Shown here: positions 1 through 64,000 of the stretch, one piece after another
How the letters are laid out: every line of letters starts with the position of its first letter
Position numbering within the stretch: the first letter of the stretch is position 1
From: Deltaproteobacteria bacterium
GTDB lineage: Bacteria; Desulfobacterota; Deferrimicrobia; Deferrimicrobiales; Deferrimicrobiaceae
Assembly: GCA_016218975.1 (NCBI GenBank)
Contig: JACRCO010000053.1
Span: 15,523 to 79,522 of the forward strand
Direction of reading: 5' to 3'
Length of the DNA stretch: 64,000 nucleotides
Notes under the pieces: model-generated
What the model was told of the DNA's origin: nothing
What the model saw: the letters and a program-made list of their open reading frames with translations, nothing else
Databases searched by the model: none
Position numbers and translations under genes: made by a program

Positions 1-185
1 TCCGCCCCGGTACCCCCGGGCGCTCCTGCCAGCTGTAAATTGAAATAATACTTCGTCGCATCGGATGTAAAGCTCGATCCGACGATGTCCTGCCCCGGCG
101 TCAGCGCAGCATGGCATGGCAACGACGATAACGCCGGTAGAAAAATCGAAAACGCCAGGACAGTTTTCAGCAACGCGCGCAACAT
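1..185 (-). CDS. Partial secreted hypothetical protein; 5' end at ATG 185, continues past the window start
   Basis: Strong RBS AAAGGAGGT 7 nt upstream of ATG at 185. N-terminus MLRALLKTVLAFSIFLPALSSLPCHAA is signal-peptide-like. The frame stays open to position 1. Not in the ORF track because it has no in-window stop. Confidence 0.4.
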   Translation of the reverse strand, partial: MLRALLKTVLAFSIFLPALSSLPCHAALTPGQDIVGSSFTSDATKYYFNLQLAGAPGGTGA

Positions 186-449
186 GTGTTACCTCCTTTT
201 TTGGTGGTTTTACGACCACTTGTATATACTTTGTATACACGGTGAGAACACCGTCTCACCTGGTGAAATTAACGACAAGGATAGATAATCCACTGCGAAA
301 TATAAGCATTCCCGCGCCTTAACTTCACGCATGTCCATAATTCAGCAATACGTGTGCCGATAAGTTGCCAGGAACATTTATTGCTGTACCGGTGGGCTAT
401 CATTTATGATGGCCATGTAAACAGACGATTCGGAAGGTATGAGCGTATT

Positions 450-902
450 ATGAAAAGGTCGTTGCTTACCTGTGTGTTTGCCGTCCTGTGCCTCGTCATG
501 TCTGAATGGAATACCGCGAATTCGTTCCCACGACCGGGAAAGGATCCGCAATCCATGCAGGGATGGCCTATCGTTTCGGGAACGGTCAACTGTCGCGAAC
601 GCGCCGATCTTCCCCGAACGGCTATGGTCCACGTCGAACTTATCGATTTATCGCAGAAGGATCCGACGAAGGCGTTATTGGGAGAAGAGTCGATCTGGCC
701 CGCAGGAATAAAGTTGCCCGTCACCTTCCGGATTCCGTACGACCCTTCGCGGATCGATCCGTCGCACATCTACGTTTTGCGCGCACGCATCACAGATGGC
801 GAGAAGACCTTGTTCGTAAGCTCGTCGATGTCGTACGTACTGACCAGGGGAGCGCCGAACATCGCCGATATCGTTGTCGTGCGGGTGATGATCCGTTATT
901 GA
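450..902 (+). CDS. YbaY-like secreted protein
   Basis: ORF 354..902 trimmed to ATG 450 (MKRSLLTCVFAVLCLVMS signal peptide). Architecture GTV...VHVELIDLS...IYVLRARITDGEKTLFV resembles the YbaY family. Confidence 0.5.
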   Translation: MKRSLLTCVFAVLCLVMSEWNTANSFPRPGKDPQSMQGWPIVSGTVNCRERADLPRTAMVHVELIDLSQKDPTKALLGEESIWPAGIKLPVTFRIPYDPSRIDPSHIYVLRARITDGEKTLFVSSSMSYVLTRGAPNIADIVVVRVMIRY

Positions 903-1338
903 ACCTGGCTTTTTATCAGGCGGCCGTACGGCAGGTGGCCTGCATTTCCAATAACGAAATAGAAGCTGTTTTGGGGGAATTCCCCGATCCACTGGGGAAA
1001 ATCACCCAATAGTTCCGGTCGGATCGCATCCCGCCCGAGTATTTTCTTTCGCCCTTCCATGCAGTCCCCCTCATACGGGGTTTACGGTTCTTCCCGCCGG
1101 AACGATCCGGGAGCGTGTATGCAATCGTAATCATTATATTTAAGGCTTGGCATCTATAGATGAAGTCCGTTCAGGCAAAGCGAACGGCCTGATTTGTCAA
1201 AGGAAAATAACTTCCCTTCTTTCCCTAAAATATCGGCTCCAGGCGGGACATCGTTCCCGGGTATGCATCTTGCTGTTTCCGCTGGTCCTGAAGTTTTAAC
1301 TGCCGCGAGTTACTTCGCTTTTTCATTCATGAAGGGGG

Positions 1339-4300
1339 ATGCAGATGGGAACGTTCACCGGATTGGATCATGCCATGTCGAAACGAAAGCGACGGGGGTG
1401 GACAGACCCGGTCATGCCCTTGTGCCTCGTACTTCTCTTTCTGTCGGTTGCAACAGCGCACGCACAGACAGGCATCTTCTGCGGGCCGACGGGAAGCGAA
1501 GCGATCCGCACCGACAAGTACGAATACCAGCCCGGCGAAGATGTCTACATAACCGGCACGGGCTTCCAGCCGCGCTGCGACGTATACGTCCGTGTGACGC
1601 GACCCGACGGGAAGGTCATGAAGGGCGACGGCACAACAACGCCGGGGATGGATATCGCAACAACCGACGATTCGGGAAATTTCGTCTCCGTATATGTCCG
1701 CCAGGGCAATTCCATCTCCGGGGAACACGTGGTCGATGTTCTGGACGGCGAAATAAACGTCGTCTCGTACTCCATCTTTTACAATCCCGAGCCTCCTGCG
1801 CCTCTCGCATGCCCCTTTACGGTCGATCCTTCGATCCCCGCGGACAACCTGGACGCGAGCACCTTCAAGACGATACAGTCCGCCGTCACCTATCTGCCCA
1901 ACCCCGGACCCTGCACGATCGAAGTGCTCCCCGGAACGTACGACGAGTTCGTAAACCTCGTAACGAAAAATACCGCCGCGGCCGACGAATCGCAGAGGAT
2001 CACGCTCGAAGCGCCGTACGGACCCGTCATCGTTGCCCCGAAAGTCCTGAATTCCGTCGGTTTCACATTGACCAATTCGAAATACATAACGATAACCGGC
2101 TTCACTGTGAAGGGAAGCAGCGTCCACAGAGGGATTTCGCTTAGCGGCGCAACCGGAAACTCCAACTGGGACATATCCATCGACGGGAATTTCCTGCAGG
2201 AAATCGGCACGCCTTCGGCCGCAGGGTCCGCCGGCATCGCGGTAGGATCGGGAAATCCGCGCACCTGGATAACCAACAACCTGATCAGGAACAACGCCAG
2301 GGGCGGCATCGACATTTCCAACGGGTCGGGCCCGACGTACATCGTCAACAACACGATTCACGGAAACGGATGGAACGGGATAACGCGGGCTTCCGGATCC
2401 GGAACCAATGCCGTGGCATCCATGATCAACAACCTGGTAACCGGCAACGGAGCCGCCGCGGACGTGGCATGGGGCAGGTGGGGGATTTACCAGTCCGGCA
2501 CCGGCAACGCCGCCCAGGCGACACTCCGGAACAACATGTTTTTCTACAACGGAGCTTACTCGGGAGGTGCGTTGTCCAGCGGCGGAGACATCTCGACCGC
2601 AGGGCTGCTCGATTCCACCGATTGGGACAATTACACGACGAACGGGCGCGCTTCCAGTTCATCCAGTCCGGCGACGGGCATCGCGGGGTGCATCTTCACG
2701 GACTGCTACCCATCCCACCTCTTCACGGAAATATATTCGGACACGGTGGATTACGTCCCGCTGAAGACCGCTTCCCTGTTATCGCCCGCCGTAGACAAGG
2801 GGCTTAACTCTTTCTACGACTCGGGATATGAATGGGTTCCGGCAGTCGATCTTTACGGCGGCCCCCGCGTACTGGACGGAGACGGGAACGGGACGGCCAT
2901 CGCGGACATGGGTTATTGCGAGGCTCCCGGAACCGATACGGCCCCGCCGGATACGATCATCGACAGCGGGCCTTCGGGGAGCGTAAATACGACATCGGCG
3001 ACTTTCACTTTCCATGCGACGGAACCCGGCAGCACGTTCCTGTGCAGCCTGGACGGCGGCGCGGAAGCCGCCTGCAACACCCGCTCCGCGAGCTACGGCG
3101 GCTTGACGGAAGGCAGCCACACTTTCTCGGTCCGGGCGACCGACGGTTCGGGAAACGCGGACCCGGATCCGGCGATCCGCACATGGACGGTCGATACGAC
3201 GCCTCCCGACACGATTATCGACACCGCTCCTCCATCGCCGGGAGGAGATACCGCCGCCTTTACGTTCCGCGCGACCGAGAGCGGAAGCACGTTCGAGTGC
3301 GGGATCGACGGCGGGCCGTTTACCGCCTGCACCAGCCCGAAATCGTATTCCGGACTGGCGGACGGCGGCCACAACTTCCAGGTGCGCGCAAAGGATCCGG
3401 CAGGCAACACCGACGCTTCGCCCGCCGTTTTTACCTGGACGGTGAACAACTTCCCCGATACTTTCATTACGATAAGTCCCCCGGCTATTTCCGGCAGCGG
3501 CAGCGCCGCATTCTATTTCACCGGGACCAAGGCGGGATCCAGCTTCGAGTGCAGCCTCGATGCCGCCGTTTTTGCGCCCTGTTCGAGCCCGGCAACCTGG
3601 TCCGGCTTGCAGGACGGCAGCCACTCGTTCTCCGTCAGGGCGATCGACGGAGCGGGCAAGATCGATCCGACTCCCGCAGCTTTCTCCTGGACGATCGACA
3701 CGGTTGCGCCGGACACGATCATCGACAGCGGCCCGGCCGATCCGGCCAACCTGCTGAGCGCGACCTTCACGTTCCGCTCGACCGAAGCCGGCGGCACGTT
3801 CGATTGCAGCCTTGACGGGGAAACGTTTTCAGCGTGTTCAAGCCCTAAAAGCTACATCGGTCTCGCTTCGGGGCCCCATACCTTCCAGGCAAGGGCAAAG
3901 GACGCGGCGGGCAACGCCGATCCATCGCCCGCCGTATCGAGCTTCAACTGGAGCGTCGACACGTCCACACTGACGGTCGTGACGGACGTGACGAAAACCT
4001 ACCAACCATATAACCAGGTGATTTACCTGACGGCCGCGATCAGTTCCTCCGCCGGACAGGTGAACGAAGGAAACGTGGTCTTCACGGTTAGGAACGCGTC
4101 ATCCACCGTGTTGGGGCCGATAACCTCGCCGCCGGTTTCCGGGGGAATCGCCACGACTTATACTATCCTTCCCGCCGGCACGCCTGCGGGCATCTACACT
4201 ATGGAAGCCAGGTACAGCGGCGGCCCTACATTCAAACCAGGCGTCGGGAACGGCGTACTGATCGTCAACCCGTGGCCCGCCACGATCACGTTGAGCAACC

Positions 4301-6423
4301 TGACCCGGAACTACGACGGCACGCCGAAGCAGGCAACCGTAACCACGAACCCGCCGGGGATCGCCGTCTCGGTGACATACGACGGCTCCGCATCTCCGCC
4401 GATAAACCCCGGCAGCTATGCGGTCGTGGCGTCCCTGGCCGATCCGAACTATGCGGGCCCGAATGCCGGCGGCGTGCTGAACATAATAGGGATGGCCGTT
4501 CCGGCGATTTCCTGGAACAACCCGGCGGACATCGTCTACCCGACTCCGTTGAGCAGCCTTCAGATGAACGCTTCCGCCGACGTTCCCGGCGCCTTCACCT
4601 ATGCGCCGTCCGCCGGAACGGTGCTCGATGCCGGCACGTCGCAGAGTCTGAGGGTCGATTTCGCGCCGGTGGACACCGCGAACTATATCGCCACATTCAA
4701 GGTCGTTTCGATCAACGTCCTGAAAGGAAGCCAGGCGATAAACTTCGGTCCTTTGGCGGACAAGGCATTCGGAGCCCCGGACTTCAACGTAACCGCGACC
4801 TCTTCATCGAACCTTCCCGTTACATTCGCCGCGAGCGGAAGCTGCACCGTCTCCGGGAACACTGTCGCCATAACGGGGGCGGGCTCATGCACCGTGACCG
4901 CATACCAGGCGGGAGACGCCAATTACAACCCCGCGCCTGAGTCGGCACAATTCTTCGACATCGCGAAGGCAACGGCGACGATTTCATTGGCCGGCCTTGC
5001 CCAGGTTTACGACGGCTCTCCCAAACCCGTCACCGCCTCCACCGATCCTCCCGGAGCGGGTTTCGTCGATATGACATATGACGGCCTGCCGGCGGCTCCG
5101 GCGGAAGCGGGCAGCCATACCTTAGTCGCATCGCTTGCAAGTTCGAATTACGAGGCTCCTGATGTCACCGCCACATTGCTGATTCTGAGGGCGGAGGCCG
5201 GCCAGGACCAGACGGCTGCCGAAAACAGCGGTGAGGTATCCATAGGCAGCGCGGCGAGCTTCGGAACGGTGTATGAATGGATCCAGCTTGCAGGGCCGCC
5301 CGCGGCGTTGAGCGATCCGGCGATTCCGTCCCCTTCCATTTTCGTTCCGTCGCTTGAAGGAGGCTTCGGATCTCAAGTCGTAACGTTCCGGTTGTCGGTG
5401 AGCGGCGGGGGCCTGTCGACATCGGATACGGTCAATATCACCGTCGTAAACGTCAATCACTCCCCCGTGGCCGAAACCGGCGGCGACCAGACCGTGAACG
5501 AAGACGCCGTCGTGACGCTCTCGGGAACCCATAGCTACGATCCCGACGGAGATACCGTCTCGTATCGATGGGTACAGACCGGCGGGCCTGCGGTGGCGAT
5601 CGCCGACGGAGATTCCGAATCCGTATCTTTCATGGCGCCATCGGTTCCCGGCGGCATCGGAGGGCGGGCCGTGTTGGCGTTCCAGCTCACCGTTTCGGAC
5701 GGCGAGCTCTCCGATACGGAAAACGTCGTCGTAACCGTCGAACAGGTCAACCACGTCCCGACTGCCGACGCGGGCGCGGACATGACCGTCAACGAAGGCA
5801 GTGAAGTTACGCTGAACGGCTCAGGCGCCGATCCGGACGGGGATTCCCTGGCCTATCGCTGGACGCAGACCGGCGGACCGGCCGTCGTCTTGACGGATAT
5901 CCAAAGCGCTTATCCATCCTTCACGGCGCCGCTCACGGGGCCGGGAGGCGCCACGCTGGCGTTCAGTCTCGTCACGAGCGACGGGGCTGCCGAAAGCATC
6001 CCGGACACGGTTACGGTCGCGATTCTCAACATCAACGATCCTCCGGTATGCAACCTTGCCCGTGCGAATCCGGAACTTCTCTGGCCGCCGAACCACAAGC
6101 TCGTCGAGGTCGGAATCACGGGTGTAAACGATTCCAACAACGATTCCGTGAAAATTACCGTAACAGGCGTCATGCAGGACGAGCCGGTGAACGGCCTCGG
6201 GGACGGAGACACGGGTCCGGATGCCGTCTTGCAGGGAGATAAGGCGCTGTTGCGCGCGGAACGGTCGGGAAGCGGGAACGGAAGGGTTTACAGGGTCGAC
6301 TTCGTGGCGGAGGACAATAACGGAGGATCGTGCACGGGATCGGTCCGCGTGACCGTTCCACAGAACATGGGGCGGGGAAAAACCGCGACCGACGACGGCC
6401 AGTCCTATGTATCGACGAACTAA
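1339..6423 (+). CDS. Giant secreted protein (about 1,690 aa): N-terminal right-handed beta-helix (NosD/pectate-lyase-like), four tandem ~86-aa Cys-pair domains, Ig/MBG-like and cadherin-like (VCBS/PKD-like) repeats
   Basis: Long ORF with RBS GAAGGGGG just upstream (best spaced for the second ATG at 1345). Signal peptide MSKRKRRGW..LFLSVATAHA. Beta-helix signatures (NNLIRNNARGGIDISNG, NNTIHGNGWNGI). Repeated DTII..TFTF..GSTF.C.LDGG..C.SP.SY.GL.DG.H.F.VRA.D..GN.D.SPA. Later repeats NHSPVAETGGDQTVNEDAVVTLSG..DPDGD. Confidence 0.85.
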   Translation: MQMGTFTGLDHAMSKRKRRGWTDPVMPLCLVLLFLSVATAHAQTGIFCGPTGSEAIRTDKYEYQPGEDVYITGTGFQPRCDVYVRVTRPDGKVMKGDGTTTPGMDIATTDDSGNFVSVYVRQGNSISGEHVVDVLDGEINVVSYSIFYNPEPPAPLACPFTVDPSIPADNLDASTFKTIQSAVTYLPNPGPCTIEVLPGTYDEFVNLVTKNTAAADESQRITLEAPYGPVIVAPKVLNSVGFTLTNSKYITITGFTVKGSSVHRGISLSGATGNSNWDISIDGNFLQEIGTPSAAGSAGIAVGSGNPRTWITNNLIRNNARGGIDISNGSGPTYIVNNTIHGNGWNGITRASGSGTNAVASMINNLVTGNGAAADVAWGRWGIYQSGTGNAAQATLRNNMFFYNGAYSGGALSSGGDISTAGLLDSTDWDNYTTNGRASSSSSPATGIAGCIFTDCYPSHLFTEIYSDTVDYVPLKTASLLSPAVDKGLNSFYDSGYEWVPAVDLYGGPRVLDGDGNGTAIADMGYCEAPGTDTAPPDTIIDSGPSGSVNTTSATFTFHATEPGSTFLCSLDGGAEAACNTRSASYGGLTEGSHTFSVRATDGSGNADPDPAIRTWTVDTTPPDTIIDTAPPSPGGDTAAFTFRATESGSTFECGIDGGPFTACTSPKSYSGLADGGHNFQVRAKDPAGNTDASPAVFTWTVNNFPDTFITISPPAISGSGSAAFYFTGTKAGSSFECSLDAAVFAPCSSPATWSGLQDGSHSFSVRAIDGAGKIDPTPAAFSWTIDTVAPDTIIDSGPADPANLLSATFTFRSTEAGGTFDCSLDGETFSACSSPKSYIGLASGPHTFQARAKDAAGNADPSPAVSSFNWSVDTSTLTVVTDVTKTYQPYNQVIYLTAAISSSAGQVNEGNVVFTVRNASSTVLGPITSPPVSGGIATTYTILPAGTPAGIYTMEARYSGGPTFKPGVGNGVLIVNPWPATITLSNLTRNYDGTPKQATVTTNPPGIAVSVTYDGSASPPINPGSYAVVASLADPNYAGPNAGGVLNIIGMAVPAISWNNPADIVYPTPLSSLQMNASADVPGAFTYAPSAGTVLDAGTSQSLRVDFAPVDTANYIATFKVVSINVLKGSQAINFGPLADKAFGAPDFNVTATSSSNLPVTFAASGSCTVSGNTVAITGAGSCTVTAYQAGDANYNPAPESAQFFDIAKATATISLAGLAQVYDGSPKPVTASTDPPGAGFVDMTYDGLPAAPAEAGSHTLVASLASSNYEAPDVTATLLILRAEAGQDQTAAENSGEVSIGSAASFGTVYEWIQLAGPPAALSDPAIPSPSIFVPSLEGGFGSQVVTFRLSVSGGGLSTSDTVNITVVNVNHSPVAETGGDQTVNEDAVVTLSGTHSYDPDGDTVSYRWVQTGGPAVAIADGDSESVSFMAPSVPGGIGGRAVLAFQLTVSDGELSDTENVVVTVEQVNHVPTADAGADMTVNEGSEVTLNGSGADPDGDSLAYRWTQTGGPAVVLTDIQSAYPSFTAPLTGPGGATLAFSLVTSDGAAESIPDTVTVAILNINDPPVCNLARANPELLWPPNHKLVEVGITGVNDSNNDSVKITVTGVMQDEPVNGLGDGDTGPDAVLQGDKALLRAERSGSGNGRVYRVDFVAEDNNGGSCTGSVRVTVPQNMGRGKTATDDGQSYVSTN
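2941..3966 (+). repeat. Four tandem ~255-270 bp coding repeats inside the giant secreted protein gene
   Basis: Protein-level repeat units start at about 2941, 3199, 3448 and 3703. Each encodes a PDTIID...TFTF...C...C...VRA.D..GN.D module. Confidence 0.7.
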
Positions 6424-6470
6424 GCGCTCAGGCTATTAACGACTGCAACTCGCAGTGGAGGAGCGAGCCG

Positions 6471-6506
6471 CCTCGCGGGGTGCCCCTCGCGGGGTACCCC
6501 GCGAGG
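6471..6506. terminator. GC-rich palindrome between convergent genes (possible bidirectional terminator)
   Basis: cctcgcgggg-ta-ccccgcgagg is a perfect 10-bp inverted repeat at 6485..6506, preceded by a direct copy of cctcgcgggg (6471..6480). Lies between the + gene ending 6423 and the - gene ending 6524. No clear U-tract. Confidence 0.35.
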
Positions 6507-6523
6507 CGTGCATAGCACCTCCC

Positions 6524-7426
6524 CTACTCGACGATCGTGAACGCCTCGACCCGGTTGTTCCCACGGTCCGCGATGAAGACGTTGCCGATTTCGTTGACGC
6601 ACATGTGTGCGGGGTAGCGGAGAAAGCCGTCTTTCCATCCCATGCTCAAACGCCGTCCGCGCACTGCGCCGTCTTGCCCGAGGATAAGAATGCCGCCGCC
6701 GTTCTGGTCCACCAGGTAGATGTTGCCCCTCCCGTCCGCGGCGATCGAAACCGGGAAATACGCGTCCTCCTTCAGGCTGGCCGATAACGGCAAAACGGCC
6801 GCGGAATCTTTCGCCGCCTTGTACACTCTCCCCTGCACGCTGTCTACCAGGAGGATGTTCCCGCCCGAATCGACGGCAAGATCGGAGAAGAAACCGTACT
6901 CCTTCGGGAACGGGATCTGGCGCTGCATCTTGCCCGCGGGATCGAGCACCAGTATCCGGGCTGAAAACACGTCGAGAACGAAGAGGTTGTCGTTTTTATC
7001 GATCCGGAAGCTCCTCGGCACGACAGCGCCTTGGACATCGCCCGAAACGGCGATGTACCCCTGGAACTCGCCCGAGGGAGAAATGCGGGCGATCCTGCGC
7101 ACCTTCCCGTCGAGAACGAAGATCTCACCCCTGGAATTCGCCTCCGCCCGGATGGGATTGGGCAATTGGGGCAGAACGATTTCGGCTCCCGGGGTCCAGC
7201 TCCCTTCCGACATCGCGTACCGCAGGATCCGGCCGTTCCCGGTATCGGCTACAAGCAGGGATCCGCCCCTGCAGCCGACGCCTTCGGGAAGCTTGATCCC
7301 CGCTCCCTTGCCGTCCACGTAAACTGGAGCGTTCATCCTGAATTTGACGGCCTCCGCGGCATGGCCGTCGGCGCCCGCGGCAAGGAGCACCGCCGCGAAC
7401 AGGGCCGCTTTCGGTATATTCCGCAT
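6524..7426 (-). CDS. NHL-repeat protein, secreted
   Basis: ORF 6524..7690 trimmed to ATG 7426 (MRNIPKAALFAAVLLAAGADGHA signal peptide). Repeated NHL-like blades (GNIYLVDQNGGGILILG, GNVFIADRGNNRVEAF). Confidence 0.8.
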   Translation of the reverse strand: MRNIPKAALFAAVLLAAGADGHAAEAVKFRMNAPVYVDGKGAGIKLPEGVGCRGGSLLVADTGNGRILRYAMSEGSWTPGAEIVLPQLPNPIRAEANSRGEIFVLDGKVRRIARISPSGEFQGYIAVSGDVQGAVVPRSFRIDKNDNLFVLDVFSARILVLDPAGKMQRQIPFPKEYGFFSDLAVDSGGNILLVDSVQGRVYKAAKDSAAVLPLSASLKEDAYFPVSIAADGRGNIYLVDQNGGGILILGQDGAVRGRRLSMGWKDGFLRYPAHMCVNEIGNVFIADRGNNRVEAFTIVE

Positions 7427-7431
7427 CCTGG

Positions 7432-8703
7432 TCACCTCTTGTATTTCTCGTGGCACTGAACGCAAAGATCCATCTTTATGTCGTAATGCACGAACCGCTT
7501 GTGCCCGGAGCCGTGGTTGCTGTGGCAGCTCTCGCAATCCATGCCGAGATTCCTGTTCCGCTTGTCGACCACCTTTTCGCCGATGGGATGGCTTGAGTGC
7601 TTCTGCCAGTCGTGGCACGCGCCGCACACGTTGATCGTGCTCGCGTTGTCCATAAGGAAAACGGAATTGGATGAGTGCGGCCTGTGGCACTTGGTGCAGT
7701 TACCCTCCTGAACGGGCTTGTGCTTTGTGAGGGATTTCTCCTGCTTCTCGATGGTATCGCGGTGGCATTCGCCGCACAGGGCCAGTTGGGGGCCTTTAAG
7801 AAGTGCGCTTTCCTTCGAGGCGTGCGGGTTGTGGCAATTCCCGCATGAGTTCCTGTCAAGCACGGGCCAGTGCATCCGGTTCCTGCCGAACGTCTCGTTC
7901 ATCATGTTGTTGTGGCATCCCCGGCAAAGTTCGTACCCGGCCTTCCTGGTCTTCAGCGCATCGGGGGAAGCCGCATCCTGGTGGCACTGGCTGCACATTT
8001 TATTGACGACCGGCTGGTGCCCTTTCCCGAGGAACATCCCCCGGCTGCCGGACCCGTGCGGGTCGTGGCACGATGTGCACCGCGATTTCGCCACGGGATA
8101 TCCCATATGCTGCTTTCCGAAGGATGGGGTTTCCGTCCTGTGGCATTTGACGCATATGCCCGGGACGTCTTCCTTGAGCAATGCCCGGGCATTAGATGAC
8201 GCATGGGGGTTATGGCAGTTGAGGCATCCCTTCTCCACGGGACTGTGCTTGAATTTGTTCCCGGCCACCGCCTTCGCGACGCTTTCATGGCAGCCGAAGC
8301 ACAGCTCGTTGCCCGCCCGCAGAAGGTTGTTCCTGTTCGCGGCCGCATGGGGGTCATGGCATTTTACGCAATTCCCCTCGACCGCCGGCCTGTGGGCGCT
8401 CGGCGCCTTGTCCGGAACGATCCCGTCGTGGCAGGAAAAACAGATCTTCTTCACGTCGTCCGCAAGGAGCTTTCCATGGGTGGAAGTGTGCGGATTGTGG
8501 CAGTCGGAGCAATCTCCCTTCTTTACCGGCGTGTGGAGAAACGGGAGCTTAAGCTTGTCCTTGAAGGTTTCGTGGCAGGTCACGCAGACTTTACCTTTCG
8601 CCCCCGGCTTGAGGCGGAACTTGTCCTGGGAGTGCGACAGGGAGACCGCCCCCAGGGATACGATCGCAAGGAGAACCAGTGCGAATTTGGTTCGAAGCGT
8701 CAT
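7432..8703 (-). CDS. Multiheme cytochrome c, 16 CxxCH motifs
   Basis: ORF trimmed to ATG 8703 (MTLRTKFALVLLAIVSLGAVSLS signal peptide). I counted 16 CxxCH motifs with regular c7-like spacing. Confidence 0.9.
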   Translation of the reverse strand: MTLRTKFALVLLAIVSLGAVSLSHSQDKFRLKPGAKGKVCVTCHETFKDKLKLPFLHTPVKKGDCSDCHNPHTSTHGKLLADDVKKICFSCHDGIVPDKAPSAHRPAVEGNCVKCHDPHAAANRNNLLRAGNELCFGCHESVAKAVAGNKFKHSPVEKGCLNCHNPHASSNARALLKEDVPGICVKCHRTETPSFGKQHMGYPVAKSRCTSCHDPHGSGSRGMFLGKGHQPVVNKMCSQCHQDAASPDALKTRKAGYELCRGCHNNMMNETFGRNRMHWPVLDRNSCGNCHNPHASKESALLKGPQLALCGECHRDTIEKQEKSLTKHKPVQEGNCTKCHRPHSSNSVFLMDNASTINVCGACHDWQKHSSHPIGEKVVDKRNRNLGMDCESCHSNHGSGHKRFVHYDIKMDLCVQCHEKYKR

Positions 8704-8716
8704 GTCTTCTCCTCTG

Positions 8717-10702
8717 TCATCGCTTTTCCGCGATATGGCATTCGTCGCAGGACCGGCCGGCGAAAGGCGCGTGCACATTTTCCTTGAAGAACTTGGGGTC
8801 CTTCGAAGCGTGCGGATCGTGGCAACTGCGGCAGTCGATCGCCGCCGGGTCTATATTCAGATGCGCCTTGCCGAAGGACGCATCCTTCACATTGTGGCAC
8901 TCGCCGCACAGCGCCTGCACGGGCTGCGACAGGAGAGCCGCCTGGCCGGAGTAGTGAGAGGCATGGCACCGCAGGCAGTCGCGTACGGCCGGGGAGTGGC
9001 CCTTTTCCTTCTGCATCTTCTCCTTCAGATTCCTGTGGCAGGTAAGGCACAGATCGGGAGATTCCACGAGCAGAAGCTTCGAAAGCTTCGACTTGTGCGG
9101 GCTGTGGCATTTTGTGCACTCTCCGCCCGATACCGGCTTATGCCCGCTTTTCCCGGCTTTCAACCCGTCCTTCAGGTCCGAGTGGCACTCGAAGCATACC
9201 TTGTCCTGCTTCGCGACGATCATCCCCGCGATGTTCGACGCGTGAGGATCGTGGCAGGTCAGGCATTCCCCGCCCTTGAAGGGGTCGTGGACCGTGCCCC
9301 CGGCGACCTCTTTCATCAGGTCTCCGTGGCAGTTCGCACAGAGGGCGGATCCGGCCTTGCGCACCAGTTTCTTTTCCTCCGATCCGTGCGCGAAGTGGCA
9401 CGCTGTGCAGTTGCCTATCATTACCGGCCGGTGGATGTTTCGCTTGAGGAAGTTCGACTCCGAGTCGGAGTGGCACCCGTAACAGACCTTGTCGGTCCGG
9501 TCTTTGAGGATCGCCGGAAGATCCGACCCGTGCGAATCGTGGCAGGATGCGCAATCCCCCTTGGCGAACGGCTCGTGCCGTGTTTTCGCTTTCTCAGCAG
9601 TCCTGACCTTCGCATGGCAGGAATAGCAAAGTTCCCCTACCCCTGCGGAAAGAAGTCCCTTGTTCTTCGCTGCGTGGGGCTTATGGCAGGAAAGGCACCC
9701 CTTCCCTTTATCGACCGCGGCGTGGGGCCTCGAAACCGTTTTCCCCTTTTCGGCGTGGCATTCCACGCAGAGCCCGTTCCCTTTCCTGGCAAGGAGTTTC
9801 GGGTTTACGGAAGAATGGGGATCGTGGCAGGATGTGCACTCGCCCTCCTTGAAGGGATTGTGCAGCACCGTTCCGTCCGCCTTCAGCTTCGCCTCGTCAT
9901 GGCACTGGTAGCAGAGCTTGCTCCCCTTCTCCGTCGCCGCGAAGGGCTTTTCGGACGTCGGTGACGGATGGCATGCATCACAGCTTTTTTCGACGACGGG
10001 GTTGTGGGCGCTCGCTTTCATCAGCTTCGGCCGGGAAGAGGAGTGCGGGTCGTGGCAACCTGTGCAGGAGGCGGACTCCACGGGATAGTTCCCGTGCGCT
10101 TTCCTGAATCCCCCCTTTCCCGCGTCGTGGCAGGAAAGGCAAAGAGGCGTCTTCGCCTTCACGAGCAGGTCGTTCTCGCCGGAGCCGTGCGGATTGTGGC
10201 AGGCGCGGCACCCCTCCTTTTCGAGCACGGCATGCTTCACATTCTGCGTGTACGCCTCTTTCTTGTGGCACTGGAAGCAGGCTTCCGATCCTTCCGCTTT
10301 CAGCAGGTGGCTTCCCTGGGAGGCGTGCGGGTTGTGGCAGGAGGTGCATTTGCCGGTTTTCAACGCCGTGTGGACCTTGGGGCGGTTCAACCCGACCTTT
10401 TCCTTCGCGTGGCATGCGTAGCAGATCTCGTTCCCTTCCTTTTTGAGGAGGAGCTTGGGGACGATCCCGTGACGAAGATGGCAGTCCTCGCACTTCCCCT
10501 GCTTGACGACGGCGTGGACGTCCTTCATCGAGAGATACTTGTCCGCGAACTTCTTGTGGCAATCGAGACATCCCTTCCGCTCGAACTTCCGTTGCTGCGC
10601 CCACGAGGAACCCTGGTGGAAAAGTGCCGCAGCCCCTCCAAGGAGCAGGAAAATTCCAAGGATGGTCAAAATCCTTTTTCGAAAGGCTGTCCTCATACGC
10701 AC
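8717..10702 (-). CDS. Multiheme cytochrome c, 26 CxxCH motifs
   Basis: 661-aa ORF with a signal peptide (RILTILGIFLLLGGAAALF). I counted 26 CxxCH motifs. It sits 14 bp upstream of the 16-heme gene. Confidence 0.9.
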   Translation of the reverse strand: MRMRTAFRKRILTILGIFLLLGGAAALFHQGSSWAQQRKFERKGCLDCHKKFADKYLSMKDVHAVVKQGKCEDCHLRHGIVPKLLLKKEGNEICYACHAKEKVGLNRPKVHTALKTGKCTSCHNPHASQGSHLLKAEGSEACFQCHKKEAYTQNVKHAVLEKEGCRACHNPHGSGENDLLVKAKTPLCLSCHDAGKGGFRKAHGNYPVESASCTGCHDPHSSSRPKLMKASAHNPVVEKSCDACHPSPTSEKPFAATEKGSKLCYQCHDEAKLKADGTVLHNPFKEGECTSCHDPHSSVNPKLLARKGNGLCVECHAEKGKTVSRPHAAVDKGKGCLSCHKPHAAKNKGLLSAGVGELCYSCHAKVRTAEKAKTRHEPFAKGDCASCHDSHGSDLPAILKDRTDKVCYGCHSDSESNFLKRNIHRPVMIGNCTACHFAHGSEEKKLVRKAGSALCANCHGDLMKEVAGGTVHDPFKGGECLTCHDPHASNIAGMIVAKQDKVCFECHSDLKDGLKAGKSGHKPVSGGECTKCHSPHKSKLSKLLLVESPDLCLTCHRNLKEKMQKEKGHSPAVRDCLRCHASHYSGQAALLSQPVQALCGECHNVKDASFGKAHLNIDPAAIDCRSCHDPHASKDPKFFKENVHAPFAGRSCDECHIAEKR

Positions 10703-10723
10703 TCCCGGGTCGATGGCGTTGCG

Positions 10724-12415
10724 CTACCTGGCGAGGGGTTTCACGATCCTGTCGAGCTTGTCGCCGGTGGCATAAATCTTCACTTCCGATGCCTTCCTCA
10801 GCTTCTCTTCCCAATCCCGAAGCGTCCGTTGGCGTTTATCGAGGAACAATTTCTGCCGGATGCCGTCTTTAACCGATTCGTATTTCTGCGGCTGCGGGGG
10901 AAAAACTTCACGGACGTACAACACGTAAGCGGGTCCTTCCGCTTCCGAATAAATCCGGAAATCCCCGCCGGTCGCCCCCGAGACCGCCTTTCGCGCTCCT
11001 TCCGGCAATTCCGTCACGATCATCGTCCCGCCGAATCGAAGCAGGTTTTCCGCCTTGGCCGGATCCACCCTGCCGTCGGCGTTCTCTTTCGTCCAAATGA
11101 AATCCGCGCCCTTCCGCAGCTTTTCGACAGCGTCCTCCGCATCCGCCCTCTTGTGAAAGGCGATGCTGTCCATCCGCATCATCTCCGGAGTCGTGTATTC
11201 CGCGATATGACCCTTCAGGTACTCCCTGATTTCCGCTTCGTCCACCTTGATTTCCGGGTCGATCGCTTTCCTGACGAACGTCCCGAACACCAGTTCGTTC
11301 CTGTAGCCATCGACCCGGGTCTTAAAAAACTCCGCCCGGTCCAGTTTTTTCAGTCTCGCCTCCTTGAGCGCGACCCGCCTTGCGAGGATCTCGTCGAGGA
11401 CAACAGGTTTCCTTTTGTTTATTTTCTTTTTCTCCGCCGCCTTTTCCGCACCGTGAAAGAATTTCCGCTGAAGCGCCGTCGTAAGGTCGGCCACCGTGAC
11501 GGGCGCCTCTCCCTTCACCTTCGCCACGACGCGCTTGTCCTCGAGCAGTTTTTCGAACCCCGGCTGAATCGAGTCGTAATCGAGGCCATCGAGGATCTTA
11601 CCGTTCACCTTCACATATTTTTTCTTGAGCTCTTCCGAGTATTTGCCGAGAACGACGACCCTTTTTGCCTTCAAGGCTTCCATTCCGGCCTTCTCTTTCG
11701 CCGCCGGATCGTCAGGGTAACGTACCCCCTCGAACTTGAGCATCGAGTAATGGTTCCCCACCTTTATCAGAGGGCTTATTTCGCCGGCCTTCATGGAAGA
11801 AACGGCGGCCGCCACATCGGGAGACAACGATTCGAATTTCATGTACCTGCCTTCCAGGCTCCCTTTCGCCTCTCCGGCGTCGAGCATCCGTTTCGCGGCG
11901 GATTCGAAATCCCTTCCGGACTTCACCTCGGCTTCCAGCCGCTTTCCTGTCTCCTCTTTCTCCATGAGCACGGACTTGACCTTGACCTCCTTGACTGTTT
12001 CGCGGTAAAGCCTGTCGATTTCCTTCTTGTCCCCCTTCTTCACGTTTTTAACCCGTTCTCCGTACAACATTCCTCTCAACGACTCTTCCTCGTAAGCCTT
12101 TACCGCCGCCGTCACCTCCGTCAATGAGTCCAGGCCTATATTCCGCGCTTCCTGCAGGATGAGCTTCGCGTTTATTATCCGTTCCAGTATCGCCGACGGG
12201 CTGGAGTGCGCCTTCGCCGAATTGTCGGACACTCCTTCGTGAATGGATGCAAGCACGTTGTAGAATTCATGGAGAGTGACCGGCTCGCCGTTGACCGAGG
12301 CAAGGGCTGGTTTTCCGCCGATTTCAGGCAGCTTCGGGTCTGCGGCGCCCCCTTCGATCGCGGCGAATGCCAGGAAACACACCACGATCGTCAACAGGAA
12401 ACATATTTTTCTCAT
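10724..12415 (-). CDS. SurA-N-domain periplasmic chaperone-like protein (SurA/PpiD family)
   Basis: ORF trimmed to ATG 12415 (MRKICFLLTIVVCFLAFAAIEG signal peptide). Lys/Glu-rich chaperone-like sequence with SurA-N-like motifs. No clear parvulin signature seen. Confidence 0.65.
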   Translation of the reverse strand: MRKICFLLTIVVCFLAFAAIEGGAADPKLPEIGGKPALASVNGEPVTLHEFYNVLASIHEGVSDNSAKAHSSPSAILERIINAKLILQEARNIGLDSLTEVTAAVKAYEEESLRGMLYGERVKNVKKGDKKEIDRLYRETVKEVKVKSVLMEKEETGKRLEAEVKSGRDFESAAKRMLDAGEAKGSLEGRYMKFESLSPDVAAAVSSMKAGEISPLIKVGNHYSMLKFEGVRYPDDPAAKEKAGMEALKAKRVVVLGKYSEELKKKYVKVNGKILDGLDYDSIQPGFEKLLEDKRVVAKVKGEAPVTVADLTTALQRKFFHGAEKAAEKKKINKRKPVVLDEILARRVALKEARLKKLDRAEFFKTRVDGYRNELVFGTFVRKAIDPEIKVDEAEIREYLKGHIAEYTTPEMMRMDSIAFHKRADAEDAVEKLRKGADFIWTKENADGRVDPAKAENLLRFGGTMIVTELPEGARKAVSGATGGDFRIYSEAEGPAYVLYVREVFPPQPQKYESVKDGIRQKLFLDKRQRTLRDWEEKLRKASEVKIYATGDKLDRIVKPLAR

Positions 12416-12494
12416 GTCATTGCCTTCCGTGGGATACCCGGGATTGTCGACTGTGTGCATTTTAACAAAGAATGATTCTCGGTATTGAAATAAA

Positions 12495-12539
12495 TTCTTC
12501 GGAAAATAAATATTTCACCCGGATCAGCGACGCTCCGGG
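12495..12539 (-). terminator. Rho-independent terminator candidate after the lipoprotein gene
   Basis: Minus-sense CCCGGAGCGUCGCUGAUCCGGG hairpin (plus 12518..12539) followed by U-rich UGAAAUAUUUAUUUUCC. Confidence 0.4.
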
Positions 12540-12541
12540 CT

Positions 12542-13708
12542 TCAGAAAGTTTCCGCCGCATTCCCGTCCTCGTCCATCATCCTCTCGACCACGGCGCGCG
12601 TCATGCCGGATGCCAGCGCATATGCGGTATTGACTCTCCCCTGGTTGAAGAAGATCACCCGGTCGTCGCCGCGGTTGAAACTTATCGACGACCATACGAC
12701 CTGCCTTGTTTTCGTGTCGTATATGCGGACCGTAAAGTTAACCTTCGGATTCCCTCCCGGGCCGCTATAATCGTCGTACTCGTAAACGTTACCCGACATG
12801 ACCAGATCGACACCGAGCATTTCACGCAGCAGGTCCGCCTGGGGGATGGACAGGCCCCCTTCCATGATCGTCCTCGACATGAGCAATGCCTGCCTCACCA
12901 CACCTGGCTCCGAAACTTCGAAAGATCCATGCTCCGAAAGTCTTCTCACCAAATGCAGGGCCATGATGTCGCCTGCGTTTCTCCGTGTGCTGTCGTTCGC
13001 AAGGGGAAGGACGGCGATCGACTTTTTTTCTCCTTCGAATGCACGGTTCCCGAGTCCCCTGAAGATATCCTTCGGCCGATACTTGTCCATCTCCTCTTCA
13101 TGCTTTTCAAGGGCTAACGCGCCTTGCGGAACGCTTCGCGGATTTTTTCCCGCAAGCCGATCCGCAAGTGAATCGACGACTTCGTCCCTGACCTTGTTCC
13201 ACAGCGCCCATGGATCATTGATCATGCCGAGAAGAAGGAAGCCCGGAGCATCGTTTCCCGCCATCGCCACGCCTTCCATCCAGAGGACCGCCGGCATCCC
13301 TGCGGTGGAAACCAGCCTCGCCGTCAAGGCCATTTTCGGCGGCGCCGCCTCATCGTATTGGTCGAGCGAGACGAAAAGGACGGCTTTCGTCCCTGTCTCG
13401 GAAAGGAAATCCTTTCCAAGGGCTTCGGTCAGCCCGCCGGCGTACCGGACCCGGTGCCTCTCCATGAATTTTTCCATCGAATCGTCATCCAGGAGAAGGA
13501 AGCCTTTCGACCGCAATCCCTCCTTCAGGGATTTCTCGATCCCCTTGAGCGGAACGGACGTTCCCGACAGGTTTTCCATCGGCATTACCGCAATCCGGAA
13601 GTCGCCGGCGGGGGCTCCCGTTTTCACGGGAGAAGCGGCGCAACCCGAAAACGCAAGCAACCCGATGAATATGACGACGGGGTATTTACTTGCCGAAAAG
13701 TTTGTCAA
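12542..13708 (-). CDS. Two-domain lipoprotein, CsgG/LpoB/DUF799-superfamily-like, tandem internal duplication
   Basis: Signal peptide plus Cys (LLAFSGCAAS). Two copies of the module IAVMPMENLSGT / IAVLPLANDST ... VDLVMSGNVYEY ... TRQVVW. Confidence 0.7.
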   Translation of the reverse strand: MTNFSASKYPVVIFIGLLAFSGCAASPVKTGAPAGDFRIAVMPMENLSGTSVPLKGIEKSLKEGLRSKGFLLLDDDSMEKFMERHRVRYAGGLTEALGKDFLSETGTKAVLFVSLDQYDEAAPPKMALTARLVSTAGMPAVLWMEGVAMAGNDAPGFLLLGMINDPWALWNKVRDEVVDSLADRLAGKNPRSVPQGALALEKHEEEMDKYRPKDIFRGLGNRAFEGEKKSIAVLPLANDSTRRNAGDIMALHLVRRLSEHGSFEVSEPGVVRQALLMSRTIMEGGLSIPQADLLREMLGVDLVMSGNVYEYDDYSGPGGNPKVNFTVRIYDTKTRQVVWSSISFNRGDDRVIFFNQGRVNTAYALASGMTRAVVERMMDEDGNAAETF

Positions 13709-14267
13709 GCAGTTCTTCCACCGCCTTCTGCGTCACGAAATTCATCGGTTCTCCGCCCCCGCCGAAAAGGCGGTCCGCCGTCGTCACCCCCCCCTTGGTG
13801 GTCGCCGCCGTCCAGACCACCTTTCCCGTCTGCGCTTCCATCATCTGGAGGCTCACCGAGATGACGTTCGCACTTGTCGATCCGGACCTCACTTCGCCGT
13901 ATTCCGAGACCGTTCCGGTTATCACCACGTCCGCGTTCAGGTTCTTGGCGAACTTGACGATCTCCTCGGCGGTGGGCGTCGCCGGACGCTCCACATTGGC
14001 CCGGGAAATTCCGCGCGACACTTCCCCGGGAGGGATGACGTAGAGGCCGCCCGTCGCCTGGAGCATCGTCATGAAGACGTCGCGCACCCTGTCGGCCGCA
14101 AGCTGCTCCCTCGTAAGGTTCGTGAACGGCAGGACGGCCACGGCCTGGATGGATCCGAAATCCATGTTCGGATCCCGGAACACGTTATGCGACGTCCCGG
14201 CGCACCCCGTCGCGACGAGCAGAAACAGAAAGACCGCCCTCAGGCGCCGCATCGGCTTTTCTTTCAT
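13686..14267 (-). CDS. Lipoprotein, CsgG/LpoB/DUF799-superfamily-like
   Basis: MKEKPMRRLRAVFLFLLVATGCAGT lipoprotein signal. Hallmark AVAVLPFTNLT...ADVVITGTVSEY...TGKVVW. Confidence 0.7.
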   Translation of the reverse strand: MKEKPMRRLRAVFLFLLVATGCAGTSHNVFRDPNMDFGSIQAVAVLPFTNLTREQLAADRVRDVFMTMLQATGGLYVIPPGEVSRGISRANVERPATPTAEEIVKFAKNLNADVVITGTVSEYGEVRSGSTSANVISVSLQMMEAQTGKVVWTAATTKGGVTTADRLFGGGGEPMNFVTQKAVEELLDKLFGK

Positions 14268-14335
14268 GATCCGGGTCCTCCCCCCATTAATATTACACTG
14301 CCCGCCTCAGGCCGGCCCGCATTCATCATGCGGGT

Positions 14336-16525
14336 TTAGAACCCCACATGGAACGTCCCGCCGTATGACTTCGTTGCGGTGGACAGCGCAGGACCTACGG
14401 TCTTCAGGTCCTGGTATGAAATGTCGAGGTACGATCGCGACGAGATGTTCCATCGCAAGCTCGGGATGACGGACCTCTCCCGCGAGTTGTCCTCCGGCCG
14501 TACGGTTTCGTTGTAAAAGAAGTTCAGGTGCAATGTCCCGTCCGGGAACGGCGCCCAGTTGGCGGTGTAGTTCCTGATGCGCCTGTCGCTTTTTTCGCCC
14601 CCCTCGTCCCGGTGCTCTATCCGGTAGGAACCGAACAAATAAATGGTCCGGACGGGCGTCAACCCCGCATTGGCCTCCCACGACCGGGTGATGTCCTTCC
14701 TTTCGCCGATCGTCTCCCCGCCTTTCGTTTTCGCCGAGGAATCGGTGAAGCCCAGGTTGAAGACGGCAACCGGATGCGGAACCAGGGTCGCGCTCGCGTT
14801 GACCTGGGTCTGGTCCGTCCTCCTCCCCGTGCCCGAAATCGACCGGCTCGCCCCTCCTCCGAGGTTCGCGTCGATCCCTTCGTACAATCTTGCGCTGTTG
14901 TAGAGATACAGGGAATTGGCGGTGCTGTTGCTTCCCGCCGTCGTTTCATCGCTTCCGCTGAAGACCAGGCTGTGCCGCAGCGTATCGTAGGGCACTGCCG
15001 CCACCGAGGCGGTGTACAAGTAGGCTACCCTGGTGCCCGCCCTCTCCTTTCCGTCTTCACGCGAAATCCGCGCCCTCCCCGAGAATACCCTCGAGTACTG
15101 CTGCTGGTACGCCAGCCCGTTGGAAACCGTGTAGATGGACGGGGACGGCTCCGCCTTTCTCAAAAAATAGGAAAACTCGTGGTAAAGGGAGGGCGAATCG
15201 AGGATCCGGGTCCGGATATCCAGGTTGTACAGGTGAGAGGTCGAGACGGTTTTGCCCGTGATTTCGGACGCCGGCCTTCGGACTTCCGCCTGGAGCTCCG
15301 TGACCAGGATATCCGGGAACCTGGTGGCGTTCGGTGTCGCAAGCGACAGGGGCGAGACGACAACCTTGATGAACCGCGCCGTGACGTTTAAGAAACGTAT
15401 CTCGAACCGCTGGAGAAAGGCGTTGAACGTCGCGGGAGAAACGGTCTGGCGCAATACCCAGTCCTGGTTGTTGGAACTGGTATAGATCCTCCAGGAAAAC
15501 GAGTCGGCGACCTCGGCGGCGTCCTGGCCGCCCGCAACGACCGTCACGAGCATGGTGTTGACTTCCGTATCGGCGCCGAAGTCCAGTCCCATGTTCCTCT
15601 GATTCGCATCTTCGCCCGCGGACGGGAGGCCGAGATCGATTCCGGCGCTTGCGACCAGGTCGCCGTTGGTGAGGAGCGTATTCGTTTCGAGCCGGACGTT
15701 TTCCGGGGTATTGCTTATGCCGGACAGGCCCGTTGCGAAGAAGATGCGGAACCCCACTTCCCCACCACCGCCGACGGCGGTTCTCACTTCATCGCGAACG
15801 AAGCTGTAATCGGAATTCACGGAAACGCGGCGCTGCCACAACCGGTCGGAATACACGATCTTCCCCGTATGGTTTACGTCTTCGACGGTCGTGTCGGTCA
15901 GGCGGTCCTCGCGGTCCCCCACGGAAAGCTGGTAGCGCAGGAACAGCGGGGTGACCGGACGGTATTGGGAAGTAACCCCGAACCGGCTGTCGGTCGTGTC
16001 CGTGACCCGGCGTTCCTTGTCGAAATTGTCGGTCCGGAAATACTCAAGCTTGACGTCGGGAAACCCGTCCGGCTTCCACTGGAACGCGGAAGACCAGGTT
16101 TCCCTCACCGTCGCGAACGGCGCAAGCCCGGAAGTCTTCCGTTTCTCCTCGCTTCGGTTGTATCCCGCGTCGGCGGAATAGAGCGGGGTGCGGAAATTGA
16201 GGCCGACGAACGGCCTGATGCGGGTGCTCGTCGAATCGGTCTCCACACCGCCCGATTCGAAAGCCGAATCCTGCTTCTCGAACAAACCTCCCGCAAGAAG
16301 TCCCAGGTTGGGATAGATCTTTCTGTCCAGGGTGATGCTGTACTTTTGCGTGAAGGAATCGGCGCTTGTCCTGGCGGACTGGCCCGCGGCATCCACGTTC
16401 GTGGTGTCGGTCCTGTTGATGCCGGCCTCGAGGTACCCGCTCAAGCCCTCAGCCGAGCACGTTCCGGCGATGAGACCAGAGACAGCCATCAGCGAAAGGA
16501 AAACAAGGAGGGCGCGCGATTCCAC
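14336..16525 (-). CDS. Predicted outer-membrane beta-barrel protein (about 730 aa), start probably GTG 16525
   Basis: C-terminal ...SYGGTFHVGF ends in an aromatic residue, as in OMP barrels. Signal peptide RALLVFLSLMAVSGLIAGTCSA. Ser/Thr/Asp/Arg-rich alternating-strand composition. The ATG at 16606 would overlap the upstream gene by 76 nt. GTG 16525 has a GGGGGAG RBS and lies 5 nt after the upstream stop. Confidence 0.6.
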   Translation of the reverse strand: MESRALLVFLSLMAVSGLIAGTCSAEGLSGYLEAGINRTDTTNVDAAGQSARTSADSFTQKYSITLDRKIYPNLGLLAGGLFEKQDSAFESGGVETDSTSTRIRPFVGLNFRTPLYSADAGYNRSEEKRKTSGLAPFATVRETWSSAFQWKPDGFPDVKLEYFRTDNFDKERRVTDTTDSRFGVTSQYRPVTPLFLRYQLSVGDREDRLTDTTVEDVNHTGKIVYSDRLWQRRVSVNSDYSFVRDEVRTAVGGGGEVGFRIFFATGLSGISNTPENVRLETNTLLTNGDLVASAGIDLGLPSAGEDANQRNMGLDFGADTEVNTMLVTVVAGGQDAAEVADSFSWRIYTSSNNQDWVLRQTVSPATFNAFLQRFEIRFLNVTARFIKVVVSPLSLATPNATRFPDILVTELQAEVRRPASEITGKTVSTSHLYNLDIRTRILDSPSLYHEFSYFLRKAEPSPSIYTVSNGLAYQQQYSRVFSGRARISREDGKERAGTRVAYLYTASVAAVPYDTLRHSLVFSGSDETTAGSNSTANSLYLYNSARLYEGIDANLGGGASRSISGTGRRTDQTQVNASATLVPHPVAVFNLGFTDSSAKTKGGETIGERKDITRSWEANAGLTPVRTIYLFGSYRIEHRDEGGEKSDRRIRNYTANWAPFPDGTLHLNFFYNETVRPEDNSRERSVIPSLRWNISSRSYLDISYQDLKTVGPALSTATKSYGGTFHVGF

Positions 16526-16529
16526 AACG

Positions 16530-17966
16530 CTACTTCTCCCCCATGACCGCCGCCTGGTAAGGGTCTTCGCCGACGTCGATCTCCGCCGCCGTCCCCTTCC
16601 CGACAAGCTGCAAAATCCTGAGGCGGCCGCTCTCAGGGAGTACGGAAAGGAGCCTGTTCCCGTCCCCGTCGATCGTCATGTACGACACTTCGCCTGCCCC
16701 CTGCAGGAAATCGACGGGAAGGAAGGAAAACGGATCGAAGACGTCTATTTCGCCGGTGAACCGTTTCGCAAGGTACACGAGGTCCGTGCGCTGGTCGACT
16801 TTAAGGGCGGCTCCGCCGGCGCCTACGTTGATCCTTCGCACGGTAGACAAGGTAAGCGGATCCACGACGGTCAAAAAGGGGGAATCCCGGTGGAGCACGT
16901 AGAGACGGCTTCCTGCCCTGTTGAACTGTCCCCTCACCGGCCCCGACTCGGTGGCGACCGTCGCCGCGACCGCTTCCGCTGCGATGTCGATGACCGATAT
17001 GCTGTTGGCAATCGCACTGAAGACATACGCCTTTCTTCCGTTGCGGTCGATCAGGATGGACTGCGGCCCCGCTCCGACCTGCAATCTCTTCCTCTCTATC
17101 AAGGACGCGCTATCGATAATGCTCACCGTGTTGGAGCCGTTGTTCGCGGAGAGCAGCGTCTTTCCGTCGGGGGTCAGCGCCAGCTCCTGCGGGTTGTCCC
17201 CCGCGGTCAGCCGCTGCCGGTCGATGACGGCTGCCTCGAGCAGGTCGACGGCTTCGACCGCGTCCTCCCCCTGGAGCGCGACATATGCCTTTCGGGAAGC
17301 CGGATCGACCACGATCCCCGCCGGAGATGCGCCGGTCGGTATGACACCTATTACCTGGCCGGTGTTCTTGTCGAACATCGTTACGGCGTTCTCCCGGCGG
17401 CCGGTAACAAGACCGATTGTCCCTATAGGGATTTTCCCGGGGACCGCCCCGGTAAACGAAGGAGCGAAACGGAACCCCTCCCGGACGGACTCCGCGTAAA
17501 GAAAACGCAATGCAAGCACCGTCGCTTTCTTCCCGGCCACGGCGAAGGGCATCGGGACCCGGGGTGAATCCTCAACCGGTTTGAGCGCAGTTTCTCCTTC
17601 CTCCCCCATGAGAGTCGCGCTCTTTAGCTGTAGAGTGAACCCCTCGTACTGTCCGGGAGGCATATCCCCCGATGCGAGGAGCCTCTCCCTTTTCATTTCC
17701 CTGCCGCTTAGATCTTTCACGTGGAGAGTGAGAGGAACCGTTCCTCCTCCCTGGCGCACGGCGGAAATCCCTTCCAGTCGAAAGGAGAGCCTGCCGGCGT
17801 CCTGGGGAAAGGTCTGGAGATATATGTACAGCGCCCCAGAATCGCCCAGTGGCGGTTTCACCAGTGACGGTCTGGGCTGGCAGGAGGAAAAGACCAGGGA
17901 AAGGGCGACCAGGGCCGCCGGGAGAGCCGCGAATCCATTCCGCCGCCCGGATCCGTTCTCCGTCAT
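16530..17966 (-). CDS. YVTN-family beta-propeller repeat lipoprotein
   Basis: Signal plus Cys (LVFSSCQ). Repeated ~40-aa blades (KAYVALQGEDAVEAVDL, GKTLLSANNGSNTVSIID, RKAYVFSAIANSISVIDI, SRLYVLHRDSPFLTVVD). Confidence 0.75.
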   Translation of the reverse strand: MTENGSGRRNGFAALPAALVALSLVFSSCQPRPSLVKPPLGDSGALYIYLQTFPQDAGRLSFRLEGISAVRQGGGTVPLTLHVKDLSGREMKRERLLASGDMPPGQYEGFTLQLKSATLMGEEGETALKPVEDSPRVPMPFAVAGKKATVLALRFLYAESVREGFRFAPSFTGAVPGKIPIGTIGLVTGRRENAVTMFDKNTGQVIGVIPTGASPAGIVVDPASRKAYVALQGEDAVEAVDLLEAAVIDRQRLTAGDNPQELALTPDGKTLLSANNGSNTVSIIDSASLIERKRLQVGAGPQSILIDRNGRKAYVFSAIANSISVIDIAAEAVAATVATESGPVRGQFNRAGSRLYVLHRDSPFLTVVDPLTLSTVRRINVGAGGAALKVDQRTDLVYLAKRFTGEIDVFDPFSFLPVDFLQGAGEVSYMTIDGDGNRLLSVLPESGRLRILQLVGKGTAAEIDVGEDPYQAAVMGEK

Positions 17967-18035
17967 GATCGTCTTCCCTTTCCTCGTACGGGTAATTCGA
18001 ATGCCGATGCGATGCTCCAGGCCATTCTATCGAAT

Positions 18036-18077
18036 CAAGAAAAAGGGAAGGGGGCCTTTTTGCATGCTGGCCCCCTT
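18036..18077 (-). terminator. Rho-independent terminator after the OmcS-family gene
   Basis: Minus-sense GGGGGCC-agcaugcaaaaa-GGCCCCC hairpin followed by UUCCCUUUUUCUUG. Confidence 0.65.
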
Positions 18078-18126
18078 CCCCGGTTTACTTCAGCCGGACA
18101 AGACGATTCCGGCTACACGATCGACA

Positions 18127-19395
18127 TCAGTCCTTCGCGTGGCACTTGTTGCAGAACACACGCTGATACGTCGCAAACTGTGTTACCGGCCTGTCATAGT
18201 ATGCCGTCTTCCACTCGGCCATCGTCCGGCCGCGGTGCTGGAGCGGTGCACGGGAACTGGTCATGGCGGGGTTGTCGCTTCCCAGGTAATTCGAAGCGAC
18301 TGTCATGAATTCATAGCCGTTGTCGTAGCGAAGCATTTCCGCCACGCCGGAGGCATGCGCCCTGTGGCAGGACAGGCACATGACCTGGTCGGTGCTTCCC
18401 GGACCCGCTTTGAGGGCGGAGGAGCCGTTGTTTCCGGCAAGAGCCGCAAGGGCCGTGTAATCGCCGCTGTTCGTCGCGAACGGAGCAAGGGACGAGAACG
18501 CGGTCGCCGAGGTTCCGGTCAGGTCGCCGGATTTTACATAGGAGTTGTAGTTGGCTGCAATGGTGCTGCCGAGCGATTCATCGACCGGGTGCACGTAGTT
18601 GCCGCTGGAATGCATGGCGCCGTGGCAGGTCGCGCACCACTGCCCCCAGGTTACGTGCCCGCTGGCCGTGGCGACACCGTATGCTACGCGGACCTGGTTG
18701 TCGGCCTCGGTCTGGTTGTAGGACGACGGGGCCTTGGCGGCGGGAACGCCGTTGAAGGTTATCCCGTCTTTCGTGTATCCCGCGCCGGCCAGGAGCCTGT
18801 ACACGCCGACCGCCTCGGTCGCCGTAGGCTCGTTGCTGGTGCCGTTATAGGAACCGGAAGCCTTTATGGGTGCTCCGGTCTTCGCGATCGTGCCGCTCTG
18901 GAGTCTCCTGTACTGGCCGTGAGGGTCATGGCAGGAATTGCAGGCGAGCTGCGCGGAGGGGAATGTCCCGCCCGGGGCCGCGGCATTGATCGGATCCACT
19001 ACGTATCCGAAGTCGCCCGCGATGATGTTGTGGCCGTGGATCGCGCCATCCTCGGTATTGGTAGTACCCTGATACGTATAGGTGTAGGTCTTCCTCAGCC
19101 AGCCGAAGTCGCCGCCGGGAGTCCGGTTCACGGGCGACACGCCGTCGCCCATGGCGGAGGCGGTGGTGCTGATATGGTAGCTCGACAGCGTGGGCCCGTC
19201 GTGGCAGGTAAGACACGTGGAGCTCTGGTCCCCTCCGACAAGCAGGAAGGACCCGCCAGCCTTGGGGCTGTGCATGCTGTGGCAGCCTTCGCACTCGGCG
19301 ACGCCGCCCGAATGGAACGCGTAAGCCGTGGTGCCCATTCCGACCGCAAAAAGCGCGGCCGATAGAACGATAAGTGTGATCTTTGCCGCTTTCAT
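18127..19395 (-). CDS. omcS: OmcS-family hexaheme c-type cytochrome (nanowire-type)
   Basis: The mature N-terminus AFHSGGVAECEGCHSMHS matches my recollection of G. sulfurreducens OmcS (FHSGGVAECEGCHTMH). Conserved TPGGDFGW, GHNI, CNSCHDPHGQYRR, CLSCHRAHASG, YQRVFCNKCHAKD. Six CxxCH motifs. RBS GGAGGAGAA. Confidence 0.85.
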   Translation of the reverse strand: MKAAKITLIVLSAALFAVGMGTTAYAFHSGGVAECEGCHSMHSPKAGGSFLLVGGDQSSTCLTCHDGPTLSSYHISTTASAMGDGVSPVNRTPGGDFGWLRKTYTYTYQGTTNTEDGAIHGHNIIAGDFGYVVDPINAAAPGGTFPSAQLACNSCHDPHGQYRRLQSGTIAKTGAPIKASGSYNGTSNEPTATEAVGVYRLLAGAGYTKDGITFNGVPAAKAPSSYNQTEADNQVRVAYGVATASGHVTWGQWCATCHGAMHSSGNYVHPVDESLGSTIAANYNSYVKSGDLTGTSATAFSSLAPFATNSGDYTALAALAGNNGSSALKAGPGSTDQVMCLSCHRAHASGVAEMLRYDNGYEFMTVASNYLGSDNPAMTSSRAPLQHRGRTMAEWKTAYYDRPVTQFATYQRVFCNKCHAKD

Positions 19396-19417
19396 TTCTC
19401 CTCCTTCAGTTCTCCGG

Positions 19418-19500
19418 CAGCCCGGCCGTCCTTGCCTAACGCAAGCACCCGTTGGCTTTGTGCCCCCGCCTTGCGACAGGTTTACCTTTTTCGGAGGAGT
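19418..19500 (-). promoter_or_regulatory. GEMM-I (c-di-GMP/cGAMP class) riboswitch candidate in the omcS-like leader
   Basis: Minus-sense GGUAAACC-UGUC[GCAA]GGCGGG-GGCACAAAGCC aligns with the GEMM-I P1 (GNRA tetraloop) and the conserved GGGACGCAAAGCC region. A P2 hairpin GCUUGC-GUUAG-GCAAG follows. The RBS follows directly. Confidence 0.65.
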
Positions 19501-19599
19501 TTTCAGGGTTCATTGCGACTACCGACCCGACATTGCGTAAATCCAGGTTGCCGTTCCCTCCACGATCTTGCCGGCAGCACCTCCTTTCGATAGATGGAA

Positions 19600-20589
19600 T
19601 CATTGCCGTCCCCCTTCCGTTCCGTAGGAAGACAGAGAAAAAACTGAAACCCCCCGGTTTCTCAACTGCGTCACGTACAGCTTTCCCGAATTGCCCACGG
19701 CCACTTCGTTCGGCCGAATCAGGTTCCAGGGTTTCTCTCCCCGGTATCCGAACTCCTGGACGAACCTGAATTCCCTGTCGAACACCATCACGACGCTGCG
19801 AAGCCGCTCGACCACCAGGTAATTGCCTTCGTCGTCGACCGCTATGCCGCTTATGACTCCGAACATTCCGGGAGCGGAACCGGACTTGCCGAAAGAGACG
19901 ATCAGCTTCCCTTCCGGCGACACTACGTACGCCTTGAAATGCACGGCGACCGTGAACAACATGTTCCCCGAACGATCCACGCTGAAACCGAAGATTTCGG
20001 TGGTCAGCCTGTCCTTCTCGGGAACATCGACGATCCGGCCGAAGTCATAACCTTTTTGGAATTTGCCGTTTCGATCGGTGACTATCGCCTGCATCCTGCT
20101 CGTGCTCACCAGGAGCAATTCCCCGCCGCGCATAAACATGCGGTTCGGGCAGAAACCATAAAAATCGCCCGGAAGACCGCCGATCCTGACCGTACCTTTC
20201 AGATCTCCGCGGTAATTGCACTTCGAAATCCAGTAATCGGGACCGTCTGCGGGGTGGCTGAAATCGAAGGAAAGGAGAAGCAGGTCACCCTTTTCATCGA
20301 CGGCGATATCGTAAATCGTGCCGAGCGCCCGATTATCGCCGAACCAGAACACTTCCATGCCGGTTTCGTTGAAAACCTTTACGATTCCGCGGTCAAGGAC
20401 GTATACCTCATCCCTTGCCCGGTCCACGTGAAGCCTTACATCGCTATAAGGAATCTTTCCCGAAAAATTAGAAAGGTTGTAAAGGTACGCGGACTTTACG
20501 TTCGTTGCGAACGCCGGGAAGGAACAAACCAGCAGAAGAAAGAAAGCCGGCAGAATCCTGATCGCTTGTTTTTTGTTGTAACTCCTCAT
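19600..20589 (-). CDS. NHL-repeat protein, secreted
   Basis: Signal peptide MRSYNKKQAIRILPAFFLLLVCSFPAFA. NHL-like repeats (GNYLVVERLRSVVMVFD, GKLYVTQLRNRGVSVF). Confidence 0.8.
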   Translation of the reverse strand: MRSYNKKQAIRILPAFFLLLVCSFPAFATNVKSAYLYNLSNFSGKIPYSDVRLHVDRARDEVYVLDRGIVKVFNETGMEVFWFGDNRALGTIYDIAVDEKGDLLLLSFDFSHPADGPDYWISKCNYRGDLKGTVRIGGLPGDFYGFCPNRMFMRGGELLLVSTSRMQAIVTDRNGKFQKGYDFGRIVDVPEKDRLTTEIFGFSVDRSGNMLFTVAVHFKAYVVSPEGKLIVSFGKSGSAPGMFGVISGIAVDDEGNYLVVERLRSVVMVFDREFRFVQEFGYRGEKPWNLIRPNEVAVGNSGKLYVTQLRNRGVSVFSLSSYGTEGGRQ

Positions 20590-20817
20590 GGCGAATCGTT
20601 ATCAGCAAGCCATATGCCAATCCAAATATAGGCATATTGGCCTTATATAACGACATGTTATGAGTTGCAGATTTCCGAAGGGACCGTTTTACGGGGAAAT
20701 AACGAGTGCAGCTTGGGGTTTTCACCGATGCCGGCTGATTTCAACAAACTGTCATATTTTTGACGCTTTGATATAAATTCCCACTATCGACCTTCCGAAA
20801 TATCCACGGGAGGCGCC

Positions 20818-22086
20818 ATGAAAACAATTTCGGACACCCCCTTATCGGCGGCATTCGTCATGACTGCACTTCTGGTTGCCTTCCCCATTCATCGAGCGGC
20901 AGCGTTCCACGCAGGAGGCGTGGGTGAGTGCTCAGGATGCCACTCCTCCCACAGCGCGGGGGCAAACAATCCCTTCCTTCTCGTTTCGGGCGACCCGAGT
21001 TCCACATGCCTCATGTGCCACATGCAGGCAGGAGAAACAGCCCCGAATGCGCATCACGTGGCAACCGACGAGTCGGACATGCCCTCAGGATCCCCTCCCG
21101 TACAGTTGACCCCCGGCGGAGATTTCGGATGGCTTAAGAAAAATTACAAATGGAATGCGGCCGACGGAGGGCCGGGCGGACAGAGCGCCGGCGAGCGGCA
21201 CGGGCATAACATCGTGGCAGCCGTTTACGGATTCGCGGCGGACACCACGCTGACGGCCGCCCCGGGGGGCGCCTACCCCGCAGCCGGTCTGTCCTGCACA
21301 AGCTGCCATGACCCCCACGGAAGATATCGCCGCCTGGCGGACGGAACCATACAATCCAAGGGATCGCCGGTAGTCGATTCTGGGTCGTACAAAACCAGCC
21401 CGGATCCCACGGAGACGACTGCGGTCGGCGTTTACAGGATGCTCGGCGGCAAGGGATACTCAAGGCCCGGGGCAAGCGAAACGTTCAACTTCGATCCTCC
21501 CGCGGCTGTCGCCCCGCCGGATTACAACCGGTCCGAAAGCGGTTCCGACACGCGGGTCGCCTACGGCGGCGGCATGTCGGAATGGTGCACGAATTGCCAC
21601 GGAGCCTACACCGGGAACCGCAACGCGCCCGGCCACCCGGCTGGAAGCCTCGTCAAGATGACGCCTCGCGCCGTCTCGAATTACAACGCATACGTGTCCT
21701 CCGGAAACGTCACCGGAACTTCTTCGACCGCCTACACGTCCCTCGTGCCGTTCGAAATGGGCACTTCCGATTACGCTCTCCTGAAAAAAGCGGCATCCAC
21801 GGACGGTTCGATGAAAGCGGGGCCGGATACCAACTCCAACGTGATGTGCGTCTCCTGCCACCGGGCGCACGCCTCCGCATGGGACCAGGCGGCCCGCTGG
21901 AACATGAAATCCGAATTCATCCTTTACAACGGAGACTATCCGGGCGCGGACAGGACCGATCTGCCCTTACGCATGTCACAGGGTCGCACGAAGACGGAAA
22001 CCAGGCGCGCTTACCATGAAAGACCGCCGATCGCTTTCGCGAGCTACCAGCGGACACTCTGCAACAAGTGCCACACCATGGATTGA
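20818..22086 (+). CDS. OmcS-family hexaheme c-type cytochrome, paralog
   Basis: AAFHAGGVGECSGCHSSHS, LTPGGDFGWLKK, GHNIVA, CTSCHDPHGRYRR, CVSCHRAHAS, YQRTLCNKCHTMD. RBS GGGAGG. Six CxxCH motifs. Confidence 0.85.
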   Translation: MKTISDTPLSAAFVMTALLVAFPIHRAAAFHAGGVGECSGCHSSHSAGANNPFLLVSGDPSSTCLMCHMQAGETAPNAHHVATDESDMPSGSPPVQLTPGGDFGWLKKNYKWNAADGGPGGQSAGERHGHNIVAAVYGFAADTTLTAAPGGAYPAAGLSCTSCHDPHGRYRRLADGTIQSKGSPVVDSGSYKTSPDPTETTAVGVYRMLGGKGYSRPGASETFNFDPPAAVAPPDYNRSESGSDTRVAYGGGMSEWCTNCHGAYTGNRNAPGHPAGSLVKMTPRAVSNYNAYVSSGNVTGTSSTAYTSLVPFEMGTSDYALLKKAASTDGSMKAGPDTNSNVMCVSCHRAHASAWDQAARWNMKSEFILYNGDYPGADRTDLPLRMSQGRTKTETRRAYHERPPIAFASYQRTLCNKCHTMD

Positions 22087-22263
22087 CCGGGGATTGACCG
22101 ATAGAATTAACATCGCGCATTCACCAATTGTGGGGAAATCCCCCTGCACAAGAGGGTATTTCGCCGAAAAAAACAATGTGATTCTTTCGATCCTGCTCCG
22201 CTCCTACGTTCAACATGCCGAATTATTAAAACAAACTTGCTATTGAAAATCCTTTTCTTTAAT

Positions 22264-22279
22264 AGGCATATAAATTGCT
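22264..22279 (+). promoter_or_regulatory. Sigma-54-like -24/-12 element (AGGCAT-N5-TTGCT)
   Basis: GG at 22265-66 and GC at 22277-78 have canonical spacing. The -12 GC lies ~14 nt upstream of ATG 22292, implying a nearly leaderless transcript. That is unusual. Confidence 0.3.
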
Positions 22280-22291
22280 CTCTTGCGGAGC

Positions 22292-22975
22292 ATGCTCGAA
22301 ACCGCCCTTAAACGGGTCCTCGTCGTCGACGACGACAACCTGATCTGCTGGGCTCTCGATAAGGAGTTCAACGGCTCCGGCCTGACATCGAATTCGGTGG
22401 AAAATATCGCGGATGCCCTCGAAGAATTGAAAAGGGAACACTACGACGTCGTGTTCCTCGACATCCGCCTGCCGGACGGAGACGGAATCGAAATACTGGC
22501 GGAGATCGGCAGGATATCGCCGGAGTCGCGAACCGTCGTCATGAGCGGAAACGCGAGCGAGGGAAACCGGCAAAGGGCGTTCGAACGGGGGGCGGTGAAA
22601 TTCCTCGAAAAACCTTTCGAGATCTCCGAGGCTCACGCCATATTGAGGGACGCATTGGCCGGACGGCTGAAGAAACGGCGGCATGTAAGGAACCCTTGCC
22701 GCGTCCCCTTGCGCATCACGATCGTGAAACCGTCCCCGGAGGAGGAGAGGTACAGCGTCACGAGCATACGGGCGGTTATGGCGGATGTGGGATTCGGAGG
22801 ATTCGGCATTCGGACGAAATATCTCCTGTCAGTCGGGCAATTCGTTCAGGCGCATGTCGACCCGGCGGGAGGGGATAACGTCATGAAGTATTTCACGCCG
22901 CAAACGACGGCCGAAGTGGTGTGGGTCGCGCCGTCCGTCGAAAGCTTAACGGCAGGCCTCAAGTTCGTTTCCTGA
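22292..22975 (+). CDS. Response-regulator receiver domain fused to a C-terminal PilZ domain (c-di-GMP binding)
   Basis: N-terminal KRVLVVDDD...DVVFLDIRLPDGDG receiver. C-terminal RRHVR...DVGFGGFGI matches PilZ RxxxR/DxSxGG. The track starts the ORF at TTG 22283; ATG 22292 is preferred. Confidence 0.7.
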   Translation: MLETALKRVLVVDDDNLICWALDKEFNGSGLTSNSVENIADALEELKREHYDVVFLDIRLPDGDGIEILAEIGRISPESRTVVMSGNASEGNRQRAFERGAVKFLEKPFEISEAHAILRDALAGRLKKRRHVRNPCRVPLRITIVKPSPEEERYSVTSIRAVMADVGFGGFGIRTKYLLSVGQFVQAHVDPAGGDNVMKYFTPQTTAEVVWVAPSVESLTAGLKFVS

Positions 22976-22990
22976 CCCGGACCGCCTGAC

Positions 22991-24375
<1,385 letters not shown>

Positions 24376-24379
<4 letters not shown>

Positions 24380-25830
24380 GTGGCCGTCTCCGCAGCAACG
24401 GCGGCGACGGGAAGCAGGATCCGGAACACCGTGCCGCCTCCCGGGTTGTCTGCGGCAGAAATTTCTCCGCCGTGCTGTTCGATCAGCTGTTTGGAAATGG
24501 CCAGTCCCAATCCAGTGCCCTTGGGCTTTGTCGTGAAGAACGGCTGGAAGATCTTTTCGATGTTTTCCCTCGGGATCCCCTTGCCGGTGTCGGCGAATTC
24601 GATCCGAAGGAAATCCGTTTCCTTTTCATGGGAGGTGCGCACCGAGAGCGTTCCCCCGTTGGGCATTGCATCCACGGCGTTCAGGACGAGGTTCAGGAAG
24701 ATCTGCTGGAGCTGCATGGGATCCGCCATCGTTTCCGGGAGCGGCTGAAGGTCCTTCTCTATACGGACGGCGTTCGGGCGGTCCGGCGCAGACGGGCGGC
24801 TTTTCATGTAAAAGGCAAGGACGGTGTTGACGAGGCTGTTTACGTTCAGATCCGCAAGCTGCGGCTTGGCCGGCTTGGCGAAGTTAAGGAAGTTCCTCAT
24901 CAGGGATTCCACGCGCACGACCTCCTGCGCGACTTTGCGGATGACTTCCCGGTCTTCCGCAGACATGCTCGTTTCCTCGGACAGAACGTGCATGGCCACC
25001 TTGATGCCCGCGAGCGGGTTCTTGATCTCGTGGGCAAGGCCCGCCGCCAGCTCGCCGACGATCACCATCTGCTCGGTCCGCTGCATCTTCAACATCTGTT
25101 CCTTGAGCGATGCCGCCATCTCGTTGAACGATGCAGCCAGCTCTCCGAATTCGTCCTTCAGGGCCTCGACCCGGTGATCCAGGTTTCCGGCTTTCAGCTT
25201 TCTCGTCGAATCGAGCAGCACGTTGACCGGGTTCGTCAGCCCGGACAGGAATATGTAGCCGAGGAACGCCGACATCAACGGGCCGATCCCGACGAGGAAA
25301 TACAGCATATACTTCGTCCGCGCGATGCGGATCATCGCCCTTTGCGTATTCTCCGCAAGCTTCGAGCTCGTGATCGCGATCACGTCCCGGACCTTGCCGA
25401 TCAGGTCCTCTCCGATCTGGAAGGCCGCATCCTCCTCCGCCAGGATCCTTGCGGTGTTCGCGCGAAGCGTCAGCACGCGGCTCAATGCGTCCTTGTAGGT
25501 CTCCGTCTGCTTTTTCAGGTCCTGGAGCCTCTCGGTCGCCTGCTGGTTGTGATGGCAGTCGAAACAGGTATCTACGATCCTTCCCATGCTGACGACGTTC
25601 TGGACGACGGTGTCGAAAGTACGCTTATGCCGCGTGTCCTTGAGGGTCAGGTCCGTTTGGACCCTTTTTACCTGCAGCAGGTAGTGCTCCCTCAGGATTT
25701 CCACCTGGTGGAGCGTTATCAGCCTGTCGAGCTCAGTCGTCGCGGACTGGATGATGTAGATGATGTAGATGCCGCAGAGGAGAAAAAACAGCGTATAGAT
25801 GCCAAGGCCGATGATTATCTTCTTCTTCAT
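24376..25830 (-). CDS. Sensor histidine kinase (TM, periplasmic domain with one CxxCH, TM, HAMP, HisKA, HATPase)
   Basis: TM1 IIIGLGIYTLFFLLCGIYII. Periplasmic loop contains VDTCFDCHHN (about 25552..25566). TM2, HAMP, H-box LAAGLAHEIKNPL, G-boxes DTGKGI / GTGLGLAIS. Overlaps the regulator gene by 4 nt. Confidence 0.85.
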
Positions 25831-25839
25831 AAATGAACG

Positions 25840-26748
25840 TCAGTCGTTGATGTAGTCGTAGGTGGCCAGGTTGAGATGGATTTCACTCGCGTAGTTCACG
25901 ACGGGGGTGTAATCCGCGTTCGTGGTTTCGATGAACCATCGCGCCCCGAACTGCTCCAGGACCGCCTTCCCCTCCGGATCTTCGTGCATTTTCAGAAGCG
26001 CATCCTTCATGCTGCTTCTCAACGCCTTATCGATATCCTTCCGGAGAGCCAGGCCGTTTTCGGGGACGTCGGGAGACTTCGCGAGAATCGTCAGCTCCTT
26101 CAGGATACGCGGGTCCGCCTTCGCGACCCGGTAGTACACCGTATTTTTCGCCGCTCCGACATCGGCTTTCCTGTTCAACACGTCGTATACGGCATCCTCG
26201 TGCGTCCCCGAGAAATACGCTTCCCCAAGGTATTTCTTCCAGTCGTCGATTCCCGCCTCGTGAAAATACCGCTTCGGGAACAGGTAGCCTGCGGTCGTGG
26301 CCTTGTCCACTAAGGCGAACCGCTTTCCCTTCATCTCCCGTCTGGACGCGATGCCGCTGTCCTTCCGCACGAAGATCAACCCGTGGTAGCTCGAGGTGTT
26401 GTCGAGCGCAACCGGCCTGGCCAGCACTTCCACCCCGATTTTGGCGTGGGCGAGCGCATATGTGAAACTCCCGAAGAATGCGCCGTCCAATCCCGCCATC
26501 TTGAAGTTGTCTATGATGTTCCCGTACCTGGGGAGGATCTTAAGCGTGATCCTCGTCCCGGTTTTCGACGAGAGATAGACGGCAAGGGGCTCGTATCGCT
26601 CGATCTGCTTGAAAATGTTCTGTTCCGGAATAAGGCCGATCAGTATGGTCTTTCGCTTGTCCGCGGAAGGCTTGAAAGGCGTATTTTCCTGGCTGCACCC
26701 GGCGAGAAGAAAAAGGAAGAGGCATGCGGCGAGCAGATGTCGGGCCAT
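25840..26748 (-). CDS. PhnD/SsuA-like periplasmic substrate-binding lipoprotein (phosphonate-ABC SBP family)
   Basis: MARHLLAACLFLFLLAGCSQ lipoprotein signal. LIGLIPEQNIFK...LPRYGNIIDNF...GAFFGSFTYA...VDKATTAGYL typical of the PhnD family. Confidence 0.8.
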   Translation of the reverse strand: MARHLLAACLFLFLLAGCSQENTPFKPSADKRKTILIGLIPEQNIFKQIERYEPLAVYLSSKTGTRITLKILPRYGNIIDNFKMAGLDGAFFGSFTYALAHAKIGVEVLARPVALDNTSSYHGLIFVRKDSGIASRREMKGKRFALVDKATTAGYLFPKRYFHEAGIDDWKKYLGEAYFSGTHEDAVYDVLNRKADVGAAKNTVYYRVAKADPRILKELTILAKSPDVPENGLALRKDIDKALRSSMKDALLKMHEDPEGKAVLEQFGARWFIETTNADYTPVVNYASEIHLNLATYDYIND

Positions 26749-26797
26749 CTTTTAGAATACTACCATATATTTCGATTACTTCGCCATAAATCAAGCG

Positions 26798-27706
26798 TCA
26801 GTCATTTATGTAGTCGTAGGTGGCGAGGCTCAGGCCGGCTTCTTTTGCATACCTTGCCACGGACTCGTAATCCTTGTTCGTGGTCTCGACGAATCTCCGC
26901 GCACCGAACTGCTCCAGCACCGACTTTCCCCTGGCGTCGAGGTGCATGTTCAGGAGCGCATCCTTCAAACCGGTTCGGAAGGAATCTTCGATATCCTTCC
27001 GGAGCGCCAGGGAGTTTTCCGGCATGTCGGGGGATGTTTCCAGGATCGACAACTCTCTTTTTATCCGCGGGTCGGATACCGCGACCCGGTTGAACACCGT
27101 GTTCTTCGACGCGCCTATGTCGGCCTTCCTGTTGAGCACATCGAAGATCGCGTCCTCGTGCGTTCCCGTAAAATAACCCTCCTTGAGATATTTTCTCCAA
27201 TCGATTCCCTTCTCATGGAAATATTTCAGGGGGAAAAGATAACCGGCGGTCGTCGCCTTGTCCACGAAAGCGAACCGCTTCCCTTTCATGCCGTCGATCG
27301 TCCTGATCCCGCTGTCCTTCCTTACGAAAATCATCCCGTGGTAGGTGGATGTGTTGTCGTTGTATTCCGGACGCGCAAGGACTTCCACCCCAAGCTTCGC
27401 GTGGGCAAGCGCGTACGTGAAACTCCCGAAAAATGCGCCGTCCAGCCCCGACATCCTGAAATTGTCGATGATGTTCCCGTACCTCGGGAGAATTTTAAGA
27501 GATATATTCATCCCGGTTTTCGCGGAGAGATACGCGGCCACGGGTTCGTATCTCTCCAACTGCTTGAATATGTTCTGCTCCGGTATCAGCCCGATAAGGA
27601 CGGTCTTCCGGTTGACCGCCGGGGATCTTGAAGGAGGATTGTCCTGGCTGCACCCTGCCGCAATAACAACTCCCAGGATAACGATAAAAGCCGATCTCCG
27701 GAACAT
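26798..27706 (-). CDS. PhnD/SsuA-like periplasmic substrate-binding lipoprotein, tandem paralog
   Basis: Same motifs as the 25840..26748 gene (LIGLIPEQNIFKQLERYEP...). Visibly similar at the DNA level. Confidence 0.8.
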   Translation of the reverse strand: MFRRSAFIVILGVVIAAGCSQDNPPSRSPAVNRKTVLIGLIPEQNIFKQLERYEPVAAYLSAKTGMNISLKILPRYGNIIDNFRMSGLDGAFFGSFTYALAHAKLGVEVLARPEYNDNTSTYHGMIFVRKDSGIRTIDGMKGKRFAFVDKATTAGYLFPLKYFHEKGIDWRKYLKEGYFTGTHEDAIFDVLNRKADIGASKNTVFNRVAVSDPRIKRELSILETSPDMPENSLALRKDIEDSFRTGLKDALLNMHLDARGKSVLEQFGARRFVETTNKDYESVARYAKEAGLSLATYDYIND

Positions 27707-27747
27707 TAATGGCCCCCGTTCATCAACATGAGGATATTGAAAGTTGG

Positions 27748-30700
27748 CTATAGTTCATGCTGGCCTTTCTTGTGGCAGCGCTTGCAGAGATCGGCCCGCT
27801 TGTTCGCATTCGTCATTTTTTCGAAATCGGATCCGTGCGGGTTATGGCAACTGATGCAATCGATGTACTTACCCGTTTTCGCATCCACGTATTTCCCTTT
27901 TCCCATCCCGTGGAGGTGAGTGTCGGGAACCTTCGGATGGCAACCAAGGCACAGTTTGTTCATGTCCGCCGAGAGCAGCTTGGGCTGTTCCCCCGTATGC
28001 GCCACGTGGCAGCTTTCGCAACCCTTCTCCACGGGTGGGTGCTTATAGGTAACCTTCGCCATTTCCGCGCCGTGGCAATCGAAGCACAGGCCCGGAGAAG
28101 AACGGTAAAGCAGGCCCTTCGCAGGCGCGGAGTGCGGCGAATGGCAGCTGCCGCATTTTTTGTCCGAATCGATCGGGAAGTGGCGTGTTTTCCCCGCAAA
28201 TCCCTTTTTCTTCACATCCTGGTGGCAGTTGAAGCAGAGGTCCGGGCCTCGGGCCGAAAGCTCCTTTTTCCCCTCTCCCGCATGGCATGATACGCACTTC
28301 CCCTCGGAATACGGCTGATGTCCGAAGTTGTGCGCCAGCGCCTTTGCGCCCTTTGCGCCGGCATGCGGGTCGTGGCAGGTGAGGCAATCGGCCCTCGAAA
28401 TATCCATTCCCCTGTGTTTCGGGGCCGCTCCGGCGGCATCGTGGCAGGTCCAGCAGATGTCCGGAACCGGCTTCGAGAGCAGCCGCCTCTGGTTCGTCCC
28501 GTGCGGATCGTGGCAGGAACCGCAGGCGCCTTCGGCGACCGGGTCGTGGAGTTTTTTCCCCGCGAGCCCCTGCCTGAACGATTCGTGGCACCCGTAGCAG
28601 AACTCCTTCTCCGGTTTCGGCAGAAGGAACCTGTTCCCCGCCGAGTGGGCGGCGTGGCACGCCTTGCACGATCCTTCCTCGAGGGGCTTGTGCCTGTATT
28701 TCCTTTGCGGAATGTCGGCCTTGTCGGAATGGCATGCGTTGCAGAATTTCGCACCCTGCGCGACGAGCAGTTTATCCCCCGAAGATGCATGCGGGTCGTG
28801 GCATGATACGCACTCTCCCTTCTTCACCGGTCCGTGCACCACAGGGTCCTTCTGCGTCTTCTCCATCCCGGAATGACAGGTGAAGCAGAGCTTCTCCTTC
28901 GGCGCGGCCAGCACGATTTCGCCGTTCGCCCCCGCCTTTCCGTGGCATGAATCGCATTTGCGGGTTTTGAACGGCTCGTGGGCCTTTGCCTTCATCAGCT
29001 TTCCGGTTACCGAAGAGTGCGGGTCGTGGCACGAGGCGCAGTTGGATTTCCTGTCCGCCATGTCCCGGTGGACCTTCCGGAATTCATCTTTCGTGAGGCT
29101 GTGGCAGGAGGCGCACAGGTCCCCCACCGGTTTCACGAGGCTGCCGGGATTGCTGGAGCCGTGTGGGGAGTGGCAGGTGTCGCACTTCTCCTTCTCCACC
29201 GGAAGGTGGACCTTCCCCTCCCTGAACCGCTTCTTCTCCTCCTTGTGGCAGGAGTAGCAGAGCTCGGCGCCGGCCAGTGAAAGAAGCTTCGGCCGGTCCG
29301 CGCCGTGCGGATCGTGGCAGCCGGCGCAGTCTCCCCGGGCCGCCGGCGTGTGCACCGCCCTTCGCTTGAAGATCTCCTTCAGATCGTCATGGCACGAAAG
29401 ACACAGCGATTTTTCATCCTTCGCCAGCATTGCCTTCGTGTCGCTGCCGTGAGGACCGTGGCAGGAAACGCACCCTTCCGTGGCGGGGGAGTGGGGGAAC
29501 TTCTTCGCCACGGCCTTCTTCATGTCCCCGTGGCACGTGTAGCACAGGCCGGCGCCTTCCTGCTTCGTTAGCCCCTTGCCCTCCGAGCGGTGCGGAGTGT
29601 GACAAACCGAACACCCCTGTTCGACAAGCGGTTTGTGCTTGCGGCGATATCCCCCGGCTTCCTTCAGGTCGCCGTGGCAGCCGGTGCACAGGACGGCTTC
29701 GGCCGCGACGAGCAGCTTCCCGTTCAGCGTCGAGTGGGCGCCGTGGCACGTCAGGCAGCCGTTGTCGTCTAAAGCCGCGTGGCGCGTCCCGGTCCGGGCG
29801 AGCTCCTTCGCGACCTTTTCGTGGCAGGAAAGGCAGAGTCCTTCCCCTGCGGACCTGACGAGTTTTTTGTTGTCCGATCCGTGCGATTCGTGGCAGGCGT
29901 CGCACCGGCTTTTCGCCATAGGAGCGTGTACCTGCGGCTTTTTGAAATCGTCGTCGAGGCGCAGGTGGCATTCGAGGCATATTCCCTTCAAATCGCCTTT
30001 CAGGAGGGGACGCGAAGCGCTTTTGTGCGGCGAGTGGCATTTCAGGCAGTCCCCGTCCCTGGCCGGGAAGTGCGAAACCGGTTTCTTCGTCTTTTTCGAG
30101 ATGTCGTCGTGGCAGTTGGCGCACAGCTCCTTGACCGGCTGGACCAGGGAGCTCTTCACCTTCCCTTCCGTTCCGACCTCGTGGCAGTCGGCGCAGTCCC
30201 CGCGCGCATACGGCTCGTGGACTTCCGGCAACACCCCGCCCTTTTTCGCCGTTCCGTGGGGGCTGTGGCAGGCGGTGCAGGACTGGTTCTTCACCTCCGC
30301 TATGTCGTGAGGCTTTTTCCCCGCCGTTTTTTCCGCCGCGTGGCAGGAGAAGCATAGGTCATTTCCAGCCTTCAGCAGCAGCCTCGGTTCGTCGGTCGAG
30401 TGAGGCGGGTGACAAAGCGAACACTCCCCGTTCCTGAACGGCGAATGGATCCAGACGCCGGACGAAAGCCGCTTCATCTCCTTGTGGCATTCGAAGCAGA
30501 CGGAGGACTTGTCGGCGGTTTCCCTGACGAGCCCTTTGAGGTTCGAAGCATGGGGGTCGTGGCAGGCGGTGCACTCGCCTTTTTTCGCCGGAGAGTGCAT
30601 CGTTTTCTTCCCGAACTTGTCCTTCAGGTCCTTGTGGCACGAATAGCAGAGCTGCGCGCCCTTTTCCTTGAGGATCAGCTTGTTCGAGAAGCCGTGGCGC

Positions 30701-30897
30701 CGGTGGCACGCCTCGCAGTCCTCCTTCGCCACGGGAGCGTGCACGAATTTCCTTTGATGCGCCGCCTTCGCTTTCGGGTGGCAGTCGTAGCAGCCCTTTT
30801 TCGCCGCCAGGATATCGCCCGCGCCACCGGCGAAAATGCAAAGGATTGCGACAGTAGATAAAGCGCCCAGGACCGCTATCCGCCGAACCGTTTTCAT
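27748..30897 (-). CDS. Giant multiheme cytochrome c, about 42 CxxCH motifs (1,049 aa)
   Basis: Signal peptide MKTVRRIAVLGALSTVAILCIFAGGAG. I counted 42 CxxCH motifs, regularly spaced (c7-polymer type), alternating CxxCHxxH and CxxCH. Confidence 0.9.
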   Translation of the reverse strand: MKTVRRIAVLGALSTVAILCIFAGGAGDILAAKKGCYDCHPKAKAAHQRKFVHAPVAKEDCEACHRRHGFSNKLILKEKGAQLCYSCHKDLKDKFGKKTMHSPAKKGECTACHDPHASNLKGLVRETADKSSVCFECHKEMKRLSSGVWIHSPFRNGECSLCHPPHSTDEPRLLLKAGNDLCFSCHAAEKTAGKKPHDIAEVKNQSCTACHSPHGTAKKGGVLPEVHEPYARGDCADCHEVGTEGKVKSSLVQPVKELCANCHDDISKKTKKPVSHFPARDGDCLKCHSPHKSASRPLLKGDLKGICLECHLRLDDDFKKPQVHAPMAKSRCDACHESHGSDNKKLVRSAGEGLCLSCHEKVAKELARTGTRHAALDDNGCLTCHGAHSTLNGKLLVAAEAVLCTGCHGDLKEAGGYRRKHKPLVEQGCSVCHTPHRSEGKGLTKQEGAGLCYTCHGDMKKAVAKKFPHSPATEGCVSCHGPHGSDTKAMLAKDEKSLCLSCHDDLKEIFKRRAVHTPAARGDCAGCHDPHGADRPKLLSLAGAELCYSCHKEEKKRFREGKVHLPVEKEKCDTCHSPHGSSNPGSLVKPVGDLCASCHSLTKDEFRKVHRDMADRKSNCASCHDPHSSVTGKLMKAKAHEPFKTRKCDSCHGKAGANGEIVLAAPKEKLCFTCHSGMEKTQKDPVVHGPVKKGECVSCHDPHASSGDKLLVAQGAKFCNACHSDKADIPQRKYRHKPLEEGSCKACHAAHSAGNRFLLPKPEKEFCYGCHESFRQGLAGKKLHDPVAEGACGSCHDPHGTNQRRLLSKPVPDICWTCHDAAGAAPKHRGMDISRADCLTCHDPHAGAKGAKALAHNFGHQPYSEGKCVSCHAGEGKKELSARGPDLCFNCHQDVKKKGFAGKTRHFPIDSDKKCGSCHSPHSAPAKGLLYRSSPGLCFDCHGAEMAKVTYKHPPVEKGCESCHVAHTGEQPKLLSADMNKLCLGCHPKVPDTHLHGMGKGKYVDAKTGKYIDCISCHNPHGSDFEKMTNANKRADLCKRCHKKGQHEL

Positions 30898-30919
30898 CTT
30901 TTGCGACCTTCCCTGCAGC

Positions 30920-31537
30920 CTATTTTCGAAGCGACGCGGAGAACGCCCTGGCCATCTCGGCCGCCGTCTCCTCCGCGAGGTTGTTGATGGAATGGATCCT
31001 GCCTATCCCGAAAACCGTTTCCCTGTCGCTGCCTCGCCGGGAGGCGTTGCCCGCCCAGACGATATCCCCCGTGGAGGCGTCGAGTATGCGAAGGGACATC
31101 GAGACCACCGGAATCTGTCCCGAGCCCCCCGCCCCCGTGGCGATCTGCATGTCGAAGTCGTGCACCGTTCCCATCATGAACAGGTCCACTCCGAGCCCTC
31201 TGCCCAGGGCGACGAGGGTCTCCCTGGGTATGCTGGTCGCCAGCCGTACCCTCTCCTTCGAAAGCATGGCGTTAACCTCGCCGGGATCGAGGACCATAAC
31301 CGGGGCGTTTTTCAGGAGTTCCACGAGGATGTAGCTTTCCATCGATTTCCCCGCCCCCTGGGTCTTGCTCAAATTCTCGAACGGCAGGATCGCCATCTTC
31401 ACCCCTTCGCCTTTCCTGAGGCCGGCGCCGGTGAACGGCTTCAGGGTGGGTCCGCACCCGAACAGCAGCGCGGAGACCAGCAGCAGGGCGGCGATCCGCA
31501 AACGAGACGATCGGCGTCCGGTAACGTGTATTCCCAT
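30920..31537 (-). CDS. Lipoprotein, CsgG/LpoB/DUF799-superfamily-like
   Basis: LLLVSALLFGCGPT lipobox. VKMAILPFENLSKT...VDLFMMGTVHDF...TGDIVW. Confidence 0.7.
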   Translation of the reverse strand: MGIHVTGRRSSRLRIAALLLVSALLFGCGPTLKPFTGAGLRKGEGVKMAILPFENLSKTQGAGKSMESYILVELLKNAPVMVLDPGEVNAMLSKERVRLATSIPRETLVALGRGLGVDLFMMGTVHDFDMQIATGAGGSGQIPVVSMSLRILDASTGDIVWAGNASRRGSDRETVFGIGRIHSINNLAEETAAEMARAFSASLRK

Positions 31538-31552
31538 CTTCGTACCCGCTTT

Positions 31553-32167
31553 CTATTTCGAATATGCCTTCTTGTAGAAATCCTTGACGACGATTGCGCA
31601 CGATTTTTGCGAAAGTTCCCCGAGCGTGAACGTTTCGCCGATGCTGACGACGGGGAGATACGGACCGCCGGTGGCATTTATGCTCCCTTGCCACGCCACT
31701 GTTCCGGTGGGAGCGTCGATGAACTTGACCGTCATGGAGATCATCGGGTATTGATCCCCGCCGAGCTGGATCAGCTTGAAGTCGTGGACCGTCCCCGTGA
31801 ATACCCCCTGGACTCCCGCGACGCTCGCAACCTGGGAAAGCTGGGAGGGACTCAATTCGAGCGTCGACGTCGGAGCGTTCGACCGGACGACCTGCGCCAC
31901 CACGGCGTTGAACTGCCCCGGGTCCATCACTTCCAGTTCTCCGGCGATAAGCAGCTCGGTCATGAAATTCTCCGTCACCTTCTCCCCCGCGAGCCGGTCC
32001 TCGGCCTGGTTGCGGAACGGCATGAGCCCTACCTTCTTGTAAAAAGCAAAGTCCGCCTGGGGGTTCAGGAAACTTCGAGTGCTGACCAGCGAAGAGCAGC
32101 CGGCCGCGCACGAGGCGAGCAGGAGCACGAAGCCGAAAAGCATTCTTCTTGCCATTCGATCTCCCAT
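31553..32167 (-). CDS. Lipoprotein, CsgG/LpoB/DUF799-superfamily-like
   Basis: FVLLLASCAAGCSS lipobox. KKVGLMPFRNQA...VQGVFTGTVHDF...TGTVAW. Confidence 0.7.
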   Translation of the reverse strand: MGDRMARRMLFGFVLLLASCAAGCSSLVSTRSFLNPQADFAFYKKVGLMPFRNQAEDRLAGEKVTENFMTELLIAGELEVMDPGQFNAVVAQVVRSNAPTSTLELSPSQLSQVASVAGVQGVFTGTVHDFKLIQLGGDQYPMISMTVKFIDAPTGTVAWQGSINATGGPYLPVVSIGETFTLGELSQKSCAIVVKDFYKKAYSK

Positions 32168-33924
32168 CAGAACGATTTGCTGAAACGGACCCGGAAGAAG
32201 TCTGTCCGTTCCTCCCTGAAAAGTTGCGTGCCGGAATAGGCAAGCTCCAGGCTGACACGCTTCCTGAATGCGAGCCCCAGCGTCCCCGAGAAGGTATGGT
32301 CGCTCCTGCCTGCCGCCTGCCTCGCGCCGTAGTTCAGGCTCATCTGGTGCCCGCGCCGGAAACGGTAGGCCATCGTTCCAGTGGCCGAATAAGACGATCT
32401 CCCGGTCTCCGGCAGCGACACCGTCCCGGAAAGGCCGTAGATGGTCCGCCGGTTGGCCATGTATGAAAGGGAAGTGTTGAAGTTCTGGTTGCCGATCCTG
32501 CCGAGGTCCAGCCGTTCGGCGGACGATGCCGAGGAATAGCTGAGCGCCAGGTTCGTCTTGTCGGTAGGTATCGCGTTCACCTGGACCGACTTGTTGACCG
32601 AATAACTTTCCGTGACCGGTTCGACGTGGGCCGTAAGGACCCAGTCTCCGATCGCGGTCGAGTTCTTCGTGTACAGGTCGTTGCCGACGACGTCGAAATA
32701 GGTGAAGCCGGGAGGACGGTCGTCGAACAGGACCCTGTCCGCCAGCGTCCCGGAAGCGTTGTAGCCGGCCGTGCTTACGAAAGTGCGCGACTCGCTCCGG
32801 TTCGCGTTCAGGTTCAGGCGCAGCGAGATCCGCTGCGTCAGGTCCATCGTGGAGTTGACCCCGAAATTGTCGCTTACGTTCCTGCCCTGGTCAGGGTCGG
32901 ATTCGACGCTCCGCGAACCGCTCGCCCCGAGAAGTACCCCCTCCCTTAGCTGCTTGCTGACGTTGGCGGCGTAAGTGACGAAATCGACGCTGCGCATCGT
33001 CTGCGCGTCGTTGAAACGCCTGTTTCCCGTCGTGCCCGAGAACCGCAGGAAGGGATATGGGTCGAGGTTGGCGGTCACGTCGGAGAACTGCTGCGTGGTC
33101 CTGGTCACGGCGGCGGACGGGGAATCGAAGTCGGTGTCCGTCCTCGAGTAATTCCCTGTGAATCCGAGCCACGGCAAGGGCCGCGTGTCGGCGCTCATGC
33201 GGAAGGCGTTGCCGATCGTCGCCGTCTCCTGCCCCGCGCCGCTCGTGGCGGAAAAGCGGTTGTAATCGTAGTCGCCCGTCAAGGTCGTCCTGGGCAGGAT
33301 TTCGTAGCTCCCCCCGAAACCCAGCAAGACGGTAGACGACTCCAGCCCCGCCTGCCCTCCGGACGTTCTCCGGTCGTTGGAATACCCCCCGCGGAAGTTC
33401 ATCCACTTGTACCGGTAGTCGCCGAAGAAGGATGCCGTGTCGCTCGACGTGACCGATCCCCCGGTCGCCGACTCGGTGCGCGAGAAGCTCGCCGAGAGCC
33501 GGGGGAGATCCTTGGGGGAAAGAGAAAGGGCCGCCCTGGAATTGCTCGTCTCGGTCAGCTGTGCGGCGGAGCTTATGGTGGAAAAACGGCTATGCTGGAG
33601 ATTCAGGGCGAACGCCTCCCCGGACAGATCCATACCCAGGTTGCCGACGGGGGATACGTTCAATACGCTCTCTTCGTCGGACCTGGTGTAGTTGAGGCGG
33701 AGGCTCAGGCGCGCCTGGATCTTTTTTTTCGTGGGCGGATATAAATCGAGGTTCACTCCGCCCTGGAAAAGCCTGGTGTCGTCCCGGGGCCCTCTCGCGT
33801 ATGTATCATCGAGGAAGAAATTACCGTTCACGCGTGTTATCGCCTCCGCGCGCTGCGGCGCGGCCGCCGTCAGCAGCGATGCAGCCGCCGCAAGAGCCAG
33901 AATTTCGAGCCATCCGGACTTCAA
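32167..33924 (-). CDS. Predicted outer-membrane beta-barrel protein, paralog-like of the 14336..16525 protein (start uncertain: TTG 33924 or ATG 33978)
   Basis: Ends ...FFRVRFSKSF (C-terminal aromatic). Signal peptide KSGWLEILALAAAASLLTAAAPQRAEA. Ser/Thr/Asn/Arg-rich strand-like composition. The full ORF would overlap the upstream cytochrome gene. Confidence 0.6.
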   Translation of the reverse strand: MKSGWLEILALAAAASLLTAAAPQRAEAITRVNGNFFLDDTYARGPRDDTRLFQGGVNLDLYPPTKKKIQARLSLRLNYTRSDEESVLNVSPVGNLGMDLSGEAFALNLQHSRFSTISSAAQLTETSNSRAALSLSPKDLPRLSASFSRTESATGGSVTSSDTASFFGDYRYKWMNFRGGYSNDRRTSGGQAGLESSTVLLGFGGSYEILPRTTLTGDYDYNRFSATSGAGQETATIGNAFRMSADTRPLPWLGFTGNYSRTDTDFDSPSAAVTRTTQQFSDVTANLDPYPFLRFSGTTGNRRFNDAQTMRSVDFVTYAANVSKQLREGVLLGASGSRSVESDPDQGRNVSDNFGVNSTMDLTQRISLRLNLNANRSESRTFVSTAGYNASGTLADRVLFDDRPPGFTYFDVVGNDLYTKNSTAIGDWVLTAHVEPVTESYSVNKSVQVNAIPTDKTNLALSYSSASSAERLDLGRIGNQNFNTSLSYMANRRTIYGLSGTVSLPETGRSSYSATGTMAYRFRRGHQMSLNYGARQAAGRSDHTFSGTLGLAFRKRVSLELAYSGTQLFREERTDFFRVRFSKSF

Positions 33925-33935
33925 CCTCCGCCGAC

Positions 33936-35339
33936 CTATCGCGGGTAGTTGACCGCGTACGATTTCGTCGCATGGCATGTCGGAGTGCAGCTTCCGCCGC
34001 CTCCGCCCGGGACGAAGCTCAGGATCCCCGGGCTCCTCCCTGTTGCTATAAGCGCCGGGAACTGCGGCGAGCCGTGGGAATCGTGGCATGCGTAGCACGG
34101 GATGTTCCGCTCTCCGACGTGGAAAGCGTGCCCCCTCGTCGAGGATGGGGGGTTGAACCGGCTCGCCTGCTGCTCCGGCGCCGATGAAAACGGATTCGCA
34201 TACGTCTCGAAGTTGTGGCAGAGGAAACAGAGCTCCTGCCTGGTGACGACGCGGTTGAAGCTTCGTGCGTCGTACGCCCTGCGGAGCAGGTTGGGGAACT
34301 GCGATCCGTGCGGCCCTTTAAGGTTCGAATCGTCGGAGCCGTGGCAGTCGGCGCAATGGATGACGCTCATTGCGTTCCTCCCCGCCACGAACGCTGCCGG
34401 GTTGATCCCCGTGTTTTTCCCCTGTGCTTCCACCGGATGGAAGGAGGCGTTGTTCACGTTGAACAAACGGGCCATGTCCTGCTCGCCCGGCGGCTGGTTC
34501 GTCCACGACGAGTGGCACTTGAAGCAGATCTCGTATTCCAGCACCGGGGTGCTTACGTCGTTCGCAGGACGGTACTCGTAGAAAGGAATGGTCCCAGCGG
34601 CTCCGTTCACGACCCTTATGCGGCTCACCCTCGAGTTGCGGTTGGAGGCCGCAGGCGGGGCCGGCGGCAAGGGGTCCGCGGAAACGGCGTGTGCGTTGTG
34701 GCAGTCGGCGCATTCCGCATGCCGGTTGCCGCCGACGTAGGAAAAGAGCGCAGGGTCGCCTCCCTCGCCGGCACGGTGTTTTCCGGCCGTAATGACCGCG
34801 GGGTGGCTGTACGGCTTGCGGATCTCGCGCGCGATGTCGCGGAACGAGGGGTCTCCGTCGTGGCAGGCCGTGCAGAGGCTTTCCTCCCGTGCGACCATCT
34901 GGCTCGGTATCGCTCCCCGACTGTCCTGGCGGCCATGGGGGTCGTGGCAGTTCAGGCATTTGCCCGCTGCGCCAGCCTCCCTCCTCGAAGGCGGATACGG
35001 TCCCGGCCAGACCGTGCGTCCGTCGGTGCGATGGTTCGATGATTCGTAAGCGATCCGGCCGGGGTAGGTGCCGGCTATATTTTCGTTCTGGTGGCACGTA
35101 AAACAGAGTTCGTTGTCGTTCTCCCGCCAAAGCGCCTTGGGAAACCTGGCCTGGGCGTCTTCGTCCACGTGGCAATGGTTGCACCCGCCCCTGGATATCG
35201 CAGGGTCGCGCAGAACGCCCGTGACGGGGTTTCCGTGCCCGGTTTCGGCGTAAACACCCGCGGCCGCCGGCAAGGCACAGACCGTCCCCGCCATGATCGC
35301 GATCGCGAAGTTTACGAGCGCATGCCGCCTGCGGCTCAT
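33936..35339 (-). CDS. Multiheme cytochrome c (nine CxxCH plus one CxxxCH)
   Basis: ORF trimmed to ATG 35339 (MSRRRHALVNFAIAIMAGTVCALPAAAG). Motifs include CNHCH, CFTCH, CLNCHDPH, CTACHDG, CADCHNAH, CFKCH, CADCHGS, CFLCH, CYACHDSH and CTPTCH. Confidence 0.85.
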   Translation of the reverse strand: MSRRRHALVNFAIAIMAGTVCALPAAAGVYAETGHGNPVTGVLRDPAISRGGCNHCHVDEDAQARFPKALWRENDNELCFTCHQNENIAGTYPGRIAYESSNHRTDGRTVWPGPYPPSRREAGAAGKCLNCHDPHGRQDSRGAIPSQMVAREESLCTACHDGDPSFRDIAREIRKPYSHPAVITAGKHRAGEGGDPALFSYVGGNRHAECADCHNAHAVSADPLPPAPPAASNRNSRVSRIRVVNGAAGTIPFYEYRPANDVSTPVLEYEICFKCHSSWTNQPPGEQDMARLFNVNNASFHPVEAQGKNTGINPAAFVAGRNAMSVIHCADCHGSDDSNLKGPHGSQFPNLLRRAYDARSFNRVVTRQELCFLCHNFETYANPFSSAPEQQASRFNPPSSTRGHAFHVGERNIPCYACHDSHGSPQFPALIATGRSPGILSFVPGGGGGSCTPTCHATKSYAVNYPR

Positions 35340-35368
35340 GCCCGTGGCGATCCTCCTTCCGGGCGCGT

Positions 35369-36379
35369 CTATCGGTTGTGGCACTGCTGGCACCCCGCTA
35401 TCGAATCGGCGGGCCTACCGGGTTCCTTGTACGGCCACACCAAGCCCTTCCGATATTTCCCGCCGTGCGCCAGGTGGCAGCTTCCGCACATGACCTGGTT
35501 GCTTGCCGACACGGTTTTCGACGAGGCGAAATCGACCGCCCCGGCCGCCTGGAACCGCAGCCTCGGCACTCCTTCCACAAGGTCGCCCGTCGCAGTTCCG
35601 AAGCCGGCCCCCGAGCCGTCCGCCCAGTGGGCCGGATCCGTCGGCCACCCGGAGGGATATCCCGCTCCGTCGATCGGAACGTCGGAAAGATGGTGGAGCC
35701 GGTTGCCCGGCAGGTTCACGCTCGACTTCAGCCGGTCGTGGCACTCGGCGCACCATGCGGACGTTCCGGCCTTGTATCCTTCGTTCGACTCCTTGTATGC
35801 GGCGGCCGTGGCCGCGGCCGACGGAGGATCGCCGGGAGGCGCCTCCCTGAATACGTCCTTTCCCATCTCCGTTCCGATCCCCTGCCCTCCCGCCGGCGCG
35901 GTGAGAACGTTCCTGTAGTTGGGGGTCCCATGCGGGTCGTGGCAGGAGGCGCAAGTAAGGGTCGCGTTCGAAAGGGTGCTGAAAGGGACGGACGTCGAAT
36001 TAATCCCGAGATCGTGCCCGTTCTGGTTGGCGGCGCCTCCGCTGTTGGAGAAAGATCCGGCCCCGGAGTGCTCGTCGCCGCTTCCCGAATACATCGTCAC
36101 GGGTTCGAGGACGTCGGGAGCCTTGGGGTCGCTGCCGTCGTGGCAGAAAAGACAGAGCTTGTTGGTGGTGGCCCGGACCAGGAGCCTGGGAAACGGCCCT
36201 CCCGGCTCCACCTTCGCGGGCACGCCGCCCGCCTCGCTGTAGTGAAGCGTGTGGCAGTCGCCGCACGGCTGCCGGTTCTTCTGCAGGTCGTGATAGTAGG
36301 CGTGCGACACGTGCCCGGCGGCCAGGAACAGGAAGAGTCCTCCCGCGATCGATCCGCAATACAGGGACGCTCGTCTCAT
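35369..36379 (-). CDS. Hexaheme c-type cytochrome with OmcS-like motif order (family C)
   Basis: Signal peptide, then YYHD...CGDCHTLH, CLFCHDG, CASCHDPHG, CAECHDRL, CGSCHLAHGG, C-terminal CQQCHNR. This parallels OmcS heme-motif order and spacing. Confidence 0.8.
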   Translation of the reverse strand: MRRASLYCGSIAGGLFLFLAAGHVSHAYYHDLQKNRQPCGDCHTLHYSEAGGVPAKVEPGGPFPRLLVRATTNKLCLFCHDGSDPKAPDVLEPVTMYSGSGDEHSGAGSFSNSGGAANQNGHDLGINSTSVPFSTLSNATLTCASCHDPHGTPNYRNVLTAPAGGQGIGTEMGKDVFREAPPGDPPSAAATAAAYKESNEGYKAGTSAWCAECHDRLKSSVNLPGNRLHHLSDVPIDGAGYPSGWPTDPAHWADGSGAGFGTATGDLVEGVPRLRFQAAGAVDFASSKTVSASNQVMCGSCHLAHGGKYRKGLVWPYKEPGRPADSIAGCQQCHNR

Positions 36380-36383
36380 CCGC

Positions 36384-37301
36384 CTAATCCTTCAGGTCTC
36401 CCACCTGGAAAACCTGGACGCGCTCCGCCCCTTTCTCGAGGACGAAGAGCTCCCCTTTCTCGCCGAAACAGAGATCGACCGGAAAGAAGAACCCCCCGCT
36501 TTCGGTCGTCTCTTCCAGCCGCCCGAAGTTGAAAAGGAACTCTCCTTCCGCGGAGAACACCTTCAGCCGGTGCTGGAACGGGTCGGCGATCCAGAGCCGG
36601 CCCTTCGCGTCGGATGCGAACCCGGTCGGAAACGACATGTTCCTGTCCGACTTGTCGCCATGGTCTCCGAAGGAACGCAGGAGCTTGCCGCCGTCGTCGA
36701 AGAGCTGCACCGCCTTCCCCTGTGCGCTGACGCCCACGATACGCCCGCCGCTTTCCCTCCCGGCTTTCTGGAGGTAATCGAACTTTCCCATCGACCGGAT
36801 AAAATCTCCCCGCGAGGACAAGAGAAGGATTTCATTGCCGTCCAGGTCGGCGACATAAACCCGGTCGTCCCTGCCAAGCGTGATCCGGCCGGGTGAAACC
36901 TTGCGGCCCGCCGCATGGGCGAGGTCTATTTCGTCGGAGATCGCCCCCCCCGGACTGAAGATCTTCAGCAGGCCGGTCCGCACCTCGCTGACGTAGATCC
37001 GGCCCGCGTTGTCCAGCGCAACGCCGTACGGCGTGACCAGGCCCGCATCCGCGCCCATCCTCTTGACGATAGACCCGGCTTTGTCGAGGATGACTACCTC
37101 GCCGGACTCGAAGCTCGAAACGATCAGTTCCCCGCTTTTTCCGTCCCGGACGATCGCGAGAGGGCTCCTCAACGCCCGCTCTCCACCCTCATCCTTGAAG
37201 ACGGCGATCCGCCGGATCTCGGGAGCCATGACCTGCGCGAACCCCGGATGCGCGGCAAAAAGCAAGTTCAAACCCGCTGCTGCGAGCAGGATCCGCACCA
37301 T
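36384..37301 (-). CDS. NHL-repeat protein, secreted
   Basis: ORF trimmed to ATG 37301 (MVRILLAAAGLNLLFAAHPGFAQ). NHL-like blades (GRIYVSEVRTGLLKIF, DRVYVADLDGNEILLL, GRLWIADPFQHRLKVF). Confidence 0.8.
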   Translation of the reverse strand: MVRILLAAAGLNLLFAAHPGFAQVMAPEIRRIAVFKDEGGERALRSPLAIVRDGKSGELIVSSFESGEVVILDKAGSIVKRMGADAGLVTPYGVALDNAGRIYVSEVRTGLLKIFSPGGAISDEIDLAHAAGRKVSPGRITLGRDDRVYVADLDGNEILLLSSRGDFIRSMGKFDYLQKAGRESGGRIVGVSAQGKAVQLFDDGGKLLRSFGDHGDKSDRNMSFPTGFASDAKGRLWIADPFQHRLKVFSAEGEFLFNFGRLEETTESGGFFFPVDLCFGEKGELFVLEKGAERVQVFQVGDLKD

Positions 37302-37416
37302 GAACGTCGCGCCGCCAAGCCGGCGGGCGAGCCCCCGCGAGGGACACCCCGTGAGGCGTGCGTAGCCCGGCACTGTAACGGAAAATATTTTCGGAGCGGA
37401 AGACATCGGCTGTCGC

Positions 37417-38328
37417 TCAGATACCGGCGATCGAAAACACCGAGATCCGATTCCCCCCTTCTTCAAGGACGTACAGGTTCTCGTGCGGATCGACGGCAAG
37501 GTCCGCCGGGGAGAACAGGCCCTCTCCGCTCATCGAGAAGATCACGTTCCCGAGCGGATCGAGCGCCTTTATCCCGCGACCCCCCTCCTCAACGACCCAT
37601 ATCCGGCTTCGCGCGTCTACCGCGAGGGCCTTGATCCTGAGCGGCTCCCTCGAGCGCAGGGTTGATGTTCCGATCGTCCGAAGCTGTTTCCCGCGGTCGT
37701 CGTACACCCGGATCCCCCCGAACCCCGGGTCCGCCACGTATATCTTTCCCGTACGGTCGACCCATATGTCCGCGGGCTCGCCGACGTCTGCGATGGAGAA
37801 ACGCAGCTTCTCGTCAGCCCCGAAGGCAAGGACCTGCCGGTTCCCCCGGTCGGCGACGTAAAGATCGCCGTTCCAGTCCGCGAAAAGCGCGGCCGGCTGC
37901 ACCGGCGACGTTCTTCTGTATTGCTTGAGATCTATCTCGCGGTACGCCTCGGCGGCAACGGCGTCGTACCCGTCGAGCGCCTTCACGATTTCGCTTTCCC
38001 TCCCGGCGATGAAAAGCTTCCCTCCGCGCGTTGCGGCCACAGCCCTCGGATATCCCAGCTCGCCGCCTTTCCCCAGGACCTTGACGATCTGTCCTTTGCG
38101 GTCCAGAACGGAAACCTGGTGCAGCAGCGGATTGGCGACCGAAAGGTATCCCCTTTGCTCGTCGTACCAGAGGCCTGTCGGGGAAAGTAAGGCGAGGTCC
38201 GGACCGGAAGGAACGATCGTGACGGACCTTTCCAGGCACAGCGTCCGGGCGGGTGCCGGCGCAAGGATCATGAGTGCGGCCGTCAGCACGACCGCGAAAA
38301 GATCCTTTCGTGAAAATACATGGCGCAT
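37417..38328 (-). CDS. NHL-repeat protein, secreted
   Basis: Signal peptide MRHVFSRKDLFAVVLTAALMILAPAPA. Repeats GDLYVADRGNRQVLAF, GKIYVADPGFGGIRVY, ENLYVLEEGGNRISVF. Confidence 0.8.
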   Translation of the reverse strand: MRHVFSRKDLFAVVLTAALMILAPAPARTLCLERSVTIVPSGPDLALLSPTGLWYDEQRGYLSVANPLLHQVSVLDRKGQIVKVLGKGGELGYPRAVAATRGGKLFIAGRESEIVKALDGYDAVAAEAYREIDLKQYRRTSPVQPAALFADWNGDLYVADRGNRQVLAFGADEKLRFSIADVGEPADIWVDRTGKIYVADPGFGGIRVYDDRGKQLRTIGTSTLRSREPLRIKALAVDARSRIWVVEEGGRGIKALDPLGNVIFSMSGEGLFSPADLAVDPHENLYVLEEGGNRISVFSIAGI

Positions 38329-38346
38329 CCCTGCCGGTTCCCTTCC

Positions 38347-40515
38347 CTATTCCTTTGCCGCGGGGTCGACCCGGCCGGGCTGCGCCGGTTTCAGGAAGAA
38401 TGGTCTTTTATCCGAGCCGTCGCTGTTCATGACGAACAGGCGCTCGTCGTTCTCATCCAGCGAGACGTAAACGATGGTCCCTTCCTCCGGAAGAAGCGCG
38501 GGGAATATCGCTCCCGTCTCCGTCAGCGGCGCCGGCTGGCCCCCCTCCGCCTTCACGGCGAATACGTTGGGAATTCCGTTATGCAAGGCCGTGAATATGA
38601 CGTGCTCGTCAGTCGCATCGAAAAACGGCCGGTGGGTATATTCCGGCTGGAACACCTGGAACTGGCTGTCCACCTCGCTGGAATGAAGTTTTTTCGTTTC
38701 CGTTCCGTCGGCGTTCGATGCGATGAGCTCGCGAACGACCTTCTTCCCGTCGTAAACTGTAAAGGTGTATCCGATCTTTTTCCCGGCCGCGGACCAGAAC
38801 GGATGGGAAGCCGTGGACGGAGGCCTGTCCTCGCCCTTGTTGCTCTCCGCGAACGATGTCACGCGAACCCTGCCGGTCCCGTCTCCCTTCATCGTCCAGA
38901 CATCGACCCCGTCCGTGAATGCGATCTTCTTCCCGTCGTTGGACCACTTCGGCTGAAGGTAAAGCTCGGCCGCGACCTCAGGGGCCGAAGGATAGCGCAG
39001 ATCGCTCAACCGGAACGCATTGTCCGACGCCGTCAGCATGTACAGGCCCGGCGTCTCGCCGTATCTCGGTATGGCGCTTACAAGGACCTTGTCGTCCTGG
39101 ATGGAAGCATCGGCGTCGAGATAGGACCTGAGATCGCCATTGTTGGGAAAATCGATCGGGCCCTTCTCCGAGAAGGCGTGCAGCCCCCTTGCCGAAAACA
39201 CAAGGAGCCCCTCGCTGCGCGGAAGCCAGAATATTCGGGTGTCGCCTTCAAGCGCGAAACCGGGATAAGAAGCCGATTCCTCTCCCGCGATACCCGCGAC
39301 CTTCAAGAATTCGACCCCTCCCTCGTTGGTGAAGAAGGCCACCTTCGTCGCGTCCGGAGAAGGCACTGGCATCCATGCGGAAGGCCTGCTCTTCGCGAGC
39401 GGTTTTACGCTTCCCGTAATCCCGTCAAGTAGGTAGAGCTCGGCGGAGCCGCTCCTCTCCGAAACCCCGGCGAGGACGATGTCTTTTCCGCCGGGGGAAA
39501 GCGAAAAATCGGACAGGTGCAGTTCGGGGGGCGAAATCCTCCTCTCGATGCCGGATGCCATATCAAGCCGCCAGAGCGCGTTGACGCCCACCTGCCTGTT
39601 GCCCGACTTCCTGGTCTCATGCGGCGCCCGCGGTTTTTCCCTGTCATCGTCCACCTTCGCGCCTGCGGTGTTGTCGGCTGCGACGGCGTTATCCGCAGGC
39701 ACGATCTCTATATCCTGCCCGATGTAAAAAATCCCCTTGCCGTCGACATCCCATGCGATACGTCGCCCCGCGAGCCTCGGGGCCTTGAGGACCGTGACCT
39801 CCTTGCCGGACAGATCCATGGTGCGGATCTCGAACTCGCCGGGGCTGGTGGGGAACGGATAGGCTATGAGCCCCGCCTTGTTCGAATAGGCCGGTGTCCC
39901 GATGTACTTGTTCAGAAGCGGCTTGCTCTCCATATCGGACAGGTCGATCTCCCAGATTCCGACTCCGTACGTCTTGCCGGCCTCGTAATAGACCTTTCGG
40001 CTGTCCGGGCTAAAAAAAACCGATCGGACGCTTATCTTTTCGGTCACCGCCTCGACCCTCGATCCGTCCGAGGTGCCGATCCACAGGTCCCGTACGTTTT
40101 GCTGTTCCCCGGGGGCCGTGAAAGCGAAAAGCTTCCCGTCCGGCGACTCGATCGGGATCCCTGCGTTGGGAGGGATACCGGGAATCCGTTCTTCCGGCCT
40201 GCCTCCGTCGATGCCGATCCGTAAAACCTCCTCGTACCCCTTGCGCCTGGCGGAGAACAGGATGGTTTTTCCGTCCGGCGCCCAGCGGAAATGAGAAACC
40301 CCGCGAGTCGTAAGCCGCCGTTTTCCGGAACCGTCGGCGTTCATCACCCAAAGGTCCGCAGGCGTATGCAATGTGGAGGAAAGAAAGGCTATCTTGCTTC
40401 CGTCGGGAGAGTGGACAGGGCTTCTGCCTCCGTTGGGTTCGGCGCTGTTGGCCGGGTTGAACGCAGACATGACAATTATAAAGATAACGGTTAACGACAG
40501 CAGATACTTTTTCAT
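38347..40515 (-). CDS. TolB-like periplasmic protein with multiple PD40/WD40-like beta-propeller repeats
   Basis: Signal peptide MKKYLLSLTVIFIIVMSAFNPANSA. Many SPDG.KIAF-type PD40 repeats (SPDGSKIAFLS, APDGKTILFSA, SPDGKLFAFTA, SPDSRKVYY, SPDATKVAFF, SNDGKKIAFTD). Confidence 0.8.
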   Translation of the reverse strand: MKKYLLSLTVIFIIVMSAFNPANSAEPNGGRSPVHSPDGSKIAFLSSTLHTPADLWVMNADGSGKRRLTTRGVSHFRWAPDGKTILFSARRKGYEEVLRIGIDGGRPEERIPGIPPNAGIPIESPDGKLFAFTAPGEQQNVRDLWIGTSDGSRVEAVTEKISVRSVFFSPDSRKVYYEAGKTYGVGIWEIDLSDMESKPLLNKYIGTPAYSNKAGLIAYPFPTSPGEFEIRTMDLSGKEVTVLKAPRLAGRRIAWDVDGKGIFYIGQDIEIVPADNAVAADNTAGAKVDDDREKPRAPHETRKSGNRQVGVNALWRLDMASGIERRISPPELHLSDFSLSPGGKDIVLAGVSERSGSAELYLLDGITGSVKPLAKSRPSAWMPVPSPDATKVAFFTNEGGVEFLKVAGIAGEESASYPGFALEGDTRIFWLPRSEGLLVFSARGLHAFSEKGPIDFPNNGDLRSYLDADASIQDDKVLVSAIPRYGETPGLYMLTASDNAFRLSDLRYPSAPEVAAELYLQPKWSNDGKKIAFTDGVDVWTMKGDGTGRVRVTSFAESNKGEDRPPSTASHPFWSAAGKKIGYTFTVYDGKKVVRELIASNADGTETKKLHSSEVDSQFQVFQPEYTHRPFFDATDEHVIFTALHNGIPNVFAVKAEGGQPAPLTETGAIFPALLPEEGTIVYVSLDENDERLFVMNSDGSDKRPFFLKPAQPGRVDPAAKE

Positions 40516-40583
40516 ACTACTTCACCACCCTTACGGCCCATTTCTATCGCATGTGATGGGAAACGGAAATCCACCGGGAGAGA

Positions 40584-40625
40584 ATGGAATTCTTCCATGT
40601 TTCCGACATGATGGAAATGGAAATA
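40584..40625. promoter_or_regulatory. Cluster of ATGGAA/TTCCAT inverted half-sites and GGAAAT direct repeats upstream of the TolB-like gene
   Basis: ATGGAAttcTTCCATgTTTCCgacatgATGGAAATGGAAAT. The same half-sites occur at 54347..54393. Confidence 0.3.
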
Positions 40626-40711
40626 TAACAATTTGAACCGTAGTTTGCAAGGCATAATTAAGAACCGTTATCAAACGATTCCCTGTCCTTTTTTCCCCAA
40701 AGTAACTATTA

Positions 40712-42052
40712 TCAAAATCCCTTGACGTAAGCTTTTGTCCCGCCCTTCTGATGGCACTTTCCGCACCCGAATGCAGGGTTGTCCCCGATCGAGACCGCGC
40801 CCGTGAAATCCTGCTGCCCGGCGGGGAGAAACGAGTGGGAGTTCGTGTCCCACCGGGTCATGTTTTCGTAGTTCGAAGCGTGCGCCTTGTGGCATGTGAG
40901 GCACATGATACGGTCCGTAGCCGCAAGCGTTGCCGGATCGGAGGCGGAGGCGACGTTCGCCCTGACGGAGAAGTCGGCATCCCCCTTAACCAAAGGGTAT
41001 TTCCAGTCATAACCAACGGGGTTCGGGTTGTTCCCCTGTGAATTCGTAACGGCCGCATTGTAGGTATCGATGCCGTACTTGCTTCCGGTCGATCTATCCA
41101 TAGTCACGTTGGTCGGGTGCCGTATCCATGCATCGCCCGACCGGGTCTTGTCGTTGTCGGCGTTCCTGTTCTCGCCGTTTCCTCCGTGGAAGTCGCCATG
41201 ACAGACGGCGCAGAACGAGGAGAAGCCGCCCCGGTAGACGTTCTTGTTCGTGTCCGACTCGGCCGTGTTCGGGTACAGTTTCGCGCCTTCGAGCGGGTTA
41301 CCGTCCTTGCGAGTATTCAAATACGTGGTCTCGTTCGGGCCTCCCCGTATGTCGCCGCGCGAGTTGGAAAGGATCGGCTCGTATCCCGGCGCGGTCGTCC
41401 CTTCGTTACCCCCATAGCTCTCGACGCCTTTCGCCGCCGTCTCGCTCCCCGTGTGAACGATCCCGTTCACCTTGCGGCGCAACTGTCTCCATGCCGCCAC
41501 GTTTTCACCGAACCGGTTGTGGGGATCGTGGCACGAGGCGCAGTCCCAGTCGTTCGTCGAAAATCCTCCTCCGGGAGACGCCGTCAACACCGGGTCCGAA
41601 GGCATGACCATCGACTGAACCCCCCTGCTCTTCCCCGGGTTGTGTCCCTTCTTCGGATCGTTGAAGCTCAAATGGAAATCCCCGCCCGGCAACGCGTAAT
41701 TCGACGGGATGTTCCCGGCGCTGCTCATCACCGCCGGGGCCTTGAATGCGGTGCTCGCGGGATAGAGATGGCATTGCAGGCATATGTCGGTGACCGTTGG
41801 CTGCTTGAGAAGTCTCGCGTACGGCCCGGGATTCCCCGTGGTCCCGGCGATGATCGGAGCGCCGTCCTCGCTGTTGTGTATCGTATGGCAGTCGTAGCAA
41901 ACCAGCCCGTCGTACGAGTGGTAAAGCCGCGTGTTCACGCTCCCGGTTATATAGTCGATAAAAGCGTATGCCGGAGGCGCGGCGCCGAAGCAAAGCGCGG
42001 CCATCGAACAAGCGAGGACGAAGCCGGCGGCGGCTCTGGTTCTTTTATTCAT
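40712..42052 (-). CDS. Hexaheme c-type cytochrome, divergent OmcS-related family B
   Basis: ORF trimmed to ATG 42052 (MNKRTRAAAGFVLACSMAALCFGAAPPAYA). YHSYDGLVCYDCHTIHNS, LPGGDF...KGHNPGK, CASCHDPHNRFG, CAVCHGDFHG, CLTCHKAHASNYENMTRWDTN (compare OmcS CLSCHRAHASGFDSMTRFN), C-terminal GCGKCHQKGG. Six CxxCH motifs. Confidence 0.8.
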   Translation of the reverse strand: MNKRTRAAAGFVLACSMAALCFGAAPPAYAFIDYITGSVNTRLYHSYDGLVCYDCHTIHNSEDGAPIIAGTTGNPGPYARLLKQPTVTDICLQCHLYPASTAFKAPAVMSSAGNIPSNYALPGGDFHLSFNDPKKGHNPGKSRGVQSMVMPSDPVLTASPGGGFSTNDWDCASCHDPHNRFGENVAAWRQLRRKVNGIVHTGSETAAKGVESYGGNEGTTAPGYEPILSNSRGDIRGGPNETTYLNTRKDGNPLEGAKLYPNTAESDTNKNVYRGGFSSFCAVCHGDFHGGNGENRNADNDKTRSGDAWIRHPTNVTMDRSTGSKYGIDTYNAAVTNSQGNNPNPVGYDWKYPLVKGDADFSVRANVASASDPATLAATDRIMCLTCHKAHASNYENMTRWDTNSHSFLPAGQQDFTGAVSIGDNPAFGCGKCHQKGGTKAYVKGF

Positions 42053-42138
42053 GATCACCCCCCGGAGGTGGTGAAGCCCTGCGGGCGTGGAGTCACGCCC
42101 GCAGGGCGGCATGAAACATTCTCAAATGGACAGGCGAT

Positions 42139-43536
42139 TTAGAACCCCTTCACGTACGCCTTCGTCCCGCCCTTCTGGTGGCACTTTCCGCAACCGAAGG
42201 TCGGGTTGTCGCCGACTGATGCTCCGGCAACCCAGGCGGTTCCGTTCCAGGTCTGGCCTTCCACATCCGCTCCCCCGTTCGGAAGGAACGCGTGGCCGTT
42301 GGTATCCCATCGTGTCATGTTCTCGAAACTGGATGCGTGCGCCTTGTGGCAGGTGAGGCACGAAAGCCGATCGTTGCCAGACAGCGTGGCGGGATCGGCG
42401 GCCGAAGCCGAAGTGCTCAGCACGGCGAAGTCCGCGTCCGCCTTGATGAGCGGATACCGGAAGTCGTAGCCGACCGGGTTAGGGTTGTTTGCCTGGGCGT
42501 TGGTGACGGTGGCCTTATAAGTGGTGATGCCGTATTTCCTGCTTGTCGGCGTCATATCCATTTTCAGGTTGGTCGGATGCTTCATCCAGACACCGGCGGT
42601 TTGGGTCTTGTCTGTCCCGCCTTCGGTCTGCTCGGTGCCGTGGAAATCCCCGTGGCATGCGGAGCAGAAGGAGGAGAAGCCGCCCTGGTAGACGTTCTTG
42701 TTCGTGTCGCTGTAATCGACAAAGAGGTCCGCGCCCTGGAGATCCTTGCCGTCCTGGCGCTTGTTGACGTAGGTCGTTCCCTGGATGTCGCCGCGGGAGT
42801 TCGACTTGATAGGCTCGTAAGCGGTGTTCTGGGTCTCGCCGCCCGCCGATGTCTCCACGCCGAACGATGTTACGTTGCCGGTAACCACGACGCCGTTCAC
42901 CTTCCGCTTGATCTGCCGCCATGCCGTGTAGCTGCCGCTGAACCGGGAGTGCATCCCGTGGCAGGAGTGGCAGGACCACTCGCCGTCCGTGATGGTGCCG
43001 CCCGGAGGCGCGTTCCCGAGAACCGTGTCAGCCGCCATCAGTTTGGAGGTGGGGCTTGCGGATCCCTTGGTATACGCCGGGTTGTGCCCTTTCTTCGGGT
43101 CCAAATTGGACTGATAGAAGTCGCCCGCAGGCATGGAGATGCCGGCCGGAATGGCGCCGGTGAGCGTCATGACGATCGGGGCGGTCCAGCCTGTGTTCTC
43201 CACGCCCACGAGATCGGCGGATGCGGAAGTGTTGTACCCCTGCTTGTGGCAGGAAAGGCACATATCGGTCCAGTCGCCCTTTTTCAGCAATTCGCGGTAA
43301 GACCCGCCCGCGCCGGGATTCCAGTCCGTGGCGCCGCCGTCCTGTAGCTTGTTACCGGATATGCGGGCGCCGCCATCGCTGTTGTGCAAGGTGTGGCAGT
43401 CCGTGCAGACGAGGCCGTCATAGGAGTGATACTGTGCCGTATTGGGACCGGCGCCCGTCGTCTGGCTGGGCACCGCCGCAATCGCCGGCGCGGCCGTCAG
43501 GGCCGCAATCGCGATCGATAGCAAGAATTTTTTCAT
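42139..43536 (-). CDS. Hexaheme c-type cytochrome, family B paralog
   Basis: ATG 43536 with GGAGGA RBS. MKKFLLSIAIAALTAAPAIAA signal peptide. Same motif set as the 40712..42052 gene. The 867-aa track ORF is a read-through extension. Confidence 0.85.
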   Translation of the reverse strand: MKKFLLSIAIAALTAAPAIAAVPSQTTGAGPNTAQYHSYDGLVCTDCHTLHNSDGGARISGNKLQDGGATDWNPGAGGSYRELLKKGDWTDMCLSCHKQGYNTSASADLVGVENTGWTAPIVMTLTGAIPAGISMPAGDFYQSNLDPKKGHNPAYTKGSASPTSKLMAADTVLGNAPPGGTITDGEWSCHSCHGMHSRFSGSYTAWRQIKRKVNGVVVTGNVTSFGVETSAGGETQNTAYEPIKSNSRGDIQGTTYVNKRQDGKDLQGADLFVDYSDTNKNVYQGGFSSFCSACHGDFHGTEQTEGGTDKTQTAGVWMKHPTNLKMDMTPTSRKYGITTYKATVTNAQANNPNPVGYDFRYPLIKADADFAVLSTSASAADPATLSGNDRLSCLTCHKAHASSFENMTRWDTNGHAFLPNGGADVEGQTWNGTAWVAGASVGDNPTFGCGKCHQKGGTKAYVKGF

Positions 43537-43556
43537 TGCATCCTCCGAAGTTTTCT

Positions 43557-43640
43557 CTGGCGGCCCGGCCGTCCTTCCATCGAAGGATCCGTGGGCTTTG
43601 CGTCCCCCGATTACTCGAGGTTTGCCTTTTTCAGAGGATT
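43557..43640 (-). promoter_or_regulatory. GEMM-I (c-di-GMP/cGAMP class) riboswitch candidate in the leader of the family-B hexaheme gene
   Basis: Minus-sense GGCAAACC-UCGA[GUAA]UCGGGG-GACGCAAAGCC aligns base-for-base with the Vc2-type GEMM-I P1 and core. P2 hairpin UCCUUC-GAUG-GAAGGA covaries with the 19418..19500 copy. The P1 overlaps the stop codon of the upstream NHL gene. Confidence 0.7.
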
Positions 43641-44675
43641 GTTGGGTGTTGACTGCGAAGCGATCCGTCGTTCCTGCGAATTTTCCGTGCACGCCGTTTT
43701 CGTTTCCTGCACCACCTCCTTCTCCTTGAGAAATCGAACCTTGAACACCTGCACACGCTTGAGCGTGTTCTCCAGTACGTAGATACGGTCCCTTCCGTCC
43801 GAGGCGATCCGGGAGGGCATGTAGAACTGGCCGTACCCCTCCCCGATCTTTCCGAACTCCTCGATGAACTCCCCCTCCCGGTCGAAGCAGGAGACCTTGT
43901 TGGTGACCGTGCTGACTACGAAGATATGGCCCGCATCGTCGGCGGCGATGCCGATGGGACGGTCGAGCTGGCCGTAGAGAACGCCGGGCGATCCGAAACG
44001 CTTGAATGTTTTTCCCCTGGGGTCGTAGATCACGACGGAATAGGGGCGCATGTCCGTAAAGAGAAACCGGCCGTTCCGATCGACGGCCATCCCGTAAATG
44101 GTGTTCGGCGCCCCCTCGCCGGAGATGGGGATCTCCTCGTGCGCCACGCCGTCGGGGTCCACCTTGACCACCCCCCCCCGCGTCTTGAGCACGTAGATTC
44201 CGCCGCTCCCCCCGTTGGCGATGGCCATTGGGCGGACGGCGCTTCCGGGCGCGTCTACGATCCCGGGGAGAAGAAGCGCGTCCAGGGGGTTCCCGCGGAA
44301 ATCGAGGATGCTGATCTTCGGGCTGTTCACGTGGCCGAGAAACATCCTTCCCTCGGCGTCCACCGCGACCATCCTCGCCGACCCTTCCTTCTCGCCGGGG
44401 TCGATCGCCTGCACGAACATGCCGTTCCGGTCGTATATAAGGATCTTCCGGATGGCGGCGTCCGCGATGTAGAGTTCGCCGGTTTTCCTGTCGACGAAGA
44501 TGTCCATCGGCTCCCGGAGCCTGTCGGAGCGCCCGCCTGCGTACTCGATCGCATAGAGGAACTCGACGCTCAGGAGGCCGCGATCCGTTCCCGCGGCCGG
44601 GGAGGGCGTTGCAGGCCATGGAATCATGAGGATCGCAAGGATGAGCAGAGCGGGAATTTTCAATCTCGACGGCAT
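43611..44675 (-). CDS. NHL-repeat protein, secreted
   Basis: Probable start ATG 44675 (MPSRLKIPALLILAILMIPWPATPSPAAG). NHL-like repeats (GELYIADAAIRKILIYD, GRFLFTDMRPYSVVIYD, GHIFVVSTVTNKVSCFD, DRIYVLENTLKRVQVF). Confidence 0.8.
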   Translation of the reverse strand: MPSRLKIPALLILAILMIPWPATPSPAAGTDRGLLSVEFLYAIEYAGGRSDRLREPMDIFVDRKTGELYIADAAIRKILIYDRNGMFVQAIDPGEKEGSARMVAVDAEGRMFLGHVNSPKISILDFRGNPLDALLLPGIVDAPGSAVRPMAIANGGSGGIYVLKTRGGVVKVDPDGVAHEEIPISGEGAPNTIYGMAVDRNGRFLFTDMRPYSVVIYDPRGKTFKRFGSPGVLYGQLDRPIGIAADDAGHIFVVSTVTNKVSCFDREGEFIEEFGKIGEGYGQFYMPSRIASDGRDRIYVLENTLKRVQVFKVRFLKEKEVVQETKTACTENSQERRIASQSTPNNPLKKANLE

Positions 44676-44786
44676 GACGCCCAAAGGTTTTGCATCGGGC
44701 ATGCCGCTTGCCCACGCCACCTGCAACCGCCCGATAATTCAAAGGGTTTAAAAAATCAGTCGAGACCGGTTACCCTCCTCGAAATC

Positions 44787-44876
44787 CGAAATGAACAAAC
44801 CTTTTGTTCATTTCGACAACGTATCGAAACGGAAACAATTGCGGCGGAAGGTTACGGATTCGGAAACGTGCGCAAT
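44787..44876. promoter_or_regulatory. 29-bp perfect palindrome plus three GGAAAC direct repeats in a divergent intergenic region
   Basis: CGAAATGAACAAA-cct-TTTGTTCATTTCG (44787..44815), then cgaaacGGAAACAATTGcgg and ttcGGAAACgtgcgcaat. GGAAACAATTG recurs as its reverse complement at 54343..54353. Confidence 0.3.
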
Positions 44877-44973
44877 ATCGCCCTCGTCGGGATATCGACC
44901 CGAATTTTCAGGAGATAATCGGCTTTTGAAAGCAGGAATTCCATCCGGCACGCCGATTGCGTATAAAAACGGC

Positions 44974-45366
44974 ATGACTTCGATGAAGGTATTGATCGTG
45001 GATGACAACCAGTTGCTGTGCTGGGGGCTCGGCAAAACACTTTCGAAGCGTGGCATCATCCATCACGCGGTGGAGAACGGGACCGACGCACTCTCCGAAA
45101 TTCGCAGCGCCTTCTACGATCTTGTTTTTCTCGACATAAAACTTCCGGATGCGAACGGGCTGGACCTGTTGCCGGTAATCCGCGGGATCTCTCCCGGAAC
45201 GAAAGTCGTCGTCATCAGTTCCAACGGGTCGGAAAGCAATGTACGCCGGGCGATGGCTGCGGGCGCCGTCCGGTTCATGGAAAAACCGTACACCTGCGAG
45301 GAGCTTGCGGAAGCGCTCGAAGCGGTCTTCCCCCGGAAATCCGAAGGGAAGCCTGCAAGCAAGTAG
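44974..45366 (+). CDS. Single-domain CheY-like response regulator
   Basis: MTSMKVLIVDDNQLL...LVFLDIKLPDANG...VVVISS...K receiver signature. The 44791 N-extension falls inside the palindrome and is probably not coding. Confidence 0.7.
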   Translation: MTSMKVLIVDDNQLLCWGLGKTLSKRGIIHHAVENGTDALSEIRSAFYDLVFLDIKLPDANGLDLLPVIRGISPGTKVVVISSNGSESNVRRAMAAGAVRFMEKPYTCEELAEALEAVFPRKSEGKPASK

Positions 45367-45370
45367 CCCC

Positions 45371-46759
45371 CTATTCCAACCCGAATTTCTTTATCTGGTA
45401 CCTCAGCGACTGATACGTGACGTTCAGGAGTTTCGCCGCCACCGACTTGTTCTGCCTGCTTCTGTCCAGCGCCTGCACGATGAAATCCCTTTCCACGTCA
45501 TCGAGCGAGATTCCCGATTCGGGCAGCAGGAACCGCACTTCGTTTCCGCTTTCCGGTGACGGCAGCGTGCGAACCATCTCCTTCGGCAGGTGTTCCGGCC
45601 GGATCGTATCCGCATTCTCCAGCACGACGAGCCTTTCGATCACGTTTTTCAATTCCCTGACGTTTCCGGGCCACCGGTAGGTCGTCAGCATTTTCGCGGC
45701 CTCCGGGGAAAATCCTTCCACGTTGCACTTGTTATATCTTTTACGGAAGTAGGAAAGGAAATGCTCCGCAAGGACGGGAATATCCTCCCTACGCTCCCTC
45801 AACGGAGGGATGTTGATGGAAAACGCGTTGAGCCGGTAATAGAGATCCATGCGGAAATCGCCCGTTTCGATCCCCTTCACCAGGTCCCGGTTCGTCGTGG
45901 CGATGACGGCGACGTCGACCGGGATCTCCGACCCGCCCCCGATCCTGCGCACCGCTTTCCGCTCCACGATCCGCAACAGCTTCGTCTGGCAGTTCTGCTT
46001 CATGTCGCCGATCTCGTCGAGAAGAATCGTCCCCTTGTTCGCCATTTCAAAGACGCCTTTTTTATCCGCCTTCGCGTCGGTGAAGGCGCCCTTTTCGTAC
46101 CCGAAGAGCTCGCTCTCCAGGAGAGATTCCGGCAGGGCGGTGCAGTTGACGGGGATGAAAGGCGCCCGCCGGGATGCTTCCTCCCCGTGGATCGACCGGT
46201 GGAGGAACCTCGCGATCACTTCCTTCCCCGTGCCGCTTTCCCCGGTGATAAGCAGCGTGGAAACACGCGCCTGCACCATCTTCCGGATCTTTTCCCGGAT
46301 CTCGCCCGCGGCATCGGAAGCGCCTATGAACTCCGCTTCCGAAAGGTCCGAATGGACAAGCCGGAGGGACTGGACCTCCCGCTCGAGCCGGTCTTTCTCG
46401 AAAACCTTGTCGATGACGATTCCGACCTCTTCGAGGTTGAACGGCTTGGTCAGGTAGTCCACGGCGCCCAGTTTCATCGCCTTGATCGCCGTTTCGGCGG
46501 TGTCGTCCGAGGTAAGCATGATCACCTTCGTATCGATCCGGCTGGCGGTGATTTCCTGGAGGATCTCGATGCCGTTCTTCACGGGCAGCTTTATGTCCAG
46601 GAGGACGATGTCGGGAAGGAACGAGTTGACCAGCCCGAGGACGTCATCGCATTTCGTGTCGGGTTGGATCTCGTATCCCTGCTTCCTGAACCATCTCGAC
46701 AGCGTGGCGACGATCAGCGGATCGTCGTCGACGAGCATTATCTTTCCTCTCGCCGTCAT
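45371..46759 (-). CDS. Sigma-54-dependent response regulator (NtrC family), paralog of the 22991..24379 gene
   Basis: Receiver (IMLVDDDPLIV), AAA+ (GESGTGKE, ESELFGYEKGAFTDA), C-terminal HTH. Confidence 0.9.
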   Translation of the reverse strand: MTARGKIMLVDDDPLIVATLSRWFRKQGYEIQPDTKCDDVLGLVNSFLPDIVLLDIKLPVKNGIEILQEITASRIDTKVIMLTSDDTAETAIKAMKLGAVDYLTKPFNLEEVGIVIDKVFEKDRLEREVQSLRLVHSDLSEAEFIGASDAAGEIREKIRKMVQARVSTLLITGESGTGKEVIARFLHRSIHGEEASRRAPFIPVNCTALPESLLESELFGYEKGAFTDAKADKKGVFEMANKGTILLDEIGDMKQNCQTKLLRIVERKAVRRIGGGSEIPVDVAVIATTNRDLVKGIETGDFRMDLYYRLNAFSINIPPLRERREDIPVLAEHFLSYFRKRYNKCNVEGFSPEAAKMLTTYRWPGNVRELKNVIERLVVLENADTIRPEHLPKEMVRTLPSPESGNEVRFLLPESGISLDDVERDFIVQALDRSRQNKSVAAKLLNVTYQSLRYQIKKFGLE

Positions 46760-48216
46760 CCCGGTTTCCCTTCTTCCTCCACCGTTTTTCGCGGAAGAAC
46801 GATCCGGACAAGGATGCCCCCCGCCGGATTGTTCCCCACGGTGATATCGCCGCCGTGCTGCCCGATGAGCTGCCTGCAGATCGCGAGTCCAAGACCGGTC
46901 CCCTTCGATTTCGTGGTGAAGAAGGGCTGGAAAATCTTGCAGATCATGTCCGGGTCGATTCCCTTGCCCGTGTCCGTGATGTCGATCAGGATGGAATCGC
47001 CGGAGACGTCGTAGTGGGTTCCCACGGCGAACATGCCCCCGCCCGGCATGGCGTCGATGGAATTCAGGAGCAGGTTCAGGAAGACCTGCTGGAGCTGGAC
47101 CGGGTCGGCCATCGTCAAGGGAATCCGGTCGTCAAGGTCCTTGACGATCCGGATGCCGTTTTGCCCTTCGGGGGAAGAACGGTTGGATTTCAGGTAGAAA
47201 TCTATCGTCGTGGCGATGATTTCGTTCAGATCGACGCTCTCCCACTGCGGCTTGGGAGGCTTGGCGAAGTTGAGGAAATTCTTCATCAGGGTTTCGAGCC
47301 TGCCCACTTCGTCGACGATCTGCGAAAAGAGGATCCGGTCCTCGTTCCGCAGCGTCAGTTCCTCGGAGAGCAGGTTCACCGCCGCCTTGATCCCGGCGAG
47401 CGGGTTCTTCACCTCGTGCCCCAATCCCGCCGCCAATTCCCCGACAACCGCCATCTGTTCCGTCCGCTGCATCTGGAGCATCTGCTCCTTGAGGGATCTC
47501 GCCATTTTGTTGAAGGAAGCAGACACCTCCCCGAACTCGTCCTTCAGTCCCTCGATCCGGTAATCGAGATCGCCGCTCTCCAGTCTCCGCGTGGCGGTGA
47601 GAAGCTCGTTCATGGGGCGCGCCAGTCCCCGTATGGACACATACGCGAAGATGACCGAGAAGACGGGTCCCGCCGCGATAAGGACGAAGAGCATCGTCTT
47701 CATCAGCGCAATCTGGCGGAACGCCACCTGGGTGTTCGACGAAAGGTTCCTGCTCGTCAGGGCGACTATGCTGTTCACCTTTTCGATCAGCCCCTGCCCC
47801 GTTACGATGGCGCGGTCCTTCTCGGTCTCCAGCCGGTCGCTCCCTGCGCCGAGCGTCAACACGCGGCTTAAGGCATCCTTGTAATTCTCCGTCATGCGCT
47901 TCAGGTCGTTCAGGTTTTCCAACACCTCGGGCGAGTGGTGGCACGTGAAACACTTGTCGGCCACTTTCCCCATGTGAATGCTGTGGGTCACGATGGTATC
48001 GACGCTGCTGGCGTACCGCGTTCCGCTCAAGGTGAGGTCGGACTGCACGCCCTTGATATGGATCAGCAGGTGTTCCCGGAGAATTTCGACCTGGTGCAGC
48101 TTGATGAGCTTGTCGAGCTTCGAAGTCGCCCGTTCGACGGTGACGATGATGTAGATTCCGCAAAGCGTGAACAGGAAACAGATTACACCCAGGGCGATGA
48201 TGATCTTCTTTTTCAT
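46756..48216 (-). CDS. Sensor histidine kinase with CxxCH in the periplasmic loop, paralog of the 24376..25830 gene
   Basis: N-terminal MKKKIIIALGVICFLFTLCGIYII. Periplasmic KVADKCFTCHHS (about 47938..47952). H-box LAAGLGHEVKNPL, HATPase G-boxes. Confidence 0.85.
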   Translation of the reverse strand: MKKKIIIALGVICFLFTLCGIYIIVTVERATSKLDKLIKLHQVEILREHLLIHIKGVQSDLTLSGTRYASSVDTIVTHSIHMGKVADKCFTCHHSPEVLENLNDLKRMTENYKDALSRVLTLGAGSDRLETEKDRAIVTGQGLIEKVNSIVALTSRNLSSNTQVAFRQIALMKTMLFVLIAAGPVFSVIFAYVSIRGLARPMNELLTATRRLESGDLDYRIEGLKDEFGEVSASFNKMARSLKEQMLQMQRTEQMAVVGELAAGLGHEVKNPLAGIKAAVNLLSEELTLRNEDRILFSQIVDEVGRLETLMKNFLNFAKPPKPQWESVDLNEIIATTIDFYLKSNRSSPEGQNGIRIVKDLDDRIPLTMADPVQLQQVFLNLLLNSIDAMPGGGMFAVGTHYDVSGDSILIDITDTGKGIDPDMICKIFQPFFTTKSKGTGLGLAICRQLIGQHGGDITVGNNPAGGILVRIVLPRKTVEEEGKPG

Positions 48217-49194
48217 CTACTCGTTCGAAAACCGGTAGGTGGCAAGGTCGATTCCGAGTTCCCTGGTATAGGACAGCACCGGCTCGTAGTCGGCATCGGT
48301 CGTCCTGATGAAACTCCGCGCCCCGAACGCCTTCAATACTTTCGCTCCTTCCGGGTCCGCATGCATGGTGACCAGCGCCTCCGAAATCTTCCGTTTCACC
48401 GCATCCTCGAGGGTTTTCCGCAACGCCAGGCCGTTTTCGGGCACATCCGCCGATCTCGCCAGGATCGTGAGCTCGCGGCCGATCCGGGGGTCCTCCGCGG
48501 CAAGCCTTTTGAAAACCGTGTTTTTCGCGGCGCCGATATCCGCCGCGTTTTCGAGCACGTCCCGCACCGTGCCTTCGTGCGTACCCGTAAAGTGCACGTC
48601 GCCGAAATAGGAGTCGATGTTCCCGACCCCGGCCCTTTTCATATGGATCAAGGGGAACAGGTACCCCGCGGTGGTCGCCCTGGCCACCAGCGCGAGCCGC
48701 TTCCCCTTCATCCGGCCGACCGTCCTGATTCCGCTGTTTTTCCGGACGAAGATGACCCCATGATACGTCGATGTCCCGTCCGGCTCTTCTGGCCTGGCGA
48801 GGACCTCGACGCCGAGTTTCGCCTTGGCCAACGAATAGCCGAAACTTCCGAAGAAAGCGCCGTCGAGTTTCAGGGCCTCGAAGTTGTCTATTACATTCCC
48901 GTAGTAGGTCAGCACCTTCAATTTGATCCGGACCCCCGCTTTCTTCGACAGGTAGTCGGCGAGGGGCTCGTACCGCTCGATCTGCTTGAAGATGTTCTGT
49001 TCGGGGATAAGGCCGATGAGAAGAGTGGTTTCCGGAGGCGGCTGCTCGGCCGTTTCCCGGTCTCTCTGCCCGCAGCCCGTAAAAAAAGCGAAGAAGAGAA
49101 AAAGGAATGCCAGGAAACGGGGGAACGCCCGGCGAACCCGGGTTTCGCTCAGAAGGCTTTCCGGAACGCTTTCGAGCCCCCCATACGATGGCAC
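48217..49194 (-). CDS. PhnD/SsuA-like periplasmic substrate-binding lipoprotein (start uncertain)
   Basis: The C-terminal ~300 aa of the 792-aa track ORF matches the PhnD-like paralogs (LIGLIPEQNIFKQIERYEPLADYL...). Lipoprotein N-terminus RRAFPRFLAFLFLFFAFFTGCGQ has no in-frame ATG. The nearest candidate is GTG 49194, which overlaps the upstream gene by ~45 nt. Confidence 0.65.
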   Translation of the reverse strand: MPSYGGLESVPESLLSETRVRRAFPRFLAFLFLFFAFFTGCGQRDRETAEQPPPETTLLIGLIPEQNIFKQIERYEPLADYLSKKAGVRIKLKVLTYYGNVIDNFEALKLDGAFFGSFGYSLAKAKLGVEVLARPEEPDGTSTYHGVIFVRKNSGIRTVGRMKGKRLALVARATTAGYLFPLIHMKRAGVGNIDSYFGDVHFTGTHEGTVRDVLENAADIGAAKNTVFKRLAAEDPRIGRELTILARSADVPENGLALRKTLEDAVKRKISEALVTMHADPEGAKVLKAFGARSFIRTTDADYEPVLSYTRELGIDLATYRFSNE

Positions 49195-50456
49195 TTGCCG
49201 CAGCCGTGCGCCGGGTTGTCTCCCGTCGAAGCGACGCCGGACGGATCCTTCTCTCCGGCGGCAAGAAACGAGCGGGCGCCCGTATCCCAGCGCGTCATGT
49301 TCGCGAAGGGGGATGCATGCGCCTTGTGGCACGTCAGGCAGGATATCCGGTCGCTTCCCGCGATCGTGGCAGGGTCGTTCGCGGACGCAGCGCGGCTTCT
49401 CACGGAAAAATCGGCTTCCGCCTTGACCAGCGGATACTTCCAGTCGTAGCCGGCAGGATTGGGGTTGGCGCCCTGCGAATTTACGACCGCGGCCGCATAC
49501 GAGGCGATCCCGTGCTTCGCCCCCGATTCGCCCATCGGCATGTTGGCCGGGTGCCGGATCCACCCTCCCCCGGCGCGCGTTTTCCCGTTGTCGGAGGATC
49601 GCGTTTCCCCGCTCCCCCCGTGGAAGTCGCCGTGGCAGGCCGAACAGAAGGAGGAAAATCCCCCGCGGTAGACGTTCTTGTTGTCGTCCCCTTCCGTTTT
49701 GGATAGATCCGCACTCTCGAGTTCCTGTCCGTCCTTGCGCCGGTTCAGGTAGGAAGTCCCCTGGATGTCGCCGCGAGAATTGGAAAGGATGGGCTCGAAG
49801 CCCGGCGACGTCGCCCCCAAGGTTCCTCCGGAGCTCTCCACCCCTTTTTCCACGGTTTCGTTCCCGGTATGAACGATCCCGTTGACCCTCCGCTTCAGTT
49901 GCCGCCACGCCGCCACCGTCTCCCCGAACCGGTCGTGGGGATCGTGGCAGCTTACGCAGTCGAAGTTGTTGGCCGAAAAGTTCCCTCCTGGCGCGACGGT
50001 CAGGACCGGATCCGAAGGGATCGATGAGGACTGCGCGCCGCGGGTCTTCCCCGGGCTGTGCCCCTTCCGCGGATCCGTCGAACTCCAGTAGAAATCGCCG
50101 GCGGGAAGGGAGGTTCCGCCCGGCGCGGCGCCGTTGGAAGTCATCACGGCAGGGGCCTTGAATGCGGCATTGCCGGGGGCGAGATGACACTGGAGGCAGA
50201 GGTCCGTCACCGACGGTTTCTTCAGAAGGATAGCGGAAGGGCCGCCGGAGGCCGTCCCCGTGGGCTTCGCCGCACCGTCCTCGCCCGAATGGAGAACGTG
50301 GCAATCGCTGCAAACGAGGCCGTCGGCGGAATGGTAAAGCTTCGTGTTCACGCTCAGGGATATGTCCACGTAGGGGAAGGACGGTGAGGGAAAAACGATT
50401 ATCGACCCGATGGCCAGCGTAAAGAAAATAACGGCAGAAGATTTTGTTCCGATCAC
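49149..50456 (-). CDS. Hexaheme c-type cytochrome, family B paralog (start probably GTG 50456)
   Basis: YHSADGLVCSDCHVLHSG, LPAGDF...KGHSPGK, CVSCHDPHDRFG, CSACHGDFHGG, CLTCHKAHASPFANMTRWDTG, C-terminal GCGKCHRMGG. Signal peptide VIGTKSSAVIFFTLAIGSIIVF after GTG with a GGAGAC RBS. Confidence 0.8.
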   Translation of the reverse strand: MIGTKSSAVIFFTLAIGSIIVFPSPSFPYVDISLSVNTKLYHSADGLVCSDCHVLHSGEDGAAKPTGTASGGPSAILLKKPSVTDLCLQCHLAPGNAAFKAPAVMTSNGAAPGGTSLPAGDFYWSSTDPRKGHSPGKTRGAQSSSIPSDPVLTVAPGGNFSANNFDCVSCHDPHDRFGETVAAWRQLKRRVNGIVHTGNETVEKGVESSGGTLGATSPGFEPILSNSRGDIQGTSYLNRRKDGQELESADLSKTEGDDNKNVYRGGFSSFCSACHGDFHGGSGETRSSDNGKTRAGGGWIRHPANMPMGESGAKHGIASYAAAVVNSQGANPNPAGYDWKYPLVKAEADFSVRSRAASANDPATIAGSDRISCLTCHKAHASPFANMTRWDTGARSFLAAGEKDPSGVASTGDNPAHGCGKCHRMGGSKAFRKAF

Positions 50457-50614
50457 CGTCAGAGTCTCCGCTCGATTCTTCCGAAGGAACCCGTTTGCCG
50501 GGATTCCCGATGGCAACTTTCATTTCGGAAGAAGGAACGGATACCCTTAGCAGCATAACGTCAAGTTTTTGACATATTCGGTAATAAATATTCAATGCAG
50601 GTCCTTGATAGCCG

Positions 50615-50685
50615 GCCGGGGCCCTTAAGCGGCAAAGGGCCCCGGCATCAAATTACCGGGGCCCCCGAGGGGAGGAGAGCCCCGG
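50615..50685 (-). terminator. Two GC-rich stem-loops between the MtrB-like gene and the downstream hexaheme gene
   Basis: gccggggccc-N12-gggccccggc (50615..50646) and ccggggc-N16-gccccgg (50656..50685). No clear U-tract. Possible attenuator or processing site. Confidence 0.35.
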
Positions 50686-50697
50686 CCTCGCTGTCGG

Positions 50698-53172
50698 TTA
50701 GAACTTGTACACCAGGTAGACCTGGCCGACGTGCGCTTCGTAACTCTTGTAAGTCGCGTCGGCGAAGACGAACCTGGTCGAATTCTCGGCCGTCAGCCCC
50801 GCCATGTAGGGCTGCAGGTTGTCCCAGGCGAAATCGTCGAGCTTGTACCACTCGAACAGGTAGCCGACCCCAACCGTCACGTTGCTGAACCACTTGTAGG
50901 CAAGGTTGGCCTTGACCTCGTGCAGCCGGTTGACCACGGAGGGCCAGGGCTGCGCCACCGCGTTGGAGAGCTTTGCGCCGTTGGTGAACCCGTTGGCGAT
51001 AGCCAGGTCCCTGTTGGGGTTGAAGGTGTTGTAGTCCGCTTTGCTGTAAGACAGGTTGTAAGAGGTATCGAGCGTCAGCTTGTTGGGTACGAGCTGCAGC
51101 TTGGCGCCCAAACCCACCGTGTCCGTCGTTTCCTTGATGTCGGTGCTCCAGTAGTTCAGAGGGTTGAAGTTTCCGAAAAGCGTCGTCTCGTTGTCCGTTG
51201 TGGAGGCGATGTCGAAGGAGTCGTCCTTGGCGGCCGAGTCCATCCTGCTCTTCCGGTACTCTCGCAGGTAGCTGAGGATGAGGGAGACCCTCTCGGTTGG
51301 CGTGTAAGTTACATCCAGGCCGCCCCCGGCGTTCTCGACCTTCTTGAGTCCGAACCGGCTGTCCTGGGCCAACTTGTCCCGTAAATACAGGCCGTGGATA
51401 CCGAGAGAAAGGATATCCGACGGGTCGTATGAGAACCTTGCATCTGCCTTGTGGCGCACGCGGTCGGCCCAATCGTAATTCCTCAAGCCCACCGCCTCGG
51501 GGTTTTCCGCCCTGTCGCCCGCCTTGTAACCGTCGACGGTCCGCTTCGCATATTTGTAGGCGGCCTTCAGGTTCGCGGTTTTCGTCGGCTTGTAAAGGAA
51601 GCCGGCGCCGGCGCTCCATTCCGTGGTGGAGTCGATCCGGAGCTTCTCCCGTTTCCATCCCTCCCACCCGGCGTCGAACAGGAGTGTCAGCGGCTTCGAA
51701 GCGTGATAGTCGAGGAGCAGGTTTGCGGTCTGCCGGGTGAAGGAGAGCGGCTCGTTGAAAACGGCCGCGTCGGTTGTGCTGGTGTCGTTTTTGATCAACC
51801 GCCAGTAGGATTCGCCGAATCCGGCATAGCCGGGGAACCGGATCTCGCTCGAATCGTTGTTGTAATCGTAGAAGCGGTACTTAAGCGTCGCCTTGAGCGG
51901 TTCGATCGGCCTGCCGGTGATCTTGAAGCTCCCTGCAAGCGTCTTTACATCGCCGTCCAGGTTCGACTTGGGAAGGCTCCCTGCGTTCGTCACATCGAAG
52001 GTGGGGGATGCTCCAGGGGCGCCGGAGAAGGTCAGGTTGTTCAGGGCGCTGTTCAACGAGTAGGGAACGAACGGGCTGTCCTGCGTGATCCATCCGTAAC
52101 TGACGGTGCCGGAAAACCTGCCGCGGTACGGCAGGTCCGCCCCCCCCGACACGGTGAAGTCGTGCGACTTGCTGTCGGGCGGAAGGGAAAGCTGGCCGCG
52201 TGCGAACCGGCCGCGTTCGAAACCGTTGTCACCGGCCGCGGCCGAAGCGCCTGCCGAGCTCGTCGCGGTGTTGTCGGAGATACGGAACGGGTTGTCCCAG
52301 ATCAGCGCGCCATTGCCGTTGTTGAAATCGGTAAACGTGTATTCGAGGTCCGCCAGCCAGCTTTTCTTGTAGATCCCCGCTCCGACCGAAACGGAGGTCG
52401 TGCGGTAGTCGATCGGCTCCGCAAGGTCGGCCCCGCTCACCACGAACAGGTCGGCGGTGTGCGCAAGCCCGCTTCCCTGGGCGTAGCGTTCGTACGTCCC
52501 GGCCGTGATCACCCTGGCGCCGGTCCGCTTTTCGTTCGTCACCTTGGCCCAGGTTTTGACGTCCTGGGAAATGTTCAGTTCGAGCGAGAAGCCGGCCTTC
52601 TCACGCTTGAGCTTGAACGTGAACGGATTGGCTTCCGAATAAAGTCCCCTGACGATCGACTGGGCAAGCGCGTCCTCACCGGTGGTATCGGTGATAACGT
52701 TCCCGCGCTCCACGCGCGTTTGTTCCACCGCCTGGAGGGCGCTCTGGACGTTATCGGGAATGGAGAGCCGGTTGGTCCCTGCGCCGTTGAACAGGAGCGT
52801 GCCGCCGCTGAAGTTGTGGGGTATGGTGTCGAAGTAGATGTTGTACTTGAACTTGCCGTGCTTCCCGCCCGTCACGCTGTAGTATTCGTTTTCCTGCGCG
52901 GGATTCTTGATCTTCACGTCGAGGAAGTACCCCGCGTCTCGCTCCATCTTGAACGCGGCATCGTTGAACAGGAAGCCGTTCTTCACGTCGCGGTACTCCT
53001 CGAACTTCTCGTCGGAGCCCCTGACGTTCTTCTGCTGCACGGCGGCGTCGACCTGCCCGGAGGTCTCCCCGATCCAGGCGCCGAACTGCTGCTGGGCTTG
53101 CGCCGTTCCGGCGTACAGCGCGAGCGACAGGAGCAGGGCGGCCGCCGCGCATGCGATTTTTCCGCGAATCAT
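50698..53172 (-). CDS. MtrB/PioB-family outer-membrane porin candidate (decaheme-associated beta-barrel), about 825 aa
   Basis: ORF trimmed to ATG 53172 (GGAGGAA RBS; MIRGKIACAAAALLLSLALYAGTAQA). Ends YLVYKF. Gly/Tyr/Asp-rich barrel-like repeats. Immediately downstream of an MtrA/DmsE-family decaheme gene; size close to PioB/MtoB. Confidence 0.7.
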   Translation of the reverse strand: MIRGKIACAAAALLLSLALYAGTAQAQQQFGAWIGETSGQVDAAVQQKNVRGSDEKFEEYRDVKNGFLFNDAAFKMERDAGYFLDVKIKNPAQENEYYSVTGGKHGKFKYNIYFDTIPHNFSGGTLLFNGAGTNRLSIPDNVQSALQAVEQTRVERGNVITDTTGEDALAQSIVRGLYSEANPFTFKLKREKAGFSLELNISQDVKTWAKVTNEKRTGARVITAGTYERYAQGSGLAHTADLFVVSGADLAEPIDYRTTSVSVGAGIYKKSWLADLEYTFTDFNNGNGALIWDNPFRISDNTATSSAGASAAAGDNGFERGRFARGQLSLPPDSKSHDFTVSGGADLPYRGRFSGTVSYGWITQDSPFVPYSLNSALNNLTFSGAPGASPTFDVTNAGSLPKSNLDGDVKTLAGSFKITGRPIEPLKATLKYRFYDYNNDSSEIRFPGYAGFGESYWRLIKNDTSTTDAAVFNEPLSFTRQTANLLLDYHASKPLTLLFDAGWEGWKREKLRIDSTTEWSAGAGFLYKPTKTANLKAAYKYAKRTVDGYKAGDRAENPEAVGLRNYDWADRVRHKADARFSYDPSDILSLGIHGLYLRDKLAQDSRFGLKKVENAGGGLDVTYTPTERVSLILSYLREYRKSRMDSAAKDDSFDIASTTDNETTLFGNFNPLNYWSTDIKETTDTVGLGAKLQLVPNKLTLDTSYNLSYSKADYNTFNPNRDLAIANGFTNGAKLSNAVAQPWPSVVNRLHEVKANLAYKWFSNVTVGVGYLFEWYKLDDFAWDNLQPYMAGLTAENSTRFVFADATYKSYEAHVGQVYLVYKF

Positions 53173-53210
53173 CTGCCGTTCCTCCGTGGAATGTATATTC
53201 GTCATGTTCG

Positions 53211-54116
53211 TCACCTCTGCAGGACCGGTCCGGACGGGTTGTTGGACCCGTGGATCATCGGGTGGCAGTTCAGGCAGGACCTGTTTATGGCGTAGGCGGA
53301 GTTCGTGGAGAGGGTCCCCGTCTGATGCCTTCCCTGCATGTGGCACTGCTGGCAGAGGCGCGGCGCTTTCTGTACCAGCATCTTGTCGAAGGAAGACCCG
53401 TGCGCGGCGTGGCAGGTGAGGCAGTCCTCCTTGACCGGCGAATGTTCCCAGAGAACCGGCGCCTTCTTCTCCGCGTGGCATTCGTAACACTTGTCGTTGA
53501 CGGACTTGGCGTTTATGAGCTTCTCGCTCCTTGCTCCGTGCGGGTTGTGGCATGCGGAGCAGCCCATCTTCCCCTCCTGGGTCGGGGAAGAGGAATCCCG
53601 CATCGGGTGCTTCGACCTCTTAAGCATCGTGGCGCGCACCTCTCCGTGGCAACCGAAGCAGACCTGCTTTTCATCGGCATTGGAAAGAAGGTGCTGCTTC
53701 CCTCCATGCACCTTGTGGCAGGCGACGCAGCCGGCTTCCTGGCTGTCGTGGGCGCTCCCCTTCCAGAACAACTGCACCTTGTCTTTGGAATGGCAGGAAG
53801 CGCAGACCGCCGTGGCGGCTTCCGCCGCGATTTTGGCCGGGTTGACGATTTTGGTCTTGTCCCCCTCTTTCACGTGTTCCGCCGCGGGGCCGTGGCACGA
53901 TTCGCAGCCGCTTATCTTCGCGCCGTAGTACGCGGTCTTAGAGTGGATGTTGGTGCGGAAAGGTCCGACGATCGCTTCATGGCACTCCTTGCATTTCTCG
54001 CTTCCGACGTAGCCGCCGCCGTCCGCGGCGAGCACGAGCATGGCCGCCGCCAGGATCAGAAAGACCGCCAGCGCCGCCACCCGGACGAGCCTTACGGGCT
54101 TAGCCGTTTCTCTCAT
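53211..54116 (-). CDS. MtrA/PioA/DmsE-family periplasmic decaheme cytochrome c
   Basis: ORF trimmed to ATG 54116 (AAGGAGG RBS; MRETAKPVRLVRVAALAVFLILAAAMLVLAA). Exactly 10 CxxCH motifs in about 300 aa, ending ...CQQCHMQGRHQ...CLNCHPMIHGSN as in the MtrA family. Confidence 0.85.
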   Translation of the reverse strand: MRETAKPVRLVRVAALAVFLILAAAMLVLAADGGGYVGSEKCKECHEAIVGPFRTNIHSKTAYYGAKISGCESCHGPAAEHVKEGDKTKIVNPAKIAAEAATAVCASCHSKDKVQLFWKGSAHDSQEAGCVACHKVHGGKQHLLSNADEKQVCFGCHGEVRATMLKRSKHPMRDSSSPTQEGKMGCSACHNPHGARSEKLINAKSVNDKCYECHAEKKAPVLWEHSPVKEDCLTCHAAHGSSFDKMLVQKAPRLCQQCHMQGRHQTGTLSTNSAYAINRSCLNCHPMIHGSNNPSGPVLQR

Positions 54117-54331
54117 CAAACCGAACCTCCTTTGTCTGTGCGTTTCTATCGATCGATCCCGAAAAGCTTCAACTGCTTCCTGAGATGTTGAAAAAAACAA
54201 TTTTGATTTATCCAGAGGGATTCTCAGCAATCGGCATGCCGATTATGGCAGGCGGAAGCGCTGACGAATTTTCAAACTATTATCGAAAGGTTAGGGGGCG
54301 AATGACTGAGACGTCTCACTGCAGGCAAGTT

Positions 54332-54393
54332 GTTGAAGTCAACAATTGTTTCCATAGGGAAACAAAGAGAAGGCCACGTTTCCATATGGAAAC
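54332..54393. promoter_or_regulatory. Three adjacent palindromes upstream of the mtrA-like gene
   Basis: GTTGAagTCAAC (54332..54343), TGTTTCCATAGGGAAACA (54347..54364), and the perfect 16-bp GTTTCCATATGGAAAC (54378..54393). They lie ~215-285 bp upstream of the mtrA-like start and are candidate activator sites. Confidence 0.35.
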
Positions 54394-54424
54394 ATGGCCG
54401 GTCGTATCCGGGAGTAATCCTTCT

Positions 54425-55792
54425 CTATCCTTTCAGGCGCTCCCAAAGAGCCTTGCGGCCTATGCCCAAAAGCTCCGAGGCGCCGGTCTTGCTTCCCCCC
54501 GTTGCCCTTAGCGCCCGCTGAATATGATCGAGCTCGAACCGCCTTACCGCCTCCTTCAACGGGAGGATCGCCCGGGGGTCGGAATTCTCACCGGAGGATG
54601 TATTGAGCGAGTCCGGGATCTCCGGTGGAAGGTGCCTGGGCTCGATCGTCCCTTCCCTGCAAAGAATGGTGGCGCGCTCGACGATGTTCCACAATTCCCG
54701 GACGTTCCCCGGGTAACCGTAGTTCATGAGGAGCGACATCGAGCTTTCGGAGACGCTGCGGTTGCCTCCGAGTTTCCCGACGAAATTTTCGACGAGCAGG
54801 GGAACGTCCTCGAGCCGATCGCGCAGCGGGGGAAGCCGGATCGCGAAGACGTTCAACCGATAAAACAGGTCCTCCCGAAACCCACCCTCGGCGACCATCG
54901 ACTTCAGGTCGTCCTTGTTCGTTGCAGTGACTATGCGGATGTCGACCGGAACGTTTTCGTGCCCGCCGATCCTCGTGATGACGCGCTCCTGGAGCACACG
55001 CAAAAGCTTCGCCTGCGCCGGGAGCGGCATATCCGCTATTTCGTCGAGGAAAAGGGTGCCCCCGCCTGCCTGCTCGATCTTGCCTTCGGTGCGTTTCAGC
55101 GCCCCGGTGAAGGCGCCCTTCTCGAAACCGAAAAGCTCCGCTTCGAACAGGGTTTCGGGTATCGCCGCGCAGTTGAGCGCCACGAACGGCCCGTCTTTCC
55201 TTTTTCCACGCCGGTGGACCGCCCTCGCGACCAGCTCTTTACCGGTGCCGCTCTCCCCGAGGATAAGCACAGTGGCGTCGGTATCGGCTACAAGCGTGAC
55301 GAGGTCGAAAACCTCCCGCATTGGCTTGCTCTTTCCGATCAGCTCCTCGAAACGCGACTGCGATGCGATGAGCTTCTTAAGGTCCCGGTTTTCCTCTTCG
55401 AGCGCCCTGACGCGCAGGACCTTGTTCAGCAGCAGCATGAACTCTTCCATCGAGAACGGCTTGGTCAGGTAATCTTCGGCGCCGAGTTTCATCGCCGCCA
55501 CGGCGGATTCGACGCTGCCGAAACCGGTGATGGTTATGACTGACGGAGCCGGGGTTTTCGACTTCGCCTCCTTGAGGACTTCCAGCCCGTCTTTGCCGGG
55601 AAGCCTTATGTCCGTAACGACGATGTCGAACGTTTCCGAAGCGAGCAGGCGGACCGCATCCCCGCCGTCGTCCGCGGAGGAGACGGCGTATCCCGCTTCT
55701 TCAAGGTTGTCCGTCAAGGTGAAGCGCAATCCAGGATCGTCTTCCACGACCAGGATCCGTCGGCAAGGCGTGTCCATCGTGGCCCCTTTCAT
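54425..55792 (-). CDS. Sigma-54-dependent response regulator (NtrC family)
   Basis: Receiver (RILVVEDDPGLR...DIVVTDIRLPGKDG), AAA+ (GESGTGKE, EAELFGFEKGAFTGA), C-terminal HTH. Start is ATG 55792 or 55777. Confidence 0.9.
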   Translation of the reverse strand: MKGATMDTPCRRILVVEDDPGLRFTLTDNLEEAGYAVSSADDGGDAVRLLASETFDIVVTDIRLPGKDGLEVLKEAKSKTPAPSVITITGFGSVESAVAAMKLGAEDYLTKPFSMEEFMLLLNKVLRVRALEEENRDLKKLIASQSRFEELIGKSKPMREVFDLVTLVADTDATVLILGESGTGKELVARAVHRRGKRKDGPFVALNCAAIPETLFEAELFGFEKGAFTGALKRTEGKIEQAGGGTLFLDEIADMPLPAQAKLLRVLQERVITRIGGHENVPVDIRIVTATNKDDLKSMVAEGGFREDLFYRLNVFAIRLPPLRDRLEDVPLLVENFVGKLGGNRSVSESSMSLLMNYGYPGNVRELWNIVERATILCREGTIEPRHLPPEIPDSLNTSSGENSDPRAILPLKEAVRRFELDHIQRALRATGGSKTGASELLGIGRKALWERLKG

Positions 55793-57277
55793 CTATGTAG
55801 GCGAGCACGGCAGAGAGATGAAAAACGTCGTGCCGTCTCCCGGCCTGGAGGTAACGCGCATTCTCCCCCCGTGCTGTTCCACGATTTTCTTGCAAACCGC
55901 GAGCCCAAGTCCGGTCCCCTTCCCCGCTACTTTCGTCGTGAAGAACGGCTCGAATATCCTTTCGTGGTTCTCCTCCGGGATCCCGCAGCCCGTATCCGCC
56001 ACGACAAGGGTATGGAATTGCCCGTCGTTCATGTGCCCGATATCCAGCTTTCCCCCGGAAGGCATGGCGGCGACGGCGTTCAGCACCAGGTTGACCATGA
56101 CCTGTTCGATCTTGTGGGCGTCCGCTCTCACGGTCACGGAAGGAACGCGGTTCGCCACCTCTATCCGCCCCTTGTCGAGCTGGAAGTCCAGGAGCTCGAG
56201 CGTCTTCCCGACGAGGACCCGGAGGTTGCATTCGGAATAGTGCGTCGCATGCACCGTCGAGTAGTCGAGAAGCTGCGAGACCGCACGGTGGATGCTTTCG
56301 AGACTTTCGCCGACCACCGTAAGGTACTGCTCCCGCTTGTGGGGAGGCAGCGACTCCTTCTTAAGCGCCTGGACTCCGTGCATCGCCCCCGTCAGCGGGC
56401 TGTTGACTTCGTGCGCAAGTCCGGCGGCCAGCGTCCCGATAGTCGCCATTTTCTCGGTGCCGGTCAGAAGCTCCTGGGTCCTTTTTCGCTCGACCTCCTC
56501 TTCTCTCAGCCGGTTCACCATGATCCGGTAGCTGTCGTAGAGCTTGCCCAGCTCGTCGTTACGGCCGGGGAGCGGGGCGGGGTCGAGGTTTCCCAGCCGC
56601 ACCGAATCAAGCGCGTCCGACAATCGGCGGATCGGCCTCGTCATTATCCTGGCGGCGGCGAAGACGGCAAATACGAGGACGAACGCGGCGGAAAGCGATA
56701 TGAACAGGATTTTCCTGCTCAGCGCGTTGACTTCATCGGCCATTCCCGCGAGGGAATAGCCGATGCGCAGGGTCCCGAACCGCTTGGATGAGATGCTCAA
56801 CGGCGCCGCCACGTCGATCAAGCCGCCGTCCAGCGGCTCCCCGACCATGGTGAGTGTTATGTCGGAGGCGGACAGCGCCTTCGCGGTCAAGGGGTCGTCC
56901 GGATGCTTGCGAAACTGCGTCAGGTCGCTGTGGGAGAGGACGACGCCGTCCGGACCGAGGACCATGGCGTAGGTCACGCGCATGTCCTTGTTTCCGGCAA
57001 GCCGCGCAATGTAGAGGTCCAGCAGCCCCGCCTCGGCCACAAGGCCGATCTCTTCATAGAGCAAAACCTGGGTGATGGGAAACCGCATCGAAACGGCCAG
57101 GGTCCGCGCCGCACGCCTCTCCCTTTCCAGGAGATGGCTCTTTTCCTCCTCGACGAGGGAAACATGCAGGGCCAGCGCGAAGAAAAAGATGGCTGCCACT
57201 CCCGCGGTCGTGAACTTCCCCGCCAGAGAGGAAAAGGGGCGTCTTATTATTTCAGGAACGGATTCGATGAGTGGCAA
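55793..57277 (-). CDS. Sensor histidine kinase (two TM helices, periplasmic domain without heme motif, HAMP, HisKA, HATPase); start uncertain (TTG 57277?)
   Basis: H-box LAAGLAHEVNSPL, G-boxes DTGCGIP / GTGLGLAVCK. No ATG between the upstream stop and TM1; TTG 57277 would overlap the PhnD-like gene by 30 nt. Confidence 0.75.
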   Translation of the reverse strand: MPLIESVPEIIRRPFSSLAGKFTTAGVAAIFFFALALHVSLVEEEKSHLLERERRAARTLAVSMRFPITQVLLYEEIGLVAEAGLLDLYIARLAGNKDMRVTYAMVLGPDGVVLSHSDLTQFRKHPDDPLTAKALSASDITLTMVGEPLDGGLIDVAAPLSISSKRFGTLRIGYSLAGMADEVNALSRKILFISLSAAFVLVFAVFAAARIMTRPIRRLSDALDSVRLGNLDPAPLPGRNDELGKLYDSYRIMVNRLREEEVERKRTQELLTGTEKMATIGTLAAGLAHEVNSPLTGAMHGVQALKKESLPPHKREQYLTVVGESLESIHRAVSQLLDYSTVHATHYSECNLRVLVGKTLELLDFQLDKGRIEVANRVPSVTVRADAHKIEQVMVNLVLNAVAAMPSGGKLDIGHMNDGQFHTLVVADTGCGIPEENHERIFEPFFTTKVAGKGTGLGLAVCKKIVEQHGGRMRVTSRPGDGTTFFISLPCSPT

Positions 57278-58182
57278 CGGATGCCGCAACCCCCGGCGCC
57301 GGTTATCGAAGTGATCTTGCGGTAAAGGAAATCGTACTCTTCGCCGTGCGCTGTAACGAATCCCCCGCGGATTTCCGGCCCGAGGCCTTCCGATCCGGAC
57401 CGCCCTCTTTCCTTCGTTTCGTCGATCGACAGGAGGGCCCCCGTCAACGCCTTCTCCGCATCCATGGAAAGGGACGGACCCGCTGCGATCGGCGCGTTCG
57501 GCAGCTCTTCCGACACGGCGACGACCCGCAGCCCCTGATCCTTGTACTTCCACGCGACGACGTCCTTCACGGCCCCCGCTTCGAAAACCCCCTTCAGAAC
57601 CGCCCTTGCAACCTCCTCGTGATTGCGCAGATTCTTCCTGCGACCGAGTTTGTCGGGGGTCACGCCCGCTTCGCAAAGCATTATCGTGGGAATCAGGCTG
57701 CCGGTCGTGGAACGCCGGGCTCCGAACGCGAAACTTCGTCCTTTCAGATCGGACAATTTCCGGACGGGGCTGTCGCTCCGAACGATGATGTTGCACCGAT
57801 ACGCCGACTTCCCCTGCGCGTTCAATGGCTTTACGAGCGCCCGTGCGCCGAATCGGTGCCTGGCAAGGGCGTAAGTCGCGCCGCCGAGATACGCGACGTC
57901 GGTGACTCCCTTGCGCAGATCTTCTATCGTTTCCATGTAAGATCGGCCGATCCGGAGCTCGAATCTATATGGGGTATTCCGCGAAAGGTAATCCATCAGC
58001 GGCTGGTAATATTCGTACATCACGTGAGGATTGAACCTCGGGATGACGCCGAAACGGATGGTCCTGTTTCCCGAATTTTCGGGAAAGCCCGCTGTCGCGG
58101 GAGCCGCAATGAGGAAAGCAAGAAAAAAGGCCCCCCACACCCTGTGGCGGGCAATGAGCACACTCTTCAATACGCTTCGCAT
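57247..58182 (-). CDS. PhnD-like (phosphate/phosphonate ABC) periplasmic substrate-binding protein
   Basis: Signal peptide MRSVLKSVLIARHRVWGAFFLAFLIAAPATA. RFGVIPRFNP...VAYLGGATYA...RSTTGSLIP pattern of the PhnD/TIGR01098-like family. Confidence 0.75.
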   Translation of the reverse strand: MRSVLKSVLIARHRVWGAFFLAFLIAAPATAGFPENSGNRTIRFGVIPRFNPHVMYEYYQPLMDYLSRNTPYRFELRIGRSYMETIEDLRKGVTDVAYLGGATYALARHRFGARALVKPLNAQGKSAYRCNIIVRSDSPVRKLSDLKGRSFAFGARRSTTGSLIPTIMLCEAGVTPDKLGRRKNLRNHEEVARAVLKGVFEAGAVKDVVAWKYKDQGLRVVAVSEELPNAPIAAGPSLSMDAEKALTGALLSIDETKERGRSGSEGLGPEIRGGFVTAHGEEYDFLYRKITSITGAGGCGIRCHSSNPFLK

Positions 58183-58229
58183 CGGCTAATGCTTCCCGCT
58201 AATAGTATACATGCGCGGGGAACGGAGAT

Positions 58230-58308
58230 AACCCGTATTTCTCACCACGGTTCGTCGCGAGGCGGTGGAGACGGGTATGGCTACAAGACGTACTGAGAAA
58301 TGCGGGTT
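58230..58308. repeat. 15-bp inverted repeat pair (1 mismatch) upstream of the third PhnD-kinase-regulator operon
   Basis: AACCCGTATTTCTCA (58230..58244) and TGAGAAATGCGGGTT (58294..58308), separated by ~50 bp. Confidence 0.3.
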
Positions 58309-58358
58309 AAGTCCAATTAAATGCAAACGCATCTGGCTAACCGGAAACCCCGTCGGCT

Positions 58359-59333
58359 TCAGGCCTTGCCGGTCACGATCCCCACCCCCCGTGGATCCGG
58401 CTTGTCCGGGCTGACATGCCGGTATCCGGCGGCCTTCAACATCGAGACGATCTCGCCACGGGAATATGCCCTTCCTCCTTCGGTAACTGCGACCATGTGG
58501 ACCGAGAAAAAAGCCGGGCCAGGCGGTGAGGTTTTGTTCTCCTCAAGGATAAACTCCTGGACGGCGAGCGTTCCTCCGGAAGCCAGCGCGCGCTTCGCTT
58601 TCCGCAATAAGGCGATGCAGTCCTTTTCGGAGTATGCATGGAAGATATGGGAAATCCATATGAAGTCGAATGGGCCTCCGAGCGGATCCCTGGTAAAATC
58701 GCCTTCCGCGAGGCGGACCAGGCGTGAAGCACCATTTTCCTTCAGAATCTTCCTGGTCACCCGCAGCGTTTCGGGAATGTCATAGACCGTGATCTCCGAC
58801 CCCGGGTACATCCTCGCCCATTCGACCGCGTAAGTTCCCGGGCCGCCGCCGAGATCAAGAACGCGTTCCCCGGCCCGGAGGGGGAACCTTGCGGCGACCT
58901 GGGCGGCGCGTTCCCGCGCGTTCTCCTCCATGCCGCGGATGAAATTTTCCTGGAATCCGCTCCCCTCCGGCCGCCCCTTGCCGTCTCCGCGTATCTTTTT
59001 TTCGAGCGCCGCCCAGTCGCGCCAGCAATCGAGGTGGTGCAGAAGGATGAAGCGCCGCGAACGAGGGCCGTCCGCAAGGAAATTTTCCGCAACCTCCGTG
59101 TTCCGGTACTTGTCGCCTCCCTTGGCCAGCAACCCCATCGCGACGAGGGCGTTCAGGAGGATGGCGAGATTCCGCGGGTCCGCCGCGATCCCGCCGGCAA
59201 GCGTCCTGGCGTCTTTCGCCCCCCCCGCGAGCGCGGAGAACACGTCGAGCCGCAACGCAACGAACAGCGTCATCGACCACTGGTATCCGTGCGCCGTCTC
59301 CATCAAGGAGTCGAGGCTTCTTACGGGCATCAT
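58359..59333 (-). CDS. Class I SAM-dependent O-methyltransferase-like protein
   Basis: VLDLGGGPGTYA SAM-binding motif plus an N-terminal dimerisation-like domain. Overlaps cysS by 4 nt. Confidence 0.7.
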   Translation of the reverse strand: MMPVRSLDSLMETAHGYQWSMTLFVALRLDVFSALAGGAKDARTLAGGIAADPRNLAILLNALVAMGLLAKGGDKYRNTEVAENFLADGPRSRRFILLHHLDCWRDWAALEKKIRGDGKGRPEGSGFQENFIRGMEENARERAAQVAARFPLRAGERVLDLGGGPGTYAVEWARMYPGSEITVYDIPETLRVTRKILKENGASRLVRLAEGDFTRDPLGGPFDFIWISHIFHAYSEKDCIALLRKAKRALASGGTLAVQEFILEENKTSPPGPAFFSVHMVAVTEGGRAYSRGEIVSMLKAAGYRHVSPDKPDPRGVGIVTGKA

Positions 59334-60778
59334 CCGTTTCCCCTTCCCACGATTTTTTTCACCCGCGGAGGCCCGCTACCCTCGTCGACGACATCGTACC
59401 CGGTCTCGCGGATCTTATCCCTGAGCGTGTCGGCTTCCTTGAAATCGCGCGCCTTCCTCGCCGCCTCGCGCCGCTCGACGAGTTCCACCACCGGGGCCGG
59501 CAGAAAGGAAGCGTCGCCCGCAACCTTTTCCCCGGCTTCCCCCGTTTCCGCGCCTGCGGCGGGAATGAGACCCAATCCGAGCACCGTATCCCATTCGGCA
59601 GCAAGCTCGCGTAACGCCGCCCCCGGCAGGCCCGCATGCGCCGCCTCGTGGACGACGCCGACCGCCTTCGGGAGGTTGAGGTCGTCCTCCACCGATTCAC
59701 GGAACTTTCGACGAAACCCGGCCGCCGCTTCCTGGCCCGGTCCGGCCGCCGTCGCGGACCCGGAAAAGGCCTTTTTCAATCTGGAAAACGCCTTGGCGGC
59801 CGCGGCCTGGCCCTCCCAGGTGAAATTCATCGGCGTCCTGTAGTGAAGTGTCAGGCAGTAATACCTGAAATCCATCGGGTCGACGCCGCGGGACGAAAGG
59901 TCGTCCAGCGTGTATTCGTTCTTCATCGATTTGGACATCTTGTGCCCCTCCACCAGGAGGTGCGCCGCATGCATCCAGAGGCCCGCGAACCGGCCGTCCG
60001 TCGCGGTCATCGCCATCGACCGCGAATTCTCGTGATGCGGGAACCGGAGGTCCGAGCCTCCGACGTGGATGTCGAAGTCGTCGCCGAGATACTTCAGGGC
60101 CATCGCCGCGCATTCGATGTGCCAGCCGGGCCAACCCCTGCCCCACGGGCTGTCCCAGCTGAACTCTCTCCCCGGCTCCGCAGGCAGCCACAGGGTGAAG
60201 TCCTCGGGGTGCCTTTTCCTGCGGTGGATGGATACGTCCGTGCGCTCCGCCGCCTCCCCCTCTCCCAACCGCGCACCCGAAAGCTCGCCGTATCCCTTCG
60301 CGCGGGCCACGTCGAAGTAGACGTAATCCCCTTCCCGGTACGCCGCGCCGCGCCGCTCGAGTTCGCGGGCGATCGCGATCATTTCGGGAACGTGCGCGGA
60401 CGCACGCGGATACACGTCCGCCGGAAGGAAATTCATGCGCCGGCAGTCGGCGAAAAACGCCTCCGTGAAGTACTCCGCTATTTCCCGGCCCGTCTTCCCG
60501 GCAGCGCGGGCCGCCGCGATCACCTTGTCCTCGACCCGGTCGAGCGCCTCCTCGTGCATGTGGCCCATGTCGGTTATGTTCTGTACGGCGAACGGAACGA
60601 TCCCCTCGAACCTCAAGCTCCGGATCAGCAGGTCCGTCAGCAGGTAGGTTCTCAGGTTGCCTATGTGGGCGTAGCGGTAAACGGTGGGGCCGCAGGTATA
60701 GATTCCCGCGCGCCCGGGCCGAAGCGGAACGAACGTCGTCTTTTTTCTTGCCGCGGTATCGTAAAGGGAGAGCGCCAA
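59330..60778 (-). CDS. cysS: Cysteine--tRNA ligase
   Basis: HIGN motif (YRYAHIGNLRTY), KMSKS, Zn-binding Cys residues, CysRS-type C-terminal domain. Confidence 0.93.
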   Translation of the reverse strand: MALSLYDTAARKKTTFVPLRPGRAGIYTCGPTVYRYAHIGNLRTYLLTDLLIRSLRFEGIVPFAVQNITDMGHMHEEALDRVEDKVIAAARAAGKTGREIAEYFTEAFFADCRRMNFLPADVYPRASAHVPEMIAIARELERRGAAYREGDYVYFDVARAKGYGELSGARLGEGEAAERTDVSIHRRKRHPEDFTLWLPAEPGREFSWDSPWGRGWPGWHIECAAMALKYLGDDFDIHVGGSDLRFPHHENSRSMAMTATDGRFAGLWMHAAHLLVEGHKMSKSMKNEYTLDDLSSRGVDPMDFRYYCLTLHYRTPMNFTWEGQAAAAKAFSRLKKAFSGSATAAGPGQEAAAGFRRKFRESVEDDLNLPKAVGVVHEAAHAGLPGAALRELAAEWDTVLGLGLIPAAGAETGEAGEKVAGDASFLPAPVVELVERREAARKARDFKEADTLRDKIRETGYDVVDEGSGPPRVKKIVGRGNG

Positions 60779-60818
60779 GTGTCCCCCCCGATATCCCGCA
60801 TTTCCGAATGCGGGAGCG

Positions 60819-61019
60819 CTACATCTCCTGGTAGATTTCCTTCTCGATCTCTTCCTGGAGAAGCTTCACGTGTTTCTTCTCCTCCTCAACGAGGAAGAGG
60901 AACATTTCGCGGATGGACTTGTCCTCCGCGGTCTGTGCGAACTCGTTGTATTCCTGCACGGCTTCCTTTTCCCGCTCCAGCGCCATGCGGATGACCTCGA
61001 TCGGGTTCTGCGCCATCAT
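60819..61019 (-). CDS. Small rubrerythrin/ferritin-like (half-ferritin) protein
   Basis: 66 aa: MALEREKEAVQEYNEFA...EEEKKHVKLLQEEIE. E...E..H diiron-type motifs. Paralog at 62707..62937. Confidence 0.45.
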   Translation of the reverse strand: MMAQNPIEVIRMALEREKEAVQEYNEFAQTAEDKSIREMFLFLVEEEKKHVKLLQEEIEKEIYQEM

Positions 61020-61075
61020 TTCCCTCCTGGATTGTCAAGGATGCGATACCTGAGCGATACACTTGGCTTCCATCG

Positions 61076-61456
61076 TCAAGGGCGCCTCTTCGCGTAATCG
61101 TCCAGCGCGGCCTTGACCGCCTGCTCCGCCATCACCGAGCAGTGGATTTTCACCGGAGGAAGCCCGTCGAGCGCTTCGGATACCTGCTGGTTCGTTATCG
61201 CGCGCGCCTCATCGACCGACTTCCCCTTGATCATTTCCGTCAGCATGGAGCTGGAGGCGATCGCCGCGCCGCAACCGAAGGTCCGGAACTTCGCCTCCAC
61301 GACCTTCCCATCCTCCACTTTCACGTACAGCCGCATCATGTCGCCGCACGCAGGATTGCCGACTTCCCCCACGCCGTCGGCGTTCTCGATCTCGCCCACG
61401 TTTCTCGGGTTCATGAAGTGGTCCATCACCTTCGCGCTGTACGGTCCGCCCGCCAT
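61076..61456 (-). CDS. iscU: Fe-S cluster scaffold protein IscU/NifU-type
   Basis: ORF trimmed to ATG 61456 (GGGGAGGAAAG RBS). NPACGDMMRLYVKV..., FRTFGCGAAIASSS, PPVKIHCS conserved Cys triad. Confidence 0.88.
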   Translation of the reverse strand: MAGGPYSAKVMDHFMNPRNVGEIENADGVGEVGNPACGDMMRLYVKVEDGKVVEAKFRTFGCGAAIASSSMLTEMIKGKSVDEARAITNQQVSEALDGLPPVKIHCSVMAEQAVKAALDDYAKRRP

Positions 61457-61458
61457 GG

Positions 61459-62673
61459 CTACTTTCCTCCCCTTGCGGTCTGCTTCTGATAGTCGAGATA
61501 GGTCGGGGACATCTCCCAGAGCCGCCGCACGATCCCCGGCAAAACTCCCAGGACCTCGTCGACCTCCTCCTCCGTGTTCCCCTTCCCCATGCTGAAGGTT
61601 ATCGAGCCCGTGCAGATGTCCGTAGGGACTCCGATGGCCCGCAGGACGGGCGACGCCACCAGGTCCTCCTCGTCGCGGCCGCGCAGGTTCGAACTGCACG
61701 CCGAACCCGAAGCCGCCATTATTCCGTGAACGTTCAAAAAGAGGAGCAGCGACTCCCCTTCGGCATATTCCACCCAGAAACTCACATGGCCGGGCAGCCG
61801 GTCCGTCGGATGCCCCGTGAGGTGAAGATGTTCCACCGACGCCTCGATGCCGCCGCGCAGTTTCTTCTCCAGCGCCCGCAGGCGCACAGCCCACTCCCTG
61901 TTCTCTTTCGCCGCGATCCCGGCGGCCGCACCCATTCCGACGATGGCCGGGACATTTTCCGTTCCTGCGCGAAATCCCCTCTCCTGGAACCCTCCGTCGA
62001 TCTGCGAGGCGAGCGCCACGCCCTCGCGTACGAATAGTGCGCCGACCCCCTTGGGTCCGTAGAAGTTGTGGGCGGAGAGGGTGACGAGGTCGGCCCCGAT
62101 TTCACTTACGTCGAGCGGTACGTGCCCGGCGGAGGCCGTGGCGTCGGTATGGAAAAGGACACCACGGTCCCGCGTGATCCGGCCGATTTCGGCGACGGGT
62201 TCCATGGTCCCTATTTCCGCATTGGCGTGCATCACCGAGACGAGGACCGTATCCGGGCGGATCGCCTTGCGCACGTCCCCGGGGTCTACCTTGCCGTCCC
62301 GGTCCACTCCGAGGATGGTCACCTCGAATCCCCTGTTGCGCAGGGGAATGAGGGCGTTCAACACGGAGAAGTGTTCGACCTCCGATGCGACTATATGTTT
62401 CCCCTTGCCCGCCCTTGCCTCGGCTGCTCCCTTGACCGCAAGGTTGTTCGCTTCGGTCGCTCCCGACGTGAAAACGATCTCCTCCGGGCGCGCGCCGATC
62501 AACGCCGCCACCGATCCCCGCGCCGCATCCACGCCTTTCAGGGCCGCCTGCCCCTGGTCGTGGATGTGCGAAGACGGGTTCCCGTAGAAATCCGTGAAAT
62601 ACGGCGCCATCGCCGCGAAAACCCGCGGATCGAGCGGCGTGGTGGAAATGTGATCGAAAAAAATGCGCGCCAT
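61459..62673 (-). CDS. iscS: Cysteine desulfurase (IscS/NifS family)
   Basis: PLP-fold class V: FTSGATEANN, SAHNFYGPKGVGALF, SGSACSS active-site Cys loop. Confidence 0.88.
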   Translation of the reverse strand: MARIFFDHISTTPLDPRVFAAMAPYFTDFYGNPSSHIHDQGQAALKGVDAARGSVAALIGARPEEIVFTSGATEANNLAVKGAAEARAGKGKHIVASEVEHFSVLNALIPLRNRGFEVTILGVDRDGKVDPGDVRKAIRPDTVLVSVMHANAEIGTMEPVAEIGRITRDRGVLFHTDATASAGHVPLDVSEIGADLVTLSAHNFYGPKGVGALFVREGVALASQIDGGFQERGFRAGTENVPAIVGMGAAAGIAAKENREWAVRLRALEKKLRGGIEASVEHLHLTGHPTDRLPGHVSFWVEYAEGESLLLFLNVHGIMAASGSACSSNLRGRDEEDLVASPVLRAIGVPTDICTGSITFSMGKGNTEEEVDEVLGVLPGIVRRLWEMSPTYLDYQKQTARGGK

Positions 62674-62706
62674 GGGGTTTCCCGCGTAGCTGGCCGTACC
62701 CTGCGG

Positions 62707-62937
62707 CTACTCCTTCACCTTGAGCTGCGCCATCTTGTCCCGGATCAGCTTCGCGTGCTTCTTCTCCTCTTCGGCCAGGAATGTTAACATCGCTTTCAAC
62801 GAGGGAATCTGCGCCTCGTTCGCTCCTTTCTGGTACTCGCCGAAATGAGTCATTTCGAGCCTCAACGCCCTGCGCAGGACTTCTTCCATCGTCCACTTTG
62901 CCATAGGTGTCCTCCCCGTAGGTGTTCGGGCATACAA
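62707..62937 (-). CDS. Small rubrerythrin/ferritin-like (half-ferritin) protein, paralog
   Basis: LRLEMTHFGEYQ...FLAEEEKKHAKLIRDKMAQL, similar to the 60819..61019 protein. Confidence 0.45.
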   Translation of the reverse strand: MYARTPTGRTPMAKWTMEEVLRRALRLEMTHFGEYQKGANEAQIPSLKAMLTFLAEEEKKHAKLIRDKMAQLKVKE

Positions 62938-63115
62938 GCCCGCATATCCTGCTGAAACCGGGCGCCGCCGCCCGTTCGCGCATTCTTCCCGATTTTATTA
63001 GGATTGATGAAGGGTCCCTGCCGTTTCAGGGGCATTGACCCGAAACCCGTAAAATACCCTCTCCGTATATAATCTCAACATCGACAAGGGGTCAAGGTAT
63101 TGTAATATCGAACTT

Positions 63116-63652
63116 ATGAAAAAATCATCCATACTGTTGGCCGTGACGGCGGCCGTCGTCCTTATCGCCGCCTTCCTCTGGTACCGCGGCAGGCCGGTCG
63201 CGCCGGGCGGCGGGACGGCATCTCCGCCGGCGGCTTCCGTCGACCGTATCGCGCCCCCGTTTACGTTGAGCGACATAAGCGGCAACAACGTCTCTTCCTC
63301 GCAGTTCCTCGGGAAACCCACAGTCATAAACTTCTTCGCGACATGGTGCCCCCCCTGCCGCGAAGAGATCCCGGGCTTCGTGGAAATCTACAAAAAGTAC
63401 AAGAACAGCGGATTCGAGCTTGTGGGGATCGCCCTCGACACCGACACAAGGTCGACGCTTCCCCAGTTCCTTGTACAGAACAGGATCGAATACCGGATCC
63501 TCATCGGCGACGTGGCGGCCGTCAGGGCATACGGCGGCGTCCGCTCCATCCCCACCACCTTTTTCGTAGGCAAGGACGGCAAGATCCGCAATGTCCACGT
63601 CGGTTATATCGACAAGGACTCCTTCGAACGGGAAGTCCGGAAGCTCCTGTAA
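63116..63652 (+). CDS. TlpA/ResA-family thiol:disulfide oxidoreductase (thioredoxin fold, membrane-anchored)
   Basis: N-terminal TM anchor, INFFATWCPPCREE (WCxxC), FELVGIALD, IPTTFFVGKDGKI. Confidence 0.85.
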   Translation: MKKSSILLAVTAAVVLIAAFLWYRGRPVAPGGGTASPPAASVDRIAPPFTLSDISGNNVSSSQFLGKPTVINFFATWCPPCREEIPGFVEIYKKYKNSGFELVGIALDTDTRSTLPQFLVQNRIEYRILIGDVAAVRAYGGVRSIPTTFFVGKDGKIRNVHVGYIDKDSFEREVRKLL

Positions 63653-63653
63653 C

Positions 63654-63790
63654 CTTAGAAACAGGGGACGTTCCCGTACTTAAAAACGGGGACGTTCCTG
63701 AACTTTTTCTGACGTGTGATAAAAAAAAGTTCAGGAACGTCCCCGTTTTTAAGTACGGGAACGTCCCCTGCTTCTAAGAACGTCCCCTGC
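63654..63790. repeat. Near-perfect ~55-bp-arm inverted repeat (hairpin) containing GGGGACGTTCC unit repeats, between convergent genes
   Basis: Left arm 63655..63709, loop tgacgtgtgat, right arm 63721..63778 (54 of 55 bp match). Each arm carries two GGGGACGTTCC(C/T)G units. A third GAACGTCCCCTG copy lies at 63779..63790. Confidence 0.8.
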
Positions 63791-63839
63791 CGGGTGCTGC
63801 GGGCGGCTTCTTCGCCCTTTGCGGAATGCGGGTAACCCG

Positions 63840-64000
63840 CTACGCCGGAACGCACGCAGCGGTGGGACACACCCCTGCGCAAGCGGCGCAATCGGTGCAC
63901 TTGCCCGCATCGATCGTGTAAATGGGGTCCCCCTCCGAAATGCACTGGGCGGGGCACTCCGGAACGCACGCGCCGCAAGCGATGCATTCCTCGGTTATTT
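63840..64000 (-). CDS. 2x[4Fe-4S] ferredoxin, C-terminal part only (5' end beyond window)
   Basis: Minus frame reads ...ITEECIACGACVPECPAQCISEGDPIYTIDAGKCTDCAACAGVCPTAACVPA*, two CxxCxxCxxxCP motifs, stop at 63840. Not in the ORF track (no in-window start). Confidence 0.6.
   Translation of the reverse strand, partial: ITEECIACGACVPECPAQCISEGDPIYTIDAGKCTDCAACAGVCPTAACVPA

What the first reader, a model, noticed from the sequence alone, without database searches (positions are those of the whole stretch)
27748..30897. 42-heme c-type cytochrome
I counted 42 CxxCH motifs in 1,049 residues, with c7-like ~22-28-residue periodicity. At roughly 1 heme per 25 aa this would be a periplasm-spanning or extracellular heme wire. 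The gene is only 41 bp upstream of the PhnD-like genes of a sensor module.
Basis: seen in the sequence. Interest (0 to 1): 0.6.

Follow-up and report, generated by a model that had tools for sequence, protein, structure and literature searches.

The report
One-piece 42-heme periplasmic electron wire
This is an intact gene for a secreted protein that carries 42 iron-containing heme groups in a row, part of a conserved outer-membrane electron-export gene cluster found in more than ten bacterial phyla, and it is probably a fixed-length wire that carries respiratory electrons across the space between the two cell membranes.

Summary
It encodes 1,049 aa with exactly 42 CxxCH motifs, against 0.56 expected by chance.

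The repeat unit is not c7-like. It is the diheme Paired_CXXCH_1 unit of MtrA/DmsE decahemes (21 hits), with 42 conserved distal His, so all hemes are probably bis-His. The AlphaFold2 model has pLDDT 88, and its only PDB fold match is MtrA.

The protein belongs to a widespread, uncharacterised family. In 56 of 75 species-level loci from more than 10 phyla the ORF has exactly 42 motifs.

The gene lies in a tightly packed conserved cluster: NHL propellers, an OmcS-like hexaheme, a 9-heme cytochrome, an MtrB-like barrel, two LpoB/CsgG-like lipoproteins, then the 42-heme gene.

The same window holds a canonical omcS-osc cluster with adjacent 26-heme and 16-heme genes (OscI/OscJ-like). They align colinearly with the two parts of the 42-heme protein, and 26+16=42.

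My best reading is a periplasm-spanning wire of about 34-36 nm that feeds an outer-membrane conduit. That is inferred, not shown. I rate it a new variant of a known kind, interest 0.6.

The parts
27748..30897 (-). 42-heme c-type cytochrome gene (1,049 aa plus stop); mature protein about 1,017 aa, 110 kDa apo and about 136 kDa with hemes
   Evidence: ORF, 42 CxxCH; 21 Paired_CXXCH_1 units; 42 motifs and 42 distal His conserved in 71 sequences; AF2 pLDDT 88, MtrA fold; mass.
30802..30897 (-). Sec-type signal peptide (residues 1-32, ...AGDILA|AKKGC), ending about 3 residues before heme motif 1
   Evidence: Read by eye, no SignalP run. The family N-termini all show a hydrophobic core plus an AxA-like site 2-5 residues before the first CxxCH. 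The AF2 model has helix 2-23 followed by a low-pLDDT stretch at 24-31.
28942..30897 (-). OscI-equivalent part (residues 1-652, hemes 1-26)
   Evidence: Colinear, 36% identical to the in-window 26-heme protein, E 1e-124.
28861..28980 (-). Junction diheme unit (residues 640-679, hemes 26 and 27), the point where the two-gene version is split
   Evidence: The fragment alone hits Paired_CXXCH_1 positions 1-40 of 41, E 4e-11. The 26-heme paralogue ends 5 residues after its motif 26, and the 16-heme paralogue starts with motif 27.
27766..28899 (-). OscJ-equivalent part (residues 667-1044, hemes 27-42)
   Evidence: 36% identical to the in-window 16-heme protein, E 5e-66.
30920..31537 (-). 205-aa lipoprotein (lipobox LFGC), LpoB/CsgG-like, OscG-like; 22 bases upstream of the 42-heme gene
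   Evidence: Pfam CsgG/LpoB; 35% identity to the in-window OscG-like protein; homologue next to the 42-heme gene in 64 of 79 loci.
31553..32167 (-). 204-aa lipoprotein (lipobox AAGC), LpoB-like, OscF-like
   Evidence: NCBIfam LpoB, weak; 30% identity to the OscF-like protein; present in 64 of 79 loci.
32167..33924 (-). 585-aa outer-membrane beta-barrel of about 30 strands, C-terminal Phe, MtrB-like fold; its stop overlaps the start of the next gene by 1 base
   Evidence: No Pfam or NCBIfam hit. 100% identical to MBI5576051.1. AF2 pLDDT 85, all-beta. Top PDB fold hit is MtrB 6r2q_B, E 4.7e-10, TMq 0.50. An HMM finds the syntenic ORF in 29 loci.
33936..35393 (-). Cytochrome with 9 CxxCH motifs (485-aa ORF)
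   Evidence: Syntenic 6-, 9- or 12-heme homologues in 68 loci. No PDB sequence relative.
35369..36379 (-). Hexaheme cytochrome (336 aa), distantly OmcS-like
   Evidence: Weak OmcS match, 6ef8_A E 2.4e-6. Homologues in 63 loci.
36384..38328 (-). Two NHL-repeat beta-propeller proteins (371 and 303 aa)
   Evidence: Pfam NHL; conserved neighbours in 51 and 35 loci.
38347..40515 (-). PD40/WD40-like beta-propeller protein (722 aa), first gene of the cluster; a sigma-70-like promoter match lies at 40650-40622
   Evidence: Present at the same place in the nearest relatives L005-L007, L009, L030, L037, L073.
22991..27706 (-). Downstream sensor module: PhnD-like lipoproteins (26798-27706, 25840-26748), HAMP histidine kinase with one CxxCH in its periplasmic domain (24376-25830), sigma-54 response regulator (22991-24379)
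   Evidence: Pfam; CFDCH at residue 89 of the kinase; same module after the 42-heme gene in L006, L007, L030; no minus-strand terminator match in the 41-base gap.
6524..19395 (-). Paralogous canonical omcS-osc cluster: OmcS homologue (18127-19395), YNCE propeller (16530-17966), 756-aa barrel ending in Phe (14336-16606), lipoproteins (13686-14267, 12542-13708), SurA-like PPIase (10724-12460), 26-heme (8717-10702), 16-heme (7432-8778, likely start 8703), NHL protein (6524-7690)
   Evidence: OmcS match 6ef8_A E 3.8e-108 over the full length. Gene names from PMC13194489 and bioRxiv 2025.11.06.686851.

Best explanation
The gene encodes a Sec-exported, soluble, peptide-minimised cytochrome. It holds 42 bis-His c-type hemes in one continuous MtrA-type chain, built from 19 diheme Paired_CXXCH units plus four single-heme half-units. 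It is the one-piece form of the 26-heme plus 16-heme pair (OscI/OscJ-like) of omcS-companion clusters.

Proposed mechanism (inferred): it acts as a static wire of fixed length. One end docks in or at the MtrB-like outer-membrane barrel encoded four genes upstream. By analogy with MtrA, this would be the C-terminal, OscJ-equivalent end. The chain then extends across the periplasm towards inner-membrane quinol-oxidising cytochromes. Electrons would pass to the OmcS-like hexaheme and 9-heme cytochromes outside the cell.

Scaled from MtrA (80 A for 10 hemes), 42 hemes give about 34-36 nm if straight. That is enough for a periplasm of about 23.5 nm plus an outer membrane of about 4-5 nm.

Shown: the ORF, the motif count, the domain type, the conserved ligands, family conservation, synteny, the fold predictions and the fused/split relationship. 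Inferred: localisation, straightness, docking partners and direction of electron flow.
For: - **ORF and motif count.** The ORF is intact with 42 CxxCH, against 0.56 expected by chance.
- **Domain type.** 21 Paired_CXXCH_1 hits, 727 bits.
- **Conserved ligands.** All 42 motifs are invariant in 71 sequences at 33-39% identity, and exactly 42 further His columns are conserved.
- **Export signal.** The family has Sec signal peptides with an AxA site just before heme 1.
- **Fold.** The AF2 model has pLDDT 88; its only PDB fold and sequence relative is MtrA, 6r2q_A.
- **Heme count across species.** 56 of 75 GTDB species loci carry an ORF with exactly 42 motifs, and most exceptions are cut by contig ends. 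70 of the top 120 database hits have 42 motifs and 34 have 26.
- **Synteny.** The module is conserved across phyla, with lipoprotein homologues in 64 of 79 loci.
- **Barrel.** The adjacent 585-aa protein is predicted as a barrel of about 30 strands whose best PDB match is MtrB, and it has syntenic homologues in distant phyla.
- **Operon packing.** Gaps are 22, 15, -1, 11 and 4 bases.
- **Fused/split relationship.** The in-window 26-heme and 16-heme paralogues are colinear with residues 1-652 and 667-1044. The break lies inside one diheme unit. The same 26+16 pair, with overlapping stop and start codons, occurs in Planctomycetes and Acidobacteria.
- **Conservation pattern.** Non-heme conservation is highest at both termini, as expected for two docking ends.
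- **Lengths.** MtrA's chain is 80 A (PMC7198977). The Shewanella periplasm is 235 +/- 37 A (PMC5971433).
Against: - There is no experimental localisation.
- I could not read the model coordinates, so straightness and end-to-end length are not measured. pTM is only 0.60 and the model has no hemes.
- The window cluster encodes no inner-membrane quinol dehydrogenase. A TM-anchored 7-heme cytochrome sits next to the gene only in Zixibacteria/Ignavibacteria-type loci.
- The barrel does not match the MtrB_PioB Pfam model.
- The barrel shows no detectable similarity to the 756-aa barrel of the canonical osc cluster.
- In published work the OscEFG proteins are proposed to secrete OmcS filaments rather than to hold a wire (PMC13194489).
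- Periplasm width is unknown for these uncultured organisms.
- In one Zixibacteria genome the gene lies away from the rest of the module (L001).
Confidence: 0.55

Rival explanations
1. The 42-heme protein is itself exported through the barrel/lipoprotein channel. It would then work outside the cell as a monomeric nanowire of about 35 nm, or as a sheath-bound wire, rather than in the periplasm.
For: It is encoded directly after a large barrel and two CsgG/LpoB-like lipoproteins. The homologous OscEFG proteins are proposed to secrete OmcS (PMC13194489). MtrA assembly is described as a 'stalled excretion' through MtrB (PMC7198977).
Against: The cluster already encodes OmcS-like and 9-heme cytochromes that fit the extracellular role. 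PSORT-type predictions quoted in PMC13194489 list OscI and OscJ as periplasmic. The protein has only a Sec signal and no lipobox or known sorting tag. The exact heme count is conserved, which suits a fixed gap better than open space.
Confidence: 0.15
2. It is a periplasmic electron reservoir (capacitor), or a scaffold or chaperone-like template for loading and assembling the OmcS-like cytochromes. In that case it is not a membrane-to-membrane bridge.
For: 42 hemes can store 42 electrons. osc genes are linked to nanowire maturation. No inner-membrane partner is encoded in the cluster.
Against: A capacitor would not need an exactly conserved heme number or one-to-one alignment of all 42 sites across phyla. 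It would also not need higher conservation at the two ends. The fold is that of a linear wire protein, MtrA.
Confidence: 0.15
3. It is a c7-type polymer like the Geobacter 12- and 27-heme cytochromes (GSU1996, GSU2210).
For: The heme density is similar. Weak Cytochrome_C7 Pfam hits lie under the stronger ones. 42 is divisible by 3.
Against: The period is two hemes, not three. TIGR04257 (the c7 triheme domain) is not hit. There is no conserved Met ligand, while there are 42 conserved His. The fold match is to MtrA.
Confidence: 0.03
4. The long ORF is an artefact of assembly of repetitive DNA, or a pseudogene.
For: The exact protein is missing from the 15-billion-sequence collection although its neighbour is present.
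Against: There are no DNA tandem repeats. The frame is uninterrupted. The protein is colinear with 70 or more homologues of the same length and heme count. Relatives of 58-72% identity exist in other MAGs. Operon spacing is tight and an RBS is present.
Confidence: 0.02

Closest known systems
MtrA, the decaheme of the Shewanella MtrCAB porin-cytochrome complex (PDB 6R2Q chain A; DmsE/MtrA family TIGR03508)
   Same: Same diheme Paired_CXXCH building block, bis-His hemes, very little polypeptide per heme and a Sec signal. It is the only solved fold and sequence relative. The score is above the TIGR03508 cut-off. The gene lies near a barrel whose best structural match is MtrB.
   Different: 42 hemes in 1,049 aa against 10 hemes in about 330 aa, so about 4.2 times longer. 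The family score comes from 8 partial repeats. The partner barrel lacks the MtrB_PioB signature. The cluster also holds two LpoB/CsgG-like lipoproteins, NHL propellers and OmcS-like cytochromes instead of MtrC. A separate, ordinary MtrA/MtrB-like pair lies elsewhere in the window at 50698-54230.
OscI (GSU2495, 26 hemes) and OscJ (GSU2494) of the Geobacter sulfurreducens omcS-companion (osc) cluster (Shen et al. 2025, cited in PMC13194489)
   Same: The window's own osc-type pair (26 + 16 hemes) is colinear with the two parts of the 42-heme protein at 36% identity. The total is the same, 42. Neighbours are shared: OscF/OscG-like lipoproteins, a barrel, NHL proteins and an OmcS-like hexaheme.
   Different: One polypeptide instead of two. 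The cluster has no SurA-like PPIase (OscH) and no YNCE propeller (OscD). It carries an extra 9-heme cytochrome. Its barrel is not detectably similar to the osc barrel. Most fused proteins form their own clade in a rough NJ tree. I could not compare directly with the G. sulfurreducens sequences, and the Shen paper is not held.
c7-type polymer cytochromes of Geobacter (GSU1996 with 12 hemes, GSU2210 with 27 hemes)
   Same: Long chains of closely spaced hemes made by repeating a small module, proposed as 'nanowire' or capacitor proteins. PMC2996986 notes 12- and 27-heme fusions of c7 modules.
   Different: Those have a triheme module with one His-Met heme. This protein has a diheme module with all-His ligation and no TIGR04257 hit.
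OmcS cytochrome filament (PDB 6EF8)
   Same: A continuous heme chain for long-range electron transfer. An OmcS homologue and OmcS-like paralogues are encoded in the same window.
   Different: OmcS reaches length by polymerising a 6-heme subunit outside the cell. Here a defined length of 42 hemes is encoded in a single chain, or in two chains.

Membership tests
Paired_CXXCH_1 multiheme cytochromes (PF09699 / TIGR01905) | Significant match to the doubled-CXXCH model above the curated cut-off | tested here: met
   727 bits against a cut-off of 20.6, 21 stretches; 700 bits against 25.2.
Paired_CXXCH_1 multiheme cytochromes (PF09699 / TIGR01905) | Two CxxCH about 23 residues apart, with flanking His that can serve as distal ligands | tested here: met
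   Alternating 25/23 spacing; 42 conserved extra His columns; single units are recognised in isolated fragments.
DmsE/MtrA decaheme family (TIGR03508) | Score above the family cut-off | tested here: met
   462 bits against 192.2, but spread over 8 partial stretches of a repeat protein.
DmsE/MtrA decaheme family (TIGR03508) | Ten hemes in about 300-350 aa | tested here: not met
   42 hemes in 1,049 aa.
DmsE/MtrA decaheme family (TIGR03508) | Partnered with an MtrB/PioB-type porin (PF11854) | tested here: inconclusive
   The cluster barrel has no Pfam hit, yet its AF2 model's best PDB match is MtrB (E 4.7e-10, TMq 0.50).
c7-type polymer cytochromes (TIGR04257 nanowire_3heme; GSU1996/GSU2210) | Repeated triheme c7 domains | tested here: not met
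   No TIGR04257 hit at E <= 0.01; the period is two hemes.
c7-type polymer cytochromes (TIGR04257 nanowire_3heme; GSU1996/GSU2210) | One His-Met coordinated heme per module (from my own knowledge of GSU1996) | tested here: not met
   42 conserved non-motif His; the only Met column at >=50% is M998, at 62%.
OscI/OscJ of the omcS-companion cluster | Sequence homology to the 26-heme and 16-heme proteins that follow the PPIase in an omcS cluster | tested here: met
   36% identity and colinear with the in-window pair (E 1e-124 and 5e-66). That pair lies in a cluster headed by a full-length OmcS homologue.
OscI/OscJ of the omcS-companion cluster | Two separate genes (26 + 16 hemes), each with its own signal peptide | tested here: not met
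   A single ORF with one signal peptide. The junction is a continuous diheme unit.
OscI/OscJ of the omcS-companion cluster | Encoded with OscD (propeller), OscEFG (channel) and OscH (PPIase) | tested here: inconclusive
   OscF/G-like lipoproteins, a barrel and NHL propellers are present. No PPIase or YNCE propeller is present, and the barrel is not detectably homologous.
OscI/OscJ of the omcS-companion cluster | Orthology to G. sulfurreducens GSU2495/GSU2494 themselves | not tested
   These sequences were not retrievable.

The most novel reading that the evidence does not exclude
The heme number is a molecular ruler. Exactly 42 hemes have been kept for a very long time across more than ten phyla because the chain must hard-wire the inner membrane to an outer-membrane barrel across a periplasm of fixed width. 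It comes either as one polypeptide or as 26 + 16 hemes that dock by re-forming a split diheme unit. If so, many uncultured bacteria move respiratory electrons across the periplasm through a static protein wire and not by diffusing shuttle cytochromes.
Probability: 0.35. Interest if true: 0.8.

Novelty: new variant of a known kind. Interest (0 to 1): 0.6.

Why it matters
How electrons cross the 20-30 nm periplasm during extracellular respiration is still debated. In Shewanella and Geobacter the accepted answer is small diffusing cytochromes, because MtrA-type proteins are too short (PMC5971433).

A single-chain MtrA-type wire about four times longer offers a different, testable answer. Its heme count is fixed at 42 in Zixibacteria, Ignavibacteria, Latescibacteria, Krumholzibacteria, Eisenbacteria, Gemmatimonadota, Nitrospirota, Desulfobacterota and Myxococcota.

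It also suggests a role for OscI/OscJ of the Geobacter omcS cluster; I found no function described for them in the two papers I could read. It further suggests that the two act as one 42-heme unit. Geobacter is genetically tractable, so length-variant and fusion experiments are feasible.

The family could also serve as a metagenomic marker for this type of electron-export module.

Tried and rejected
- **Exact look-ups.** The 42-heme protein was not on record in the position index or the protein collection. The neighbour P0121 is in the collection but not in the position index. The source contig could therefore not be fetched. The neighbour identifies the source only as a 'Deltaproteobacteria bacterium' MAG (MBI5576051.1).
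- **First protein search.** It listed nothing above 39% identity, although the genome scan later found relatives at 58-72%. The word-based candidate filter evidently misses close relatives of this repeat protein.
- **Literature.** No paper in the held library mentions a 42-heme cytochrome. 'omcS-companion' found nothing. Shen et al. 2025 is not held, so I do not know whether they describe the fused form.
- **Sigma-54 promoters.** The consensus scan gave 19 matches against 18.8 expected, so no support for a promoter link to the sigma-54 regulators.
- **Promoter and terminator scan.** Counts were at chance level. There is only a weak sigma-70-like site upstream of the first cluster gene.
- **The two barrels.** BLAST and HMM comparison of the cluster-2 barrel with the 756-aa barrel of the osc cluster found no similarity.
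- **Search with the 26-heme paralogue.** It did not return a named G. sulfurreducens protein.
- **Fold searches.** Model coordinates are not exposed, so the wire length could not be measured.
- **c7-polymer reading.** Rejected; see the membership test.
- **Lipoprotein or membrane-anchor reading of the N-terminus.** Rejected. Cys20 is not in a lipobox, and homologues show ordinary cleavable signal peptides.


Full report
**1. Observation**

The ORF at 27748..30897 is real, but it lies on the minus strand. The plus-strand translation is full of stops. The minus-strand translation is one open frame of 1,049 residues.

- I count exactly 42 CxxCH motifs and no variant motifs.
- 84 of the 85 cysteines are in motifs.
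- Spacing is 20-31 residues and mostly alternates 25/23.
- Residue shuffles give 0.56 motifs on average and at most 5.
- ATG 30897 is the only plausible start and follows a GGGAAGG ribosome-binding-like site.
- The 41-base gap to the PhnD-like gene is correct.
- The gene has no DNA-level tandem repeats and normal GC content, so assembly collapse is unlikely.

**2. What the repeat is**

Pfam finds 21 Paired_CXXCH_1 units (727 bits). NCBIfam finds the same domain, plus above-cut-off but piecemeal matches to the DmsE/MtrA and GSU2203 decaheme families. The c7 triheme model is not hit.

From the spacing, and from isolated fragments scanned on their own, the chain reads as 19 diheme units plus four single 'half-units' at hemes 1, 8, 25 and 34.

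In an alignment of 71 family members at 33-39% identity, all 42 motifs are invariant. Exactly 42 further His columns are conserved, 40 of them at 93% or more. That fits bis-His ligation of every heme, as in MtrA.

The N-termini of the family are ordinary Sec signal peptides with an AxA-type site 2-5 residues before heme 1. This was read by eye, not with SignalP. The mature protein is about 1,017 aa, 110 kDa without hemes and about 136 kDa with them.

**3. Structure**

AlphaFold2 with the family alignment gives mean pLDDT 88 and pTM 0.60. The only significant PDB fold match is chain A of 6R2Q, which is MtrA of the Shewanella MtrCAB complex (E 1e-6, TM 0.63 on the target). It is also the top PDB sequence match.

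I could not read coordinates, so the overall shape is not measured.

**4. Family**

- The large protein search returned about 70 proteins of 986-1,100 aa with exactly 42 motifs, and 34 proteins of about 650-700 aa with exactly 26.
- A scan of one genome per GTDB species found 75 loci. The closest are a 'Deltaproteobacteria bacterium' MAG (72%), Geobacteraceae and Anaeromyxobacter MAGs (64%), and Nitrospiraceae/Thermodesulfovibrionia MAGs (59-61%).
- The rest, at 33-43%, are Zixibacteria, Ignavibacteria, Krumholzibacteria, Eisenbacteria, Latescibacteria, Gemmatimonadota, Glassbacteria and others.
- 56 of the 75 loci carry an ORF with exactly 42 motifs. Nearly all exceptions are cut by contig ends or broken.
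- The source genome itself is not in that collection. The neighbouring barrel gene is 100% identical to MBI5576051.1 from a Deltaproteobacteria MAG.

**5. Context**

The gene is the last cytochrome gene of a tightly packed minus-strand cluster with gaps of 22, 15, -1, 11 and 4 bases. In transcription order the cluster is:

- a PD40 propeller;
- two NHL propellers;
- a hexaheme cytochrome weakly related to OmcS;
- a 9-heme cytochrome;
- a 585-aa protein with no family match;
- two lipoproteins of about 205 aa with LpoB/CsgG-like matches;
- the 42-heme gene.

The 585-aa protein is predicted with pLDDT 85 as a barrel of about 30 strands ending in Phe. Its best PDB match is MtrB.

Mapping window proteins onto all fetched loci shows the same module next to the 42-heme gene across phyla. 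Lipoprotein homologues are present in 64 of 79 loci and the small cytochromes in 63-68. A barrel HMM hits the syntenic ORF in 29 loci, including distant phyla. There are two gene orders: the 42-heme gene is last in the window type and first in the Zixibacteria/Ignavibacteria type.

The PhnD/kinase/regulator genes follow the 42-heme gene only in the nearest relatives (L006, L007, L030).

**6. The split paralogue**

At 6524-19395 the window holds a second cluster. It contains:

- a full-length OmcS homologue (6EF8, E 3.8e-108);
- a YNCE propeller;
- a 756-aa barrel;
- two lipoproteins;
- a SurA-like prolyl isomerase;
- a 26-heme cytochrome;
- a 16-heme cytochrome with its own signal peptide;
- an NHL protein.

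This matches, gene for gene, the published description of the G. sulfurreducens omcS-companion block GSU2501-GSU2493, where GSU2495 (26 hemes) is OscI and GSU2494 is OscJ.

The 26-heme protein aligns colinearly with residues 1-652 of the 42-heme protein, and the 16-heme protein with residues 667-1044, each at 36% identity. So 26 + 16 = 42.

The break falls between motifs 26 and 27, inside a stretch that Pfam recognises on its own as a single diheme unit.

The same 26 + 16 pair, with overlapping stop and start codons, occurs in Planctomycetes and Acidobacteria MAGs in osc-type clusters.

A rough neighbour-joining tree puts 79 fused proteins in one clade and most 26-heme proteins in another, with a few exceptions. 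Deep branches are short, so the direction and number of fusion events are unresolved.

**7. Mechanism**

MtrA's ten hemes span 80 A (PMC7198977). Scaling by heme steps gives about 36 nm for 42 hemes if straight, about 22 nm for 26 hemes and about 13 nm for 16.

The Shewanella periplasm is 23.5 +/- 3.7 nm, and MtrA is regarded as too short to bridge it (PMC5971433).

I therefore propose a static wire. One end sits in or at the MtrB-like barrel, the chain crosses the periplasm, and the outer OmcS-like cytochromes receive the electrons. Four observations fit a fixed span with two docking ends:

- the exact conservation of the heme count;
- the one-to-one conservation of all sites;
- the higher conservation of non-heme residues at both termini;
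- the equivalence of one-piece and two-piece forms.

In Zixibacteria/Ignavibacteria-type loci a membrane-anchored 7-heme cytochrome and a conserved secreted protein of about 160 aa precede the gene. These may be the inner-membrane side.

All of this is inference. Localisation, shape and partners are untested.

Rivals are export as an extracellular wire, a periplasmic capacitor or assembly scaffold, a c7 polymer (rejected), and an artefact (rejected).

**8. Comparison and novelty**

The protein works like MtrA but fails the decaheme definition. It is homologous to OscI plus OscJ but is fused, and it sits in a cluster that lacks the isomerase and has a different barrel.

No paper in the held library mentions a 42-heme cytochrome. 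The key osc paper could not be read.

I class it as a new variant of a known kind: a member of a widespread, database-visible but uncharacterised family.

Noticed in passing
window 6524-19395 (minus strand): A complete canonical omcS-osc type cluster: a full-length OmcS homologue, a YNCE propeller, a 756-aa barrel, two lipoproteins, a SurA-like PPIase, 26-heme and 16-heme cytochromes and an NHL protein. The organism therefore carries both the split and the fused version of the 42-heme wire within 20 kb.
   Followed up: yes
window 24376-25830 and 46756-48216 (minus strand): Two paralogous HAMP histidine kinases each have a single CxxCH (CFDCH / CFTCH at residue 89) in the predicted periplasmic domain between two hydrophobic segments. 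This suggests heme-c based redox sensors. Kinases with one CxxCH also follow the 42-heme gene in L006, L007, L019 and L030.
   Followed up: partly
window 22991-27706, 45371-49100, 54425-58182 (minus strand): There are three copies of a PhnD-like binding protein + histidine kinase + sigma-54 response regulator module. Each lies next to a cytochrome or porin cluster. The third kinase has an sCache_3_2 domain instead of the heme motif.
   Followed up: partly
window 50698-54230 (minus strand): An ordinary porin-cytochrome pair: a 10-heme MtrA-like cytochrome (53211-54230) and a 951-aa MtrB/PioB porin (Pfam E 2.5e-130), followed by a hexaheme OmcS-like cytochrome (49149-50516).
   Followed up: partly
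window 18127-19395, 20818-22086, 40712-42112, 42139-44742, 49149-50516: Five OmcS-like hexaheme paralogues in one 64-kb window. Three of them end in a similar ...GG(T/S)KA(Y/F)(V/R)K(G/A)F tail, whose meaning is unknown.
   Followed up: no
L001 9524-9991, L002 9460-9945, L003 9488-9991 and about 40 other loci: A conserved secreted protein of about 160 aa with no family match (motifs HRxxPxF, NPAxxxRV, ESWAF, APHF) lies immediately upstream of the 42-heme gene in FCB-group, Gemmatimonadota and related loci. It is absent from the window cluster. In Zixibacteria/Ignavibacteria loci a TM-anchored 7-heme cytochrome of about 260 aa precedes it.
   Followed up: partly
window 27748-30897 versus public collections: The exact 42-heme protein and the 26-heme paralogue are absent from the 15-billion-protein collection, while the adjacent barrel (MBI5576051.1) is present. 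These repeat-rich genes may be unannotated or called differently in the source record. This is unexplained.
   Followed up: partly
window 1339-6423 (plus strand): A 1,694-aa protein with beta-helix, MBG, Ig-like and PKD domains, probably a large surface or adhesin protein, lies beside the osc cluster.
   Followed up: no
window 20604-20619 (minus strand): The best sigma-54-like promoter match in the window (TGGCATATGGCTTGCT, one mismatch) lies just upstream of the uncharacterised 329-aa ORF at 19600-20589. The overall match count is at chance level.
   Followed up: no
window 22283-22975 (plus strand): A response-regulator receiver fused to a PilZ domain (a c-di-GMP binding type) lies between the cytochrome clusters.
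   Followed up: no

What the first reader, a model, noticed from the sequence alone, without database searches (positions are those of the whole stretch)
30920..33924. Second copy of the barrel-plus-twin-lipoprotein module, directly upstream of the 42-heme cytochrome
The same three-gene arrangement (barrel ending ...RFSKSF, two ~200-aa lipoproteins of the same family) recurs with only 22 bp between the last lipoprotein and the 42-heme cytochrome gene. Duplication of the whole unit next to different giant cytochromes argues for a functional coupling rather than chance adjacency.
Basis: seen in the sequence. Interest (0 to 1): 0.75.

Follow-up and report, generated by a model that had tools for sequence, protein, structure and literature searches.

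The report
Divergent OmcS-nanowire channel module (OscEFG-like)
The barrel, two lipoproteins and 42-heme cytochrome are real, and they form the outer-membrane part of a second, very divergent copy of the Geobacter-type "OmcS companion" (osc) cluster for cytochrome nanowires, so this is a new variant of a published system rather than a new kind of machine.

Summary
On the minus strand lie a 585-aa outer-membrane barrel (32167-33924), two about 200-aa lipoproteins (31553-32167 and 30920-31537) and, 22 bp further on, a 1049-aa cytochrome with 42 CxxCH motifs (27748-30897).

The first copy (12542-16606) is a clear ortholog of Geobacter OscE/OscF/OscG. It sits in a complete osc cluster: OmcS, OscD, E, F, G, the prolyl isomerase OscH, 26-heme OscI, 16-heme OscJ and an NHL protein.

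The second copy belongs to a separate, more divergent osc-type cluster.
- Its lipoproteins are homologs of OscF and of the C-terminal domain of OscG.
- Its barrel is related to OscE only at profile level (hhalign 99.1%, 505 collinear columns; BLAST finds nothing).
- Its 42-heme cytochrome matches OscI plus OscJ in one chain.

So the two giant cytochromes are not different, and the two copies are not independent evidence of coupling. The order barrel, lipoprotein, lipoprotein, 42-heme cytochrome is nevertheless kept in 11 of 11 loci from Nitrospirota, Myxococcota and uncultured lineages.

The lipoproteins are also homologs of PelC, which forms a ring under the PelB barrel.

Most likely function: an outer-membrane channel or anchor for OmcS-like filaments, fed by a periplasmic heme wire. 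Verdict: new variant of a known kind.

The parts
32167..33924 (-). Barrel 2: 585-aa outer-membrane beta-barrel of about 28 strands. Remote homolog of OscE.
32623..32763 (-). Insert of about 45 aa in barrel 2 (residues about 388-434, GTLADRVLFDDRPPGFTYFDVVGNDLYTKNSTAIGDW...), between strands 19 and 20. Predicted to be an extracellular loop. It shares a motif with phage tail-fibre and collagen-repeat proteins.
   Evidence: Profile search: more than 100 proteins match only these profile positions. Examples carry collagen repeats and BclA_C, and hit PHROG tail-fibre families. Local Foldseek matches to phage structural and tail-fibre proteins at 23-35% identity. The insert is absent from the 520-555-aa sister barrels.
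31553..32167 (-). Lipoprotein A2 (204 aa). OscF homolog with a PelC/LpoB/GNA1162-type fold.
   Evidence: BLASTP to the Geobacter OscF-position protein: 1.7e-20, full length. Best window paralog is A1 (1e-18). Pfam LpoB, weak. Family profile hits PelC 9h80_C at 1.9e-13. Lipobox present.
30920..31537 (-). Lipoprotein B2 (205 aa). Homolog of the C-terminal domain of OscG, PelC/CsgG-like.
   Evidence: BLASTP to the Geobacter OscG-position protein, residues 221-358: 1.6e-11. Best window paralog is the C-terminal domain of 12542..13708 (8e-18). Pfam CsgG 4e-5, above the cut-off. Lipobox LFGC.
27748..30897 (-). 42-heme periplasmic cytochrome, equivalent to OscI (26 hemes) and OscJ (16 hemes) in one chain.
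   Evidence: 42 CxxCH at a regular 23/25-aa spacing, 45 further His, 25 aa per heme. Residues 1-652 match the 26-heme protein and 667-1044 match the 16-heme protein. NCBIfam doubled-CXXCH in 22 stretches; DmsE/MtrA-family 5e-139. 34% identity to the Geobacter OscI-position protein.
33936..36379 (-). 9-heme (33936..35393) and 6-heme (35369..36379) cytochromes directly upstream of barrel 2.
   Evidence: Heme counts. Conserved in this position in the related barrel-2 loci that extend upstream. The 6-heme protein is weakly similar to the OmcS-like proteins.
36384..40515 (-). Two NHL-repeat proteins (36384..37499 and 37417..38328) and a PD40/TolB-like beta-propeller (38347..40515).
   Evidence: Pfam. 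Conserved synteny.
40712..44742 (-). Two OmcS-family hexaheme genes at the head of cluster 2: 40712..42112, and 42139..44742, which has an extra N-terminal half.
   Evidence: phmmer to OmcS 6ef8_A: 5.8e-21. Six CxxCH each. Paralogy.
12542..16606 (-). Copy 1, the canonical OscE/F/G: barrel 1 (14336..16606, probable start near 16489-16525), OscF (13686..14267) and two-domain OscG (12542..13708).
6524..12460 (-). Rest of cluster 1 downstream: OscH prolyl isomerase (10724..12460), 26-heme OscI (8717..10702), 16-heme OscJ (7432..8778) and an NHL protein (6524..7690).
   Evidence: Pfam Rotamase_2/SurA_N. OscH 39% and OscI 57% to Geobacter. Heme counts. NHL repeats.
16530..19395 (-). Cluster 1 upstream: OscD-like YNCE beta-propeller (16530..17966) and a close OmcS homolog (18127..19395).
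   Evidence: OscD 44% to Geobacter. Pfam YNCE. OmcS 6ef8_A 3.8e-108, end to end.

Best explanation
The module is the outer-membrane part of a second, divergent osc-type (OmcS companion) cytochrome-nanowire system.

Barrel 2 is a roughly 28-stranded barrel remotely homologous to OscE. The two lipoproteins are homologs of OscF and of the C-terminal domain of OscG. They belong to the PelC family, whose members form a lipid-anchored ring on the periplasmic rim of a barrel. The 42-heme cytochrome corresponds to OscI and OscJ made as one chain.

Proposed working (inferred, not shown): the lipoproteins assemble as a ring or cap under the wide, short-looped barrel. The complex lets the OmcS-like hexaheme subunits encoded at the head of the operon cross the outer membrane and anchors the filament. 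The 42-heme protein, about 21 di-heme repeats and probably tens of nanometres long, docks at the periplasmic face and carries electrons from the inner membrane to the filament base.

Shown here: gene anatomy, the homologies, conserved gene order and the predicted folds. Taken from the literature: a role of OscEFG in OmcS secretion. Inferred: ring formation, docking of the 42-heme protein and the direction of electron flow.
For: Orthology of copy 1 to Geobacter osc genes, using loci fetched through OmcS:
- OscD 44%, OscE 32-35% (3e-153), OscF 59%, OscG 40%, OscH 39%, OscI 57%.

Copy 2:
- A2 matches OscF at 1.7e-20; B2 matches the OscG C-terminal domain at 1.6e-11.
- Barrel 2 family against OscE family: hhalign 99.1%, E = 8.4e-19, 505 collinear columns. 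Negative controls gave 2.7% and 0.7%.
- A bridging sequence, P0369, is hit by the barrel 2 profile at a library-wide E of 1.5e-7 and matches the OscE family at 99.5%.
- The 42-heme protein equals the 26-heme plus the 16-heme protein.

OmcS-family genes head both clusters.

Synteny: 11 of 11 loci keep the order, and all 7 complete cytochromes, the window's included, have exactly 42 CxxCH.

The lipoprotein profile hits PelC at 1.9e-13, from the lipobox through the core. PelC forms a 12-mer ring mounted on the PelB barrel (PMC12141448).

Both barrels are confident AF2 models with about 28 strands. In barrel 2 all but one connection between strands are 9 residues or fewer, so nothing in the chain itself would plug the lumen.

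The bona fide MtrB/PioB porin in the same window has no such lipoproteins.

Literature: OscE/F/G are proposed to act in OmcS secretion, OscH in folding and OscD in filament morphology (PMC13194489). The eight-gene block GSU2500-2493 always accompanies the OmcS-like GSU2501 (bioRxiv 10.1101/2025.11.06.686851).
Against: - Cluster 2 has no prolyl isomerase (OscH), and its propeller is PD40/TolB-like rather than YNCE-like. It is therefore not a simple copy of the osc cluster.
- The barrel homology rests on profile-profile alignment of beta-barrels, which can be inflated by shared amphipathic periodicity. Single-sequence comparisons are weak.
- No transcript, localisation or interaction data exist for this organism.
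- The primary osc paper (Shen et al. 2025) could not be read here. The secretion role is taken from citing papers, which themselves call it proposed or suggested.
- Nothing here distinguishes a secretion channel from an electron conduit.
- The OmcS-like proteins of cluster 2 are only distantly related to OmcS (E = 5.8e-21), and it is unknown whether they polymerise.
Confidence: 0.62

Rival explanations
1. Porin-cytochrome electron conduit. The barrel is a sheath, as MtrB is for MtrA. One end of the 42-heme wire is threaded through it, the lipoproteins seal or position the assembly, and the complex is the electrical socket for extracellular cytochromes rather than a protein-export channel.
For: - The 42-heme protein is built of MtrA/DmsE-like units: TIGR03508 5e-139 in 8 stretches, and 32% identity to the window's MtrA-like decaheme.
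- It is translationally close to the lipoproteins (22 bp) and invariably adjacent to them.
- Short loops and no plug domain suggest that something must fill a 28-strand lumen.
- The heme count is fixed at 42 across phyla, which suggests a length constraint.
- How electrons enter OmcS filaments is an acknowledged open question (PMC12307469).
Against: - The barrel is not a member of MtrB_PioB: no Pfam hit, and hhalign gives 2.7%.
- Known porin-cytochrome complexes need no PelC-like lipoproteins, and the MtrB-type system in this window has none.
- In Geobacter a prolyl isomerase gene separates OscG from OscI.
- A distant OscE-like locus (L015) has only a 5-heme cytochrome after OscG.
- Citing literature assigns OscEFG to secretion.
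- This reading and the best explanation are not mutually exclusive.
Confidence: 0.25
2. Polysaccharide export channel of the PelBC type. The barrel and PelC-like lipoproteins would export or anchor an exopolysaccharide that holds the cytochromes at the surface.
For: - The lipoproteins are PelC homologs.
- The OscE-type barrel 1 carries a CBM32-like carbohydrate-binding insert.
- Glycosyltransferase genes lie upstream of omcS in the Geobacter locus L008.
Against: - No polysaccharide synthase, TPR-PelB-like or other pel genes are found in the conserved cluster, which consists of cytochromes, beta-propellers and the module.
- The barrel has about 28 strands, not about 16, and lacks a TPR domain.
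- Barrel 2 has no CBM insert.
Confidence: 0.06
3. Generic envelope lipoproteins (LpoB-like activators of peptidoglycan synthases) and an unrelated porin that merely sit next to cytochrome genes.
For: Weak Pfam and NCBIfam LpoB matches.
Against: - All LpoB scores are far below the equivalog cut-off: 21-32 bits against 110.55.
- The gene order is strictly conserved with cytochromes in 11 of 11 loci across phyla.
- Start and stop codons are coupled.
Confidence: 0.03

Closest known systems
OscE/OscF/OscG with OscI and OscJ of the Geobacter sulfurreducens osc (omcS companion) cluster, GSU2499-2494 (Shen et al. 2025, Cell Chem Biol 32:239, as reported in PMC13194489 and bioRxiv 10.1101/2025.11.06.686851)
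   Same: - Same order: barrel, lipoprotein, lipoprotein, giant cytochromes, downstream of OmcS-family hexaheme genes and beta-propeller or NHL proteins.
- A2 is homologous to OscF, B2 to the OscG C-terminal domain, and the 42-heme protein to OscI plus OscJ.
- The barrel is remotely homologous to OscE.
- Copy 1 in this window is a straightforward ortholog set.
   Different: In copy 2:
- the barrel is beyond BLAST range of OscE, is 585 rather than about 720 aa, lacks the CBM32-like insert and has a tail-fibre-like 45-aa insert at another position;
- the OscG-like protein has one domain instead of two;
- there is no OscH prolyl isomerase;
- OscI and OscJ are one 42-heme chain;
- the propeller is PD40/TolB-like, not YNCE;
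- extra 6-heme and 9-heme cytochromes precede the barrel.
PelBC exopolysaccharide export complex of Pseudomonas aeruginosa (PDB 9h80; PMC12141448)
   Same: The lipoproteins are sequence homologs of PelC (1.9e-13). An outer-membrane barrel is encoded next to them, which suggests a lipid-anchored ring on the periplasmic rim of the barrel.
   Different: - Two different lipoproteins instead of one.
- A barrel of about 28 strands without TPR domains, instead of the PelB barrel.
- No pel biosynthesis genes.
- The neighbours are multiheme cytochromes, so the cargo or partner is probably protein.
MtrCAB and Geobacter porin-cytochrome complexes (PDB 6r2q)
   Different: - No MtrB_PioB family membership.
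- PelC-like lipoproteins are added.
- The cytochrome has 42 hemes, not 8-12.
- A genuine MtrB/PioB plus decaheme pair lies elsewhere in the window (50698-54230) and looks different.
CsgG curli channel and LptDE
   Different: - The lipoproteins are too short to carry CsgG's own transmembrane hairpins (not tested structurally), and a separate barrel is present.
- There is no sequence relation to LptD or LptE.

Membership tests
osc cluster OscE/F/G (+OscI/J) | Encoded in one same-strand cluster with an OmcS-family hexaheme cytochrome | tested here: met
   40712..42112 matches OmcS 6ef8_A at 5.8e-21. All genes from 44742 down to 27748 are on the minus strand with gaps of -1 to 196 bp. The same order is found in L003, L004, L011-L013.
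osc cluster OscE/F/G (+OscI/J) | OscF homolog (about 200-aa GNA1162/PelC-like lipoprotein) directly after the barrel | tested here: met
   A2 against the Geobacter (L010) OscF-position protein: 26.7% over 202 aa, 1.7e-20.
osc cluster OscE/F/G (+OscI/J) | OscG homolog (about 390-aa two-domain lipoprotein) | tested here: inconclusive
   B2 is homologous only to the C-terminal domain (residues 221-358) of the OscG-position protein, 1.6e-11. The N-terminal domain is absent.
osc cluster OscE/F/G (+OscI/J) | OscE homolog (about 720-aa barrel with a CBM32-like insert) | tested here: inconclusive
   BLASTP finds nothing. Profiles of close relatives give 26%. Broad profiles give 99.1% over 505 columns, with clean controls. 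The CBM32-like insert is absent from barrel 2.
osc cluster OscE/F/G (+OscI/J) | OscH prolyl isomerase between OscG and OscI | tested here: not met
   No paralog of 10724..12460 exists anywhere else in the window. Only 22 bp separate B2 from the 42-heme gene. It is also absent from L002-L005, L011-L013 and L016.
osc cluster OscE/F/G (+OscI/J) | OscI (26 hemes) and OscJ (about 16 hemes) follow | tested here: met
   Present as one fused 42-heme chain. Residues 1-652 match the 26-heme protein and 667-1044 match the 16-heme protein. 34% identity to the Geobacter OscI-position protein.
osc cluster OscE/F/G (+OscI/J) | Required for secretion or assembly of OmcS-type filaments | not testable with these tools
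   Needs genetics and microscopy. Known only for G. sulfurreducens, and only through citing papers.
PelC lipoprotein family | Sequence homology to PelC, including the lipobox and core motifs | tested here: met
   Profile A6 against 9h80_C: 1.9e-13 (profile positions 7-167 to chain residues 4-155). Against 5t11, 5t10 and 5t0z: 3e-11 to 2e-10.
PelC lipoprotein family | Dodecameric ring mounted on a barrel | not testable with these tools
   No multimer prediction was available. The ring is known for PelBC (PMC12141448).
PelC lipoprotein family | Part of a pel operon with PelB and Pel synthesis genes | tested here: not met
   Pfam scans of most cluster genes and the gene tables of related loci show only cytochromes, propellers, periplasmic binding proteins and regulators. 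The 6-heme and 9-heme genes and the OmcS-like gene at 40712..42112 were not scanned.
MtrAB-type porin-cytochrome complex | Barrel belongs to the MtrB/PioB family | tested here: not met
   No Pfam hit for barrel 2 at E <= 0.1. hhalign to the window's MtrB/PioB protein: 2.7%. That protein itself scores 2.5e-130.
MtrAB-type porin-cytochrome complex | Adjacent periplasmic MtrA/DmsE-type multiheme cytochrome | tested here: met
   TIGR03508 5.1e-139, 8 stretches.
MtrAB-type porin-cytochrome complex | Cytochrome inserted in the barrel lumen | not testable with these tools
   Needs a complex structure or biochemistry.
CsgG curli channel | CsgG family match, with the lipoprotein's own transmembrane hairpins forming the pore | tested here: inconclusive
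   B2 matches PF03783 at 4e-5, 23.5 bits against a cut-off of 20.8, over profile positions 31-174 of 210. A2 does not match. The transmembrane hairpins were not examined. A separate barrel gene is present.
LpoB (PBP1B activator) | Reaches the TIGR02722 equivalog score | tested here: not met
   21.5 to 32.1 bits against a cut-off of 110.55.

The most novel reading that the evidence does not exclude
The barrel, the PelC-like lipoprotein ring and the 42-heme chain would form a previously unrecognised trans-envelope electrical socket. A single polypeptide of 42 bis-His hemes, whose length is fixed across phyla, would span the periplasm from inner-membrane quinol oxidases. It would enter or dock at a 28-strand barrel and plug directly into the base of an OmcS-like filament. 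In that case the osc 'secretion' genes of Geobacter would also be the long-sought electron entry point of cytochrome nanowires, and the fusion seen here would show that OscI and OscJ work end to end.
Probability: 0.25. Interest if true: 0.85.

Novelty: new variant of a known kind. Interest (0 to 1): 0.45.

Why it matters
How cytochrome nanowires cross the outer membrane, where they are anchored and how electrons enter them are acknowledged open questions (PMC12307469; bioRxiv 10.1101/2025.10.22.684050). This window offers a natural comparison: a canonical osc cluster and a deeply diverged one in a single genome. What the two share marks the probable functional core: a barrel of about 28 strands, an OscF-like and an OscG-like PelC-family lipoprotein, 42 hemes' worth of OscI/J, NHL or propeller proteins, and an OmcS-family subunit. 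What differs is probably accessory or specific to one lineage: the prolyl isomerase, the CBM32-like insert and the second OscG domain.

Two results yield testable ideas.
- The OscI-OscJ fusion with a fixed count of 42 hemes predicts that the two Geobacter proteins act as one wire.
- The PelC homology predicts a lipoprotein ring under the barrel.

The variant also extends the system to Nitrospirota (Thermodesulfovibrionia) and Anaeromyxobacter MAGs. There, barrel 2 and the four other proteins for which I saw a database name carry only names such as 'hypothetical protein' or 'cytochrome C'.

Tried and rejected
- BLASTP and tblastn between the two barrels: no significant match.
- First hhalign with profiles of close relatives only: 26%. 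It became convincing only after adding the sister group and Geobacter sequences.
- Pfam, NCBIfam and PDB sequence searches for both barrels: nothing.
- The afdb50 fold library was not available, so no AlphaFold-database neighbours could be listed.
- Shen et al. 2025 (PMC11845295, PubMed 39818215) is not held. Its content is taken from citing papers and, where marked, from my memory.
- Literature search for '42 heme': irrelevant hits only.
- The promoter and terminator scan of 22900-42400 was no better than shuffled sequence. There was no terminator-like site between the minus-strand genes of the cluster, and one promoter-like site at 40650-40622. This fits one operon but is not evidence for it.
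- A4 was too diverse to use for a locus search. The genome and metagenome scans with A1 relied on a single peptide pattern and returned only 5 and 6 loci, so the family is under-sampled.
- I could not superpose the two AF2 models because coordinates are not exposed. The strand counts come from the DSSP strings and may be off by 2.
- The LpoB reading and chance adjacency were rejected (see rival explanations).

Full report
**1. Observation**

The finding's coordinates are exact. All four genes lie on the minus strand.
- Barrel: ORF 32167..34098. The TTG at 33924 gives the 585-aa protein that NCBI annotates as HY896_06765 in a 'Deltaproteobacteria bacterium' MAG, on a 276-kb contig. It ends ...RVRFSKSF.
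- Lipoprotein A2: 31553..32167. Its start overlaps the barrel's stop codon by one base.
- Lipoprotein B2: 30920..31537, after a 15-bp gap.
- Cytochrome: 27748..30897, 1049 aa, after a 22-bp gap, with 42 CxxCH motifs.

Both small proteins have lipoprotein signal peptides. The CxxCH motifs are spaced with striking regularity, alternating 23 and 25 residues. There are 45 further histidines, enough for bis-His ligation of every heme, and the ratio is 25 residues per heme.

**2. The first copy and how alike the copies are**

tblastn of the module against the window finds the other copy at 12542..16606. It consists of:
- a 717-756-aa protein (14336..16606, ending ...FHVGF);
- a 193-aa lipoprotein (13686..14267);
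- a 388-aa lipoprotein (12542..13708) made of two tandem domains of the same kind.

A SurA/PpiC-type prolyl isomerase, a 26-heme cytochrome, a 16-heme cytochrome and an NHL protein follow.

The lipoproteins pair by position. A1 matches A2 at 1e-18, and the C-terminal domain of B1 matches B2 at 8e-18.

The 42-heme protein is collinear with the 26-heme protein (residues 1-652, 35.8% identity) followed by the 16-heme protein without its signal peptide (residues 667-1044, 36%). The 'different giant cytochromes' are therefore the same pair, fused in one copy and split in the other.

The barrels are the weak point. BLASTP gives E = 0.11, and profiles built from close relatives give only 26%.

**3. 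Are the barrels related?**

AlphaFold2 with family alignments gives confident models of both. By my count of the DSSP strings:
- Barrel 2: pLDDT 86.5, 19 long strands, an insert of about 55 residues, then 9 strands.
- Barrel 1: pLDDT 90.0, 11-12 strands, an insert of about 165 residues, then 17 strands.

Each therefore has about 28 strands. I could not inspect coordinates, so this count may be off by two.

A profile search of 1.84 billion representatives with the barrel 2 family found three groups:
- about 16 full-length representatives;
- a sister group of 520-555-aa barrels without the insert;
- at E = 1.5e-7, a 710-aa protein (P0369) that is itself an OscE-type barrel (99.5% to the barrel 1 family).

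I rebuilt both profiles with these bridging sequences and two Geobacter proteins. hhalign then gave 99.1%, E = 8.4e-19, over 505 collinear columns from end to end. The same profiles against the MtrB/PioB barrel of this window gave 2.7% and 0.7%.

I conclude that the barrels are remote homologs. One caveat remains: profile alignments of beta-barrels can be flattered by shared periodicity.

**4. What the clusters are**

The gene at 18127..19395 matches the solved OmcS nanowire subunit end to end (3.8e-108). The genes at 40712..42112, 42139..44742 and 49149..50516 are distant OmcS-family hexahemes.

I used the OmcS sequence to reach Geobacter genomes and fetched two omcS loci.
- L008 carries the OmcS-cluster representative, 94% identical to the solved OmcS.
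- L010 is of the Geobacter sp. DSM 9736 type.

Their gene order is omcS, (omcT, a 1017-aa protein), an OmcS-like hexaheme, a YNCE propeller, a 718-749-aa protein, a 200-aa GNA1162-like lipoprotein, a 392-aa protein, a prolyl isomerase and a large cytochrome.

According to citing papers these are the osc (omcS companion) genes. OscC is GSU2501, OscI is GSU2495 and OscJ is GSU2494. OscH is proposed for folding, OscE/F/G for secretion and OscD for filament morphology (PMC13194489). The eight-gene block GSU2500-2493 always accompanies the GSU2501-type hexaheme (bioRxiv 10.1101/2025.11.06.686851).

By position, the 718-749-aa protein is OscE, the 200-aa lipoprotein is OscF and the 392-aa protein is OscG.

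Window cluster 1 is orthologous gene for gene: OscD 44%, OscE 32-35% (3e-153), OscF 59%, OscG 40%, OscH 39%, OscI 57%.

For the module under study:
- A2 matches OscF (1.7e-20);
- B2 matches the C-terminal domain of OscG (1.6e-11);
- the 42-heme protein matches OscI (1e-65);
- barrel 2 has no BLAST match to OscE.

**5. Conservation of the variant**

Genome, metagenome and exact-protein look-ups gave 16 related loci for the barrel 2 type.

Wherever DNA is present downstream, the order is barrel, A-type lipoprotein, B-type lipoprotein, 42-heme-type cytochrome. This holds in 11 of 11 cases: the window, L002-L005, L011-L013, L016, L017 and L021.

All seven complete cytochromes have exactly 42 CxxCH.

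Upstream, the same loci carry an OmcS-like hexaheme, a PD40/Tricorn-like propeller, one or two NHL proteins, a 6-heme cytochrome and a 9-heme cytochrome.

The hosts are Thermodesulfovibrionia and Nitrospiraceae MAGs, an Anaeromyxobacter MAG, another Deltaproteobacteria MAG and unassigned metagenome contigs.

The sister barrel (22% identity, no insert) is still followed by both lipoproteins. Two tetrahemes and a cytochrome of at least 26 hemes, which runs off the contig, come next.

A distant OscE-like locus (L015) keeps OscD, E, F and G but has only a 5-heme cytochrome next to them. The invariant core is therefore the barrel plus the two lipoproteins, and the giant cytochrome is a near-constant neighbour.

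**6. The lipoproteins**

Pfam gives weak LpoB, CsgG and GNA1162-like matches. LpoB equivalog scores are far below the cut-off.

A profile of 21 A-type and B-type proteins hits PelC of Pseudomonas aeruginosa at 1.9e-13, from the lipobox through the core motifs. It also hits three other PelC structures and GNA1162.

In the PelBC structure, twelve PelC lipoproteins form a periplasmic ring mounted on the PelB barrel (PMC12141448). This is the best structural precedent for how two such lipoproteins could work with a barrel.

The genuine MtrB/PioB porin with its decaheme in the same window (50698-54230) has no such lipoproteins. The association is therefore specific to OscE-type barrels.

**7. Mechanism**

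Established here:
- the identities and homologies above;
- the conserved order;
- the predicted folds;
- all but one connection between strands in barrel 2 are 9 residues or fewer, so the chain has no obvious plug of its own.

Inferred:
- the lipoproteins form a ring or cap at the periplasmic rim;
- the complex passes or anchors OmcS-like subunits, which is the literature's view for OscEFG;
- the 42-heme chain is a long periplasmic wire that docks there.

From my own knowledge, the ten hemes of MtrA span about 8 nm. Forty-two hemes in a comparable linear arrangement could therefore reach about 30 nm, roughly the width of a periplasm. This is an estimate, not a result.

The main rival is that the barrel sheathes one end of the 42-heme wire, as MtrB sheathes MtrA. 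My data cannot separate the two readings, and they could both be true. A polysaccharide-export reading, suggested by PelC and the CBM32 insert, lacks any synthesis genes in the cluster.

**8. Novelty and verdict**

The osc cluster is published and described as widespread, so the kind of system is known. This copy departs from the Geobacter prototype in several defining respects:
- the barrel is beyond BLAST range, with a different insert;
- OscG has a single domain;
- there is no OscH;
- OscI and OscJ are fused;
- the propeller is of a different type;
- extra cytochromes precede the barrel.

I rate it a new variant of a known kind. I could not read the primary paper to see whether such variants were already catalogued.

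Interest is moderate. The most useful points are the OscI-J fusion with a fixed heme count, the PelC homology, and the side-by-side natural comparison that defines the conserved core.

Noticed in passing
window 32623-32763 (-), barrel 2 residues about 388-434: The only long connection between strands in barrel 2 carries a motif of about 45 aa (G.LADR..FDD...GF.YFD.....LYTKNS....DW). Elsewhere this motif occurs as 2-4 repeats in collagen-repeat, BclA_C or CBM5/12 proteins that hit PHROG tail-fibre families. More than 100 representatives match only this segment. The motif is not in Pfam, and the 520-555-aa sister barrels lack it. It may be a surface-exposed adhesion or receptor-mimic module, or one acquired from a phage.
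   Followed up: partly
window 27748-30897 compared with 7432-10702: The 42-heme protein equals the 26-heme protein plus the 16-heme protein minus its signal peptide. This is a Rosetta-stone type of fusion (or a fission in the other cluster) and implies that OscI and OscJ act together. The heme count of exactly 42 is kept in all 7 complete homologs seen, the window's own included.
   Followed up: yes
[not shown]
   Followed up: partly
window 50698-54230 (-) and 49149-50516 (-): A third extracellular electron transfer system: a 951-aa MtrB/PioB porin (Pfam 2.5e-130), a 10-heme MtrA-like cytochrome, and another OmcS-family hexaheme gene just downstream. It has no PelC-like lipoproteins.
   Followed up: partly
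window 22991-27706, 45371-49075 and 54425-58182 (all -): Each of these three stretches, one downstream of cluster 2, one between its OmcS-like genes and one beside the MtrB-type system, holds a paralogous regulatory set: PhnD-like periplasmic binding protein(s), a sensor kinase and a sigma-54 response regulator (41-56% and 29-60% identity between sets). A related set lies upstream of the osc cluster in metagenome locus L006.
   Followed up: no
window 42139-44742 (-): An 867-aa protein whose C-terminal half is an OmcS-family hexaheme domain (54% identity to 40712..42112). Its N-terminal half of about 430 aa has no family match. It may be a modified filament subunit, or a cap or anchor.
   Followed up: no
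window 20818-22086 (+): A second close OmcS homolog (47% identity to 18127..19395, 48% to the Geobacter OmcS-type protein of locus L010). It is on the opposite strand, facing cluster 1.
   Followed up: no
window 1339-6423 (+): A 1694-aa secreted protein with many repeated Ig-like or cadherin-like segments next to cluster 1. In metagenome locus L006 a 1110-aa PKD/Big-repeat protein sits where OscG would be.
   Followed up: no
L014 4984-6318: In the sister-barrel locus, two near-identical 186-aa tetraheme (cytochrome c554-like) genes are inserted between the second lipoprotein and the giant cytochrome.
   Followed up: no

Follow-up and report, generated by a model that had tools for sequence, protein, structure and literature searches.

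A probable second, divergent and filament-forming OmcS-type extracellular cytochrome system encoded in one window with a canonical omcS-osc-type cluster

Introduction

To our knowledge, only three types of bacterial cytochrome nanowires have solved structures (OmcS, OmcE and OmcZ), and nearly all that is known about OmcS comes from Geobacter. How to tell true nanowire subunits apart from a crowd of paralogues is acknowledged to be an annotation problem that still awaits a solution (PMC12977616). The stretch of DNA analysed here (the window, 64,000 nucleotides from a bacterium of the Deferrimicrobiaceae) poses it directly, since two OmcS-like proteins are encoded together with four more distant hexahaem cytochromes, three of which form what is called here family B. 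Do the latter belong to a nanowire system of their own? Sequence comparison suggests that the window encodes a second extracellular cytochrome system of the OmcS type, divergent and probably filament-forming.

Divergent OmcS-like proteins are already known, namely DA_402 of Desulfurivibrio alkaliphilus (PMC12545173), those of ANME-partner SRB (PMC10553843), and GSU2501/OscC, OmcT and OmcJ (PMC12977616). Such clades, as well as osc clusters, being published, what is new is the family B variant and its cluster. Going by published descriptions in the case of GSU2501 and DA_402, family B differs from the published clades in having six haem motifs, not seven, a tail of its own and its own gene cluster.

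The canonical cluster

The comparator for family B is a canonical omcS-osc-type cluster, recognised by its OmcS match, gene order and domain content:

6524..22086, mixed strands: canonical omcS-osc-type cluster
20818-22086, plus strand: OmcS-like A2, 50% identical to OmcS over the full length
19600-20589, minus strand: NHL protein, between A2 and A1
18127-19395, minus strand: OmcS-like A1, 50% identical to OmcS over the full length
16530-17966: beta-propeller of 478 aa, first of the OscD-K-like block
14336-16606: 756-aa protein, second of the block
13686-14267: LpoB-like lipoprotein (OscF-like), third
12542-13708: GNA1162-like lipoprotein (OscG-like), fourth
10724-12460: SurA/PPIase, fifth
8717-10702: 26-haem cytochrome (OscI-like), sixth
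7432-8778: 16-haem cytochrome (OscJ-like), seventh
6524-7690: NHL protein (OscK-like), last

The two canonical OmcS-like genes noticed in a first-pass annotation are real: A1 and A2 match OmcS with E values of 1e-122 and 1e-127, respectively, and end in CNKCHAKD, as canonical OmcS/OmcT orthologues do. By these sequence features they are the true OmcS-type genes of the window. The eight genes beyond A1 match OscD to OscK in order and content. The omcS-companion (osc) cluster of Shen et al. 2025 corresponds, according to PMC13194489 and PMC12977616, to GSU2505-GSU2493, and the eight-gene block, according to PMC12977616, to GSU2500-2493. Osc names and roles are those of PMC13194489; the labels were assigned in the window by gene order and domain content against secondary-paper descriptions, and the OscG-like protein used as query returned no named Geobacter protein.

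Family B within the OmcS superfamily

The four other hexahaem ORFs lie where they had been placed, all on the minus strand and each with exactly six CxxCH motifs:

40712..42052, minus strand: B1, family-B hexahaem OmcS-like cytochrome, 446 aa, Sec signal peptide ending in AYA
42139..43536, minus strand: B2, family-B hexahaem OmcS-like cytochrome, 465 aa, tail CGKCHQKGGTKAYVKGF; the copy adjoining the NHL gene
49149..50456, minus strand: B3, family-B paralogue of the 'HM' subtype, tail CHRMGGSKAFRKAF
35369..36379, minus strand: H6, short (336 aa) hexahaem OmcS-superfamily member

The motifs quoted for family B in the first-pass annotation (YHSYDGLVCYDCHTIHNS, PGGDF...KKGHNP, CASCHDPH and CLTCHKAHASNYENMTRWDT) are present, as is the C-terminus GCGKCH(Q/R)(K/M)GG..A(Y/F), and B1-B3 are indeed paralogues (pairwise identity 65% for B1/B3, 53% for B1/B2 and 49% for B2/B3). 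The statement that they had only short signatures in common with OmcS was mistaken: the similarity is colinear over about 345 residues (OmcS 1-346) at 27-29% identity, with BLASTP E values from 3e-16 (B2, 27%) to 4e-30 (B3, 29%), and residues 45-403 of B1 match OmcS 2-347 in a phmmer search against the PDB (E 4.7e-21). OmcS (6ef8/6nef) is the sole real PDB match of family B and its only solved relative. Pfam and NCBIfam return only generic multihaem domain matches on these ORFs.

With six colinear CxxCH motifs and significant OmcS similarity, family B belongs to the OmcS superfamily, of which it is, on sequence criteria, a discrete, divergent clade, separate from that of OmcS itself (Geobacter sulfurreducens GSU2504, PDB 6EF8/6NEF, a hexahaem nanowire subunit). 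It falls outside the canonical OmcS/OmcT orthologues by its identity to OmcS and by a C-terminus other than CNKCHAKD, and when 1.84 billion representatives were searched with its profile it scored 685 bits, with the next relative, and hence every other one, at 168 bits or below. Chance ORFs are excluded, since public data contain about 110 clusters of homologues that are at least 42% identical. When tested, the OmcS three-dimensional fold was supported for family B. Foldseek found no match in the PDB, and AF2 confidence for B1 fell below 50 at residues 23-81, the region containing haem 1 and His59.

OmcS starts F1-H2, whereas family B has an N-terminal extension of about 14 residues before the first ligand His; the spacer between haems 5 and 6 is 72 residues in OmcS and 46 in family B; and OmcS ends in AKD-COOH, family B in a near-invariant GGxxA[FY]VKxF-COOH, 12 residues beyond the haem-6 His. 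The alignment with OmcS stops at about residue 347, the haem-6 CxxCH itself being kept. The last 26 residues of family B, tail included, are as conserved as the haem motifs (3.4-3.7 bits), which suggests a protein-protein or sorting function for this end.

Haem ligation

Wang et al. 2019 are said to have identified OmcS His16 as the inter-subunit ligand. All 12 ligands of OmcS are His, one of those on haem 5 being supplied by the neighbouring subunit (Filman 2019). A joint alignment of 230 proteins (OmcS, A1, A2, 99 family-B, 119 H6-family and 9 intermediate sequences) showed that the same twelve His are conserved in family B and H6. None of the 230 deviates at the six CxxCH His or at the equivalents of OmcS H2, H110, H147 and H335, and H257 is kept in 115 of the 119 H6-family members and in every other protein. 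Exactly 12 conserved His fit six bis-His haems, an assignment made by conservation.

The twelfth, equivalent to His16, is found in 83/99 family B proteins and 119/119 of the H6 family. In B1 it is His59, three residues after the first CxxCH, and it is likewise present in B2, B3 and all full-length cluster-encoded copies in the recovered loci (L001-L016). Because the H6 family and the intermediate group likewise keep the same 12 His, His16 included, the His16 equivalent is a superfamily trait and not a marker of known filament formers. A 16-member family B subclade ('xM') has lost it, always with a Met at +2 after the haem-6 His, so that the OmcS fold can evidently work without the inter-subunit His; the 'xM' copies recovered (L012, L017, L018) are orphan genes.

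The relationship of H6 to OmcS, proposed from motif order, was borne out. Its family profile matches only OmcS in the PDB (E 1.7e-12) and aligns with family B at 99.8% probability (hhalign, E 1.4e-29), and each of its 12 ligand His is kept by 115-119 of the 119 members. H6 is a universal core gene of the cluster, lying downstream of B in 12/12 loci with enough flank, and likely a minor, base or periplasmic partner.

The B module

The genes surrounding B1, B2 and H6 are the following:

44791..49120, mixed strands: regulatory module, duplicate of 22283-27706
48217-~49120, minus strand: PhnD-like periplasmic binding lipoprotein (Pfam Phosphonate-bd 1.5e-62)
46756-48216, minus strand: histidine kinase
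45371-46759, minus strand: sigma54-type activator
44791-45366, plus strand: response regulator
43611..44675, minus strand: NHL-repeat six-bladed beta-propeller (Pfam NHL/DUF5128), directly upstream of the B genes, position conserved in the loci
38347..40515, minus strand: PD40/TolB-like beta-propeller protein, 722 aa, signal peptide (Pfam PD40 2e-15)
37417..38328, minus strand: NHL-repeat beta-propeller (Pfam NHL 3e-13), synteny conserved
36384..37301, minus strand: NHL-repeat beta-propeller (Pfam NHL 2e-15)
33936..35339, minus strand: decahaem c-type cytochrome, signal peptide, nine CxxCH and one CxxxCH
32167..33978, minus strand: uncharacterised outer-membrane-type protein, about 600 aa, ending FFRVRFSKSF-COOH, conserved in 9 loci
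31553..32167, minus strand: LpoB-like lipoprotein (Pfam LpoB), paralogue of the OscF-like gene
30920..31537, minus strand: CsgG/LpoB-like lipoprotein (Pfam CsgG 4e-5 and LpoB)
27748..30897, minus strand: 42-haem cytochrome (42 CxxCH), an OscI-like (N-terminal) and OscJ-like (C-terminal) fusion

The PD40 protein, conserved in 15 loci, also matches the NCBIfam TolB propeller (1e-32, below cutoff) and possibly folds into two propellers, as PD40 matches lie near both ends. The decahaem cytochrome, which follows H6 in the loci, carries Pfam Paired_CXXCH and MtrC/MtrF II-IV domains. The outer-membrane-type protein, a putative porin, anchor or secretion barrel, has no Pfam or NCBIfam model match and only marginal porin matches in the PDB.

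Several components are paralogous between the B module and the canonical cluster. The two lipoproteins correspond to the OscF-like protein (30% identity, 8e-19) and to the C-terminal domain of the OscG-like protein (35%, 6e-18); the 42-haem protein to the 26-haem (36%, 3e-123) and 16-haem (36%, 8e-63) cytochromes; the NHL proteins at 43611..44675 and 36384..37301 to those beside A1 (26%, 1e-20) and at the OscK-like position (9e-12), respectively; and the regulatory module to the copy beside the canonical cluster (55-59% identity). Both gene sets place OmcS-type genes with beta-propellers, an outer-membrane protein, two small OscF/OscG-type lipoproteins and giant multihaem cytochromes of the OscI/OscJ type, and both are widespread across phyla. 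In contrast, homologues of OscD-like, OscE-like and OscH-like proteins were found neither in the B module nor in 20 related loci. Instead of the OscD-type YncE/cytochrome-d1-like propeller the B module has the PD40/TolB-like protein; it has no OscH-type PPIase; its outer-membrane protein shares no homology with the OscE-like protein that hhalign could detect (probability 0.6%); OscI and OscJ, separate in osc, are fused; and the decahaem cytochrome and H6 are additional. The B module may thus quite plausibly be a rearranged paralogue of the osc nanowire-assembly cluster.

The order NHL, B (1-3 copies), PD40 propeller, NHL, NHL, H6, decahaem, outer-membrane protein, two lipoproteins and 42-haem cytochrome (the last seen behind the lipoprotein pair in L003 and L006) is shared by MAGs that carry the labels Nitrospirota/Thermodesulfovibrionia, Deltaproteobacteria, Geobacteraceae, Krumholzibacteriota and Anaeromyxobacter, and in part (NHL-B) in Acidobacteriota and Ca. 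Desulfobia. All recovered cluster loci have a copy in the position of B2 that is also the one closest to it, and a similar regulatory module lies upstream of B in five (L001, L003, L013, L014, L016). It is reasonable to regard this as a module of 11-12 genes conserved across phyla with B1 and B2 as its structural product. Family B was found in MAGs and metagenomes only and its cluster only in uncultured bacteria of several phyla; a search of 185,579 species-representative genomes turned up no cultured species with its two signature peptides, A[YF]GC[GN]KCH and Y[RQ]GGFSSFC. Going by record labels, its neighbourhood is that of uncultured subsurface/groundwater bacteria of at least five phylum-level groups.

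B3 and an MtrAB-type conduit

B3 lies apart, next to two other genes:

50698-53172, minus strand: MtrB/PioB-type porin (Pfam MtrB_PioB 1.5e-130), directly upstream of B3
53211-54116, minus strand: MtrA-like decahaem cytochrome, ten CxxCH, NrfB-like/Paired_CXXCH domains

This resembles MtrCAB in that an MtrA-like decahaem cytochrome and an MtrB/PioB porin are followed by a third gene, and the MtrB-B3 adjacency recurs in L001. However, the surface partner in MtrCAB is a decahaem of the MtrC/OmcA family, whereas B3 is an OmcS-fold hexahaem whose MtrC/MtrF-domain match is marginal (33.4 against the Pfam cutoff of 30 bits). B3 could well be the family-B paralogue that belongs to a porin-cytochrome conduit of MtrAB type. 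H6, the decahaem cytochrome and the outer-membrane protein also stand in mtrC-mtrA-mtrB order, although this second outer-membrane protein matches no MtrB/PioB model.

Filaments and alternative roles

Taken together, homology, fold, ligand conservation, cross-phylum synteny and paralogy favour, at a probability of roughly one half, the reading that family B proteins are Sec-exported OmcS-fold cytochromes with bis-His haems in OmcS order that polymerise by means of a paralogous nanowire-assembly system; the mechanism is inferred. The subunits would cross the outer membrane aided by the outer-membrane protein and the OscF/G-like lipoproteins and polymerise head-to-tail in the OmcS fashion, haem 6 of each subunit stacking against haem 1 of the one that follows and B1 His59 completing haem 5 of the neighbour. 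The polymer would be an extracellular haem wire, supplied with electrons by the periplasmic 42-haem and decahaem cytochromes and turned on by the adjacent binding-protein/kinase/sigma54-activator module. A typical nanowire locus encodes, along with the subunit, multihaem cytochromes, beta-propeller lipoproteins and a large beta-barrel (bioRxiv 2025.10.22.684050). Since spacing, N-terminal extension and tail differ from OmcS in the junction region, where OmcS stacks its C-terminal haem 6, such a filament would need a different interface.

Within the OmcS superfamily, filaments have been seen for OmcS only, not for OmcT, OmcJ or GSU2501 of G. sulfurreducens (PMC12977616), for which a non-polymerising role is the default assumption. 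It is conceivable, if somewhat doubtful, that family B and H6 are likewise OmcS-fold monomers or small oligomers, which would relay electrons between porin-cytochrome conduits and minerals or partners, whether on the outer surface or in the periplasm, the accessory genes serving export and localisation and not the assembly of filaments. The position of B3 in the slot of an MtrC-type surface cytochrome, the mtrC-mtrA-mtrB order around H6, the 'xM' orphans and the altered C-terminal region all fit this proposal. Yet the His16 equivalent, which in OmcS has no intramolecular haem to bind, is kept by most of family B and by every full-length cluster copy examined, both termini are very strongly conserved, and the tandem array of 1-3 subunit genes followed by propellers, barrel and lipoproteins is the pattern of known nanowire loci.

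An unlikely extension of the filament reading makes family B the major subunit of a fourth structural nanowire type. The conserved N-terminal extension would combine with the beta-signal-like tail (...A[FY]VKxF-COOH) into a new subunit junction; H6, seated on the decahaem/outer-membrane-protein conduit, would nucleate or anchor the filament as a base or adaptor through the same haem 6-haem 1'/His contact; in the 'xM' proteins, thereby monomerised, the Met would replace the inter-subunit His to give a His/Met haem 5; and the system would have spread horizontally among uncultured subsurface Nitrospirota, Desulfobacterota, Myxococcota, Acidobacteriota and Krumholzibacteriota.

Quite improbable is an inward-directed module, filamentous or not, with Fe(II), minerals or a syntrophic partner as its electron source and not an extracellular acceptor as its electron sink. 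The porin beside B3 belongs to the MtrB/PioB family, which includes conduits of Fe(II) oxidisers, carriers of the cluster include subsurface Nitrospirota/Thermodesulfovibrionia and sulfate-reducer-like lineages, and OmcS-like proteins of syntrophic SRB have been proposed to accept electrons from ANME archaea (PMC10553843). However, sequence sets no direction, multihaem bis-His wires are reversible, and a canonical omcS-osc cluster, of the sort typical for metal reducers, lies in this window too. Finally, that the likeness to OmcS is a by-product of CxxCH-rich composition in ORFs of no meaningful family, as the generic domain matches and the empty Foldseek search might suggest, is rejected as virtually negligible given the PDB match to OmcS, the ligand conservation and the profile-score gap.

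Concluding remarks

Family B is a sharply bounded and unusually well conserved OmcS-fold clade with a fixed gene neighbourhood, which present tools appear to lump under 'OmcS'; its tail motif and synteny provide a clean marker for the system in metagenomes. With the B module and a canonical omcS-osc cluster in one window, the two can be compared naturally to see which accessory genes are indispensable. Both retain the lipoprotein pair, giant cytochromes and NHL propellers, whereas the B module does without, or has substitutes for, the PPIase, OscD propeller and OscE-type protein.

Family B and its relation to OmcS

The first-pass annotation had recognised four divergent hexahaem reading frames, namely three paralogues of a "family B" (B1, B2 and B3) and a shorter relative (H6), besides two canonical OmcS-like genes (A1 and A2). 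All four hexahaem frames are real, with exactly six CxxCH motifs apiece, and A1 and A2 each share 50% identity with full-length G. sulfurreducens OmcS and end in CNKCHAKD. The window belongs to a 276-kb contig of a MAG that is annotated "Deltaproteobacteria bacterium" and whose genes carry HY896_ locus tags.

18127-19395, minus strand: A1, canonical OmcS-like cytochrome
20818-22086, plus strand: A2, canonical OmcS-like cytochrome
35369-36379, minus strand: H6, shorter hexahaem relative, 336 aa, six CxxCH
40712-42052, minus strand: B1, family-B cytochrome, six CxxCH
42139-43536, minus strand: B2, family-B cytochrome, six CxxCH
49149-50456, minus strand: B3, family-B cytochrome, six CxxCH

The family-B proteins share 65% (B1/B3), 53% (B1/B2) and 49% (B2/B3) identity, and the motifs quoted for them, including the C-terminus GCGKCH(Q/R)(K/M)GG..A(Y/F), are found in the sequences. 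The view that only short signatures are common to family B and OmcS proved wrong, the similarity being global across haems 1-5 (BLASTP identity 27-29%, E 3e-16 to 4e-30). OmcS (6ef8/6nef) is the sole meaningful PDB sequence match of B1 (E 4.7e-21; B1 45-403 versus OmcS 2-347). Profile searches did not place the family in an unrelated characterised one; Pfam and NCBIfam returned generic multihaem domains only, so that no other characterised family claims it. An AlphaFold2 model of B1 with 61 family members as input reached pLDDT 75 and pTM 0.77, weak in residues 23-81 only, and a Foldseek search of the PDB with this model found nothing. H6 alone matches OmcS weakly (E 2.4e-6), its family profile has OmcS as sole PDB match (E 1.7e-12), and it aligns end to end with the family-B profile, haem 6 included (hhalign 99.8%, E 1.4e-29).

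In OmcS, the haem 5 ligand contributed across the subunit interface is reportedly His16. Haem ligation was assessed in an alignment of OmcS, A1, A2, 99 full-length family-B proteins, 119 H6-family proteins and 9 intermediate relatives, in which exactly twelve His columns are conserved, these being the six CxxCH His and OmcS H2, H16 (not in all family B), H110, H147, H257 and H335; OmcS H63 and H247 are lost even in A1 and A2. Family B thus retains the OmcS pattern, and in OmcS itself the axial ligands are twelve His, one of which, at haem 5, is supplied by the neighbouring subunit (Filman et al. 2019). B1 (H59), B2 and B3 retain the His16 equivalent, as do 83/99 family-B and 119/119 H6-family sequences. 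The ligation pattern extends across the superfamily and so, taken alone, is no predictor of filament formation. The homology of family B to OmcS, its fold and its ligand conservation are close to certain.

A discrete clade with its own termini

In a profile search among 1.84 billion representatives at 50% identity, the entire family B corresponds to one full-length representative (685 bits), the next relative scoring 168 bits, within a wider superfamily of 1,244 representatives (E<=1e-3). About 110 clusters (90% identity) are at least 42% identical to B1, all of MAG or metagenome origin, and the few named members are called "hypothetical protein" or bear a generic cytochrome label. Two family-B peptides searched against 185,579 species-representative genomes recovered 20 loci, again in MAGs only, labelled Nitrospirota/Thermodesulfovibrionia, Deltaproteobacteria, Krumholzibacteriota, Acidobacteriota, Ca. 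Desulfobia, Geobacteraceae, Geopsychrobacteraceae and Anaeromyxobacter.

Compared with OmcS, mature family-B proteins have about 14 additional N-terminal residues ahead of the first ligand His and a shorter spacer between haems 5 and 6 (46 residues versus 72). In 84 of 99 members the haem-6 His is followed by a tail of 12 residues, the terminal residue is F in 91 of 99, and conservation over the final 26 residues equals that of the haem blocks. The closest shorter relatives possess C[GN]KCHxxGG and end there, which identifies xxA[FY]VKxF-COOH as the family-specific addition. This tail (A[FY]VKxF-COOH, e.g. 40712-40750) resembles the FFRVRFSKSF-COOH end of the outer-membrane protein of family B's own cluster (32167-32200); both match the pattern [FY]xKxF-COOH, so that a soluble cytochrome here has an ending reminiscent of a beta-signal. 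GlyGly-CTERM, PEP-CTERM and T9SS CTD assignments for the tail were dismissed by reasoning on its 12-residue length and composition, and a B1 lipobox (VLAC) was rejected because its Cys is not retained in the family consensus.

Three subtypes can be distinguished. HK proteins (79/99) combine the His16 equivalent with CHQKGG, and full-length copies inside cluster loci are HK without exception; HM proteins (4/99) are of the B3 type, with CHRMGG; xM proteins (16/99) lack the His16 equivalent and in all sixteen cases carry Met at +2 from the haem-6 His. None of the 99 proteins lacks both His and Met (Fisher p = 4e-15), an association that may go back to a single event, given that the xM proteins seem to form one clade. 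No other clade-specific His was found in xM, leaving Met436 and Lys356 as the only candidate replacements. The recovered xM genes are orphans amid housekeeping genes (L012 9995-11296, L017 3-746 and L018 2293-3762, in loci of other genomes). Plausibly, xM may be a monomerised derivative, in which an intramolecular Met would take the place of the inter-subunit His.

Two cytochrome clusters in the window

The osc (omcS-companion) machinery of Geobacter is reportedly widespread, its OscD said to be propeller-like and its OscH to contain a prolyl isomerase. A canonical omcS-type cluster (6524-22086) lies about 13 kb from the region described here and consists of A2, an NHL beta-propeller gene and A1, followed by eight more genes encoding a 478-aa YncE/cytochrome-d1-like propeller, a 756-aa protein, LpoB-like and GNA1162-like lipoproteins, a SurA/PPIase, 26-haem and 16-haem cytochromes and an NHL protein. 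The block agrees in number, order and content with GSU2500-GSU2493, the genes named oscD-oscK. The roles given there are an effect on morphology for OscD (about 473 residues), secretion for OscEFG and folding for OscH, with OscI and OscJ listed as cytochromes (PMC12977616, PMC13194489). By gene order and domain content the cluster is a complete omcS-osc type and a natural internal comparator for the gene cluster around B1, B2 and H6 (the B module). Querying with the OscG-like protein for Osc identity returned metagenomic proteins only. A gene at 1339-6423 (plus strand) borders the cluster; its 1694-aa product contains beta-helix, MBG, Big and PKD domains and is probably a large protein of surface or adhesin-like type.

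The B module, whose conservation is the principal new evidence, has a recurring order, repeated across phylum-level groups of related loci: NHL, B (one to three copies), a PD40/TolB-like propeller, NHL, NHL, H6, a decahaem cytochrome, an outer-membrane protein and two lipoproteins. H6 lies downstream of B in 12/12 loci with sufficient flank, and wherever the locus sequence extends, the lipoproteins are followed by a 42-haem cytochrome. In the window this protein (27748-30897, minus strand, 1049 aa) matches the 26-haem OscI-like protein over its N-terminal two thirds (3e-123) and the 16-haem OscJ-like protein over its C-terminal third (8e-63), and is thus a gene fusion of both. One lipoprotein of the module matches the OscF-like gene (30%, 8e-19) and the other the OscG-like gene (35%, 6e-18), and its NHL genes match those of the canonical cluster (1e-20 and 9e-12). 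No OscD-like, OscE-like or OscH-like genes occur in the B module; its outer-membrane protein has no detectable homology to the OscE-like protein (hhalign 0.6%), no curated family match, and marginal chitoporin matches only in the PDB.

B3 stands apart from the module, directly after an MtrA-like decahaem cytochrome and an MtrB/PioB porin (Pfam 1.5e-130; 50698-54116, minus strand), an arrangement seen elsewhere only in the closest relative, L001. The arrangement points to a porin-cytochrome conduit with an OmcS-fold hexahaem protein, not one of MtrC type, as its probable surface partner.

Regulatory genes and signals

A regulatory module composed of a PhnD-like periplasmic binding lipoprotein, a histidine kinase, a sigma54-type activator and a divergent single-domain response regulator is present in duplicate (22283-27706, with two PhnD-like copies, and 44791-49120), one beside each cytochrome cluster, with 55-59% protein identity and 48% in the response-regulator receiver domains. 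In locus L021 a kinase and a sigma54 activator flank an intermediate OmcS-like gene. The sigma54 consensus is not enriched in the window (36 matches versus 48 expected), with no convincing match upstream of B1, B2 or B3; a one-mismatch -24/-12 match (TGGCATATGGCTTGC, 20605-20619, minus strand) lies directly upstream of the NHL-A1 operon. Across 35300-50800, sigma70 and terminator scans gave no more than shuffled controls, and the B1-PD40 and B3-PBP intergenic RNAs folded no better than their shuffles. The sole sigma70-like match in that interval (40650-40622, minus strand) lies inside the B1-PD40 spacer and could serve the accessory genes as an internal promoter. By eye, this spacer (40516-40711, 196 bp) appears AT-rich against a genome of about 60% GC.

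Relation to published systems and functional interpretation

Distant OmcS-like clades have already been published, including DA_402 (PMC12545173), proteins of ANME-partner SRB (PMC10553843) and GSU2501/OscC (PMC12977616), and "OmcS" was reported for Thermodesulfovibrionia when the DeMMO MAGs were surveyed with FeGenie (PMC8478452); L004 and L009 bear DeMMO isolate names. As to an identity of family B or H6 with GSU2501/OscC, the top 120 matches of both families and a cluster look-up of ten distant relatives yielded no names, and a species-genome pattern scan yielded MAGs only. No description of the family-B clade, its tail or the cluster architecture was found in the searchable literature.

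The main rival reading, held at less than even odds, makes family B a surface or periplasmic carrier that does not polymerise. In its favour are the position of B3 after MtrAB-like genes, the arrangement of H6, the decahaem cytochrome and the outer-membrane protein in an order like that of mtrCAB, and a subclade that lacks the His16 equivalent. According to a published account of nanowire loci (bioRxiv 2025.10.22.684050), the gene for the subunit is accompanied by multihaem cytochromes, beta-propeller lipoproteins and a large beta-barrel, and the filament sits on a porin-like pathway. The B module conforms to this account, and family B is accordingly read, with a probability of about 0.5, as providing the structural cytochrome for a second osc-like system of divergent type, most likely polymerising in the manner of OmcS. 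An extracellular location is likely; for polymerisation as such the odds appear roughly balanced, because the junction-forming termini are unlike those of OmcS. In the structural-cytochrome reading, subunits would polymerise by stacking of haem 6 on haem 1' of the next, B1 His59 would complete haem 5' of the neighbouring subunit, and the 42-haem and decahaem cytochromes would supply the family-B wire.
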